The notes beneath the pieces are model-generated. The model saw only the letters and a list, made by a program, of their open reading frames with translations. It searched no databases and was not told the origin of the DNA. A DNA stretch of 64,000 nucleotides, from positions 28,830,001 to 28,894,000 of the forward strand of contig OZ320313.1 of the NCBI GenBank assembly GCA_976226885.1, in the 5' to 3' direction. Positions 1 to 64,000 of this stretch are shown here, in pieces. Positions within the stretch are counted from its first letter, which is position 1. Each line of letters opens with the position of its first letter. The position numbers and the translations under genes are program-made. This DNA comes from Iphione sp. A-MEVVRFRX5. Its lineage: Eukaryota.

Positions 1-24
1 GGTCACATTTTTTTGGCCTCTTTT

Positions 25-1250
25 AACAATCTTTATTCACAACAATTAAGTAAAGAGGGAAGTATATAGTTATAAAATCACAAAATGTTAAATACACAAT
101 TTGAATGCATTCTAGTGCAGGCTGCCGTTTGCCACAACGATGTAATGTTAAGGAACACGTCTATAGAATATACGTATGTACTTGTATTTAAGACCGCGCC
201 GAATCGTAGTTACTCAAATTGTGTTCTGCCACTTTTGAATAACTGTACTACATTGGCCATTCTCTCCCACACCTCTGAGCAGCCCATTTGGAGGCACTTC
301 TCCATATTTACTGTTCCTGTTAAGAAACTTTACCTTAAACATGTGCAAAGAGGAATCATTTTGGTTCTTTCCCAAACTGTCCAATTTAGAGATGCGTTCC
401 GATCCCAACTCAGTCCTTTCGAAAGCGCTCCACTGTAATTTTGACAGAGTATTATGTCGATGGTGATTAGATAACTGGAGCAGCTCTATGTCATCAGGCT
501 TTTTGACGTGTAGCACGGTTTAATGACTTGAACCTTCGCTAGTGTAATTGGTGGTGTGCTGTCCTTATGCTGGCTCTAGAGCGGCCACATACCCCAAAAA
601 CACTTAATAGTGCCTCGGGAGATGCTTATCGTTTTAAATATGCATGTTCTCATTTACAGTCAGGTCTCAATCACATTTTCAGCACTATACCCTTGAGACT
701 TGGTATGATAGGAAACAGGGGTAGACAATCACATCATCAACGAAAGATTACATTATTCATTAATTGCTAATGATGCTAATGATATGTTCCACGAAAAAAA
801 TGGGAAAACACCGTTACCACTACCATTTTCTGGACAATCGTGCCTTGCTGATCTTCAGTGTAAGGAAGGGCATAGGAGGATAATTTATCACTGCTACTAC
901 CTGGACAACTATATACGTGGCTGGTACTCAATATATTGGTAAGGTCTCGCGGGAATGTGGACTTCGTCATTGCTGTATGTTCCACTCTGCCTGTGTAACC
1001 ACTTTCCAAACTCCCCCAAAGCCACGCAATGCTTTTAGTTTACCGTCAATCAGCTGTCGTTGTCTCATCAAACTGTCCAGCTTCTGTGAAAATTAATAGA
1101 AAATTTATTTGACTGAACAATATTTTGATAAGAAGAGTCCTTCTAAATGCAATCCAAGAAAATTTGCTTTCGAATATAAAACAAACTACGCTATAGTATG
1201 ACCTTTTACACTCCAATACCGAGGCAGAAATATAGGAAATGGCCAGCATC
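25..1250 (-). mobile_element. Decayed 3' part of a CR1/L2-type (Jockey-group) LINE
   Basis: Broken minus-strand frames give post-RT thumb motifs: SKANFLGLHL (~1140-1170, cf. KFLGxxxD) and HRHNT...RTELG...DSL...SSLHMFKVKFL (~320-445, cf. the ORF2 C-terminus). A minus-strand AATAAA lies near position 30. Many stops and frameshifts. Confidence 0.5.
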
Positions 1251-4200
1251 TTCAGTCCATTCCATGGAGGAACCGAGGGAGTTTGATACGTTCAACAATC
1301 TGTGGCTGTAATATATACAGTGGAAACCCTATTTATGGCCACATCTATTTGCGGCCATTCACTATTTGCAACCATTTGAGATGGGTACCAAAATGCTGAT
1401 TTCTATACATTTGATGCTATATCTACGACCAAATATGCCAATAAGACCATTTGAACCTGATCCCAAGTGGAGATCGTAAACAGAGTTTCCACTGTATTTA
1501 CATGCAGCTCCTGATCGTGGAAAAGATTTCAGTGGAAAATGGATTTCTTTACGGAAGAAGCTAACTACATTACGTTCTGTGAGAATGTTAAGGAGGTGAA
1601 TACATTTAATACGAGAATATACTGAAGGACTACGTTCGACTGAAATAAATGTTAATGTGTTGAAAGCATTTGAACACAATAATGAGTGACAAGAAAAGGT
1701 TTGTCGACAGTCCGCGACTAAATAGGAGAGTTGTATTTTAAATAGCAGACATTCTGTTTATACCTACTGAGAAGGGTAAGTAAAATGTGCACGGCCAGAT
1801 GGGTGTGATATAAAAGGGATGGGCCCACGGTGACTTATATTGAGAAAATTGCACTGTTCAGTTTCAATGAATGTCCTGCCTAGGACGGGAAAGCCCCACA
1901 GCACCTCATGTACATTGAAGATAATATGCAATATGTACACTTATGTTTCGCCAGAGGGGAATGGTTCTTTACAATAGATTTATGTAGATTGTATATTAGT
2001 GTCCACACGTTGACCGATTATAGCTTACTTTTCATGTAAGCATCTTTCTGGACTATGTTTTAGGCCTGTGTTTTGTGTTAGTCGATATTATCAACTGTTT
2101 CAGATTTAGAGTTTTCAATTGTGGACGAAGCACATTTTTGGCAAAGGAATATATGAAAGAGGAGTACAGACATCACAGTAATGTATAAACTAAGGATATA
2201 ATCATATAAATTACACAAAATCTGCCTCTTTTCAGCTAAATTTATATATAAATGGCAAAAATTACATCAAATCTACTCCTTATTAGCCAAATTTATGCAC
2301 AAATGGCACGATATGTGCCACAATTCGGTAAAATTGATTAATCTATTAACAAATCCGATATATACACCACACCTTATAAAAATATTTAGTCAAGAATGCC
2401 CATACACATTGGTATACATCTGTCCATGTTTCCCCCTTATCTCTGTATAAACATCTCCAAGGACTGGCATAGAAATCGCACGCACGTGCACATGAAATTT
2501 TGCCACAGAACATGCATTGTAATTAGGTCAGCAAACACACACAGCAACATGCAACGAAAAGTCGGCTTCATGACCAATCTCGATGGTCGTTAAGTAATGA
2601 AAACGTTTTAATGGCTGAAACTGGATGAATCTTTGCTGTAATTACGAGTTCGCAAGTAATGCAAATTCTCTTGGACAACTGCAAAAATTCACGATTTCTT
2701 CTCCAGTGCAACGACGAGTGATTGAAATCAACGGTTCTTCTGCTTGCTGGAGAGGACATTTAGTCCATGAAAGGGTCTTAAAATTCAAGGAATCGAAGGC
2801 ATCTCAACGACGGTTACGGTTATGCCGGCTCGGTCTCTGAGTACACCTGGTTGTATTGATATTGTTTACTTTAGTGTGTAACTTGCGAATGATAGAGGTA
2901 TAAACTGCAATACCCAAAGACGGACCGGATCGGAGATTTTCGTTCAGAACCCGACCACGTCCGAATTTCCTTTGTTTCTTTCATCTGTAAGTTCCTGAGG
3001 GGTATAAATGAAGAAAACATTTAGTGGTATATGACGAATTATTAATAGAAACCTGTGGTTTAGGCCACAACTCTGGCCGTCGCCGGTAATAAAGCCCAGC
3101 TTTCGCAAATGCTGGTCGTAAGAGCCAAAACGTCACTCAGACCTGAGAACCACAAACCTGTCACGAAGAACAACAGCCTACTATAGGCACACTTAAAACT
3201 AACCTAGTGACCATTGGTCAACTTAGTATAGTGTGGGTCAACGTCTTCTGTCTAGGTCATAATAATTTTTATCCAAGTTTTTAACATATCCCTTGCCATA
3301 GGTTGTTTAGTCCTAGTCATCTATATGTATTGTATACCATTTTTTGTTGTTTATCAATGTGACAATGTCCGTTGTCTGAATAAAGGTTTTATCTTATTTG
3401 TCTTATTTGTGGTGTCATACCTGGGTAAATAAGAAACCATGTGGATAAAATAATTCCTAGTCAGTTTACCCAAATCGTCAGCATAAAAAATCTTAAATTC
3501 GATCTCTGCCTTATAGGTAATGCGAGGTAAGGGCAGAAATGAAATTAAGTCCAGTTATATGCATTTTTATGTGTGTTAACATTTATCTTTGTGAAACATT
3601 TATGGCATGGCAATGTTTTCTCCTGCCAGATGCATGCATTTAGATAAGCGCTCGGGGTTGTCTTTTTAGAGGTACGGTGACTGCAGAAAAATGTAAAGCT
3701 AGACCCTATGACCTTCAAGGGCTGTAAAGATAATTGCACTTTATTCATCTGAAAAATAAGGTATTGTAATAGCCTCGTATGTATCAGTAACATAAAAATA
3801 CAACGGGTCGCAGAAGCTGCAGCTGCAACAAAAGTAAGAGGGTTGCAACAGGAGGCTCAACTAAAGTGACGTCAAGCGTGGGATATTACCTGTGGTAACC
3901 TGATCGGGAATGACGCTCTGACAGGAAAAGCCCACATCGGCCACATCTACTTTACTTTTTTTTACTGGGCCACCTTCTCGTGTTGTATGTGTTTATCCTT
4001 TACCTTGAAATTCATTTGCTGCGGGAAAAGTACCGTCTTGCTGATTGATGGTAAACTGATAGCCATCCGGGGGTTGTCAGCAGGAAAAGGTTTGAACGAG
4101 ACCTCCCGTACTGTTATTGTGTGTAATCTTATGCAAGCATGGCGTCTAATCATTCAACACATTCGTCATCCGTGTTTGATTCTTTCAACCAACTTGACAT

Positions 4201-4265
4201 ATTTCTAATCAATAGGGTACTCGATCATCTAGATCAATAGCATGCACGAAAGTAGTGTTGGTATA

Positions 4266-4455
4266 CAGCAGACACCTGCCCTGCGACCATCCGCCAGGGG
4301 CGACCACCTGCCCAGGACAACCACTTTCGGCGCGAATGGAATAATTTCCTGTATATATTTACTATATGTCTCTCACCGCCGGGGCAACCACTCTCCCTGG
4401 GCAACCATTTGCCTATAGAGATCACTATTTGAAAAACGAATGTGGCATGTTTCAC
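4266..4455 (+). mobile_element. 5'-type terminus of a Tc1/mariner-pogo family element
   Basis: TA followed by CAGCAGACACCTGCCCTGCGACCA, with repeated GGCGACCA/GGCAACCA motifs. Aligns by eye with the reverse complement of 10715-10867 and with the left end of the MITE at 42520. Confidence 0.55.
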
Positions 4456-4464
4456 TGCCTCGGG

Positions 4465-5090
4465 CAACCAAGTCGTGTCCGACACCCTGGAGAAAGCGTG
4501 ACCACCCACTCATTTGAAGGATGTATATGGGCAGGAGAGGCGTGACATCACCATTGACACTGGAGGAGGCACAACCACCCACTCCTTTGAAGGGTATACA
4601 TGGACAGGAGAGGGACCACATCACCCTTGACACCTGGAGGAGGCACGACCACTCTTATATTCGAAGGATATCCACAGGTGGGAGAGGTGAGACCTCACCC
4701 TTGACACCTACAGGAGACATGGCAACCCTCGTCTTGGAAGGATAGCCATGGTAGGAGAGGTGAGACCTCACCCTTGACACCTACTGGAGACATGGCAACC
4801 CTCATCTTAGAGGGTTATCCACAGGTGGTAGAGGTGAGACCTCACCCTTGACACCTACAGGAGGCATGGCCAACCTCATCTTGGAAGGTTATCCACAGGT
4901 GGTAGAGGTGAGACCTCGCCCTGGTCACTTACTAGAGACATGGCCAACCTCATCTTGGTAGGGTATCCACAGGCAGGAGAGGCAAGATCTTGCCCTTGAC
5001 ACCTTCAGAGGACATGGCCACCCTCTTCTTAGAAGGGTAGCCAGATGTAGGAGAGGCGAGACCTTTCCCTCTACACCCTGGAGGAGGCAC
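4465..5090. repeat. 74-bp minisatellite, about 8 copies (5 well conserved)
   Basis: The GAGG(T/C) anchor recurs at 4537, 4610, 4684, 4757, 4831, 4905, 4979 and 5053 (73-74 bp spacing). Unit GAGGTGAGACCTCACCCTTGACACCTACAGGAG...ATCCACAGGTGGTA. Confidence 0.9.
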
Positions 5091-5988
5091 AAGGTGAGCA
5101 GAAAGTGTCAAGCAGCGGCTGCCCAGGAGGATACAAAAGCCCCTGCAGCACACCACTGGAATGATTCATCCCACCTTCTTCTCCTGGTCGCCACTCTTCC
5201 TGCCCTTATCATGGTCACCATGCTCCTGCCATTCTCATGGTTGCCGTAGTCCTGCTGCTCTCGCCATCTTCCTGACATCCTGCAGGTCGTCAACCTAGCA
5301 TGATGCTGGTTTAGATATTGATAGAGACAGATTCATAAGTTGGGGATAGCAAGATCACTAGATTTATTATATAACAACCTCTTTCATTGATTATCATTCT
5401 TGATTTCTTTTCATGCATTGCCACTTCTGGACCTATATACTGCGATGCATATATTCAATCCTGAATAAACATTGTTTACACTATATATATAAAACATTGC
5501 CTAAAAGTAGGTCTGGCCATCAGACTGTTATCTCATATTGATATGATTATATAAAACACATTATTCTGTATACTGCTTGATCCATAAAGATGTTTTAAGG
5601 TAAAAGGGGAATGATTATTACGAAAAACCATTTGACATATGTAGCCCTAATTTCTTCACACTGAGTAGGAATACCATTTCAGAATTCTGGAGCATACGTT
5701 TTCAAATCAACCTATTGAATCCTGATATTTGCAATGTAATACGTTTTCCTTCACCACAGAAACGCTCTTCAGAATACATACATATGGTTTATATATTCTT
5801 AAAGCCTATTAAACTCTCTTTCCTTGGTACCAAATATGTGTAAATCAGTCCAGTAGGTTTCTTACAATATTCACTCTTCACTAGAACTCACTAATAACAC
5901 ACTGACTTCAAGTTAGTGTCAAAATGACCAGACAGATGAGACCTTCATGGGTACTCATGTGGAACTGCTGAAAACCAAGGTGTGAAGT

Positions 5989-6140
5989 AGAGAGAGACAG
6001 AGACAGAAAGTGAGGGAGAGAGAGAGAAAGGGGGTAGAGAGAGGGAGAGAGGAGGAGAAAAAAGAGAGAGGGACGGATGGAAAGGGAGAGAGAAGAGGGA
6101 GGGAGGGGAGAGAGAGAGGAGGGGAGGGAGGAAGGGGGCC
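5989..6140. repeat. GA-rich low-complexity/microsatellite tract
   Basis: Almost purely purine (GAGA/GGA) on the + strand. Explains the spurious R/E/G and S/L/P ORFs. Confidence 0.9.
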
Positions 6141-6301
6141 GGGGTTGACGCACTTGGCCCTAAATGGCATCTACAGTCACCTCTGGCGACCACCTGGGGT
6201 ACTGAGCAAAAGTGGTCAGCCCAGCCAACTGGTTACCTGGGGCTTTGGTTTACCCCTCCTACCTATATTTCTTCACACAGTTAGGGAGTCTAACCTGGAA
6301 A

Positions 6302-6700
6302 TTTGAATTTTGAATTTGAATACTTTTATTTTTGAAGGTGATTTAATACAAATATGTACAGTCGTCAGATTTTGGTGCAGAGTGAGAGATGATATATGAT
6401 ATACAGGACTCCATCAGCTTTGATTTTAGATGCTACTCAGTTGGATATTAATAATTACCATAGAGAGATTTAGCAGCAAAAAATGTTCTTGCTAGCAACC
6501 AGTGCAGCCTAGCCTTCTCTCCATATTGAAGGATGGGCAAGATTTTAGCGAGGGCCAAACATTGTATGTGAGCCACAGGCCAACCTCCACTGAGATACGT
6601 GCCTTTTGCAGGCACACATGTAACATTGCTAAGCCCTAAAATAGCAAAAGCATTGCTACCATTGCTACCAGACCTCAACCAAGATCTGTTAGTTTATGAT
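6302..6700 (-). mobile_element. CR1/L2-type LINE 3' fragment
   Basis: On the minus strand AATAAAA is followed by an (ATTCAA)-like tail (6302-6330). Minus ORF 6448-6678 contains ILPILQYG, resembling the post-RT LILPxLxYG motif. Confidence 0.4.
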
Positions 6701-7130
6701 ACATATCGGATTTGCATACTAGTTTTCATACCAGTGGTCAACAGTTAGGCAGTTAAACAGTTAGGACCTCAACCAAGATCCAGTCTGAAGCTATGTGCCA
6801 ACCTCGTGCCAACAAATAGATTTGGTCGTCAAATTTTTGTGCGGCATGTAAAATGATAATAATTTAATGCAATGTAATATTAAGCTTGGTACTATAGTTA
6901 GAGAGATTATGCGGTTTTTATAGGGCTATATCACTTCATAATTGAACATAATAACTATTTCACATACAGTTGAACATTATGAGTGATGTACTAACCTACA
7001 TCTACAGCAGTAGCTTTTTGGAAAGTTAATGACTAATATGAACACAAGCGTAACATATTCAAAGGAATTTATTGAAAAAAAATGTTTCAAAGCATGTACA
7101 TGTATCATAATGAGTTAAATAAGGATACAT

Positions 7131-9339
7131 TTGTACATATATTGTGCTTGTGCTGGATGTCTGGGACGGGATCCTGCCTGGGACGGGATCCTGTTGGATT
7201 ATGTTGATGACAACATTGAAATCCAAGTCATTGAGATTGCCCCAGGAAAAATGAAAAATTCCATCATTATCGATATTTATCAACCACCAACAGGTTCAGT
7301 CCCTGCCTTCATGAGTCACCTTCATAATGTTCTGAGTAGTATCAACACTCATAGGGACATTTACCTCATAGGTGACACCAACATAAATCTAGCTACCAAA
7401 AATTCCCCTAACTCTAAAAAATTACTTCAACTTCTCAGTTCCTACTCGCTAATAGATTGTATAACCTATCCCACCAGAGTGACAAGCAAATCATGTACCT
7501 CATTTGATTTAATTGCAACCAACTGTCAGCATATCCTTCACTCTGGTTCTTATGAGAGTTATCTATCTGATCACCTCATGACTTATGTCCATAAGAAATT
7601 ACTTAGAAAGTACTCTAAAAATACCATAAATGACCTTTCTCCCATTAGGGATGTAAGAGTTCCCATCTGTAATCGATCTCCTTGGATGACCAAAAAACTT
7701 CGAAGAGATATCAGATTAAAAGACTACTACCTTCGCAAAGCAAGAGAAAGAAACGATGAGGATGCAAAGAGAATAGGTAAACACTTGAAGCAGCAAGTAA
7801 GAAGTTATGTCAGAATCCACAAGGAGTTTTATTACAAAAAGAAGCTCAACGAGGTGAGACAGAATAGCTCCAATTATTGGTCAGTTGTAAAACAGATAAT
7901 CGGTGACACGAAATCAAATGCCAAATATATAAATCTCAAAATAGATGGCTCTGATGTTGATCAATCATTTGTCCCTCAAATGTTCAATGATCATTTCAGC
8001 AGTATTGCTAGTTCTATTGCTGAAAACTGCCTCCATCCAGAGTGGATCAATCCACCGTCATTTACAATCATAGTGGTGCAGGTTCTGTTGTCGACACAGT
8101 TAATCCTAACATCCTGTTAAGCAAGTTTAAACATCTCTTCAATTTTGATGATCATGCCATGTCTTGGATGGCAAGCTACCTGAAAGACAGGAAGCAACTT
8201 TCTGCTGTTAATGGACGGTCATCCTCATGTAGTACTATCAACACAGGAGTACCACAAGGATCTACCCTTTGTCCTCTATTCTTTTCCATGTACATTAATG
8301 ACCTCTCAACCAGTAGAGGCTTGGACACAACACAGAAGTACAAACCTAAATGGAGTCACAGAAAGTACTGAAAGAATGCTTCAAGTGCTGATGGACTGGT
8401 GCATAACTAACAGGCTTACTACGAATACTAGTAAATCAAAGATACTACCCTACCATCCATTAGACTGTGTTGATCTCCTGGTAATCAAAATTAATGACAG
8501 TGTATTTGAGTATGTCGAGCATCATACCTTCTTTGGTGTGATCTTTGAACAAGGTATGAAATTAGATCTAGAAGTTAAAAAAATAACCAAGTCTGTTTCC
8601 CAAAAACTTAGTATGCTGTGCAAACTGAGACATTACTTCAACTATCAAGACCTGATCATGCTATACAAGGCATTAATAATGCCACAAGTTGATTACTCAA
8701 CGACTCTGATGAACTGCTCTAACAAGCATGATCAGGTCCAAATTCAATGTCTACAAGATCTGCTCTATCAATTGCTTACACCAGAACTAGAAAATATTCA
8801 AAAGATAAGAAAATGCTAAGTAGCAATGACCTTCATATCCTTTTTGGCCTTCCAACTGTCGGTCAAAGATGTCATTGGTTTTCTCTAAACACCTTTCATT
8901 ATCTTTACCTGCTAGATTTTCTTCCAAAGAAACCATCTCACCAGACAAGGCAACATGATGCTGATGTCTTGTTTATTCCAAACCAAGAAATGAACTAGTG
9001 AAGAAATCAGTGCATTATCATAGTATTAAAGCTTGGAATGATCTTGATGCAATCCTTAGATGTGCTAGGTCCATAGAACAATTCAAGATGCTCTCTCATT
9101 CTACTAGGCCAACTGTATAAACTATAAAGTACTACACGTACATCAGACATAGTTCAACTAGTAAACTCATGTAATAGATCTGAATGCCTTATCCATCATG
9201 TGTATAATTCTCCGCACATACTATGTTGTACATACGTTACACTTGTTTCTATGTACACTCATCTGTACTCTGAACATCATCTCATGGAGGTGACAGGTTG
9301 GATGAAATGAAATTGTTTCTAATCTAATCTAATCTAATC
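7131..9339 (+). mobile_element. 5'-truncated, internally deleted CR1/L2-type LINE (APE endonuclease plus partial RT)
   Basis: APE motifs IYQPP, IGDTN, YPTRVT, FDLI and SDH in ORF 7131-8120. RT motifs DTVN..LLSK, W..SYL..R.Q and GVPQGSTLCPLFF.MYIND in 8042-8371. Thumb/C-terminal motifs in 8211-9060. (CTAAT)n tail at 9319-9339. Confidence 0.92.
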
Positions 9340-9349
9340 CTCATGTTCA

Positions 9350-10300
9350 TCCTTATCACCATCCATTGAGTCTTCATCTTCCACTTGGATCCCAGGTTTC
9401 TCTTTTGACTCCTTAATGATGTGGTTCTCCCATCCCATGTCTGCGCATAGTCCTCCCTAGTTGGAGCTGTCCCTGGGAGGTTCAGTCCATCATGTGCCCT
9501 CCTGAGCAGCTCTGCCAGGGAGTGATACTCATCATCTTTCTCTTCAGACTGGGACAGGCTAAGGCCAGCATCTCCTGGCTTAGGGGCAACCCTAACCTAC
9601 CTGAAGCACTTGAAGACTTTGTTCATTTGCACAACCTGCACAGCTCCCTTGATCCAATTGATGGCCATGTGGACATCCACACTCTTGATGATGTCATGGG
9701 GCTCTGCTCTAGTGTCCACCTTGGCCAGCACATGCCTGAGAAGGGCATTATGATAGTTGCTCTTGATGCACCAGATGATGCCCTGGTCAAGGGGCAGGGA
9801 AGTGGTGTTGGCAGGTAGGAACACCAACTTCACATTGGACACCCTGAGATGATGGGGCTGGGAAGGGGCATTATCCAGGATGAATGCCACCTTCCTGCCC
9901 TGGGCCTTCATCTTCCTGTTGAAGGCCTGGAGCCACTCCTCAAAGATTGAAGTGATAATCCAGGCCTTTTTGTAGGATCTTCAGATGACAGGGAGATCAT
10001 TTAGTTCCAGGTTCCTGAAGGCCCTGAGCCTTGCTACTTTCCCAATGACCAGGGGCTTCTCAGAGTGTCCTGCCATGAAGACACAGTGGGCAAGAGTCAG
10101 CCTCTCCTTATTCATCTTGCCTTCAGCTGTGTCACTGACTTCCACAGCCAAGGTCTTATCTGGGAGGACCCTTAAGAAGACACCTGTCTTGTCCATATTG
10201 AAGATATCTTCTTCCTTCTATCCCTCAAGGACAGTGGGCAGTCTCTTCTACCACTGCTCCATTGCCCCCTCAGGGACACTGGCCCTCTCTCCAAATACCC
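9350..10300 (-). pseudogene. Tigger/pogo DDE_1 transposase pseudogene
   Basis: Minus frames give MDKTG...LPDKTL...KERLT...KPLVIGK...LPV (9981-10196) and RKVAFILDNAPS...NVKLVFLPANTTS-PLDQGII..IK..Y (9597-9911), typical of CENP-B/Tigger DDE domains. Stops and frameshifts are present. Confidence 0.92.
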
Positions 10301-13300
10301 TGACTCCAGAGATACAGTGCCTCTTCTTAAATATTAAGACAGCTCGAAGATTGGTCGCACCTGCTGCAGGTGGAGACAGGGAGCTGCTGCCTCTGAGGTG
10401 AGGAGACCCTCCTCTAGAGATGGGGAGCCAGGCTTTTCTGCTACCAAAGGACCTGGTGTCGTGCCTCTCGGACTTGTAGATGGTGAATCCCCACCTCTCT
10501 CAGGCATTGAGACTGATCAAAGGGCAGAGTGGTCGTGCCTCTTTCGTGCAAGGAGACTCTCCTCCAGGGCTGGGGAACCAGGCTTGAGGCTCTCCTGTCA
10601 TCAAAGGACCTGGTGTCGAGCCTCTCTGAGGTGTGGAGCACGGAGACTGATCAAAGAACCACGTTATTGCCACTGGCAGGGGGAAATTCACCTTTCATAT
10701 TGATAATTTTGGTCTCTGTAGCTGATTGGTCAGCCTGGGTGAATGGTTGCCTCAGGCAGAGATGATCATATAGTAAATTTTCTAATTTTCTTTTGACTTC
10801 TGAACAAAAGCAGTCTCCCTGGGCAAATGGTGTCCCCAGGCGACTGGCCCAGGGCGTGAAGTGACTGCACAGTAAGAAAATGGTACACTGGATCTTCCAA
10901 AGCCCCAAATACCCACCTCTACTTGTCTGATCTTGACACAACAAAGTTCATCTGAAAGGTTGAGATCTAAAGAACAAAATAAGCCATTGCATGTCTCTCT
11001 AGGACCATGAGAATTCTACGGCAATGCAATGTTTTCTTTTGCTCAACCACTAATGCACCCCCTTTTTCCAAATTCGTAGCCATGCTAAGTCAGGAATATA
11101 GACCCCTTTTTGTGAACAAAGATGCGTATCACCCAATGAAGTGCGGGGACCGGGTGTCTACTGCATGTTGCATTTAATAGTCCTACGGGGTACTGTAGAT
11201 TGCACCTAAGGACCTATGCCTGTAATTAATGTTTGGTATTCTATATCCTTAATCGTATTATATAATATCCTTTCCTATGCACTATAATGAAATTGAGGAA
11301 TGTAAATTTCTTTTAGTTATTCACTTCAGGGCAAAGTAATTTGTTCTTACCGCTGAATTCGGACCCCCATAATTCTCGTAGATAACATCTGATGGCGCCA
11401 CTGTAATCAATCCTAGTGACTGCCGTCGGTTTTTACGTTGAAGCTTGTAATGTTGTAGAGAACGAAATGGTTGATTTAAATGCTGCAAGATATCATAGAT
11501 ATGATAGGCGCTAACAAAATGAATTGATATGTCATTTGGGTAAGATTTCCATGTGCTTGTCAAGTATTACAGATCATACAAACAATAGTTAACAACCAGA
11601 AGTTTTCTTGATCGTTCCCTAGGCAAGTATAGTGTGCTCAGTAAGTGCACAAACCACATGATGTGCTACTAGAGTACACCTTGAGGAAATGGCCTTTTTT
11701 CTAGATAATTATTGCATAAATAGAGGAAGATGAATGGATATACTACAATGATATATGCATTGGTAGATTATGTCACGATAATGCCAATCGAGATAGAGTT
11801 GTCACACTCTGATTATTGTAATGGCAGTGGTAATTATCTTCACAGACCTGGCTGTCGCGAGGACGCTCTCGAAAAAATGTCTTGGCATTAGTATAATTTG
11901 TTACTTGACATTATCTCTCATGCAAATGAATGATATTATAATTACAGAATTTATTCCCTGATTAAATCAATTTTCATGTCTAAATACTAATTCATGGATA
12001 GGGTATGGAGCAAAACGTGGGAATGCGACATGGCACCAATTGATTGCTCATGAAAAAGAACCCATTAAACTGTAAAGACTTATTAAAAGACAGATTTTAC
12101 AAATATTATACATATTCAATAAAACACAGGAATGATGCCTTTCAATTTCATAATCTAAACGCAATGTAGTTCATTTTTGTTTGACCTTTTTTTTAAAAAA
12201 AATTGGACCAGTTCAAGTATAGGGGCGATTGTTTTATCATCATGTGAGGTTTCTTGGGGCAGTACTACCAATTAGAGCCGTAATTCGCTTCTGCTTTAAG
12301 GTCGGATCGTGTACAATTCTCACGCATCCGCATCTCCGCCGTAGATAACTGTATAAATTATCATACCACCTACGAGTAGCATTATTATTGGCATCAATAC
12401 CGGTCTGAGCGCCCAAGAACAGTACACTGATACGAAACTGCATTTGCAATCCTCAAATCACAAGGGCCTTATCAAGACTGAGCGCGAACTAGTGGTGTTG
12501 TAGATATCTTGACGGCAGCCTGATATCAGCATGCGCACTTTAGTCCTATTGAACTTCAGTTATGACGATATGAGCCTATGATAACAATGTGCGAGTGATC
12601 AACTTAGTTATCAAATAAGCCTACGTAGTTCTACCGTAAACGAACATATTTAGCCAGGTATTACTAGCGCACCAGGATCTTTTAGTTAATCTATGTATAT
12701 ATGTATTTTCGATATTACACGTTTCAATATGCGAGGTCAAATACTTGAAGTCGTTAAAATGTCAAATACACTGGATACACTCTTGAATTTTGCAGCAGAA
12801 TTTCAATCTATACCATGACGATAAGCTTTCGATGAGTGAGGGATATTCGATTTTGTCTATGTCATTCATCGTATTAAACATATATGTCTCACTACAGTGG
12901 TTTGTCGTTTACCCCCAAACTTTCAGTTCACTAAATCTACTTAGTTTATCGTTCAAATATTAAGAACGTCGTGGAGTAAGATGAGGTCAGAGAGCCGCAA
13001 AGTAGCAACATATGGATATGAAGTAAAATTCGAAAAAATACTCCATAATTCATTTCATTACGTTACGGACATAATTAGTCAGAGATCAAATCTCTAACGA
13101 AGTGATAAATTAAGCCAGTTTCTTTCTTATCTGGGAGGATCATGTCGTTACTTATTTAGTTGTTTGAAATTTCGTTGCTATATAACTTAATTCGTGTATG
13201 TAATTCTATAGGGAGCTCTATAATACATGTATATGAAACTGTAACTGCGTCACATGGAAGTCAAAGTGAAGCTATTACAACTATATGCAATGTGTAAATA

Positions 13301-14689
13301 TGATATGAAATCTAATGGTATCCTCTGGTATAAATAATAATGTGTTGCGTAGGCCTTTAATAGGCTTGTCTACATGCTAGGAAGGCTAAGATAATTAATA
13401 TACTTCAAGCTTTCTAGAAGACCTCTGTACGATCCACTATGACGTAAACATTGCGAACGCCCTTTTCTCCTATTCAATGACAAGTTTTGTCCCAGTTTTA
13501 TCTGTACATTGCAAAACCAAAAGACTGTTAATTAACTAACTCTACGTTAACCTCTCTGTAAAACGTTAGTCCTTCTCACTGGGTTGTGTCGGAATGCGAT
13601 GTGTTGTTTATCACGATCTATGATAAGAATTATTTTCAGTTGTCAAGACCCGTTCCTTATTGATGAGTTTCTAAGTGCCTCTATTTTATTCTTTTGGGAT
13701 TAACTGCTGAGGATATTTACTGTCACCTGCCTATACTTGCTGCCTTCCCCTTCCTCTTTGGACCTCGAGAATGAAGCATAATTCCTCAAACGTACCCACG
13801 TGCAAAGTGTTATCCTGTTGATCTAACCTCCAAATGCAGAACTTAGATGGCTCGTATAAGAAGCAGAACACTCATTAATCTTTGAGGAATACTAGGGAAG
13901 CCTTTTTAATGTGAAGTACTGTCTCCTCCAAAGCATTCTGAGGAGGAGATGTCTAAAAGAACAGGGGGAAACCAGTTAATTGTGGTCGGCCACGTTGAGA
14001 AATTTGACAATTTGATTCGATGATTTGGTTAGTCTGATAAAAGAACTGTTAAAACGGTACACATAATGAATGTGTACTAGAGATGCGACCATTCCAGGCC
14101 ACTATGCCTTCTTAAACTAAGTTGATTGATCGTTTAAGATAAATTTTCATTAGATTAGTATAGCGTTTTGGACTAATAATATATTTACAGTTGTTTTGAA
14201 TGTCAAGAAGGGGAAATTTCTGACAATTACTACTATCTGCGTTGTAGCATTTTCTTATGAAGAGGGAGGGGTTCTACTCATAAATAATTTAGAGAAAAAC
14301 AGTTTGTCATATGTAAGATCTAAATAGCAGGTAGGGGAAAATAAGCTTAAAGTTCAACCGGTGAAACCTGATTTCTTAAAATATATTTACACGTATATAT
14401 ATAGTGTGTAACATCAACTCAAGTCTATTCATGTACATGTATTTGTGAATATCTCATTAGGGACATTGCAAATGTTTAAAGATATACATGTATATATATG
14501 TACACATAACAATGTGAAAGGTAGAGTCAGTTGGCTATATCCATAGCACTTGGAGTGGGTTGGTTCCAACAGCAGAGACACGAAACCCAAACGGGGCTTT
14601 TACGTATAATCCTCAACTCCTGGACAACATCCAAATTCGGGCCCTGTCAGTTTTTGCCCTAAGGAAAAAAAGTTGAGTACATACTCAAT

Positions 14690-15360
14690 TTCTTTCCATT
14701 TCTCCCTCCATCTCTATAAATTTCTCTCTCTTTCCTTACCTCCTGTTTGTCTTCTTCTTCTTTGGGTCTCTGTTGCACTTGGCCAACCAAAGGTGCCCCC
14801 TGTTCGCAGGAACTGATACCCCTACCTGTGTGTCTCTTCCCCTACCACTTTACTTCCTTATTCTCTCCTTTCTCTTCTCACTCCTCTCCTGACGTACCCT
14901 CTGTCCTTTACCCTGCTCTACTTTCTCTACATCTTGTCTCTTTTCCCCATGTGTCTGTTTGCCTCCTACTCCTTTCCTCATTTCATTCCTCTTTCTTCTC
15001 TCTCTTACTTTCTCTTATTCATGAACTCAAACCCAACTTCACTTGGTCTTTCTCCACTATATTTCTCTCGCCGTTTCTGTTCTCTCACCTTTTCTCCTTT
15101 CTGTCAGTTTCTCTCCCTTAGAAATGCTCTTGCCATGTACTTTTATTTTGCTTTTCTGTTTCTCCTTCCACTATCACTTCCCCCTTTGTCATTGTCTCTC
15201 CCAATTGGTGTCCTGTTGTTAGTATCCTTTCTGCCTCTGATTTTATTCATTTGTCTCTCTCTCTCTTCCTAGGCTCTTGAAGACTTTTTTCTGTTCTACT
15301 CTTTCTCTTTCGCTCACCTGTTTCTCCCTCTAGTATAATCATTTTTCCCATCCCTTTGTC
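14690..15360. repeat. Pyrimidine-rich (CT) low-complexity tract
   Basis: About 670 nt of nearly C/T-only sequence; source of spurious S/L/F/P ORFs. Confidence 0.85.
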
Positions 15361-15759
15361 TTTCGCACTGATTATCATCGGTTGTTGCACTGGTTGAGAC
15401 CAACCTCACTGTGCCACAGTTTCGCAGCGCACGCGCATGCATCAACAAACCAAAAATAATGTAGGGCCTACTGTATATCTGAAGTAACCACATAATTTGA
15501 GTACAGTTTCGTTGTATATCGTAAATGTATAACTATGTACATAAACATATATATAATGCTCTGAAATCACCAGCAAATCATAAACCGCCACCCCAATCAA
15601 ATGTATTGCCCATGTCAAAGTATACATGTATACCCGTGTACAGAGTCACAACCACAGAAAATGGGAAGATAATCGAAACGTCAACCAGACAAGCGACTAG
15701 GAATAGATCTACCATGGTGACTATAAGAGAGCCACTCTTCCTTTTGAAAACCATTCGTA

Positions 15760-15925
15760 GATGAGGAGTAGAAAAAGGGCGAGGCAGAGGAGGAAGAGCA
15801 TGCAGAAGAGGAGGACGAGTAATGACAGGGAGAATAAAAGGAGGCAAAAAAGAAGGACGAGGAAGAGGAGTAGTGGTAGGAGGAGGAAGAAGAGACGGAG
15901 GAGCATGAGCATGAAAGAGAGACTA
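15760..15925. repeat. (AGG/GAA)-rich purine tract
   Basis: Degenerate GAG/AGG repeats; spurious R/K-rich and S-rich ORFs. Confidence 0.8.
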
Positions 15926-17191
15926 CCACAACTACAGATTTGTACAATCACTATCATCTCTACTATCAGAGGCCTGGTGGGGTCACAGACCGTCTCACTC
16001 ATAGATCAAAGCTACTAACCCTGACTCCCGGTGTTGGAGGAGAGGCCATTTTCAAAATCTGCGTCATTTGTGTTTGCACCGGACCCTGACCGACAAGAGG
16101 GATGTCGTAGCTCCCTGCTTTGCAATAATCAGTAGGTCTCCTCAATATGGCTGATAATAAGTTTCCTTCCCAGCACACGTGGGGCTATTTCTGGCCCACC
16201 TAAGAGAAGCACTGCAAGGCGCCGTTTCCATAGAGCCGAGCTCTGTAGTTTATTCTCTCGTCTGCCAAAGTTAAACTAAAGCAGTGTTACTTTTGATAGT
16301 TTGTATACCGAACACGAGGTTATCGGTGGTAAGGCGTAATGTAATCAAGAAAAAACATTTTTTTTCAAAAGGTAGTCATTTCATGCATAAGGAATGTTAT
16401 CACAATACAAATTGTTATATCGAGGTAAAACCATAGCATGTAATGAATCTTTTTATTAAGTAGTAGTGAATTAGTAAATGGCATGCTTAATAGATTGGAA
16501 CTATTTTTTGTTTGTAAAGAAGTTGTTTGGATTCAGATTCCAGTTGGCGATACCTTCCAAGCCGTTAGAATTAAAAAAAAAAACGTTCGCTATAATCGAT
16601 CTGCGCTGCATGCAACGGCAGCAACAATCACCACAACTGCCTTATTCACTGCGCCATATTAAGCGTGAAGACCCAGCTGCCCTATACCATGGCTCTAGTC
16701 CACGTGCCAAGCTGCTTCACCTTGCCGCCACTCTCTCTCTCTCTCTTCTTCGCAGACCTCAGGTGAGTAGCTGTGGTTAGAGTCACAGTTGTCTCACAGA
16801 GCAGCAGTGTCGCTTCTTTTGTTGACACTGACGTTGAAAACAAGAGGTTCAGACTTGCTGCACAAAGACCATACCGTTTGGCTGCAGCGAGAGAAAACAC
16901 GGGATTATTGTTTAAAACCTGACTTGAGAGCGTTGAGTCATCTTGTTTGGTGTACGTGACAGATTGGTTCCAGGACGTCTTTCCAAGAGCTATTCGTCTA
17001 GACCATATATCCCGGTTGCTGACATTAATGTGTTATTGAGGACCATCCCTTGTTCCCTACTTCGGTCACGGAAGGGCGGCAACTGACCGGATTTCGGGCG
17101 GCCGCGGGCGGCATCTGGCATTGTGTACGCCCCAGGTTCCGAGTAGAGATTAGCGCAACTCACTGGGTGTCGCGCGAGACGCCACGTGCCT

Positions 17192-17239
17192 GCCGCCGCC
17201 GCCACTGCCACTGCCGCCGCCGCCGCCGCCGCCGCCGCC
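17192..17239 (+). repeat. (GCC)n trinucleotide repeat, including a pure (GCC)9 at 17213-17239
   Basis: Read directly from the sequence. Confidence 0.95.
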
Positions 17240-17734
17240 TCAGCCACCGCTGGCAACAAGAAACGCCTGGCGCTGTTGCAGCTGCCATCGCCACCGCCGC
17301 TGCCACCGCTGCCGAACATTGCTGGCACCGCCCGCCCACCTATCGCCCACTTCCCATCTCCCCCACCCGACCCGACCGCCAAGCTAAAGGCTGAGATCGT
17401 GCAGTGCGCGTCCCTTGCACGTCAGACAGAGCGCAGCAGACAGTCCACCTGCATACACGCGCGCGCCCGTACGAGCCGCGAGCGTACGATCAGGCCCGCC
17501 CCGGACACACCGTTAGATTACTCCAACACGGCGAGTTCGGTGAGCCAGCCAACGACAATTATCGTCGCTATCCCCCGGCAGCAGCCGATCCGTCCCCTAC
17601 CACCAGGAGTGCTCACTGTCAGCGATTAAGGCCGCACCAACCACTCACTGTCGGCAACATTCAGATGCGTACGTCTCAATGTGCGCCCAGTCGCCGTCCA
17701 GCTCCGGCGACGGCTTAGTAGTCTAGCAACAACA

Positions 17735-17837
17735 ATGGATACTGCTGCCCAGGTGAGCTCGGCGCCCGGAGGCGCCCACCTGGCCAGCCTCCTGCCTGCT
17801 CTCCTTTGGATAACCTTGCTCCAGGTCAACACAGCAG
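17735..17837 (+). CDS. Exon 1: signal peptide MDTAAQVSSAPGGAHLASLLPALLWITLLQVNTA
   Basis: ACAATGG Kozak context. First in-frame ATG after the in-frame TAA at 17627. Hydrophobic core LASLLPALLWITLL with an N-T-A cleavage region. Donor CAG|GTAAGT, phase 1. Confidence 0.78.
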
Positions 17838-20800
17838 GTAAGTACTGTTGAAAATGATATAAGGTTATGGTGAGGTGTTTTTCACGACTGAATGGGTTGG
17901 TTTCCTCCATGGAGCGCTACCACCTACCTCTGGAAGAGCCTGTAGCTAGCGACCGGTCTCGTCGAATGATGGTTGATAGCGGTAACACATGCATCGTGTC
18001 ATGGCCAGCGGGACTTGACTTCATTATCAACGGGCACACCTGGCGCCTGCCTTTGTAACCCATGCAGGAGAAGGGTGCACCTTGATGCTTGCCAAAATGG
18101 GCGTTCGTAACGGGTGACTTTTACGATAGGGAGAGCTGAGACCCCGGCCCTCCCTCTCTCCTTATGCCATCCCTGCCCACCGCGAGACCGACCCGCATTC
18201 AAGGCTGCATGGTGTGCCGTCAACGCCCCGGGATTAATATGGAGGGAGGTTAAAGGAAGGCGTGGCTAACGGATGAATTAATTCTTCTCTGAGATAATTG
18301 ACAATCGAAGCGTTCGTCGCTTCAGACGGAGTAAAAAGACTTCCATTTAACAGGGTTGCTTTGACCCAAATCCCTTGTCTCAGCAGCCGATCGAGCGACG
18401 TACGAGCGTGCGAATGTGCGACAGAGGCACAGAGTGATAGCGGCCCCCCATTGTATTTTGTATTGACGAACGGAATAAGTCTCATCCAGCCCATCCTCAT
18501 CATTTTCTGTCTGAATCCTAAGCCGGGTTCCACTGTTTCATCGCAAAGTGGTCGAGTCTCTATCCAACCAAGGCAGGGGGGCTCGCACCAAACATCCGAC
18601 GGTCGCCCTCCCACAAACAAGAGAGGGCTGGGCGGCCTAAATATTCGGCAGTCGGCAGAATGTCGGGGCCCCGATGTTTAGAAATCGTGGTTTGAATGTC
18701 GGGAGACGCGCAGACGTCGCGTGGTTGTGTTTACACTGGACGTGCGTCGCGTGCGCGGAATAAAACGCGCGCGAGTTGAAGGCCAGTGCTGGGCGCGGCG
18801 GAGGCGGCGGCGGTGATGACCACAAATACTTGTCTTACTAATACAGACGCCTCCCCGCAAGAAAGGATTACAAGACCATTATCCGGCACAAATCTCCGTT
18901 TTATCCTTATGTATGAGCCGGGACCTCCCCTCCCCCTTTTTTTTCCTTCTTTGGTCCGACCTAGGCCTCGCTTAAAAGGCAGCCGGTTTGAACCATCTGC
19001 CTGGATGACATTTAGAATCGACCCAGAGTCAATCATCTAATCCTGCTCGGCAATACAGCCATTGACACAGGGATTTAAAGTTAATTAGGCAATGATCGAT
19101 TCCTAATGGCCAGGATGGGATGCGTGTGATGTTTGCTTTCAAATAAAACATGAGATGGCTGCTCTTACAAAAACGTACAGAATATCGGGACCGGTGGGTA
19201 TCCAGAGTTATGTGTAGCTGCCAACCTTATTCTACTTAAATTGAGGAGTCAATCTTAACTGGATATACGCTGAGGTTTTATCCAGGCGAATTGTACAAAT
19301 ACATGAACGTGTTTGCTTGCTGTTGAGCATAGTTTTCCATGGCGACTGTCTATACCTGACTTGGCAATACATCAACCATGTTCGCTCCCGAGGGTAACGC
19401 AGGCTTGAGAGTCTGTTTCGCTGGTTGAGATATCTTTACAGTAACACTGGCAGCACAGGGGTGGGCAGCGCCAGATTCACATGGTTGCATAGACAGGAAA
19501 TAATTGCCATCTTGTTCAGCTAATTGTTGGCCCATTAGGCCAATTATCAAACAGATTGGGTCACGGTGTAAGGACATGTGTTGACGCCACCGCTTAACAG
19601 AAACAGGTAGTGCTACTCCGACAGGGGTCGGGACCATCGCTGGCATAATAATGAGATCGAGACAAAAGATCCCTCGCCACTCGGAACACCAACACTCACC
19701 ATGCTGTCGACGCCTTTAAGACCGACGCAAATCTAACCACTTATGAGCTAGAGTTGTCCTGGTAGCAGGAAAGCTCCCTCGCTGGAGATGCGCAACTAAG
19801 ATGGCCCAAATCTCATGATCAGCGGAGGTTAGTCGATCTGGGTCGGGTCAGAGGGCGGTGGATATCTCACGATTTTAGGACACAACAGATGACTCTGCAT
19901 CACTGACTTTAACGTATCGAGTTTAAGTTATAAACTGCCCACCACTTTGAATTGTGTGACAGCTAAGATCTCTAGCAGGACTCAGGTCCGTGGCCGAGTC
20001 GTGGTGACTCATCAGCAAATCTCAAACGGTGGCATTCTACTCTAAATCTCAGTGATGAATGCTTACCTTGCTGGTTATGCAGATTCACGCCACCTTGTTT
20101 CTAGTAAATATCTAATTAGTTTTTCACCAAAGAAACACAGCAAGCAGTCCGACACACTTTGTTTGGCCCAGCATCTGAACATACGAAGCAGCTTTATTTT
20201 GTGGTGCGCATCCCAAGTGATTCATGAATAGGCCTTAAGTCACTGATGACAGGGATAACTCACCTAGGTGGGTCGAAACACTCGGTTCTGTCCCTGTCCT
20301 ACGAGATAGATAATAACTTTAGATCTCATAACTTGGGACATGAAGACGCATTACCTTTGCGGTCCGATGTTTTTGTCTTTTGATTATAGCGAAGAAGAAA
20401 TTGGGATGGTGAGAAAGACTAACACAGAGTATACAGTATTTAAATAGCCCAAAACAGGAATATGGTTTCATTTAAATACTATAAGGAGAATCATGGCCTT
20501 CACAAATTACTTATGCATAATACAATTACAATGTACATGATGCAAGATAAACATGTTTGCAGCGAGGTGATGTCGCTAAGAAACGATATTACATGTGAAG
20601 TTGAAATGAATGCGTGTACGGCCTACGTAATCAATTAACCTTTCATTGTGAGGCCACCAATACATTAATTCGGATAGTGCTGCCTTACGACACTTGTTCA
20701 ACGCAAATACATTAAAGAGTTTGAAGGACTCTAATTTGAGGTTGTTCTGGCGGCGCCGATGTAAACAAGTGATCATTGTTGGGGCATCAGTACATGTGTA

Positions 20801-23800
20801 TTAAGCTGGGATGGTGCTATGTACCTCACAACTATTCTCACAATCAACTCCATACGTGTGACGAGAGAATTTACCCGAAATTCCCACATTTCTATTTCAT
20901 CAGTCTGTTTCTCTTTAGGCCTAAAAAATAGGTGTGTTTCTGGTAACGACCAGACCAAAACCTAGATATGGAGGAGGGTAATTTTTTTCATTTTTCCACT
21001 TTTCCCTCTGGTTTTCAATAATAGTTAAGACAATATGAAGAATTTTGATCAGTTTGCAGTTTTTTGCTGAATTTCCATGGATGTTGTTGTTCTTCTACTG
21101 AATTTACCAAAAACATGTGCTGTGAAAACTTGTACATAAGAAAATTCAGCCTTAAAACTCTTTAGGGCCAAAAATATTTTAGGTAGGGTGAGGTTTTACT
21201 AGGTAGCTGTAGGTTACCAGAAAGACAACTTTTTTTCGTTTTGGCCTTAGTTAGCTTGTCTGCTCTGCATGTTCGTGCTATGTAACAAATTAAGGCTTAA
21301 CTGCAATATTAGGATGTACCATCAACATTTGAAATGACGGACATTTTTTATATTCTGCTGAATCTAGTTAAATCCCTACCCTACAGTTAACAGCATTTGT
21401 GTAGTATATACGTACAATATTGTGTGGTTCACCCATAGGAATAAATTAAACGTACATAGTTTCGATTTTAATCAGTTATAGTCAAAACCTATACATCAAT
21501 TAATCTACTGAGCGATAAAGTTTTTAGAGTCTGGAACCTGAAGTGGATAAAACGGCATACATCTGCCGGTCTGAGTGATCTCATTGGCTCTGTGATGTTA
21601 CTTCTTGTGATGTCACTTACACTGGTAGTGTATTCCTGACAGTAGGCCACGTGCCTGTCTATGAGAAGGCCACAGATGGTTTTGCCAATGTAAAAATGCC
21701 ATGTACTAACCTGAGGAAACAACAAAATATCCAATCTACACACTCTAAATTTCCCGAACATGACACTCGGTCTCGGTCCCCATGTAGATCTGAATGCATT
21801 CGATCAGTCACGACAATTCGAAGTATACATATAGGTATATACATTGTATTCTGACCACTTCACTCAGTCGTAGCATTCACCATGTGCTTCACCATTACGC
21901 TAAATCCTATGTAAGGTTGAGAGCACTGTTTTCTAGGCCGAATTATAAACTGAAATACATGTACATGTATTGCCATTACCAGTTGAAGATGACTTCAAAC
22001 TGTGTCAAACGTTAAGCAGAAAGCTTTAATTAACTTGAAATTATGACAATTCTATCGTGGTATGACCTTAGTAAAGGTAATAGTCAAAATTATGTTGACA
22101 TTAATGGAACGCTCATATTGTCGATGCAATTGGTTTTATACTGAAGTGAAGTAGAATAGTTTAGGTTTGTTGCCCTCTACACTTATGATTTCTTCTATTG
22201 TTTACTTGATAAATTTGTTGAACGTTCATGCTACAATATATATAAATATATGCAATGTACATGTATACACAAGTTAGGAATTCTATATTTTATTTCTATT
22301 TTCCCCATTTGATGACACACACCAAGTTCACGATAATTTCACGTACCCCAACCAAAATATCAGAACATTGAGAAGATACGATCAGCGTATAGAATGCAAG
22401 CACATATGCATTATCATCATCTAAATTATTGGCCGCGTCAGCGGGGAGAAAGAGATGTGGAACGGGGATAGCCGGTCTGCTATCATGCCTTACATGATAA
22501 AGCCACAAAGCCGGATATCAGATAGGATGGTAGTGGGGACCAAACTCAATAAAGGAAAAACCACCTCCTCCAGCAAGCACACACGTCGCACGGAGGGATG
22601 ATTGTGAACGAGGCCCAGCTATCTGGCGGCATAGATTGCTAAGACTGGAGCCCGTTTACCGGATTATGTTGATCCCTTTTATATCTGCTTCCCATGGAAC
22701 GCCCTCCCGCATCCCGCCGGAGGCCCCTATATCCCACGACCACAATAATCCACACCACTCCCCAGGTAGAGAGCGCCGATGTTGTAGCACCGACCGGCGG
22801 CTAAAACGCAACGCCATTTATCAGGAACACCTGGCACTTCAGAGGCGACATCCCGTGACTCGAGATCAAAGATCGTAAAAGCAAACAAAGCCATGCACAA
22901 CATTGTTGTGATCCAGAGGGCACTAGGTTCCGGGCAGCCTTCGATTACTGCTTTGATAAAAACGTTATAGCGGACATCGAGCGAACCAGATATCCTTCCG
23001 TGTCCGTGTCCGTGTTATAGATATTGAATTATTAAGCGGCATGGGTATGAGTGGTTTATTCAACGTTTCTTTATCGGCCAAAAGAGAGAGGATCAACGTA
23101 GCTGGCAGGGGTTAGAGGTAGTAACATGTTGTATGATGTGACAAGGGGATCGATGCCTCATCTTAATGGCCACATTGTAATAAGAGTTATAAATAGAATT
23201 ACAATTAGACAGAATTATCCTAATTTGAACAAACTAATGTGCCAAAAATAGAGACGTTCGTTAAAATGTCCCCTGGCTTTGCTGTAACGTAGCTCCATGA
23301 TGACAGGCTGGATCACAAGTAACGATCGCCGCCCAGCGTACCTCATATTGCCCCTAGCAATCTTATTGTCATGTTCTGTGCCAATATGTATGTATTTATG
23401 TGCGTACATCATAGTGTGCAAGCGTTAATTGCTCTAATCAATCAATGCGAAAGACGCTACGCCTCGCGTCTTGATATATTTTTTTTTGGGGGGGGAGGAG
23501 AGTTGGAGACTGTCTGTTTTTCACCTCGTGACACATCTTCTGGGAATCAAAACAATGCCTTTAATGAGCAGACCAGATCAGGCTCAGGTTACCAGGGCGA
23601 CCCTGACGTCTCGGTTGCCGTATTCAACGGGAGGCTCTTGACTATGTCCTCTCCTCGGCTTTTATTGAAAATCCTGCAGTCGGCCGTGCAATGACAGACG
23701 CGCCAGATAAAGTTATGTAACCCCCCAAGCACGCTGAGTCACGCGTGGTAATCACACACTTGTGTTGCATGATGCCCCACCGTTGCCGCGTGCATGTCTG

Positions 23801-26800
23801 TGCATCGTTCCTGGGCGTTTTCCCATGCTGCACCCCTCGAGTGAAGACTTCCATCTTGGGCACAGTCAGTGTCCCTTGATCTGATCTTGGTCGGGCTCTA
23901 CCCCCTGATGGCCCACCGCCTGCTGACCGTCGTCCACTGCCTATTTCCACCGAATGGCAATTCCCATCAGGAGTGGTCTCTGGTATTAGATTGTCTGTAT
24001 TGGACATGTGCCTGTCATACATAACCAGGCTGGCAAGTCAAGGGGTTGGGGAGCGGGTAGTCGTTGGATTTCTTGAGCAAGACGCGCGTGGGGGTTGAAT
24101 GGGGGGAGGTGGATGGATATCGCACTTGAGACAGGGTTGGAGGGATGGCCATATACAACCTACACAGGTCGTAGGTGATGGCTGCGGGGGAGGGCAGGAG
24201 GCTGTGGTGGCCTTGGGGATAGTGGCGGTGGACTTGAGGCTTGCCAGAGTGCTAAATGATCAATTCCTATCCAGTCAGGCAGGACGGTCATTTACAATAA
24301 GTCTGCCCGGGCTGTGATTGATGACGGCCACCAGGCGGGTTGCTGACCACTGCCTCCGTGGGAGATCGATAGGGAGGAGGGGCTGGCCCAGCTTGAAGGG
24401 GAGAGAGGAGGAGAGGCGTCCCGGGGCTGAAGGAGTTCTCTCTGGTAACAAAGTGATCGGCTGTAATTGACCGTCCCGCTCAGTCCGCATCCAATCAGCT
24501 CACCCTGGCAACCACCATCACCTCCACCAGACACACTTCACGCCAAATCTCGCCTGGTCAGCGTGACGCTCGTGACGTCACGCTGGCGTGCAGGAAGCGG
24601 CTATATCCTCCCCCTCACACGTGCCGCGGGCGACGCGCAATGCCTCGTCCTCTGCAGGCTCCGAAGTGCCACCCCGCAGACACCTCAACTAATAATTCCA
24701 TGGATTACACTGTGTCGGAGGTAGACAAAAAAAATAGTCCAATTCTCACCCGCGGTGCAGTTTTCAACCACGTGGGCGCGCCGTGCGTTTCGCTCGGCTT
24801 TCATGCGCCTCTCGTATCTAGGCCATGCAATGGATGCGTCCTTATTGTGGTTCCAGCAGCCCTGAGGGCATTGCTGATGAAAGCTACCTTTTTCTATCAT
24901 GCTTTATTATTACTGTGTTCACTGTTTCATGTGGTCTCCTCTTTGAATGGTAGTTTTGGTTTTGTTGTCGCGGAAACAGTCCTACACAACTATATAACGT
25001 TACGGATAAGGCTTTCTAAAAAAAAAGGGGGAAATGAGGTATATACTTGTTAGACTGGGCGACTTGCAGAAAAGCTGCAAGTGACACAAAAGCAGACAAA
25101 TGTCCTGTGCCTAAAAGCCCACGGCGGCGGTTGTGAATGGTGAACGATTGGAAACTACCGGCGTGGCCATTGGTGCAAAAAATCTGTCGATGCCAGTGTC
25201 CATTTGAGAAGAGCCATTGATGGCATAATGCGAGGTCGGTGACTGCACCGCCACTTCCTTGCCAGCACTCCCCCTTTTACTCCATTCTCGGCATTGATCC
25301 CACCAAAAGACTGGAGCCCCTCGACTTTTATTCTACCTGGAAGTAACTAATGGAAAAGCTTTTCTGCGGGACTTGTATTTCATCTTCCTATACAGCGATA
25401 ATCGCCTAACTCGCTTGTTAAGTGTCCCCCTCAATATTAAAAAGATTACACGGGCCGATGGGTCAGATAAGATACTATTGTCTTCGTGGTTCATTTAGTA
25501 CCTTATTACTTAAATGTGTGTGTATATGACTGCAGTCGGTGTCCCATAATAACGTACATAACGTAGCTTCGCTAGTTTCTGAACCACTACCAAAATACTC
25601 ATTGAACAGGCACAGGACAGTGGAGCTAAAAGTACAGATTTAGTTTAAATAATTCTGGAACTGACGGGATTGCGGTGGATTCTAAGAAATGTTTACCAAT
25701 ATTAGGTCAGACTTATCCAATTCCCACCAGACTGCTCTAAATATCCAGTAATTTTCGTCAAACCTAGATTACAATGTAGACATATGTACCTACATATTAT
25801 AATGAAAATGAAATGAAAAAATATTTTAATTCCAGCAATAACCCCATTTGTGTAAACAGAAAAATATGTTTTAAAAAAAAAATTCCTGGTACCTATAACC
25901 AGGAACTAAATATTCAGTTAGCATTTTAGCTGTTCTTCTATATCCCCCTGGAGTGTATCCTACCATTTATTATTGAGAATTGACAGACCAGAATGCCCAG
26001 TGTTGTCCCCTACCCCTATTTTGAATACATTTCTGGAGTCTTTTTGTGCACAGGAGACAGAATCCTATATACCAATGGCCTTTGTTACAAGTTGTGGACC
26101 ACTCTAGGTTAGGGTTACAGTAAATCTCTTTGGTCATTATCAAGGGTCCTGGGTACAGGATTGAACCTGTGACCTCAATTAACGGACCAGTGCTAGTCAG
26201 CACTATTACCAACTGAGCTAACTCCACCCCACCCTGTATACTTATAATTTCTCTGAATGTTCACTTTCTGCTGCTGTTATTTACAGATATACAAGATTCC
26301 AGCCCCATTTTAGAAAGATGTTTCAATGACACTTTCATAAATGGCTGCTTACTGGCGAGTATATTGTACGATCAGACTGCATATACCAACGATGCGAACA
26401 ATGCACGTGTGCATGTACACGGGGAGACAGCAAATACGGATCTATGGAAGAGAGAGAAATTCGTAACAAACAAGGTAATAAGTAAGTCTGGTGCTCAAGT
26501 AGACCCATCAATCTGGACATGAAAGGCTCTTCAAACAATTATCTTTATCGTCCAAAGGTCTTACCCGGTTCGTTTGAGATCTTTAAGGGTCATTCTTCGT
26601 CATTATAGACGAGTCTTTGAAAGAACCTATTGCTATTCTTACATCATAAAGCACTTAAACTAAGAGTGATTAGGCGGAGGAAAGAGAGAGATATGGCCAT
26701 TGTTGAAACGCCTCAAGAAGAGACCGAGAGATAGGAGAGAGTGTTATACCGCAAGAGAGAGGTGCAGCCACTTAATGGTCCAAGACGGCACCTATTTAGC

Positions 26801-29800
26801 GGCCCGACACAAAGAAAGGTGGAAGGAGGAGATTTAGCCGCGATTGGCAATAGGCATGGCCGGGGAGATCCAGCTAGCTGATCTGTCCGTGAGTGGATGG
26901 ATGTTGTCCAGCCCCCGACGAGTACATTAGACCTGGTGGCGAGACACCAAGGGGGTCCCCTCTCAACTGCTTCACCGGGCGCCGATAGGATCTTTGGCGG
27001 CGGCTGAGTTGACGTCTATGGGGGGGGGGAGGTTGAGAGAGAGACCTGAAAATGCACCCCTTCCTACCGTCAATGACTCACAACGAAGAGGAAAGAATGG
27101 GGTTTATTATTCATGACTTTTATTCCCAAGCCCAATTAAGATGAAGGAATGCAGAGATGGGAGAGGGTTTTTTAAAGAGGGGGTGGGCGCGTGTTGCCGA
27201 GGGAGGATTGGCTCAAGCAGCTCGTTGTATCGGGGATGGGGGGGAGGGCAGTTGTTGTGGTGGGGTTGGACTGACGATGACGGCAAAGACCCCCCGGGGC
27301 GACACTCAGGGTTCGTAGGGTGCTGCATGGCTAGGATCCAGAAATTGGCGTCTTAAGATCCAGTGATCTGCCTTTGTGCGGAAAAAGGAACCTTAATGGT
27401 AAGCTTTGAAGCTGTAGCGCTGGCCGAGCAAAGTAGCCCATTGCGACGTTATGACGAAGGGGGCATGATTATAAGCTACTGTCTTGACCACACACAGGAA
27501 AATATACATGTAATGGGGAAAGAACGATGGAAACATGAGGTGCAGCATATACGAGTGCAGTGTGCAAGGAAGATTGTAATAAAGGAACGCAGATGAGGTA
27601 CAGGAAGGAATTACATTGAATCATATCTGGTGTGTTGTCTACAAACATGCATTATTTGCATGTATACGCAATATGACATACATGTACTTCCCGGGAAAGG
27701 CATTCACCCAGAAACAAACACACATATACATGTATTTAGACAGGAAGAAGAGGGAAAGAGGATATGGACTTTTTAAAACAAATATTTATGAAATATTACA
27801 CTTATGGCGATTAATCTGTTGCCGATCTGCCCTGAAGCGTTCTTGTTTTTTGCTAGACGTGTTAATATCTTTGGTGTGATTCCCTCCAGCAGACTACCAA
27901 CCCCTTCAAGCTGTCAAGTACGTATGTGATCATGGGCGCCGGATGGTAAAGCCACTGTAAAGTGCCGGACCTCGCCGTTGGCGGTTCCACATACGTATCA
28001 TTGACCTGTCAGAGACCGCCCAATCCTGATGGTTTGCCCCGAACACGAGTACGAGTGCGTCCAAACAGCGAGCAGGCCTCATCTCGAGGGTCTCTCCTCC
28101 CGATGTCCCGGCATCGTCCCGGACAGGAGGGTTTCCACCGCCATCACCCCTCGTTCAGGCCACCCCTCTCACAGGGTTCTATACAGGAAGTGTTATAAAG
28201 GCATCCCACTTCAGGTCTGAGCCAACAAACTGGAGACCACCAAGGCAATTCGCCGAATGAGGTTGAAGTGTCCCTTAAGAAACGACCATAGGTACTTGGA
28301 ACCAGGCCCATGTGGGATTATGCCGATATAGGGAGCCAATGCGTTTGGACAGTACCTTGTACTTCACTATTTATCATGTACAGTGTTCCACTCTCATTCG
28401 ATCCCTACGGTAGTATGTGTCTTCAAGTCCCAAAGCTCCAGCAGGAAATTCAAATACAATGTAAAGAGATATTGTAGTTGTTCGAAAAACAATCTTATAT
28501 GTTAGAATCAACTTTATGTGTATATAAATGTACATCATCTTTCTAAAGAATCAGATATTGTCAGTCTTAACAAGCACGTTCATTACCTAATGGCAGCCTG
28601 GCACGATGAAGCAGTAAAACGACTCGGGTTTTAGCATGAGGGAGCAGGGATTTCCTGGCAGCCGCGTCAAGGAGCAAAAGAAAACTACCAGTCACAAGCA
28701 TGTCAGATTCCACGTGTTGCAGCCGCATTGCCACTATAATCTACCCAGACCAAGAGCAGCCCATCACAAAAAAAGTATCCACGTTCAAAAAGCAGCTCCT
28801 GAAAGAAGCATTGCTCACATGCCAAAGTCTACGAACTTCGGTGAGGGTTAGACATCGTCGTCTACCAGTGATGCTTGCTTCCTATCTCGCTTCCTCCGGG
28901 CAAACTCTTGCACCTGCTCTCTCTCGCGCAACTCAACGCCTTCTATATCTTACTCACATCAGCATTTTTTCCCCCTTTACCTCCAAAGGATATAGTGATA
29001 TGACACCCTAATACGTCCTGTCTTTCTTTTTCTTTGGCCAGTTTTTATACTCTTTGACGTCCTGTTTCCATGAACTCCATTATCTGTACTTCCAAATCCC
29101 GCATTCTGTGCGCATTCATGCTACTTCAGATACATTTGAAACTGTTCCCATTCCACGTTTCTTTCGTGGGGGGAATGACTTTGATTCAGGGGCTGCTTTG
29201 CCCAGACCGAATGCTGGTCTCTTCCTCTTTCTCTTGTCCTAATCCATGCTGACGCTGGGCCTCTTTCATCGCGAACATGGTGAGTGTCTGGATGTAGCAG
29301 TGATAAAACATGGGGATATTTCAGGCGTTTCACGAAAATGTCTCCGCGCTTGTCACTGACAGTCTCTTTTTTGTAACTAGACACCTGCAGCGGTCTCTTG
29401 GGTTACAGCCGTCGTTGTGCTTTCCTCCTATATTCAGACGTTAAGTAGTTAGGAAATAGACTCGTCACTGGTTGAAGTCTGATCGCAGTCTGGATTTATC
29501 TTAAATTGAATATTTCACAGAGAGGCAAATCCCCCACTCTCTACCCTCTTAGCAAACGTAATTTAAGTCAGACAAATCCTTTCACCAGTGGCCAGATTAT
29601 ATGCGGAATTCGCGTGTTTTTCCAGTTCGTGGCAATGAAACACACTAGAAGGCAAGTGTTTGAATTCCCCTTCTCACAGATCAATGCGAGCCTTTTTCAT
29701 GGAAGGTTGTGGTCGAAACCGATATGTGAGTAATGGCTTTTCATTGTGTGTATCGACCCAATTTCGTAAAATTTCTCCTATCTGAATGACAGAATGCCAC

Positions 29801-32800
29801 CGGGAGGTACTTATCAACAATTGCTTGAGTAACCAATGCGTTCTCAGCTGCATGGACCGATTGGGTTCGGGATAGCTTCCAATTAAGCGGTGTCCGGATC
29901 CAGAACGTGCCAAGCATGGGTCAGTAGGGGTGACAGAGCCAGCCGGGCCTGTGGGCCCCACCTCGGCAGTATTGTAGGCAGTAAGCTAACCCAAACTGGA
30001 GGAGGGTTTGGAGAATAGCAAAATGGGGGGAGTTTGGAGATAGGACGTTTGTGGCAGTCGATGTCACAGCGTGAGTGGTCCTGGCCCCAGCCCCAAACCA
30101 CCGCTGACGCGTCTGTGTGTTGTTCGGTCAATATCCGTCCATCAGAACCCGACCTAGAGAGGTTGGGTCATCCTCTAACAACGTGGATTCCAAAAATAAC
30201 CGACGGTTTTACCCACCGTTTAGTCCAAGACTTCTTTATTTCAAGATGTCGTGTATTTATGTAAAACTTTTAAATCGCAGCTCCTTAGAACAGTCTCATG
30301 TACAAAATTAATGACAAAAGAAATACTAGTATGTCTTTAGAAATTAATCGTAACAATATGTAGGCTTACATATATTTAAAATGAGAGGAGTTCTCGTCTA
30401 TAGCTCTACGTAGTTTCAGGCAGAAATTATCAAGCATGATTTGTTAAGGATAAACAATAAAACTCTCTTCCATAGGTATTATTAATGTGCTTACGAAAAC
30501 ACCATCCATTTCACACAAAAAAAGTGCAGGGAATGATTTTCTAATTGGCCAATACCATGGTGGGAGAGACACACAGAGAACGCAAGATAGAAAAAGAGTC
30601 GGAGAAACACCCAGCATACGTGTCGGTGGCACCTACAAATCCTTAATAATAAGACACAACGTTCCACTTATCAACAGCCTTCGTTAGAGCCATTTCGTCG
30701 AAGCCGTTTCTCAACAGATGTACCAGAGACGGGGACATGACGGATCGCCCCTTGCGAAATTCGAACGTCCATATATTTTCAACGCCATGGTGTATACACG
30801 TTCTCCTACAACACTCAGTTTGCTCAGTGGACGCCAGCAATTGCCCTCTGTACAGGGATACTTGACACGAAACCGGCGCGGTGCGTGCACGCGTGTAATA
30901 AGTGTACATAAGCATTTCCATTTCTCGTCAATCACTCAACGCCTTTTGACAGGCAAGGTTCGCCACCCTGGCTAGCTCCGCATAATAACTCATTCCGAGC
31001 AGCCACCAACAGCGAAAAAAAATAACAGCTTCTGCGTACCTGTCCAAGTCATTTAATCACATAAAAAGAAAAGAACGCTGCCCCTGCTTGCACTGGATGC
31101 GAACAGAGAACGATGGCGCTGTCCATCCACTTACACGGACCCACGGGGACGATGGAGATAAACGAGTGTGGAAAACTGGCTGTGTCAGCTGCGGACAGCG
31201 TGGATAAATGACAGCGGAAAGAGTCAGTTATTATGATGCCGACTGGAAACTGTTACATGGTCTGGTACTAACTTATGGATAGAGACAGCATGGGTACCCC
31301 CGCCTTTTCCCCTTCCTAACTTTCTCCTGCTGTATGCCAGCAGCCCTCGGCGCGTGCGACCTGTAGCCCAGAGCGGTACGACCGGGTGGCAGCGGTTGCA
31401 TGACCTCAGGCTCCATGTCAGGTAAGGAGGGCAATCAGCGCGTGCCCACCTGGCCGTTTGTAGCCATGTGGACGCTGCCTTCTGTTACCCCATCCCACCT
31501 GGCCCACAACTCTGCTGCCCCTCTCTGCCAACAAGGCTGCCTCGCCGTAACTACTGCGCAACTCCCCGTCAGCATCCCTGCAGGGCAACCCCGACGGGGC
31601 GGCGTGGCACTGGTACGGGGAGGAAATGGGGGGGGGGGAGGCGTGGGTCTACGACGTAACGGAACACCTTGAAGGTCAACTACACTGAAAGTAGTCAGTA
31701 TGCAAGGCTGTGCCTCGCTGGCATTCCGGGTCTTGCTCAGCTGTCCATACAATAGACCCAGCAATGTGTTAACGTCGTGATTTAATGGGCGAGTTGCTTT
31801 TGGCACAGAGGTAGAAAAAAAACTATATGACTAGTAGGCCTACCAGATGATTTATCACAAAAGGACAATGTCCTCAATTCATCCGGAGGACTGGTCACTA
31901 GAGGGGACCTCTGGTGTCTTGTGTCACAGCATGAAAAAGAGAAGCGTACATCATACCTGGTCCCTCCAATTTAGCTCTCTCATTTGACATCTGCGACGTC
32001 TATTGTCCTCAGTACTATTGATAATATATCATAGGATGTCTTGACATTGATGATAAGGTTATTTTTAAAACAACATATTTTAAAACTCGCCTTTCACTTT
32101 TTTCCTGTGAATTTCTATCATTTATCGTCGTTTCACCACGTTTGATTACGGTCGATATGTATAAAAACACCTTTGAATAAACAATACGCGTACTTCAAAA
32201 AGATTGGTTTTTTATTTCCGTTTGTCTTGTCAATGGTCTGGCCGACATTCTCTCTTGCTCAGTGGGAATCGATCTGTTTGCATTTCGGCTGCACGTGCCA
32301 CATCCATTCGAGACACAAAGCTGAACGCAGTTTCACTGGCATGTTCGAGTGCTTGATTCGACCTGGTTCGATGGGATTTTGCTTTGGCATAGGTTCCCGA
32401 CCAGCACTACAACTCCAACCTGCCACACACAGACGCACAAAGCCCTCAGGTGAGGTTGACATATGTCCAACTTTATGACCGTTCGAGCCCACACATCTAT
32501 ACTGCCGTGTATACACACACCCGACAAACACACACACGCACACGTACAAACAAACACAGCCTGTACTCGCTCACAGACATGAGAGCTCGCAGCAAACAAT
32601 TTAAACCTCGTTTCCATCCATATCATAACGTCCCCTCACGCTGCCGCCATCGATGCTCTCATGGCCGCCGCCACCGACTAATGGAGGCCCTCCACTGATG
32701 GCCGCGATCAGTTGAGTGCGGCGCTCGTCATTCAACATTTGGCGGCATTTTGCCTGGTGGGGGCGGGCGACCGAGAGATGCCAGATATGCCTCGACGCCA

Positions 32801-35800
32801 GGAGCTAAACGGTGGAGTGGCTCCTGACTGTCCTGGAGGAGGCTTGACCTGCTAAGACCCTGGCTCCAGACGACCTCTAGAGCCGAATGAGGGGTAGTTT
32901 AGTCACCATTCAGCCACCGCCGGCGGAACAGGAAATGCGCCATTTCAGAGCGCCAGGCGTAGACATAGCGGCCCTTTGTAGTTCTAGGATAATGCCAGGG
33001 TGTCACGTCAAGCCTACGGAGCCGGCTTATCCTAACGTCAATGGGTATGATTAAAAGTATTGATTACGCAGGGAATAAAGCCCCCTCAGGTGAATCACCT
33101 CCGGCTATGAGTCGGCTAATTCGGCAGGTGCGCCAGGCGACAATGGGTGAAAACTCCGTTATCTCTGTCTGCGTAGTACTCCCACGCTTTTATTTTAGCC
33201 AGAACGCCAGTCGTGCCAAACAAACGCATCAGTGGGGGAAAACGGTACACATTACCACTATATCTCATTCAGCACCGAGTGCCATAAAACAAGCTGAATA
33301 AATGCAAACGAGAAGATAAATCGTTCATCATCGCTTTGCTGGCCAGTGGATCCAGAAGGTTTTGTGTTGTACAGATTACAATACGGTGGTACGCAGTTCT
33401 TGATGCTCCGTGCGCTTTGTTGTGCGGATCTGGCAGTCCAGCCTGAATTAGCCTCCATAGACAGTAAAAAGACGCCCTTTACACAGTTTCCATGTTGCAA
33501 GGGCCAGCTGCGCCACGTGGGTGGCTGAAGAGTCTCTGCCGTGGGAGACAGACAGGCTGAAGCGGGCAGATGACGCAGATTGTATATCAACCGGAAAAGT
33601 TGCCGTCACCTCCTGTGTACGTGAGGAGCGATAATGAGGTCCTGATGCGGATATGGATGGGAATAGAAAAAGCCACAATCATGCTCATATGGTCCTTGTC
33701 GCAACTCCATGCTTTCCTCTCTAATACATCCCTCTATATATTTCTGTCAATACCGACGACTGTCTGTTAATGTCTGTTTGTCTGTTGGTCCGTGAATGAA
33801 ACCCTACGGTAACATGGGGAGGGGGCCGGAGGGGGGGAGGCAGAGTTATTGTTTGTGTTCTGCAATGAGAAGCATGACATCAGAATAACCAAATCAATTG
33901 AAAACACGCAACGGGAATGAATCACATGGGGGCATTAACGGCGGCCAAGCATCAGAGCATCATGGAAAGTCTATCTGATTCTGATTCTGTGATAAAAAGA
34001 GAAATGCGTTTGACATTGCAGGCGGCTACAGCATACCTAATGAATGTACGTGCCTTTAAATGACTCTTATGATACCATGACAGCGTTCGGCCATTAGTAC
34101 TGCCCCTCGTGTATTCGTTCAGAACCCCTCCTGCCTCGGAGGCATGTACATTTGTTTTAATGATGGGACAAAGGATGGATCGGTCCTAACCACGAGAGGA
34201 CGGCTGGCACTGTGACATGTCCTATCTGCTTAACGAATCACTTCCCGGCGTCAGGTTGCCGCTATCTGCAGGCGTCAGCCAGTGGGGCAGTGGTCGCTCT
34301 ACATGCCGTGCAATATGCATGTTGCATGCAGCCACCAGAGGGCGAGGTCAGGGCTAAGGCGGGAGGGCACTGAGAGCTTCAACAGGCTGAGCGTCGAGAG
34401 ACGTCCCAGGGCTGTCCCCGGCCGGCTGATGGCCCCCTAGAGAACGCCCCTTATCGACGATCGGCGCCGATTAAAGCGCGACTGACACCGACCCTGTGCG
34501 ACATTTTTTTCCGCTGCGTCAGGACAAATCGCGTCAGACATGGCCCTTCCGAAAAGGTCGTAGTTGTTGAATCGTCAGAAAAGGACGTGAGGGAAAAGTG
34601 CATGTCGTCGGCGTCCTCCGCCCCCCGCCTCCCCTTGAAAAAAACACTGAGGTTCAACTGAAGTTAGTTAATGCCACATCTTCACCATTTAAAGCATGTT
34701 TTCACAATGAATGGTCTACAATTTGGGACAGCTGAATTATGTATAATATTTATAACATTGGTTCTAAACGTGAGGTGCTTAGTACTCCAATAAAACAAAA
34801 GCTACAATGTGAATACGCCATATCCAGACCAAGTCATACGTATATATATATATGCACTTTGGTACAGGTACCTGTGTAATGTTATACAGACAATGGTCAG
34901 GCAGAAGTATCTGCTTTATATTGGTGCCATTGCTGCCGGGGCAGGACCCATCCTCCGAGTGACCCAACGCTGCTTGATGCAATTTTGGTGGTGATTTTGG
35001 AGATGCGATTGTTAGCGATGGTCCAGTGGCGAGTCTGCCCCGCCATCAGCCTCTCACCCCGTGCAGATATCGCCCCGAAGGCTCGGGTTATGGTTCCGCC
35101 ATAAACGAGGGCGACGGAAGAAGATACGCCCCCGATCTTCACCACTTCTGTTCCATTCAGATGAGACTCGTCCAACCCCGCGGTTCAATAAACGCCGACT
35201 TTCCATGTGTCTGGAAATGTCTCCTGCACCACGGATGCATGTGCCTGGATGACACGATCCTATGCTGTTCAACATGATTATTTCCATGTGTTCGTGTGTG
35301 TGTTGCATGTTGCGTCTTGAGACTGAAAACGAACCTGGGCCATAAATTTACATGATTTTTGGACTCCGGAGACCCATATGGACCAGTGGAATAAGGAAAT
35401 GAGGGTGAGAACCATGTGAAACGAGTGTATGGGTCATGTAAAATGAAGATGGTGGTCATGTCAGATATTATCTAATATGCATATCATTTGCATAAAAAAC
35501 ACAATTTCCACCGATATGCCTTGATCTCCCCGAAAAACGCACAATTTCCACCAATGTGGCTCAACATCCACGAAAAACCCACAATTTCTTCCTATATACC
35601 TCTCTCTCTCTATCTCTTTCTCAATGTCCCTATCTCTCCGTACACATGGAAAAAAAGAGCCTCTCTGGGGAGGTGTGGAAAATCCATTTATTTTCCTGAT
35701 GACTATGTGGCGTGGAAAATCCAGACACATGGAAAGCCAGCCTAAGAAGTGAATGTGTAAAAACTCTTCAGTGGATCAAGAGGGATAAGGCTACGAATAA

Positions 35801-38800
35801 TATCAGGAGTGTTATTTAGTGGCACTTCTCTTTCCCTCGCGTTATATCCCGTTTTTGAAAGCAAACAAAAATGTTCAGTATTTTTTCGGAGATGATTATC
35901 TGTAGTGGATATGATAATACAGATTGTATTTTAGAGGTTATTCCTTGTGTATGCGTGTGTGGGACATGGGCAGGTCTACGACTGTGAGGAGGCTTTAGCC
36001 ATTCGTCCTGTGGGGCATGTACGCGTTGTTGAGATGGTCAGTGGGGGATGCTGACACGGCAAAGAGCTAACTTGACGCATTGCCCACCAAGAGACGTCCG
36101 GGCAGCAGGCGAGCGGTACTGTTTTACACAAGGCGCCCATTTCTATGTGCATCTTTGAGAAGGTATATGTCCCCAAGCCAACTTATACATATGACCTTAT
36201 TTTCCTCGGTGATGATCCCCTCCCTTGGCTATCAGATGTCTTCATCATCCCCTTATCGCATCACCTATATCAGAAGCTGCACTACATGTATATTTAAGCT
36301 GTTTGAATATAAGAGAATCCAACTCCACGAATCGATGTCACGGCCTAGGAGACAGTGTTGCTAAGTGTCCTTCCTCTCTGAACAGTATATTTATATGACC
36401 CGTGATCGCGATTCCCATGTTTAGTTCATTCTTTCATTATTCACTTTATTTCCGCGGATACTAATATACATAAGGTGCGGATGATCTCATGTTTAATCAT
36501 TGTAGATTTGCCATAGGTGATTACATAGAAGGTGGTGAGTCGAATATGCATAAGTGAGTGAATGAGCTAAGGCTAAGCACTTGGTCTACTGACAACAACA
36601 TTGGACATGCTTACAATGACACCTTATTCATACTTGCCAACTAGTTTAATGGTTTAAGGTACATCGACTCTTGTATCAATTGGACTCGATATTCACAGCT
36701 TGCATGTTTCTCTGTGGTAGAGAACTACGAGGAATTTTGGTGTCAGTCAGTTAGCCATATAGACAAAGCCCAAAACAGCTACGTTCATTTAGCAGTCGAT
36801 TGATAGAATATAAAACCAAATTCGATATCTGTTTACCTTTTTTTTCACAGTTTGATTCATTTTACATAGTTAGGTATATGTTCTCCCCGGATGAAGCCCA
36901 TGAGAGATGGCTCGATAACCATCTAGACAGCCCAAGATGGATGTATTTGATTGGGACTGTTTGCTTGCGTTATGAGTCAAAGTCCGAGATTAACCATATC
37001 TCCTTTTGCAGGCCAGTAGGGTGAATAGATTGTTGCTTGCATTTTGCCTTGAATTTGGACGTTTCGATTGGTAACTAATTATTCCAAAGCTGCCCTCCAC
37101 TGTACATTATACTACGTTTCAAGTTCTCACATTGTGGTCCTACCTGTGTTGTATTGGAAGGTTTCCATGTCTTGGTGCCTCTTATAAATGATCAATATTC
37201 TTAGATCACGACGATGGGATAAGCAAGGTGTTTTGCAGATCTGCCTGGCATCAATACTACGTATATATACTACGTATTGGACGAATGCTGACACTTCATA
37301 AGACTGCGTCATAGATTCCGGTCAGTCTCGTTAAGTTACAAGAGCTAATGTCTGTTACACAAATCAGTCTATATTCGATTATTGGGATCATCAGCGCCTT
37401 TATCAATAATATGCGATTCTCACCTTATGGAAGTAGTACAATTTATAGCTGACTGTTTTTAATATGTCATATTCTGGTTTATCAAATGAGAGGTTCTGGT
37501 CTAGCACTACCCCAAGGTACCTGTACACATTGACATTAGTTAAGACCTCATCCAGGAATTTCAGTTTTGGTGTAATAGCAAGTTCATTCTGTATTGAATT
37601 CATTTTGTGCTCATTTATTCCAGTGCAATCGGCAGTGGTCCTAACGCCTGAAGTGAAGTTATCAGTTTGAATGTAGCTTTAATTTGCATAATCCCAGAAA
37701 GTTAACTATCTCTGCTAAACAACTATTTTAAAGGGACGGGAAGATAAAAGATGGTACTTTCTGATGGGACACGCGCAATAGGTGATTCATGTGAAGGGCG
37801 CGCCGAGACGACTGGCGCCGGGAACCACAAATCTCATCACGTGACTAGTGAACCATGTGACCTCAACTTTCTCTTGTTGCCGTTCTTTGGGATATCTTTA
37901 GAGGCGCTGTCCTATCTCGAGGATTCGAATCGGGATCCAAGTTGTAATTGACTTGTTGGGAGTGGCCACCCAAGAACGATCCAGTGGACGCCCCAAGGGA
38001 GGCAAAATGGCCGTTTCCCCACTTGAGACAGGCTCCCGAAGCAAGATTGTAATTAAATGAAGCAGTGGGTCTCGTTCAAATACTGCCTCGCCTCGAGCGT
38101 CTTTTCTCTGTGCTGGACGCACGCCGACCATTGAGTCGTCGAGCTCGCCGCAGTCAGGCTGTAATTTATCTGCGCCATTTGATCGGTTCGACAGCGGATC
38201 AAATGTCGGTTGGCAAGAAAGCCATGCATATCATGCATCGACGATGAGCCGCTTGGGAGTCGGTTCTGAGAGACCTTTTGGTAGTTGCACGCTACGCTGT
38301 CGTGTCATTTGAAGGGGAGCGATATGGGGATGTCTCCTCTTCGAGCTGCACTTATAACTCTGACAAAGGACCGTGGATGTGGCTTCTACACACAAAAAAA
38401 GTACAGCTGGGCTGCAACGTGACACAAGCAAGCGCCGAATACCAAGGCTGTCAACAAGAAGGCTTTTGATGTGTTTCTCCCACTTTTCCCAATGTCTCAA
38501 TTGTCGGTGGGGACGCTTGAAAATGGTGCTTGATCAAAGACCACGCACTTCGGACGAGGAAAAAATCGATGTAATTGATATGTTTTGCTGAAGTCTTTTT
38601 TTCACGTCGACGCGCCAGATTTCCTTGATTTTGTGTGCTGCCTGCTTCGGGAATGATTTTGTATCTGTCCTTCCGCTTATGGTTTCTCCCCTTTGACAAG
38701 GCTCGCCTTGCGAGCGTGGCCATAATTGGTACGAGCTACTCATGGGTATTGGCAGGTCTAAATGCCTGATACAGGCGCTTCTTTTGTAAGTGGCATTTGT

Positions 38801-41800
38801 TCCTACGTGTGAGACCGAACTAAATTTAGAGAAAGCCGGGGAAACCTACGCCCAACCGGTTCTTCCAAGTCTAGACTAAAGACTGGAAATGTGTAAATGT
38901 ATTTGAAAATCGCACAAAGGAAAGTCCTCTTTGGGCATGGCCTTTTTATATATAGTCGTCTCAGAGTTTTCCTATCTTCAGTGGACCTGGGCGAGTACAA
39001 ACTATAGGCCTACATGCGTCACCGGAGAAATGCATACTTGCGGCAATATATTCATAAAAAGTCGCGACAGCTAGCTTGGATTAGAGGAAAACGAAACATA
39101 GAAGCAATAGAGACAGAGAAATTGAGGAGAGGCCGTGAACCACAACTTAGAAAGATGTCAGGAAAGGAGAAGACGAAGCGTGAGGGGACAACAAAGATTT
39201 ATACCTAAAAAGCCCAGGGCACATTTATAGTACATGATGGTAGCCACTGGGGATTTTCTTGCATCCACTATTTATAGACATAAGCCGGATGGTCAAGACG
39301 AATCAAAGCCAGCAAGGAGGAAGGGCACAGACTGCTGGCGCCTATCGCCCAAGGTGTTGGCGGGCCCAGCTGGCAGGCTCAGTGGGGAAGCGCAGCTCCG
39401 CCAGTGTTCCTGCGGGCAAGGCGTTGATCCGTTGTGACGTGCGGCGACCCTCTGTCCGGCCCGTGCCCCACACGGCCAGCCCCACTGCCAACTTCTTCCT
39501 CTCCGTGACTACTCGCACCCCTTCACTGGTCTTGAATCATCGGCTGGGTCTCAGCTGTTGAGCGCCGTATCTCGGCTCTCGCTGTCACTGACATGACAAA
39601 AATCGGTTTCACCACGTAACCTCTGGTTAAAGAGGATTTGAATTCTCTGCTAAAACATATTTTCATTCCTATTCCTTATCCATCTGATTTATTCCCCACG
39701 ATTCCTTCGACATAGACTCATATATAGCTCTACTTTCCCATGAAAACTCACCTTTCACCTTCTCTGCTGTCGGTCTGCCTCNNNNNNNNNNNNNNNNNNN
39801 NNNNNNNNNNNNNNNNNNNNNNNNNNNNNNNNNNNNNNNNNNNNNNNNNNNNNNNNNNNNNNNNNNNNNNNNNNNNNNNNNNNNNNNNNNNNNNNNNNNN
39901 NNNNNNNNNNNNNNNNNNNNNNNNNNNNNNNNNNNNNNCTTTGTTTGTTTTTTCTTTCGGCTACTCGCGTTCTCTGCACCTCGCTCTNNNNNNNNNNNNN
40001 NNNNNNNNNNNNNNNNNNNNNNNNNNNNNNNNNNNNNNNNNNNNNNNNNNNNNNNNNNNNNNNNNNNNNNNNNNNNNNNNNNNNNNNNNNNNNNNNNNNN
40101 NNNNNNNNNNNNNNNNNNNNNNNNNNNCCCCTCCTCGCTAGCACTATCTCTCTATCTCTCACAGTCACTTCCTGGCATCATCTCGTCACGCCACGCTAAC
40201 TTCTGGCGCCAGTGTATCCTGCCACCACGCTCCCTCAACCGTCGAGTCATTACTGTCTGACATCTCTTTTAGCCATTGACTGTCTCCGTTCAGGCACTAA
40301 GCCAGCATTCAAGTGCCAGTTGTCTGCGGTACCACTCGGCGTTGGCGCCACATCCTGACTCACCCGCTGACCGTTGCACCTGATTGCTGTCTCACCGCCC
40401 GAGCCACCCTCCTGCCCTCCAGTGGCCGCCCTGAGTAATATCTGATATTAATTTCGGGTCGGGCTTCGCTTGGTAAACTGAGACTAAATACACAGGTGGT
40501 ATCGTCGCACTCCACTACTCGGGGCTCTGAATCAGCAGCACTCAAAGCGGGCCCTACACCACAAACCAGGCCCTAAAAAAAATTTAAAGAGAGGTCCTCC
40601 TCAACCCCAACATGGCTCTTGTCACCGCTCTCTATTGTTCCTTCTCGTCGTGCGAAAATTTGGCACAGCGGGGGAACAATGGGCGAGTAAATTTATCTGT
40701 TGACCTTGTTGGATGATTAAATTAGAGGAGCGTGACTAAGGTAAAATATGAACCTCAATTAATCCGCTTAACTCAGAATTTCAAGTAGAAATATGAGTCG
40801 GTCGTGCAAAGACGGGAGAAGAGCTTTGACCTTTGGAAATATCTCAGTTTACAGACACGTGGAAACGTTGCGAGCGGTAGTACGGCTGTATCATGCCACC
40901 AGGCTAAGTTTGTGAGCAGAACCCTACGTTTGACCTACTCGATCGTGTCGTGATGAATTGAGGGATAGGTATCCCGCCGTAGTCCTAGAAGGCACGTCAG
41001 AAATATGCGCAGTTGGCCGCGCGTGCCGAGCAACTAAGTAGCAAATTGGCTCATTTATGTGATTACACAGCATTAAACAAAACAATGGTTGAGACGGTGC
41101 TGGCTGGTATAGTCGCAGCATCCAGCTGTCCCGAAACCCTCCTACCGGTGTGTTGTGTCACAAAGAGCATGACTGAAGGGACCATCTGCCCGCGTCCGTC
41201 AGACGCAGTGGGCGCGACAGAACTGCGCCCTATCGGGTTTATGTATCAACGACATGCAGGCTGGCCATTGTGCACGCCACGCCTAATTGGACAGCGTTGA
41301 GTCATTATGCCGACTTACCAGGAACGGTTGCTGCCATCCCACCTTTAGAACTCCACCCAAAACTAACACCGTAATTATCATAGAGACTATACACCGACTC
41401 ATATATTATTGACATGAAACAGCTATAGACCCGCGTATTCCCGAAATAGCACTTACATGTAATCAAGCTTGGAGAGCTTGATTTACAGCGGTGGTCCTAG
41501 TACTAGCCGTATCAATGTCATTTGCTTGCGGTGGGCAGATTCAGGTGGGCTTAATGACATGGCGTCGTTCATGTTTGTGTACGGAGGTCACCGGTTCAAA
41601 CAGGAGCTAATCATGGAACTCTTGTGCAGACGACAATGAAACTGCTGCATCTTTGGCGCGTACGGCCGGCCTGACTTCTCAGGTGATGGCCTTCTCTAGT
41701 ACGTGAGTAGTAAACGAAATGGGGTCGAGGTGGCCATTTGCACATCCGGGGTCGCCGGTATTGACACTCAAGTAGTCGTAATGTAGACGGGCAAAGTCCG

Positions 41801-44800
41801 CTGTAGTTGCACATTTATTTGAAATATTCTCCCTAAAGCGCTGCCCGGTAGATACGCGTACGGATATTAGAAAAAGGCAATATTAGATTGAAGCACGATT
41901 AAAATACAGACTTACTTATCATGTAAATGTAGAGACGGCGATTCTTTTTAAAGTGGACGACAAAACAATATAATGGACTGGTGGTCGTGACCAAGACTAG
42001 TCGCTAATGGTCTCCGGCTGCTGTCTTCAGGTAGAAAAGGCCTTGCCTTAACGCCCTTCTTCAGATGTTCAATCCCTGCCTTTTCACGCCCTCAGCCTCC
42101 ATTTGTCGTTTAAGTATGGTGGGTTGATCCAGAGGTTCAAGCCTTGCCAGGCCTTGTGCATGATTTATAACAAGGCGCTGCGTGCCTTATTAAGACCGCC
42201 AGCATCCACAGGGAAGTTGCTATGGATCCAAGAGCGTAGGACCGCCACATGAGATGGTCCCTTGATTACGACGCACAGAGAACACTGTGGGGTGGCCGTG
42301 GTGATAATTATAAAGGTTCATCTCCAGCAGTACGTGGATACATTACACAGCTGTGGTTTTTTTTCTCGTTCAGGTTTCAACTACATGCACATATAGTAGC
42401 CAACAGGTTTCCTAATTTATCAAATTGACAGACCTCAGAACACAAATTATTCACCAATGCATTACAAACAACTGCGTACTATGCAAGAATCTGGGACCTC
42501 GCGTTTTGAATTACATGTACAGGAGAACCCCACCATGCGACCAGTCGCCTAGGGCGACCAGTCGGCCAGTGCGACCAGTTTTGCTCAGAACGGATGGAAT
42601 TTTAGTACATTCTCTATGTGGCATACTTCGCCCAAGGCGACCACTGGCTTGGGCGACCAGTCGCCCATTAAGACCACTATTTACAGTACGAAATGAGTGT
42701 TTTTCATTGTCTATAGCGACCAGTCGCCCATTTACCCCCAAAATCACTATGAAAACGAGCTTTGAGGAACTCCAGTCATGCTTGTCTGAGGGTATCCGAG
42801 GCGACCGCCGGCGACCGCCGGCCCTGATACCCCAAAATCACTATGAAAACAAGCTTTGAGGAACTCCAGTCATGCTTGTCTGAGGGTATCCGAGGCGACC
42901 GCCGGCGACCGCCGGCCCTGATACCCCAAAATCACTATGAAAACGACCCTAGAGGAACTCCTGTCGTGCTTGTCTGAGGGTATCCGAGGCGACCGCCGGC
43001 GACCGCCGGCCCTGAGAGGAACTCCTGTCGTGCTTGTCTGAGGGTATCCGAGGCGACCGCCGGATGTTATTCTTGAAGTCAGTTGTATTTCTTCATTTTA
43101 CATTCAGTTAATGTACACTTCTTTTCCCCATAATATTCAGTTAATTTAGACTTCTTTTCCCCATAATATTCAGTTAACTTGGACTTTTTCCCCATAATAT
43201 TCAGTTAACTTGGACTTTTTCCCCATAATATTCAGTTAACTTGGACTTTTTCCCCATAATATTCAGTTAACTTGGACTTCTTTTCCCCATAATATTCCCC
43301 ATAGAGAAGGACACATAGAGAGGGACATAGAGAGAGAGAGGGAGACAGAGAGAGGGAAAGAGATGGGGAGGGGGAGCCAACCAAGGGGGAACCAATGCCT
43401 TAGGCGACCAGTTGCCTAATGCGACCACTTGAGCTCAGTCCCTTAGGTGGTCGCATTAGGCGGAGTCGCCTGTACATGCATTGCAATGTTTTCCTTACAT
43501 GCATGCAGGAAAAGTGGGTTGTTTTGGGTGAATGGAATTTTATAGAGCGGACACGTAGCTATGAGTCAATTCAAAACGCATTTATCTATGGAAACAGACG
43601 GTTAACCCCAGAAAAGTCGCACCCTGTGGGAAATTGGCAACTGTACCATACAATTACCGTGATAAGGGACAGGATGGAATATTAGTTTAGTGTTCCCATA
43701 GGCCTAGTGCCTTCTCTTCTTTCGGTCCTGCGTTTAATCTCCCATGATGACAGCGCAGCCCGTGCAAATCTAGTATAAGAGTAGATGTTCCCATAATCAG
43801 GAGCCGTCTGCATTCATATCAATTCCCTGAGAAAAATTACCATCCCCAAACGTCCCAGAGCAATTCCTGCCCGTTGCAGTTAAAGAAGACGCCCGCTACC
43901 ATGGGATGTGCAATCAGAACGATTCTAATTAGTCTTTAATTCACTTGTCATCAAGCTGCCGTCAAATGGTCCGAAGGGACATGATTAACATTGCCCAAAT
44001 TTGATTTGTTATCTCCAAGATGACGATGCCGTTAGCCTCAGGGAGGCCTGGTACTGAGAGAAGAGTACCCACGGACAGGTGGCCTGGATCCTTGCCCATC
44101 ATCGCCGCCACAACGCCATGTTGCTGGCGGAGGAATTATCGGTCGTGTTATCTGTCAATGTGTGTTTTTAAAATGGCTTGTGAATTCGATGTTAAATTTC
44201 TCCGAAGCCGCACAGAAGAACGTGAATGTCAACGAAACACTGCCAACGCTTGTAATTGAATTATCACCGAATGCTACATTACACTTGTCAAAGGCTCTAC
44301 TGAAGAGCTTTACCCTCTCTGATAGACAGAATACATATAACTGAAGGATACATTTACATTGCATTGGAATATCTCTCCAATGTAGTGCTTTCCTGTTAGA
44401 TTATAAATAATCTGTATGTTTATGTACTTAAACTATACCTACATGTATATTTTAAATGTTTACATGCCCAACTGTTGATTTTTCTCCTTTTGTTTACGAG
44501 AAGCTATCCGGCCTACATATTGCATTGCATCTTCCGCTAGCCAACGGAATGCATTCGCTGGAAAAGAGCAGCGAGAAGACAGCGCTAAGGGGCAAGGGTT
44601 TGGGGCCCGTTGCATCCCAAAGGTGGGTGAACACATGCGGTCGGGCCCTTGTGTGACTATCGGGTCAGGGTGAGTCATTGAGGTCAATACAACCAGTGCC
44701 ACGTCGCCAGGCCTACTCAGCTAATACCTGATACTGATGTAGGAGGAGGCACCATCCAGCGTAACAGCATGTCAGAGGGTGCCTGGGGGAAGTGAGGAGA

Positions 44801-47800
44801 CCGGGAAAGCAGCAGAAGGAAGAAACCCATTTCTGTTAAAGATTTTCACCGTAGTTTGTCCAATAACTAGCACAGGACGTGATTTAGTTTGATAACTATA
44901 CATAAAAGTTTAATGCATGAGTATCCTACGTTGGGCCCCATTGACTCAGACTATACTTTATGTTAATTGATGTCGTGTAAACGCAGAAACGGTGAAGTGC
45001 GATTAAGTATACATAGAGACTGGCGTTGGTTTATGAAATAGTTGGGCAATTTAGTTTTGAAGTTGTCGGTATTTAGCGACACCAGCCAGCAGTGACCCCA
45101 TCATTGGCTATTTGCTGCATAGTAGGGGACCCTCCTTTATCAGTATGGATCTTCCGACTTCATTTCCAGATCTCCTTCTCAACAGGTGAAACCTAAATTA
45201 CAATGCAGTCACACTTCTCTCCTTACACTGGCGAAGACACAATGAAAATTTTATAGCATTCAAAGGTAGAGCTATTTCTTTCCCTGACTGATCTGGCAAT
45301 GTTGTCATTATGATAAGAGCCTGGGGTTAGTTCCCCAGACAAGGTTATCATGTGTATTTTGGGAAGTGTGAGAATATAGAGTAAGAGTAAGTGTGTAAAA
45401 GTGACAGACGATGAGTGAGAGTATGTGCATATATATGTATGTCTAAGTGGAAATGTACATGTATAAGAGAGACAGACAGAATGACAGACAGACAGGTAGA
45501 CTTGATTACTCACAGATAGAGTGACTTTGTTAGTAGAGAGAAGGGCGAGAGAGAGGGAGATAGAGGGATAACAAGACGTTTCAAGCTATTCTTTTCCCCT
45601 TCTCCTTCCCTCTGTTCACCTTTCTCCTCCCTGACCCTCTCTCTAAATATGTATCAATATAGAGAATAAGTAGTGCACATACTTTCCCCTTTTATCCCTA
45701 ATTTGATACTAGCAACTTGTCATTCGTTTCTGACCTTTAATTTCAAGAATATGATGGAAGAGAGATGGCATTTTCGCATCACTATGCATTCGTACGAGCA
45801 TGTGCCTCAGCCTATTTCACACTAAGCACTCGTCATTCGTTTCAATTAGGTACAAACTGAAGAAATCGTTGTTAAATGATAAATGATAATTGATATTGCA
45901 TGTACAAATATATAGTAGAATATATTACACGTATGTAAAAGATAGGAGGAGACTCTCACTGTTCACCGTGAAGTTTTCTGTCACTTTCTTACCAAAGTTG
46001 GCTCCAGCATTCGTGTCTTTGCTCCATTGCGTGAGTATCACTTTCAAATAAAAACACACAAAAACAGGGAGTCATGCAAATACATGTACGCCAATTGAAC
46101 TGCTCTTACGCCCACCGAGTCTCTACAGACGTTTCCACGAGCGGACATACATAGCAGGAGTTGTTGGGGTTGGCCCATCGGCATCGGTATCAGTTTACCT
46201 TTGTGTATCTCTGACCCTTCGTCCTGCCTCCCCGACGTATTCTACATGATCTTCTGCCTCAAATTTACCTGCTGTTCCGAATGCCTTTTGCCATATCTTT
46301 GTCGCTGTAACTCTTCATGACTCTATGTTTGTTTATTCATATTTCCTTTTTTTCTCTGGAATATGATTTCTTCAAATAAAAATGTATATGTACATGTATT
46401 TCCATGTACATGTACATGTACTTTACATGCGAGGAGTAAAATCAATTAAGATTTTCTTAAAACCTTTACATTGTCACAAATCAAATCCTTTCGTTCTTCC
46501 CTACCTCCTTTTGTCTACATAATGTTCCTACCAGGGCCAGTATAGTCTCTTCCTTAGTGCAAAAAGAGAAGCACACTACTTATCTTGTTACCTTACTTCA
46601 GGTTAATCTCCTAATCTTGTGAGCAAGTACTATGTAAGTCTCCAAAAACCGTAAAGCCGAAAATCTCTTTGCGAATCACCTCTCAACAGAGAAATTATTT
46701 CTTGTTCCAAGGACATTAATCAACCAAGTATGAACGCAGCATGACGAATTGTTTTTTAATGTACATTTGCCAGCTGTGTGAATACTCTCTTATTCAATAT
46801 TGCATGCATCTGGTGTAAAATATGTAGACAACGTTCCCACAGTCCTGTTAAATATTTCATTAGAAATCCTCCCTTTGCCTCCATCTCAGTTGAAATAAGA
46901 GGCGAGTGTATTATGCACATTCTGTCGGATTTTGTTATGCAGGAGATTGCGAAGATGAGCTTAGGTGACTACAGCCTATAGTTAGGCTCAGGACGTTCAG
47001 ATAAATAGAAGCACATGTACATAGTCTACTAACATGTGTCAAATTTTTCCCTATACAGTACCTGTATGCACATAATTACATGTATATACTTAGTCTAGGT
47101 TGGCTGCAGGGAAGCCTGTGTCTGTTAAAGGTGCAGCGCCTTTTTTGGTAGGTGCGGTGAAGCCTTTCCTGATTAGTTTGTTCTCACGTCTGCTCGGACT
47201 TGTACGCTCAGTTTGTTGGTTTCCTCATGCACAGTGTAAACCAAACGCCGACCAAACTATCTATTTGAACCAGTGTCAAGCTATAGCTCAAATCGCCCAT
47301 CAAGAAATAAATTACTCTGCAGTCGCCGAGTGGCCCCGTTCTGTTAAATGATCAGAAAGAACATGCTTGTCTGGAAACTGGTATTGTCTATGCTTTGTTA
47401 TATATGGCCGAGACTTCATTTACGTTTTTTTTTTAGTCAGAAGATAGGTTGGCAGTTTGAACACGGGCCCCGCAATATAACGAATAGAGCATATCGCCTC
47501 ATGTATTTTAGATGTGTAATCATACAAATTTGATATCCCATTGTGTTTAGATAAAGAAGGATCAATTATACGTATCCTCAAATTCTATATAGACCACCCA
47601 TGTTGGCGCCAGTATTATCATTTTGTTGACGCCATTGTTAAGCAATATTATGCACGGAGACAACCGTCTCTTTCACACTCTTAACATAAATCTATACGAA
47701 AAGGTTTATGTACATGTATATTTAAACCATTTTAACCATAAGGAAACACTCATTAATACTGAAGATGTTTACATTTACCAATTTCCACACAGACAGCAAA

Positions 47801-50800
47801 CTGCAACTATAGACATGAAGTGTTACAATGTATGTGTATACAGACGGGGATCTCATAATCTAATGAGTAGCTTCAGCGGAACTTGTTACAGTCAGGCAAG
47901 TTTCCGTGGAGGATGGTGGAAAACTCATGGCCAGCAGGGACATGCGGTTCCTCTGAGAATTTTATGAATTACGTTTGTCCTTCGTCCGTGTCCATGTATT
48001 ACTAGAACACGAACAATCCATACCGATAATTGTGGAGACCTAGACTTACGCAAGGATATTGGGAGCCGCGGCGGTCGCTCAAAGCCCACCGAGGCAATAG
48101 GTTCTGCTCTAAATTGAGTTTGAAATATTGGCTTCGAGCATCAATAGCAGCATTATCAGGACCTTCTACGTTTATTAGGTAAAATCGGATCTTGCTGTGT
48201 ACGGCAGTACATCAGGCTTCCTAATAGAGCTTTGAACGACATTCTTGTGTCTTCAGTTGCGTACGTATATCTCTCTGTCAGATATTCAGAAAAGAACGTA
48301 TGAGTAGATCATAACCTTTTCAACATTCCTTAATAATAGGAGCTCCGAAAAAGTGTTGCCAGTAGTGTTTTGAAAGGTTGGTATAAACACCAGGGCAGCT
48401 GCTGCCATGTATTATACCTACTGGGGGGAGTAAGCGTTTGGTGTAGACATTCCATGAATCATGTAAGCACAAATGGTAGAACCTGTAGCAGAAGCGATAT
48501 CACGTAGAGATACGACATACATGTACATGATTAAGTACATGTACAATATACATACGTGTACACGTGAGAGTATTTTGAATGACACCCCATTGTCACCTTA
48601 CAATCGCCCATGCACGTGCCGGACTGGAGCTCATATGTCAACGCCCTCAGTGCTGGTATCCTAGGGCGTCGACAGGGGGCGCAGATGGGCAGTAAGAGGC
48701 TGTGCCACGTGACTGCTCGACGGGATTTCGCCGCTGGCGGAGAGGCCCGCATCTCGACCAGCTTTTACCTCACCCCCAGAACGATCACCACCCATCATTG
48801 CTAGCTATACCTCCCGACCCCCTACCACTAGCCTACCGACCGAAACCAATTACTAGAATTTTCGGGGTGATACCTCTCGTCGCGCCTGTTACATCCTGTA
48901 CACATACCCAATGATATGCGCATTCGGCTGTTCATCAGCGCAACCCTAGTTGGATCAGTGGCTAGATTTATCTTTCTTGTTGTTCTAAAAGTGGGGTATG
49001 CCCGTCCATGACATTGTGCACCCTGGATGTTGAAAACTACTTCAAGTAGGGGGTCCCTTTTAAAATGTCATACCAGATTTGTCTGACGCTGCGCAGGTCT
49101 GAAGCTGATGTGAAAATCTGTTTAGGTTCCAGTTACATCTTATTTGGGAGGTTGACGTAACCTGATACATCGTAAAGTTGCTGTATTGGTCTTCCCGCTT
49201 CTTATTAGGCAAGTAAATACACTCTTGCTGGTCCCTGCAGCGCGCCTATTTTCGTTTAGTATTGTACAAATTTCTGCGTCCCGTATAGACGCCCGCTCCA
49301 TGAAAAGATCGTTAATGATAGTAATTTCATCCGTGAGGGTGAGAGGAGCACCGCACGGGACATTTTTTCCATGCGAGTTTCTGCGAGTGCAATGTCGAGA
49401 TGATGGTGCGTATGACTGGGCGTGGCTTTTCCTACAGCGAGCTACTGTCCTTCGCCACTCCCACTTCCCTCGCCCATTCCAAAGGTCGTGATATTGAAGG
49501 CCCCATAGCGTTCCTAGCCTGGGGATATAGATCACACGCAAAAAAAATCACACAGAATTGGGCTCAAATCTGCCGACAATGGTTCCTGATAAGTGAATAT
49601 CTAATCAAATCTGTAGTGGGACTTTTTTTGTAGCAGGTTATCTCGAACATTCGGCACTGCTCACCAAAAGTGTGAGTAAAATTCAGTTCGACATGCCAGT
49701 TCATCTGGAAAACTGTTCCAATAATTATCTTATAGTTGTCGAGAATAAATTTGTCTTTTTTCCCTAGCAGCAGGACATTGCCATCATGTGGGTTCATGCA
49801 GTTGAGAAGCTGCAAGTACGAAAGAGAATTAAGAAAATGATGAATGCTAGGATATTATTTTGAGAAATGTTGGTCTTGCCATCGTCCAATTTCTTTTTAT
49901 CTCTAGCACTAAGAGCATCGGTTCTCTATTCTTCCATGTAAAATAACTTCTCTGTGATTGTCGGGCCGTCGAAATCAGCCCATTGATCTCAAGTCAGCAC
50001 ATGTATATACAGAGTATCGGACGGTGCATCTCTCTGCCTGTTTCCTGTTCCGTTGTTACCCTGAATCCAAACACTAATTTAGAACCATTTTACCGGGCCA
50101 CTCCCACACAAGGGACAAAAAATATGAGACCAAAGCATGGTCGTAAAAATGAACGATAATATATAAACGGTGATAGATGTAGAAACTGGCGCGAGCGGCG
50201 CCGGCTGTCGACCGAGGGAGCCGTAGCTCAGTAGGTGGTGCCCCACTCCATGTTACTTCAGACGGCGCATGGAAGACGTTCAGTGATTTTTAGTTCATTT
50301 TCTTTCAGGGTTGAGTCAAACATTAACAAAATGACCCTGACGTCCACGTTCAGATTCCAAAATAACTCTAAATAAGTACTTGTACTACCGTTTGTCGGAG
50401 GGTGCCACGTCCAGAATTTGTTTGCTTTTATAGGACTTTTTTCTAAAGTGATTGCATTGATATAATTATTTTTTAAACGTCTGTTGATTCTTCCCCAATT
50501 AACATGTCCTTTGTCCTGTTTTATCCCCGTTAAAATATCAAAGACTGTAATAAAACAAGTAAGCAAGTAAGTGAGCAATTGCAAATTCCTGAGTCTATCC
50601 AAAGACATTTCCTTGCTGATAGCACCCCTACAAATACAAGGCTCGTGTCAACACCCTGTGAGAAGAAACTCCCTGTTTGAGCAATTAACTGACACATCCG
50701 CTGTGGGCCGCAGTGTCCTCTGGCGACGAGGCGGTGAGATCAGACGAATTAAAGGATCCACGCTCTTCCAGACCATTTCACGTCCAATGTTAATTGTGTT

Positions 50801-53800
50801 GAATGGAGAATGAAGCGATCGATTGAGCAAATAGCAGGCCATGTACAGTGCAATGAGCTGCTCGGAGTGGCTACCCGACGCCACCCCAAACAAGACAATA
50901 GCGGACGGTGGGTTGGACGAGGAGGAGGAGGGGATGGGAAATGACGCACAGAAGGGACGCACAGATTGAACATGCTATTGATGACCTGGGAAAGAGGCCC
51001 TCTTGCTTAGCTTCAGATTACACCAATTTTCTCCGCTTTAGAAGACTGGGTATAGACATAGTTTGATGTGTTTACGCGTCTCCTGTTATGGCGACCAGGA
51101 TTAAGTTCAGCTTGTCACATATTAGATAGTTGGTGCGGCAAGGCTTGACCGAGGCCAATCTGTACGAAGTCATTCCAGCGTTTGAATTTCCCCGAGAAAG
51201 GAAAAGGGACACTGAGATGTTGCAAATGAATAGCACCCCCCCCCCCTCGGTTGTATGGGGGTATATGAAATCAACTTTTGATATGATTCTGGTGATTCTA
51301 GAGCTTAAATTTTGGAGAATTTTCTCAACCGATAGTTTAAACAATTTTATTATAGGACAGATTGCATAATACAAGCCCGTAGCCAAGGAGGTATCGGGGG
51401 CATCGTCCCCCACAAAAGCCAGGAGTTGCACCTCTCTAGGCCTATAGCCAAGGGTGTATCATGAGAAATGCACAGGTTTCCTGTCCAAGGTTAGCAACAA
51501 TTCTCATATTTTTTTATTTTTGCAACCGAACTGTGGATGGATGGATGGATGGATGGATGGAGGGAGGGAGGGAGGGAATATGGAAATGATTCTGATGGTA
51601 GTGAAAGTATAATTAACACATTTGCATGGTGAAATATTCTAAAGAGTGAGTGATCTCTAACCTCTCTAACTAGGAGTTTCACCTCTCTAACCAGAAGTTT
51701 CACCTCTGTAGCTAAGAGTTCCACCTCTCTAATTTGAAATACACCCCAAAAGACTTCCTGGCTACGGGCCTATAATACGTGTTGTCTATCTGATTATATG
51801 ATTTCTTAATAGGTTTATTTAATAGCGCTACATTAGAGGTGTGTTTTGTTCTTGGCAGATGCTAAGGAGTACCACCTGGCTATGCCAGACGCGGGATGTG
51901 CCTCTCTAACCACTCTTGGTGCTACGGTGGACATTGTATGTCAGTACTTCGACTTCAACGACTACAGCGACGACGGCACCGGACCATCGTCGTCGGGGCG
52001 TCAGTCGCGGGACCCGGCGGCGCGTGGTCGGTCGACGTCGGCGCGTGGAAGCACCCGGGAGCCACCGTGCACCGTGCAGGCCATCCAATGGCAGCGGCTG
52101 CGTGTGGGCGGCGTCTACAACATCAGCGACTCGGCCAAGTTCGGCGTGTGGTCGGCCATCCCGGGCTGGGGCATGCAGCGTGCCGAGCATGTCAGTCTAC
52201 TACGCGTGCGCCAGATGCGGCCCGAGGACATCGGCACCTATCGCTGTCAGCTGATCTGTGCTGAGCTTAACAAAGCCGGACATCGGCAGATACTGGAGCG
52301 AACTGCACACCTCGCCCTCCGTCAGCCTAACAAGCAGTACGGTAAGCACTCTTAAGCATTTTCTTGAAACTTTACAGTATGTATGTAAGTAAAATAGCAA
52401 CTCAGAATTAGGAACACTAAAGGAAGTACACAATTTTGCCCTTAAATATTGTGAGCTGTCCTGCTGCCTGAATTATGTCATGGAACACAAGCCAATGTGA
52501 CCAGCATAACTTGCCCACAAATCCTTAGTTGCCCTCTTAGGCTGGGTGTCTATATGGGTGTGTCTCTGTGGCAGTCCATGCGTGAGGATGTTAGGGTGTG
52601 TTTCTGCTAATCTGATAACCACTGTATACACACCATGGAGCATTCTTGAAGTGGGAATGACATCACAGTGGTTGATAAGGCTGGTACCCTTAGTCAAATG
52701 TAGGTCAGTCTGCCTTGGGTGGAGGTGAAAGAGAATGGGTTTCTCTCTTTAAGCCATTATAATGTTTATGTCCATAATAATCATTTGGCTATGATTTCAA
52801 TGCCAAATCTGATATTATAATGAAAACACATCTAGAACTACCTGTAGATAGACTTCATATGTCAAAATTATCATCAGTTTGTTTTCACCAGGCCTTAGAA
52901 TTCACATTAGATTATGCAGAAAGTCCCTGATTATCACCCACTTTTCACCTCTGTAGTGTTTTTGCTAAATTAGAAATTTTAACAGAGGATTTTTATCTAA
53001 ACACTAATGTGGTCCTTTAGATTAATATTAAACCTACACATTTATCACAATGCAACCCTGTGACACCTTTGGAATCCTTATCAAATCGGGTGTGACAACT
53101 CTTTGTTTACACCTTGCTGACAAAAAATGCCCGGATTCTCCACTGCAAGAATGTATTCATGTTTTCATGCTCACATGCCTGTTATAATGATTATGTCCAA
53201 AAAACATGCCACAAACATAGACTGACAGGCACCGTGTAGCATGGAAAATAGAACATTTCCCATTTTTTAAACACAGCCACACAGGGACATGCACAGACAT
53301 GCACAGACACGTTTACATGGGTATGCTCCTCCTCTTATCATTGTTCCCAAAATACATGTTCACAAACACGCACACACAGACATGGAGACATGCATGCATG
53401 GAAACCCTCCCTTAGTTGAGATGCTCTCAAGGAGAGTTGCTGCTGTATATACAGGCATTCCTCACTATCTGCATACTGGCCGTTTTTAGCAATTTCATCC
53501 GGATAATTAAATATCCAAATAAAATAAACATGCAAGTATAGAGAATGTCATTTGTTTGCTTGAAAAAACAGCATCCAGATAATAAGTAAATCCGGATATC
53601 AAGTCTGCCGATAACAAGATTTGGCTGTATACTATCATTACCAATTATCTGCCATGCATGCAATATATTTAGAAATTTGAAGAATGCTGTCCTCAATATC
53701 AGGGTTTACACAAGTTACATAAGTTGTAACCATGCGTTACCGAATAATATACATGTACATGTACACTGTCATTATTCATTTCAGTCTGTCAATGCGAATC

Positions 53801-56340
53801 CCTCGAAGCAACTTTCTATGTAGAATACCACCCTGTGCAAAGTCTTCAGTCTGCTTTCTTTTTTCAACTAAACAGAAACACGTGTATATAAGGCTCCCAC
53901 CTGCGGGTAATAAACTAACAGGGATCCACGATGCAAAAGTTTAGCATACCTCCTCTGATTGGCCGGATTTCCTCCCCAGATGTTTTCCCACATTCTTGTT
54001 TTTAATTGGCATCTTTTAATAAGATGAGACGCTGGTCAATGGGCTCAGTATGTAGGATATTTATCTAGAACGACAGGTGATGAGAGGAGGGAGAGATAGG
54101 GAGAGACAAACAGATCTTGTCCAGCAGTGGTAATGATGTCTAAACCATGCCCAGGAATTTCATTTCTGTGAGATATCAGGAAAGGTATAAAAAGCATAAC
54201 AAGATTTTTTTTAATGATTATACTTGGTGTATATATTGTAACGAATATTAGTCCTTATAGATAAAAGAATAAACTCTTCAATTCAATCTAATTCACTCGT
54301 ATTTTAATAATGGGTCCGCATGTGGGTGACTCATGGGGAGTTATTGGTGAACACGGCTTGGCCCTGTGTGGTCAGCTGTGCCCTGACCGCCAAACCCAAG
54401 TTATGCATGTGGCTAATGAGCACTGTTCGCACTACTTAACGCTGTCCATAAAAGTACGTGTATGCCTTATAATATGAACGATGGGGAAGTACATGTGTTA
54501 AAATGTAAGATACGTATACATGTACATGTAAAACGAAACCTATTTCATCCAGTCTGTGGATGTTGAGTGAGGCTCTAATTGAAACAGTTTTTAGGCTGTA
54601 AATATAAGATGCTATTGCTGTCTTTTGGAAGCTGCACTTAGTGACTTTCGTATGAATTTATTATTTTGATAACTTGTTCTTACAGCCATCCGTGGCCTCA
54701 GCCTGGAGGACACTTTCTGCGCACGCTCTTTCCTCGACGGCGTCTGCCAGCTGGAATGCGATTCGGAGCGTTATCTGTACGACGGCTACGACTGCACGAC
54801 GCGACTCGGTCGCTGCCCGGACGACGACGTATGCAAGCCACGCTTCTTCAACGGCTTCTGTGATCGCGAGTGCGACACGCGCGAGTGCGGCTGGGACGGC
54901 GGCGACTGCATACACACGACGCTGCGAGTCGTCGACGGCACGGTGGCGCTGTTCCTGGCGCGCCGTCAAGCGGCGGTTACCGTCAACCTGAAGGCGCTGG
55001 GCCGGGCGCTGACCGCCCTCTTGCAGACTCTCGTCCGGGTCTTACCCGGCGACTGGAACGGCCCGCACCGGGACGTGCAAGGCAGAGGGAGTTTGTATGG
55101 TGCGCCAGCCGAGCCTGCTGGAGCAGCCTCCGCCGAGCAGCTCGAGCACGTGCTCTTCTTGCGAATCGACAATACTAAATGCAAAGGAAGCTGCATCAAG
55201 AGTGCCGAGAATGCCGCGCACTTTATCGCCCTCGCACTACAGAAGGGTTGGGATCCTGGTATAAGCGTGACCGCCGTGACAGGTGAGCCTTCCCCTTTAA
55301 TCACAGTTCGTTGGGAATTGTATGCACACGTACAGCCACGTGTCAACATGTAATTATCTAACGTTTGAAAATATCAAACTATAGATAAATATAACCAACT
55401 TCTGATATCTACCAAATAGTTTGTGCCTAGCGTACGTCTACGTGTGTGCTGTTGTAATTCGTACACACTAGTATCATTAGTAAACCACTGACTCATTGTT
55501 GTTACCTGAGTCACTCTGCCTTTCATTGAAAAGGACTCTATCCAAAATAACCTGGCGTTTTTTAACGTCGCAATGAACTTCTTTTTAATCTCAGTTCGTC
55601 GCAAGCATTAAGAACAAGATTAATCACAGAAGACTATGAGAACTATGACGTAGACAATGAATGTTGTTTGATGACGAGCCTATGAACCAAATCTCATGAA
55701 CTTAGACCCCCACCCCGAAAAATATTCAAGACCAACTGCTTCAGGACTAGACATGGTGCTGTATAATTGTAGCTAAATCCTCATAACACAGGTCATAGCA
55801 CCACCCGCATGTATGTTATTATAATTCACATGTTTCAATTCCTAATCGTATTCATTGCTAAACATGTCTGTATGTCTCTTTCTGAGTGTGTCTGTCTGTG
55901 CGTCTTTCTTTCTCTGTATTTCTCTCTTTGTCTGTCTGTCTGTGTGTCTGCCTGTCTCTCTCAGCAAATGAATAACATATTCGGTATCCTTTCCCACAGT
56001 GATCAGCAAACTTCAGTCGGACGAGGAGTGCCCCATTGAGAACAACACTTTGCTCGACATAGATCTCGATTCTGTCGACAGGGGGCAGCCCCACAGTAAC
56101 GGTGGCGCCGCCTCTGGCGGCGAGGGGGAAGGCTTCCTGGGGCTGGGCCTGCAGCCGTGGGTACTGATTGCCGCGGTGGCCAGCGGCCTGGCCCTGCTCC
56201 TCCTCATCTTGACTCTGACCCTGGTCACCTGCCGCATGCTGACGCACCGCCATAAGCGGCGCCGCCGCGATTCGTTCGACCTCTACGACTCGACGGCGCG
56301 AATTCGTTCCGAGAAGGGACCGCCTGGAACGGACGTGTGA
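17735..56340 (+). CDS. Spliced gene, join(17735..17837,51859..52341,54686..55282,56000..56340): 507-aa type I membrane protein, SP-Ig-LNR-LNR-NOD-NODP-TM-PDZ motif (Notch-NRR-containing receptor, not Notch)
   Basis: 103+483+597+341 = 1524 nt = 507 codons plus TGA. All junctions are GT..AG phase 1 and frame-compatible. Coding exons are GC3-rich against an AT-richer background. The domain order is coherent. Exon 1 is assigned across a 34-kb intron by phase and signal-peptide logic, so it is less certain than exons 2-4. Confidence 0.88.
20917..21247. mobile_element. Non-autonomous TIR element (MITE), unclassified family, short copy
   Basis: Left AGGCCTAAAAAATAGGTGTGTTTCTGGTAAC is an imperfect inverted repeat of right GTTACCAGAAAGACAACTTTTTTTCGTTTTGGCCT. 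About 130 bp of the left arm is homologous to 61537-61670. Confidence 0.75.
24480..24610 (+). promoter_or_regulatory. Intronic CpG-rich promoter/enhancer-like cluster (CCAAT, CRE, ETS-like)
   Basis: CCAAT at 24491. Palindrome CGTGACGTCACG at 24571-24582 containing the CRE TGACGTCA. Extra TGACG half-site at ~24564. CAGGAAG at ~24591. CpG-dense context. Motif evidence only. Confidence 0.4.
25940..26229 (-). mobile_element. tRNA-derived SINE
   Basis: Minus strand reads GTGGAGTTAGCTCAGTTGGTAATAGTGCTG...GAGGTCACAGGTTCAATCCTG. Pol III A box (26209-26220) and B box (26158-26167) are present, but there is no clean acceptor or anticodon stem, and a non-tRNA body follows. The 3' boundary is approximate. 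Confidence 0.7.
34332..34344 (+). promoter_or_regulatory. CTCF-type motif CCACCAGAGGGCG
   Basis: Exact match to the core consensus CCASYAGRKGGCR inside a CpG-rich intronic segment. Confidence 0.45.
37050..37680 (-). mobile_element. CR1/L2-type LINE fragment (post-RT thumb region)
   Basis: Minus ORF 37403-37603 contains VNVYRYLGVVLDQNLSFD...ILKTVSYKLYYFHKVR, the conserved YLGVxxDxxLxF...K motif. Degenerate C-terminal residues follow. Confidence 0.75.
39782..40127. other. Two assembly gaps or masked runs (39782-39938, 157 N; 39988-40127, 140 N)
   Basis: N runs flanked by CT-rich sequence. Confidence 0.99.
42736..43062. repeat. 94-bp tandem repeat (about 3 copies plus a partial) inside the MITE
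   Basis: CCCCAAAATCACTATGAAAAC recurs at 94-bp spacing (T anchor at 42744, 42838, 42932). Each unit carries GGCGACCGCCGGCGACCGCCGG. Confidence 0.95.
43103..43295. repeat. 31/33-bp tandem repeat, 6 copies, inside the MITE
   Basis: TTCAGTTAACTTGGACTTTTTCCCCATAATA starts at 43103, 43136, 43169, 43200, 43231 and 43262. Confidence 0.95.
51662..51733. repeat. 21-bp tandem repeat, about 3.5 copies
   Basis: CTCTCTAACTAGGAGTTTCAC variants at 51662, 51683, 51704 and 51725, about 125 nt upstream of the exon 2 acceptor. Confidence 0.9.
51859..52341 (+). CDS. Exon 2: Ig-like domain (V/I-set-like) with a long BC-loop insertion
   Basis: Acceptor TTGTTCTTGGCAG| and donor TACG|GTAAGC. B-strand VDIVC, C-strand IQWQR, E-strand SLLRVRQM, canonical F-strand EDIGTYRC, G-strand RTAHLAL. 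Sequon NIS. Confidence 0.93.
54686..55282 (+). CDS. Exon 3: Notch negative regulatory region (2 LNR + NOD/HD-N + NODP/HD-C)
   Basis: Acceptor TTGTTCTTACAG| and donor ACAG|GTGAGC. Translation gives FCARSFLDGVCQLECDSERYLYDGYDC and CPDDDVCKPRFFNGFCDRECDTRECGWDGGDC (LNR). VVDGTVALFL...LKALGRALTALLQTLVRV parallels Notch NOD. VLFLRIDNTKCKGSCIKSAENAAHFIA...ISVTAVT parallels Notch NODP (VYLEIDNRQC...CFQSA..VAAFL...KIEAVQ). The supplied ORF track shows only the 3' part in this frame (from 54943). Confidence 0.95.
56000..56340 (+). CDS. Exon 4: stalk, transmembrane helix and 35-aa cytoplasmic tail, with stop codon
   Basis: Acceptor CCTTTCCCACAG|. TM WVLIAAVASGLALLLLILTLTLVTC (56158-56232). Basic stop-transfer HRHKRRRR. 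C-terminal GTDV then TGA. Confidence 0.93.
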
Positions 56341-56987
56341 TCTGCTTCATTTTATTACAGGGCGAAACGTTGATATTCTCTTGTGCCCAATACATGTATA
56401 TTCGTGTCTCCTCCGCATCATCCGATAAGATTGGATGTGTGGGTCGAAGGAGACAATTTTTTTTTCAGAAATGCATGTACATGTAATTCCGAGTTGGTTT
56501 TGTATCGTGATAATCTGGCAGATGTAAAAAGTAAGAGGTTACATGTATATTTCCAACAACATGAAAGACAGGACATGGTAAAAGAGGGCGGGGGGTCACC
56601 CTTGGAGATTATGAAAGCATTAGCGTTTGTTTCAAAGGGAAAACATATGAATTGACTTACATCAGTATATATACACATGTACACTATGGCCTTACACTCA
56701 GTATGTCTGTAATCTAAATAACCCAGTCCGTGCGCGTCATGTGTAAAAGCAAGAGAGGCATTCTTCTGTCATTGTCAATGTTGAGTGGTATCAAGCTGGG
56801 TTTATTTTTATATATTGCAATCATGTGCTTATATTTTCACCTGAGTGAAAAAATGGGAGTGTATGAAGAAACTGATATCAGATAAGCATGGACATAATAT
56901 CTCACACATGATAGGCTTCAAAGAATTCAGCTTTAAATGTAAATGATAGCTGTACCCATGAGTGGCGCAAGACATGCCAGAATATAA

Positions 56988-58740
56988 AATAAAGCATCTC
57001 TTAGCCACTGCCTCTCTGTAGAGCCCCTAAGCATAGAACGTGCGAGATCAGTCCCAATCCTGATGCTATGATTCCTAGTTTAAAATATTTTCTCCACCAA
57101 GACCGCTTTCTAGCAAGAGCTTCTACCTGCTCGCCGTCTATGCCCGGCGTATAGAGTGTCGCCCAAGGTGCTAAACAAACTTCTAACCCGAACGGACACA
57201 AAGAAAATACTACAGTGACCAGGCAGGCAGGAGGATTCACCAATTCCGCTTCACTCTATGACACTGAATGAAATACATTTACATGCTGTATTTGCGGCAC
57301 GTTTTCCTCCAGCAGTGCTATCGGTAACCCTGCAGAAATCGGCCGGATTTTGACTCACATTACAACAGACTTTTCATATTCTTTTCCATTTTACTCAATA
57401 AAACTATACTTAAGAGTATATATAATATTCAATGAGAAACAGTTATCCATAGCTGTAATATATTGCCACTATGAACCCTATAGGATTGTCACTCCGATAT
57501 CCTACCCTTGTACATTAGACATACAGCTTAGCAATTATTACTCATCAGTCCGGAGAGGCTCCACTTCAGTTACATCTGGAAAAGAGTGTTAATTTTAAAT
57601 TTCCATTTAAGAGCTCCAGAGCTTATGTGCATGGAAAAGCAGACATTTTCTTGAGTTGTTTGGTCTGTGAGGATAACCGCTCCATTAATGAAAAATCCAT
57701 CTCAAGGCTACTAAGCGCTTTTAAATATTTTTTCCCTCCTTCTGGATCGTTTTAAGTAAACATGTAAATTGCTCAAACATGAAACCCAAAGGGTAGACAC
57801 TGGCATCATATGTGCATATTCTCTGTGAGACAGGAAAATAATAAAATACATACTCTTTGGCCAGCGAAAGAAATTCACATGTACAAGTGTTGATAGATAT
57901 AAATATGAAGGTAGGTATAACATTTGGCTCCAAGGCAAACAAAACCCGGCGGAATTCAGGACATGCTACATGATTGTTACGTCGCCTCCCGTCAAAGGCT
58001 CGATTTGAATAGACACATTATTTCATATTCGTTATTACTATACAGATAAAAAGCTACGTACTAACACCCAATCGGAACGATAATTTTGTTCAGCAATGAT
58101 GTTATATATTCTGTATATTTAATATATTAACTATTTGTGTGAATGGCCGTGTAAATGGAATGAAGTTACGTGGCAGTAATGTAATGTCGTTTCTCTATCA
58201 CGTGTTTTGCATAGAGTTTGTATTGGTGACACATTGTATGTTACACTAGTCAAAGCTTGTTGATACTTGTCAGATGTTCTGTACACGGAGTGAAGGTTCT
58301 CCATGTGTTTTTCTCATTTGCTGACATCTATATAAATGTATTTCCTATCTTGAAACACCGAAAGAAAAGAAAAAAGTGAGATTTTACAAATAACACCGCA
58401 ATCCCCCCAAACATTTAATATATTAGGAATATTATTACATTTTTCTGATGGAAAAGCTAATTTTACCACAATTCACGTCTTCGTCCCTACAGATGAATGG
58501 ATCCTTTTTTAAATATCTTAGACAATGATAGTTTTTCATCTTTTTTTAAAAATTACTTGGTAATGGGATTTACCGTTTCTAAAATTTCTATGTGTAATCT
58601 AAGACTGGCATTAAAGAATTGTTAATAAGGCTATCTGCATTTATTTCATAGTCATATACATCACTCGATATTTTGATGGCGCAATAACATTTACATGTCC
58701 GTCCGTGTACAGAAGCGACAAATCAGGTTTTGTAAATAAA
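56988..58740 (+). terminator. Candidate polyadenylation signals of the receptor gene
   Basis: AATAAA at 56988, 57397, 57840 and 58735 in AT-rich sequence downstream of the stop. Which one is used cannot be determined. Confidence 0.35.
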
Positions 58741-60809
58741 GACGTTTTGAGATGTACAACCCATTGTCAGGAGTTTATTTTCACACTGAAAAAAAATAGA
58801 AAAGAATGGATCTCTCGATATGCAAAATGCCTGAAATCTTAAGAAAATAGAGCTATGCACTTTGTTTTTTCCCAGCGACATTAATAGGCACGATTCTTTC
58901 TAGGGAATTAAATCGTACGTAAATAATACTTTGCTTGAAATATTGCTTCATGCATTTTAGGAGAGAGGCTCCATCATACACTGCATACAGTTTTGACCGG
59001 ATGATGTCGTAATTTTGTGTTTGTACGATTAAATTATATCGCCAAATGAAACTGTGTGAATAAGTCAAGTCTAGATGTAGCGGGCTACTCACAAAAAAAT
59101 CTTCATTTTTTACATCAGAGGTATGGAAACAAAAAAAAAACATGAGACATAGAACGTTCAAGTTTTATTTATATATCAATCTAGAAGCGACAAACAAGTC
59201 TTAATGGGTTCAGCAAAGGATCAACGGCTGTCATCATTCGATTCTCCGAGTTAATTACAGAGACGACGTACACTTCAGTTCCCTTCCATTATGGCAAAAG
59301 CGAGACTATTCTAAATGCCATATTCTTCTTATATATTGCCCTCGACTCGACTGATGGGTATTGTGCAACTCAATGATACTGTTACTGTTAAAACACTTCA
59401 TCCTCCTCGTGGGACCTTTTTCAGCCTAACTCTCGCCAAGGTTTCACTCTAGAAACACGTAAACACGTACTACATGTACTTGTAAATAGGTAAGAGAGAG
59501 CAACTCCAATCGTAAGGAGATGAGCAGGTGGGTGTTAAAGAAAAGTCACTGATTACCCGCGTGGGCGTTCTTATCCCTCATATATGTGACTTAAATATGT
59601 CAGCAGCATTTATCAATATCCTTAGGACTTCCATGTGGAAATCTGGCCCGGTAATTATTTTCTACACTAAGGGCAAACGAACTGAAAAAATGCCACATAT
59701 ACGCATTCGACCTCTCCCCCACCGCTTACACAAACATACATACAAGCGACAGGGAGGGACTGGGGAGGGACGAGACTGCCTAGGAAAAGCAAAAGAGAGA
59801 GTGTTATGAAGTATGCTTGACAAATTCATGCATCGTTTTAAGCTTAGACATTAAGCTACATCTCTGTGCAGCACATTGGTTGTCTTCTTGCTCTGAGCAA
59901 TAACAATGGAAGGTATACACGTACCCTTCGCCAATGTCAACAACCCGTTTTCCCTACTGTCCCCACATATTAATTCATATGACTAGTAGTGCAATAATGT
60001 GGCCACAAATAACATAGGGATAAAAAAGCAGGGAAATGTTCGGAGTGCATTGTACTTGGTTTCCATGATCCAAGTTGAGGGGATTCGTTGAAAATATACG
60101 AGGTTGTTCCAAATATTAACACATTCTGTAAAAGATTAACAACTCGATGCAAGATAGCTCCAAATAATTTCAGTGCGATGCTCTTTTCCTCCTTTCCACT
60201 GCCAACTCATGCATCCCAGGTACCATTTGGCAAAAATAACTTTATTTCCCTCGAGGGTCGCAGGGAAAGTGTGGAGGTACGGCTCATGCCGTGCTCTGCC
60301 CTCAATGTGCCAAGTGACTTGATCAGCCTCCCCACACCATCTTAACATGCCTTTCTTGCCTTATGCCCCTTATCTACCCTATAATGCAATATCTGCCAAG
60401 CATTAAAGCCTACATCCATTGGCTCAAATCAAGGGACTTGGAACTTACGACGTTGGCTCCCATGGTTGTAGCACATGGGTGCAGGTGATCCAAAATACTC
60501 CACTAGTAAGGATTATCCAAAGGGTCCACTGTATAAGCCCTGTTAGCCCTTCCCAGAATCTGTTTCAGAGTTCCATTGTCAGTAAGTGGCCACCCAACCA
60601 GGTGTCGCAACCCCAGTCTGGTTCGCAACAGACTTGACCAAGGGTTCCTCCTTGCCTGCAATCAGGGGATTGGGCTCTGTGCTGTGCTTCAAAAACCCAA
60701 AGACACGCTCCTAAATGACACCTTCCCACTTCACTACACAAGGGGAGAGAAGCCCGCTACTTCCAACTTACACTGCCTCACTAGCAAAGTGCTAGGACTG
60801 CTTTGTGGC

Positions 60810-60852
60810 TTTAACAAAAACCTGACCTGACCTGCCATGACCTGACCTGACA
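60810..60852 (+). repeat. (ACCTG)n short tandem tail, possibly the 3' end of a retroposon
   Basis: TTTAACAAAAACCTGACCTGACCTGCCATGACCTGACCTGAC. No diagnostic body identified. Confidence 0.35.
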
Positions 60853-61536
60853 ATGTGTTGTAAGAGGTGTTGGAAGTGATTGCAGGATAAACCTGCCAGC
60901 GAGTGTGTGCATGCCTTAGGAGAGATGGTTAGGGGAAGGGGCAGATGGTTCTAACTAGCACTTAGACATACTCGTGAGTCAGTAACATCACAGAACATCA
61001 GGTAACAGCACAGAGTATCATTACATCGAAGAAAAAACTGATTCCCCCAGGGAAGGAGTGGGAGCTTCAAGCAATTATATAAAAAAAACCCACAAAATTC
61101 AACACTTACGTCACAATCAAGGAATTGTGGGAAAACAGCTCACAATTTTGACAGATATGGCACAATTTCATTCATATTTGGCACTCGGCATATGCAGGGA
61201 TACACGCATACATGGAAACAAACATGCAGAAGGCTTCAGAGAATCACCCTCAACGGTCATTACTGCACACACTCAAGGTGCACACATGCACCGAAAACAC
61301 ATTAATGGAAACCTAACCTAACAGGTGTAATATCACACTTTTTACCTTATTTCACACCACTCGATGTTATTTCCATAATACAACATCGTCTCATCAAACG
61401 CCTTTCTTTCAGGCACTTTTCCTGATCTTTCATCGTCCTATCTGTATTAAAGTGAAAATATGAAGCAAATTGCATTTCGATATTCAGCTTCTATTTCATA
61501 AGAATGCTCTCAGAAACTTTAAACTACAATATGCAC

Positions 61537-62253
61537 AGTCCAAAAAAAATAGGTATGTTTCTGGTTATGACCCGCCCAAAACCTAAGAAGGGGGGGGATA
61601 TTTTTTTTGTTTTCTTCCTCTGGTTATCAACAATACTAAAGACAATACAAGGAATGTATAACAGTTGAACTTATAAAGCTGAACACTTTACTAGGAACAA
61701 ATCTAATAGCTGGTGGAAAAATAATATTCAATGATGTTACTTCATATCTCTCCTCTTTGATAGTTCAGCTGTTATTAAGCTTTAGCACCTTAAAAACAAA
61801 AAAACAGTAAATATTCTGCTCTTATATCATGAAAGCTGAATCAAAATAGTTTGTGCATCGTCTTGTGAATGTCATAACCTATGACTTTGAATTATAGTTA
61901 TTTGTGGATCTTTCATTTTTTATGGCCATAAGGCCTTCCATAGGTTGGTTTATACCCACCATCACTAGATGCCATGCACATAGGGTATACAGACTAATAC
62001 TTCTCCAAAGAGATTTGGTCCTTTCTGTATCTGAGCCATCACAATAGTAATAAAGAACATATTAGCCGATGGAAGAACCATCAAATAGGGTATCCATGGG
62101 ACCCTGACTGGTCAGCCTTCTAGAATAGCCTAAGTCTGTTTTGTATTGGCATTGTATATTTCCCTCCTCTTTGGAAGCTTACTTAACATGTACATCAGGG
62201 ACTTCTAGGTAGGGGTGGGGGTGACCAGAAACACACCTATTTTGGGGGGCCCT
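61537..62253. mobile_element. Longer copy of the unclassified TIR family seen at 20917
   Basis: Left AGTCCAAAAAAAATAGGTATGTTTCTGGTTATGACC is an inverted repeat of right GTGACCAGAAACACACCTATTTTGGGGGGCCCT. The left arm is homologous to 20917-21050. Confidence 0.72.
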
Positions 62254-64000
62254 ACACGGCTATAAATGTTTGCTTATAATTATATTATATATCAACTTCA
62301 TGGGTAACTATCATACTGCTTGATAAATAGGAATTTTAAATCATTTCAGGAACAAATAAAACAATATCATAATAGAATATGCACATAAGCAGTTCGCAAG
62401 TAACATGACGGTAAAGTCCTTATCTGATAAACTGCATGTCACTGTACTTAGGTTAGACAATAGGTATGGATAAAAACAGGGAACATATACTAAAGCAAAC
62501 AGGCAAAACAATTAACAATGCACATTAAGTAAAGTTAAACACGTTTTAACAAACTGTGTTATACGTGAAACTCAAAATGCAACACCTGACAATCAGACCT
62601 ATCACAGGTGATCATTAAGACATGGAATGTTAGACACCAGCTTTCATGTTCAACATCATACACTGGCTCTGAAAAGGGTGATACTCTAGAAACAACATTT
62701 GATTGTGATAATTCAAAAAATACTTGGATTTTTAAAGATCATATAGATATTTAATTTTAAGGATACTTTACATCTACAGGGTTGTAACTAATTAGTTTTT
62801 TTTCAATAAACTATGAGATTAAACATATACAGTAGTAAGCCTAATTCACTTTTTCTTTAAACCGTATTGATCACAAGACAGTGATACAAACCCAGTACAC
62901 TAATATTATCCATGAAGTATTGAATTTTTGTAAGGTATACTGTAGGATAACCAAAGCAATAAACATCTATTCAGATAAAACTGGAAATTGTCACGTAATT
63001 TTAAGTCTATGGGTGTATTCCTGAAAATACTACAAAACATATTTACACAGAGCTGTCAATATTTTTCACCACATAAGAGATTACCTAAATTTTAATTTAT
63101 AATCTGTAGGTTTCTAGAGTAGCGATCAAAGTTCACTACAGAACACTGTTAGTATCATCAAATATACTGTTACTACTCTTCTGAGATTGATTTATCTTCC
63201 TAGTCAGTTATAGTGGATTAGCATTACTTCACTGAAGGTGATGTGAGGTATTAACTTTTTAGTGAGCATCCCAGCTTATGCTTCCATGATCTGGCCACTA
63301 AAAATTAACTTTATTAAGGTTTTACGGTACAGATGACCTTGGGATTTTTGTCATATCCCAATGCATTCTACAGCAACCCATTTCATTAAAACCACTTATT
63401 TCGGTTTTCCTTATCAAAATATACAACATAGCTGACCTATCTTACAGGAAACAGACTGATGTAACAAAAGGCAGAAAATATTCCGTTGTAGCAGTATGAC
63501 TGACAGTTCAGCAATGGATCAATTCATCATTCACAACCATAACTATATGAGGACACACTGACGTATGTATTTAATCGGAATTAGCAGCTGAAATAGCGAT
63601 AGATTTATGTATAAAGCGTAAGTCTAGAGACATTGGAATTGTGATAAAACTACCGTGAAGCTGCTCTATTGCAGCCATACACCTGCTGTGGGATACAAGG
63701 GAAGTTGCTGGTTTCTGAGGTTACTAATGGTAAGAGTGACGGAAAACCTTACTATAGACAATCACGGCAAACTGTTCACTAATACTGGCATGAACCACCA
63801 AGGGCGCCTTGGTTCACAATCCCATCTATAACTGTAAAGCACTCATTAGTTTTGATGGGATTTAACATTTGTCACAATTTAGAGCTCTCGGCGCAACACT
63901 GACAGCTAAACCTGTAACTCACTGTAATGGAATGCAAGATTAACATTCCCTGATTCTGTCTTGCCAAGACAACAAATGACCAGATATATACACGTAAGTA

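What the first reader, a model, noticed from the sequence alone, without database searches (positions are those of the whole stretch)
17735..56340. Natural synNotch-like receptor: a single Ig domain fused to the Notch NRR switch, TM and a PDZ tail
Seen: a clean 4-exon, 507-aa ORF with SP-Ig-LNR-LNR-NOD-NODP-stalk-TM-short tail and no EGF, RAM, ANK or PEST sequence. Established: in Notch the NRR is an autoinhibited mechanosensor that exposes the ADAM S2 site under ligand pulling, and engineered synNotch receptors swap an antibody Ig ectodomain onto this core. LNRs alone occur in PAPP-A and GNPTAB, but I know of no characterised protein with LNR+NOD+NODP outside Notch. Inference: evolution has repurposed the Notch force/proteolysis switch for an Ig-recognised ligand and a CSL-independent output, or as an adhesion or decoy molecule.
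Basis: partly seen in the sequence, partly recalled or inferred. Interest (0 to 1): 0.95.

Follow-up and report, generated by a model that had tools for sequence, protein, structure and literature searches.

The report
Orphan Ig-plus-Notch-switch membrane protein family
This is an intact gene for a single-pass membrane protein that joins one antibody-like domain to the "safety-catch" module otherwise known only from Notch receptors; it belongs to a conserved, uncharacterised family found in annelids, brachiopods and bryozoans.

Summary
Four GT/AG exons with phase-1 junctions give a 507-aa open reading frame: signal peptide, V-set-like Ig domain, two LNR repeats plus a Notch HD (NOD/NODP) domain, a 52-aa stalk, a TM helix and a 35-aa tail ending in TDV. 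There is no EGF, RAM or ANK sequence in the window. Both N gaps lie inside the 34-kb intron 1 and touch no codon. Only the link between exon 1 and exon 2 depends on the scaffold.

Exon 3 folds as a Notch NRR (pLDDT 86; Z 19.7 to human NOTCH1 NRR 3eto). The architecture is not a one-off. Proteins with all three homologous parts occur in Owenia, Capitella, Lamellibrachia, Lingula and Watersipora. Paralvinella has a partial model. One member comes from an Arctic metatranscriptome, and four unlabelled genomic loci show the same exon order. Database names are all automatic, and I found no paper describing the family.

The NRRs of this family form their own clade apart from canonical Notch. Function is inferred only. 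Three features argue against a simple Notch-style force-gated S2 cut: LNR-A is missing, the stalk is 42-52 aa against 12-13 aa in Notch, and an invariant stalk cysteine appears to need a partner. I read it as a CSL-independent recognition or adhesion receptor anchored to PDZ scaffolds, with a Notch-derived shedding or stability module. It is a new variant of a known kind, and it can be tested directly.

The parts
17735..17837 (+). Exon 1: start codon and signal peptide (34 codons + 1 base), donor CAG|GTAAGT
   Evidence: It is the only phase-1 signal-peptide-like ORF with a 9/9 donor match upstream of exon 2. It lies in the GC 0.54-0.61, CpG o/e ~1.0 peak at 17-19 kb. There is no homology support, as expected for a signal peptide.
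39782..40127 (.). Two assembly gaps (39782-39938, 39988-40127) inside intron 1
   Evidence: They are flanked by CT-rich low complexity and are not part of any exon. Only the exon 1 to exon 2 linkage depends on the scaffold here.
51859..52341 (+). Exon 2: V-set-like Ig domain with five Cys and a window-specific ~30-aa low-complexity loop insertion (about 51958-52066)
   Evidence: It is homologous to the N-terminal domain of Owenia, Lingula, P0004 and Watersipora. AF2 pLDDT is 75.6 with a nine-strand beta pattern. Foldseek top hits are CD96, IgNAR V and SIRP-alpha. No plausible cryptic intron lies in the insertion.
54686..55282 (+). Exon 3: whole NRR-like module
   Evidence: Pfam LNR x2 + NODP. 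PDB phmmer E 3e-19. AF2 pLDDT 86. Foldseek and VIA-align match Notch1/2/3 NRR with Z up to 19.7.
54718..54795 (+). LNR-1 (equivalent to Notch LNR-B), four Cys only (C1 and C5 missing), D-G-x-D Ca-site motif kept
   Evidence: Alignments. The C5 position is non-Cys in every family member.
54814..54909 (+). LNR-2 (equivalent to Notch LNR-C), six Cys, CGWDGGDC
   Evidence: invariant C49, C58, C62, D70, G71, D73, C74 of the exon-3 translation.
54910..55282 (+). HD (NOD/NODP, SEA-like alpha/beta sandwich) with a disordered loop where Notch has S1, the HD disulfide CKGSC, and a last strand ...GISVTAVT ending at the exon border
   Evidence: low pLDDT at 127-135; model end aligns to NOTCH1 ~1723, next to S2 A1720/V1721. 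The phase-1 intron after V-x-G is at the same place in L002, L003 and L005.
56000..56157 (+). Exon 4, stalk of 52 aa with invariant Cys and the conserved motif C-P-I-E-N-N-T-L-L-D-I-D-L (56029-56067)
   Evidence: The motif is shared with Owenia, Paralvinella, Lamellibrachia, L002 and L003.
56158..56232 (+). Transmembrane helix WVLIAAVASGLALLLLILTLTLVTC, with a small-residue-rich N-terminal half conserved in the family
56233..56340 (+). 35-aa basic cytoplasmic tail ending G-T-D-V (class I PDZ-ligand form), plus stop codon
   Evidence: C-terminal GT[DHN]V is also found in Paralvinella, Owenia, Capitella, Lamellibrachia/L005 and L003. There is no Pfam hit and no W-x-P or ANK.

Best explanation
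What it is (shown): an intact member of a conserved but uncharacterised family of type I membrane proteins. The family layout is one V-set-like Ig domain, a two-LNR Notch-type negative regulatory region (LNR-B-like, LNR-C-like, HD), a 42-52-aa stalk with a conserved Cys/N-glycan/acidic motif, a conserved TM helix, and a short basic tail ending in a class I PDZ ligand.

How it most likely works (inferred): it is a cell-surface recognition or adhesion receptor held at PDZ scaffolds. The Ca2+-dependent LNR clamp over the SEA-like HD domain controls the stability or release (shedding) of the ectodomain. Its output is CSL-independent, through loss or gain of adhesion and PDZ-anchored complexes, possibly followed by gamma-secretase clearance of the stub. 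It does not deliver a nuclear transcription factor.
For: Gene model and domains.

NRR fold: pLDDT 86; top 14 hits are all Notch NRR; Z 19.7, 171 residues, rmsd 3.3 A against the autoinhibited NOTCH1 NRR.

Ig fold. The ESM model of the Owenia orthologue also matches a V-set domain over residues 26-147.

Whole-length homology to Owenia, Capitella, Lamellibrachia, Lingula, P0004 and Watersipora.

Same exon order (Ig, then NRR, then stalk/TM/tail) in independent genomic loci L002, L003/L004, L005 and L006.

RNA evidence: the complete uninterrupted ORF P0004 sits on a 2007-nt contig from run ERR6338309. That run is an Arctic eukaryote-fraction metatranscriptome (PMC11922315).

Conserved features: LNR Ca-site motifs, cysteines lost in correlated pairs, the stalk motif, the TM helix and the GT[DHN]V end.

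Phylogeny: the family NRRs form their own clade (SH-aLRT 99 for 23 rows including the window, 94 for 25 rows) apart from canonical Notch.

Tail: no RAM, ANK or EGF anywhere in the window.
Against: No functional or expression data exist for the window's organism.

Regulated shedding is inferred only by analogy with Notch and SEA-like switch domains (PMC6586460; bioRxiv 10.1101/2024.07.10.602225).

AF2 may reproduce the closed NRR conformation simply because Notch NRR structures were in its training set.

Cysteine parity leaves the stalk Cys with either an Ig-domain partner or an intermolecular bond: five Ig Cys plus one invariant stalk Cys. The first would let force bypass the NRR.

Exon 1 linkage crosses two assembly gaps.

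The PDZ ligand is a motif match only.
Confidence: 0.5

Rival explanations
1. Full Notch-like mechanotransduction. A ligand bound by the Ig domain pulls the LNRs off the HD. An ADAM then cuts at the S2-equivalent strand (TA|VT), gamma-secretase releases the 35-aa tail, and the tail signals.
For: The closed NRR fold superposes on autoinhibited NOTCH1 with its last strand at NOTCH1 ~1720-1723. The TM helix is conserved and rich in small residues, and the tail has a polybasic stretch. SynNotch and SEA-domain chimeras show that the NRR module is portable (PMC6586460; 10.1101/2024.07.10.602225).
Against: LNR-A and the A/B linker are absent. The A|V dipeptide is not conserved in orthologues (SVGA, MVSI, GVGV, SIGV). 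The HD end lies 42-52 aa from the membrane against 12-13 aa in Notch (PMC2726630). That paper also reports that juxtamembrane insertions of 12 or more aa in NOTCH1 deprotect cleavage. The stalk Cys may staple the stalk to the Ig domain. The tail has no known transcriptional module.
Confidence: 0.2
2. A static adhesion or co-receptor molecule. The NRR is only a rigid, Ca2+-stabilised spacer, or itself a binding surface, and no regulated proteolysis occurs. The protein acts like JAM/CAR-type Ig adhesion proteins tethered by their PDZ ligand, possibly as a disulfide-linked dimer.
For: The layout of V-set Ig, TM and a short PDZ-ligand tail fits. An invariant extra Cys pair is available for dimerisation or stapling. 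In orthologues a Cys at the end of the Ig domain probably bonds the orphan C1 of LNR-1, giving rigid Ig-LNR coupling; the window has lost both. The long conserved stalk also fits.
Against: The whole LNR-over-HD arrangement and the Ca-site residues are kept across phyla. That is more than a spacer would need. SEA-like juxtamembrane domains often do act as shedding switches (PMC6586460).
Confidence: 0.22
3. A modulator of canonical Notch signalling, for example a decoy that competes for the S2 protease or for NRR-binding partners, or a cis-regulator at Notch-expressing junctions.
For: It shares the NRR fold with Notch. An Owenia gene called 'notch-like' (OFUSG01867) is an ERK1/2 target co-regulated with delta (PMC9050690). 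Whether that gene is this family's Owenia member was not tested.
Against: There is no direct evidence. No DSL-binding EGF repeats are present. The NRR clade has diverged far from Notch.
Confidence: 0.05
4. Artefact: a pseudogene, an exon-shuffled Notch fragment, or part of a larger gene whose other exons lie in the gaps or outside the window.
For: Exon 1 has no homology support and is separated from exon 2 by 34 kb that includes two gaps. No protein more than 46% identical was found in 1.8 billion representatives, so the gene seems unannotated in its own genome.
Against: The ORF is clean with consensus splice sites. Full-length orthologues account for every exon and need nothing more than a signal peptide upstream. 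An mRNA-derived relative has the same ends. All conserved Cys, Ca-site, stalk and tail motifs are intact.
Confidence: 0.03

Closest known systems
Notch receptors (NOTCH1-4, Drosophila Notch, LIN-12/GLP-1): the negative regulatory region
   Same: The LNR-B/LNR-C plus HD (NOD/NODP) fold is shared: E 3e-19 by sequence, Z 19.7 by structure, rmsd 3.3 A over 171 residues. So are the Ca-binding D-G-x-D motifs, the HD-C disulfide and the type I topology with the NRR on the extracellular side of the TM helix.
   Different: It has no EGF repeats, LNR-A, RAM, ANK or PEST. LNR-1 has two rather than three disulfides. No S1 furin site is conserved. The stalk between HD and membrane is 42-52 aa instead of 12-13 aa. 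The N-terminus is an Ig domain and the tail ends in a PDZ ligand. Its NRR falls in a separate clade.
Engineered synNotch / SNAPS chimeric receptors
   Same: The logic of a non-EGF recognition domain placed directly on an NRR-type juxtamembrane module and a TM helix is the same.
   Different: This is natural and conserved. It has only two LNRs, a long stalk and a 35-aa tail without a transcription factor. Whether it responds to force is unknown.
SEA / SEA-like juxtamembrane switch domains (dystroglycan, protocadherin-15 MAD12, cadherin-23 MAD28, IA-2, mucins)
   Same: The HD part is the same alpha/beta sandwich. After the Notch chains, the next structural hits are CDH23 MAD28 and PCDH15 MAD12 (Z 5.6-5.7), then GPR126/ADGRG6 (Z 4.6) and IA-2 (Z 4.5). 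Such domains can act as shedding switches (PMC6586460).
   Different: Those proteins lack LNR caps. Here the cap is a bona fide pair of LNRs.
Ig-superfamily junctional adhesion proteins with PDZ-ligand tails (JAM, CAR/CLMP, nectin-like)
   Same: They share a membrane-distal V-set Ig, a single TM helix and a short tail ending S/T-x-V. The comparison with these proteins rests on my own knowledge.
   Different: Those have a second Ig domain rather than an NRR next to the membrane. No sequence homology was detected.
Other LNR-containing proteins (PAPP-A, GNPTAB)
   Same: They contain LNR modules (weak hits).
   Different: Their LNRs are isolated and have no HD domain. They are not type I Ig receptors.

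Membership tests
Notch receptor family | Tandem EGF-like repeats forming the ligand-binding ectodomain | tested here: not met
   There is no EGF Pfam hit in exons 2-4. tblastn with long EGF-bearing Notch proteins hits only the NRR exon in 64 kb.
Notch receptor family | Three LNR repeats (A, B, C) | tested here: not met
   Only two LNRs are present, aligning to LNR-B and LNR-C.
Notch receptor family | HD domain (NOD + NODP) packed under the LNRs | tested here: met
   NODP scores 32.3 bits against a cutoff of 25. The fold matches at Z 19.7 to 3eto. The Pfam NOD model itself gave no hit in the window, but it is precomputed on the Owenia orthologue.
Notch receptor family | RAM and ankyrin repeats in the intracellular domain | tested here: not met
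   The tail is 35 aa with no Pfam hit. No ANK exon is found in the window.
Notch receptor family | S2 site about 12-13 residues outside the membrane, buried by the LNR-A/B linker | tested here: not met
   The HD end lies 52 aa from the TM helix here and 42-52 aa across the family (distance in Notch from PMC2726630). LNR-A and its linker are absent.
Ig-NRR-TM family (unnamed; database names 'LNR domain-containing protein', 'protein lin-12', 'notch 1-like') | N-terminal Ig domain homologous to the family's | tested here: met
   phmmer of the SP+Ig part gives Owenia 5e-25, Lingula 1e-16, P0004 8e-12 and Watersipora 3e-5. See also alignment A3.
Ig-NRR-TM family (unnamed; database names 'LNR domain-containing protein', 'protein lin-12', 'notch 1-like') | Two-LNR NRR whose first LNR lacks Cys5, placed in the family clade | tested here: met
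   (column pattern). (the window lies inside the SH-aLRT 99 clade).
Ig-NRR-TM family (unnamed; database names 'LNR domain-containing protein', 'protein lin-12', 'notch 1-like') | Stalk with invariant Cys and the E-N-N-T-x-L-x-I-D-L motif | tested here: met
Ig-NRR-TM family (unnamed; database names 'LNR domain-containing protein', 'protein lin-12', 'notch 1-like') | Short tail ending G-T-[DHN]-V | tested here: met
   The window ends GTDV. Paralvinella ends GTDV, Owenia and Lamellibrachia GTHV, and Capitella and L003 GTNV. P0004, Lingula, P0011 and Watersipora differ.
Ig-NRR-TM family (unnamed; database names 'LNR domain-containing protein', 'protein lin-12', 'notch 1-like') | Exon order Ig, NRR (one exon, phase-1 end after V-x-G), stalk/TM/tail | tested here: met
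Force-gated proteolytic switch receptors (functional class) | Ligand- or force-dependent ADAM cleavage followed by gamma-secretase cleavage | not testable with these tools
   This needs cell-based reporter and inhibitor assays.

The most novel reading that the evidence does not exclude
A natural, evolutionarily old 'mini-Notch'. An Ig domain recognises a ligand on a neighbouring cell and uses a two-LNR NRR as a mechanical or Ca2+-sensitive proteolytic switch. Signalling would go through a PDZ-bound or gamma-secretase-released short tail and would be independent of CSL. That would make it a second, unrecognised juxtacrine signalling system built on the Notch switch, so far found by name only in lophotrochozoans.
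Probability: 0.25. Interest if true: 0.88.

Novelty: new variant of a known kind. Interest (0 to 1): 0.72.

Why it matters
The Notch NRR is the textbook force-gated proteolytic switch and the core of synNotch engineering. It has been treated as exclusive to Notch. Surveys of the pathway discarded proteins lacking EGF and ANK repeats by design (PMC5356439).

This family shows that evolution has reused the LNR-HD module in a different receptor, with an Ig head and a PDZ tail, and kept it across at least three animal phyla. That offers three things:
- a natural test of which NRR features are needed for autoinhibition (two LNRs, no plug, long stalk);
- compact new switch domains for synthetic receptors;
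- an unstudied cell-surface gene for annelid, brachiopod and bryozoan developmental biology.

Tried and rejected
Taxon of the window: not determined.
- Rfam found nothing.
- A search with the LINE-like ORF at 7131-8117 was blank.
- Earlier scan notes disagree ('invertebrate chordate' against 'annelid-type') and are unchecked.

Word-indexed family search: a search with a four-sequence family alignment returned only two of its own members. I relied instead on the exhaustive representatives search and one search with the Paralvinella protein.

ESM Atlas feature search on exon 3: uninformative, best score 0.67.

Cryptic intron: I looked for one that would remove the window-specific Ig insertion. 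No credible GT..AG pair exists.

ORFs inside intron 1: Pfam finds nothing in the larger ones, so no nested gene was detected.

Not done:
- I could not test the 'LSLED plug' idea or the Cys-Cys distances, because model coordinates are not returned and the first 10 residues of the model have mean pLDDT 67.
- I did not fold the full-length spliced protein, because it has no reference id and I did not paste it.
- I did not compare intron positions with human NOTCH1.


Full report
**1. Observation**

The window has two N runs, 39782-39938 and 39988-40127. Translating the four proposed regions and reading the splice sites gives these exons:
- 17735-17837
- 51859-52341
- 54686-55282
- 56000-56340

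All are on the + strand, each exon ends one base into a codon (phase 1), and all introns are GT..AG.

Both gaps lie in the 34-kb intron 1. They are flanked by CT-rich low-complexity DNA, and no codon depends on them. What does depend on the scaffold is the physical link between exon 1 and exon 2.

Exon 2 cannot start translation with a signal peptide, because an in-frame stop lies just upstream and its first Met is internal. An upstream signal-peptide exon is therefore required. Among 713 ATG-started, phase-1, GT-ended ORFs in 1-51858, the one at 17735 is the only hydrophobic candidate with a perfect CAG|GTAAGT donor. It also lies in the window's GC/CpG peak (GC 0.61, CpG o/e 1.0). An alternative leader hidden in the gaps cannot be ruled out.

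**2. Domains**

NRR (exon 3):
- Pfam finds two LNRs (E 3.6e-14) and NODP (E 1e-7). Nothing significant is found in the tail exon.
- Against PDB sequences, exon 3 aligns to LNR-B, LNR-C and the HD domain of the NOTCH1, 2 and 3 NRRs, with E down to 2.7e-19.
- An AF2 model built on a 49-row alignment has pLDDT 86.3 and pTM 0.82. Its one disordered loop sits where Notch carries S1.
- The 14 best Foldseek PDB hits are all Notch NRR chains (TM 0.73 to 3eto).
- VIA-align gives Z 19.7 and rmsd 3.3 A over 171 residues. Model residues 1-198 cover NOTCH1 1468-1723, so the module ends at the S2 strand.
- After the Notch chains, the next hits are SEA-like domains: CDH23 MAD28 and PCDH15 MAD12 (Z 5.6-5.7), then GPR126 (Z 4.6) and IA-2 (Z 4.5).

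Ig domain (exon 2):
- Pfam gives only sub-threshold V-set and Ig hits.
- The AF2 model (pLDDT 75.6; the core blocks score 83-93) is a beta sandwich.
- Its best PDB matches are V-set domains: CD96, IgNAR V, SIRP-alpha and nanobodies. No specific relative appears in Swiss-Prot models.

The window's protein carries a private ~30-aa low-complexity insertion in the B-C region. It is not a missed intron.

tblastn of all 153 retrieved LNR/NRR proteins, including canonical Notch proteins with up to 20 EGF repeats and ANK repeats, hits nothing in the 64 kb except exons 2-4.

**3. It is a family, not a one-off**

An exhaustive HMMER scan of 1.84 billion representative proteins with exon 3 gave 375 hits. 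The eight best are all at most 44% identical. The best full-length ones have the same size and the same layout:

| Organism or source | Protein | Length | Database name |
|---|---|---|---|
| Owenia fusiformis | CAH1798200 | 455 aa | uncharacterised |
| Lingula anatina | XP_013395134 | 481 aa | 'protein lin-12' |
| Watersipora subatra | XP_067946198 | 487 aa | 'notch 1-like' |
| Paralvinella palmiformis | KAK2146925 | 309 aa (partial) | LNR domain-containing protein / hypothetical protein |
| Capitella teleta | CAPTEDRAFT_226756 | 443 aa | LNR domain-containing protein / hypothetical protein |
| Lamellibrachia satsuma | LSAT2_009086 | 395 aa | hypothetical protein |
| Logan run ERR6338309 | P0004 | 463 aa | none |
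| Logan (run not looked up) | P0011 | 430 aa | none |

A probable further member is the Dimorphilus model A0A7I8VCT7.

The Ig part and the tail part of the window's protein match these proteins independently of the NRR.

P0004 is a complete ORF with UTRs on an uninterrupted 2007-nt contig of run ERR6338309. That run is an Arctic eukaryote-fraction metatranscriptome (PMC11922315). The architecture therefore exists at the RNA level.

In four independent genomic loci the Ig exon, the single NRR exon and the stalk/TM/tail exon follow one another on one strand (L002, L003/L004, L005, L006). The NRR exon ends at the same phase-1 position, after V-x-G. L005 is near-identical to the Lamellibrachia protein.

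In an 84-row NRR tree the window sits inside a clade of 23 family rows (SH-aLRT 99). With Owenia and Lingula added, the clade has 25 rows (SH-aLRT 94). Canonical Notch NRRs lie on the other side. The long-branched Watersipora row is misplaced. Rooting, and hence the age of the split, is unresolved.

**4. What is conserved, and how it differs from Notch**

Conserved in the family:
- the Ca-site D-G-x-D motifs of both LNRs;
- the six Cys of LNR-2;
- the HD disulfide;
- a GWDPGI-x3-V last strand;
- a stalk Cys followed by E-N-N-T-x-L-x-I-D-L;
- a TM helix that starts W-[VL]-L-I-A-A and is rich in small residues;
- in six of ten members with a known C-terminus, a tail ending G-T-[DHN]-V, the class I PDZ-ligand form.

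Differences from Notch:
- LNR-A and the A/B linker are absent.
- LNR-1 lacks Cys5 in every member. Its Cys1 is probably bonded instead to a Cys at the end of the Ig domain; the window has lost both together.
- Basic furin-like sites in the HD loop occur in some members (L002 RPRR, L005 RRR) but not in the window.
- The A|V dipeptide at the S2-equivalent position is not conserved.
- The HD ends 42-52 residues from the membrane in every member. In Notch, S2 lies 12-13 residues out, and juxtamembrane insertions of 12 or more residues deprotect cleavage (PMC2726630).

Cysteine book-keeping points the same way. There are five Cys in the Ig exon plus one invariant stalk Cys, and the other Cys are lost only in pairs. 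This suggests the stalk Cys bonds either the Ig domain or a second chain. It is an inference from parity, not a demonstration.

**5. Mechanism**

Shown: a folded NRR-type module sits between an Ig head and a PDZ-type tail in a conserved, transcribed gene family with no CSL-binding parts.

Inferred (my best reading, 0.5): it is a recognition or adhesion receptor anchored to PDZ scaffolds. Its Ca2+-dependent LNR-over-HD module governs ectodomain stability or shedding.

Rivals:
- The full Notch-like chain of force, ADAM, gamma-secretase and ICD signalling stays possible (0.2). The missing plug, the long stalk and the possible disulfide staple weaken it.
- A static spacer or adhesion role (0.22).
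- A Notch-pathway modulator role (0.05). An ERK-regulated 'notch-like' gene is reported in Owenia (PMC9050690), but its identity with this family was not tested.
- An annotation artefact (0.03).

**6. Novelty**

Full-text searches found no description of a non-Notch LNR+HD protein (papers read). The Platynereis Notch survey states that proteins lacking six EGF repeats, three LNRs and ANK repeats were excluded (PMC5356439). That explains how the family went unnoticed even though the Capitella model has long been public.

The sequences are therefore already in databases under automatic names, and the kind of module is known. The combination and its conservation appear undescribed, so I class it as a new variant of a known kind.

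The window's own protein has no representative above about 46% identity, so it is probably unannotated in its genome. I could not determine its organism. All named relatives are lophotrochozoans.

Noticed in passing
window 7131-8819 (+) and 9597-9911 (-): There are decayed transposon remnants. One is a LINE-like ORF set with a weak RVT_1 match (8042-8368, E 8e-6). The other is a pogo/Tigger-type DDE_1 transposase fragment (E 2e-13). The surrounding 5-11 kb has very low CpG o/e (0.08-0.4), against 0.6-1.0 over the gene.
   Followed up: partly
window 16990-17700: A GC-rich stretch (GC 0.61) with GCN/poly-Ala-type trinucleotide runs lies on both strands just upstream of exon 1. It is probably the promoter or 5' UTR rather than coding sequence.
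   Followed up: no
window 51958-52066: A window-specific, CG-rich insertion of about 30 aa of low complexity (Ser/Gly/Arg-rich) sits in the Ig domain's B-C region. It is absent from every orthologue and is modelled as disordered.
   Followed up: partly
L005 (ENA ERZ21939214 ctg10660l) 7925-11483: This contig of an assembly filed as a metagenome encodes a protein near-identical to Lamellibrachia satsuma LSAT2_009086. It is therefore tubeworm host DNA, not microbial.
   Followed up: partly
L003 and L004 (ENA ERZ26052449): Two contigs of one assembly carry the same family gene with identical NRR exon products. They are probably haplotigs or a recent duplication.
   Followed up: no
L006 13150-17086: A MADF-domain ORF and a DDE_Tnp_4 (PIF/Harbinger-type) transposase ORF lie 3-7 kb downstream of the family gene in this locus.
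   Followed up: no
literature, Owenia fusiformis OFUSG01867: A gene called 'notch-like' is an ERK1/2-dependent marker of posterodorsal ectoderm in Owenia (PMC9050690). Whether it is the Ig-NRR family member CAH1798200.1 is unknown.
   Followed up: no
window 39939-39987 and gap flanks: Only 49 read bases separate the two N runs. Those bases and both outer flanks are CT-rich low complexity, which suggests an unresolved simple repeat.
   Followed up: no
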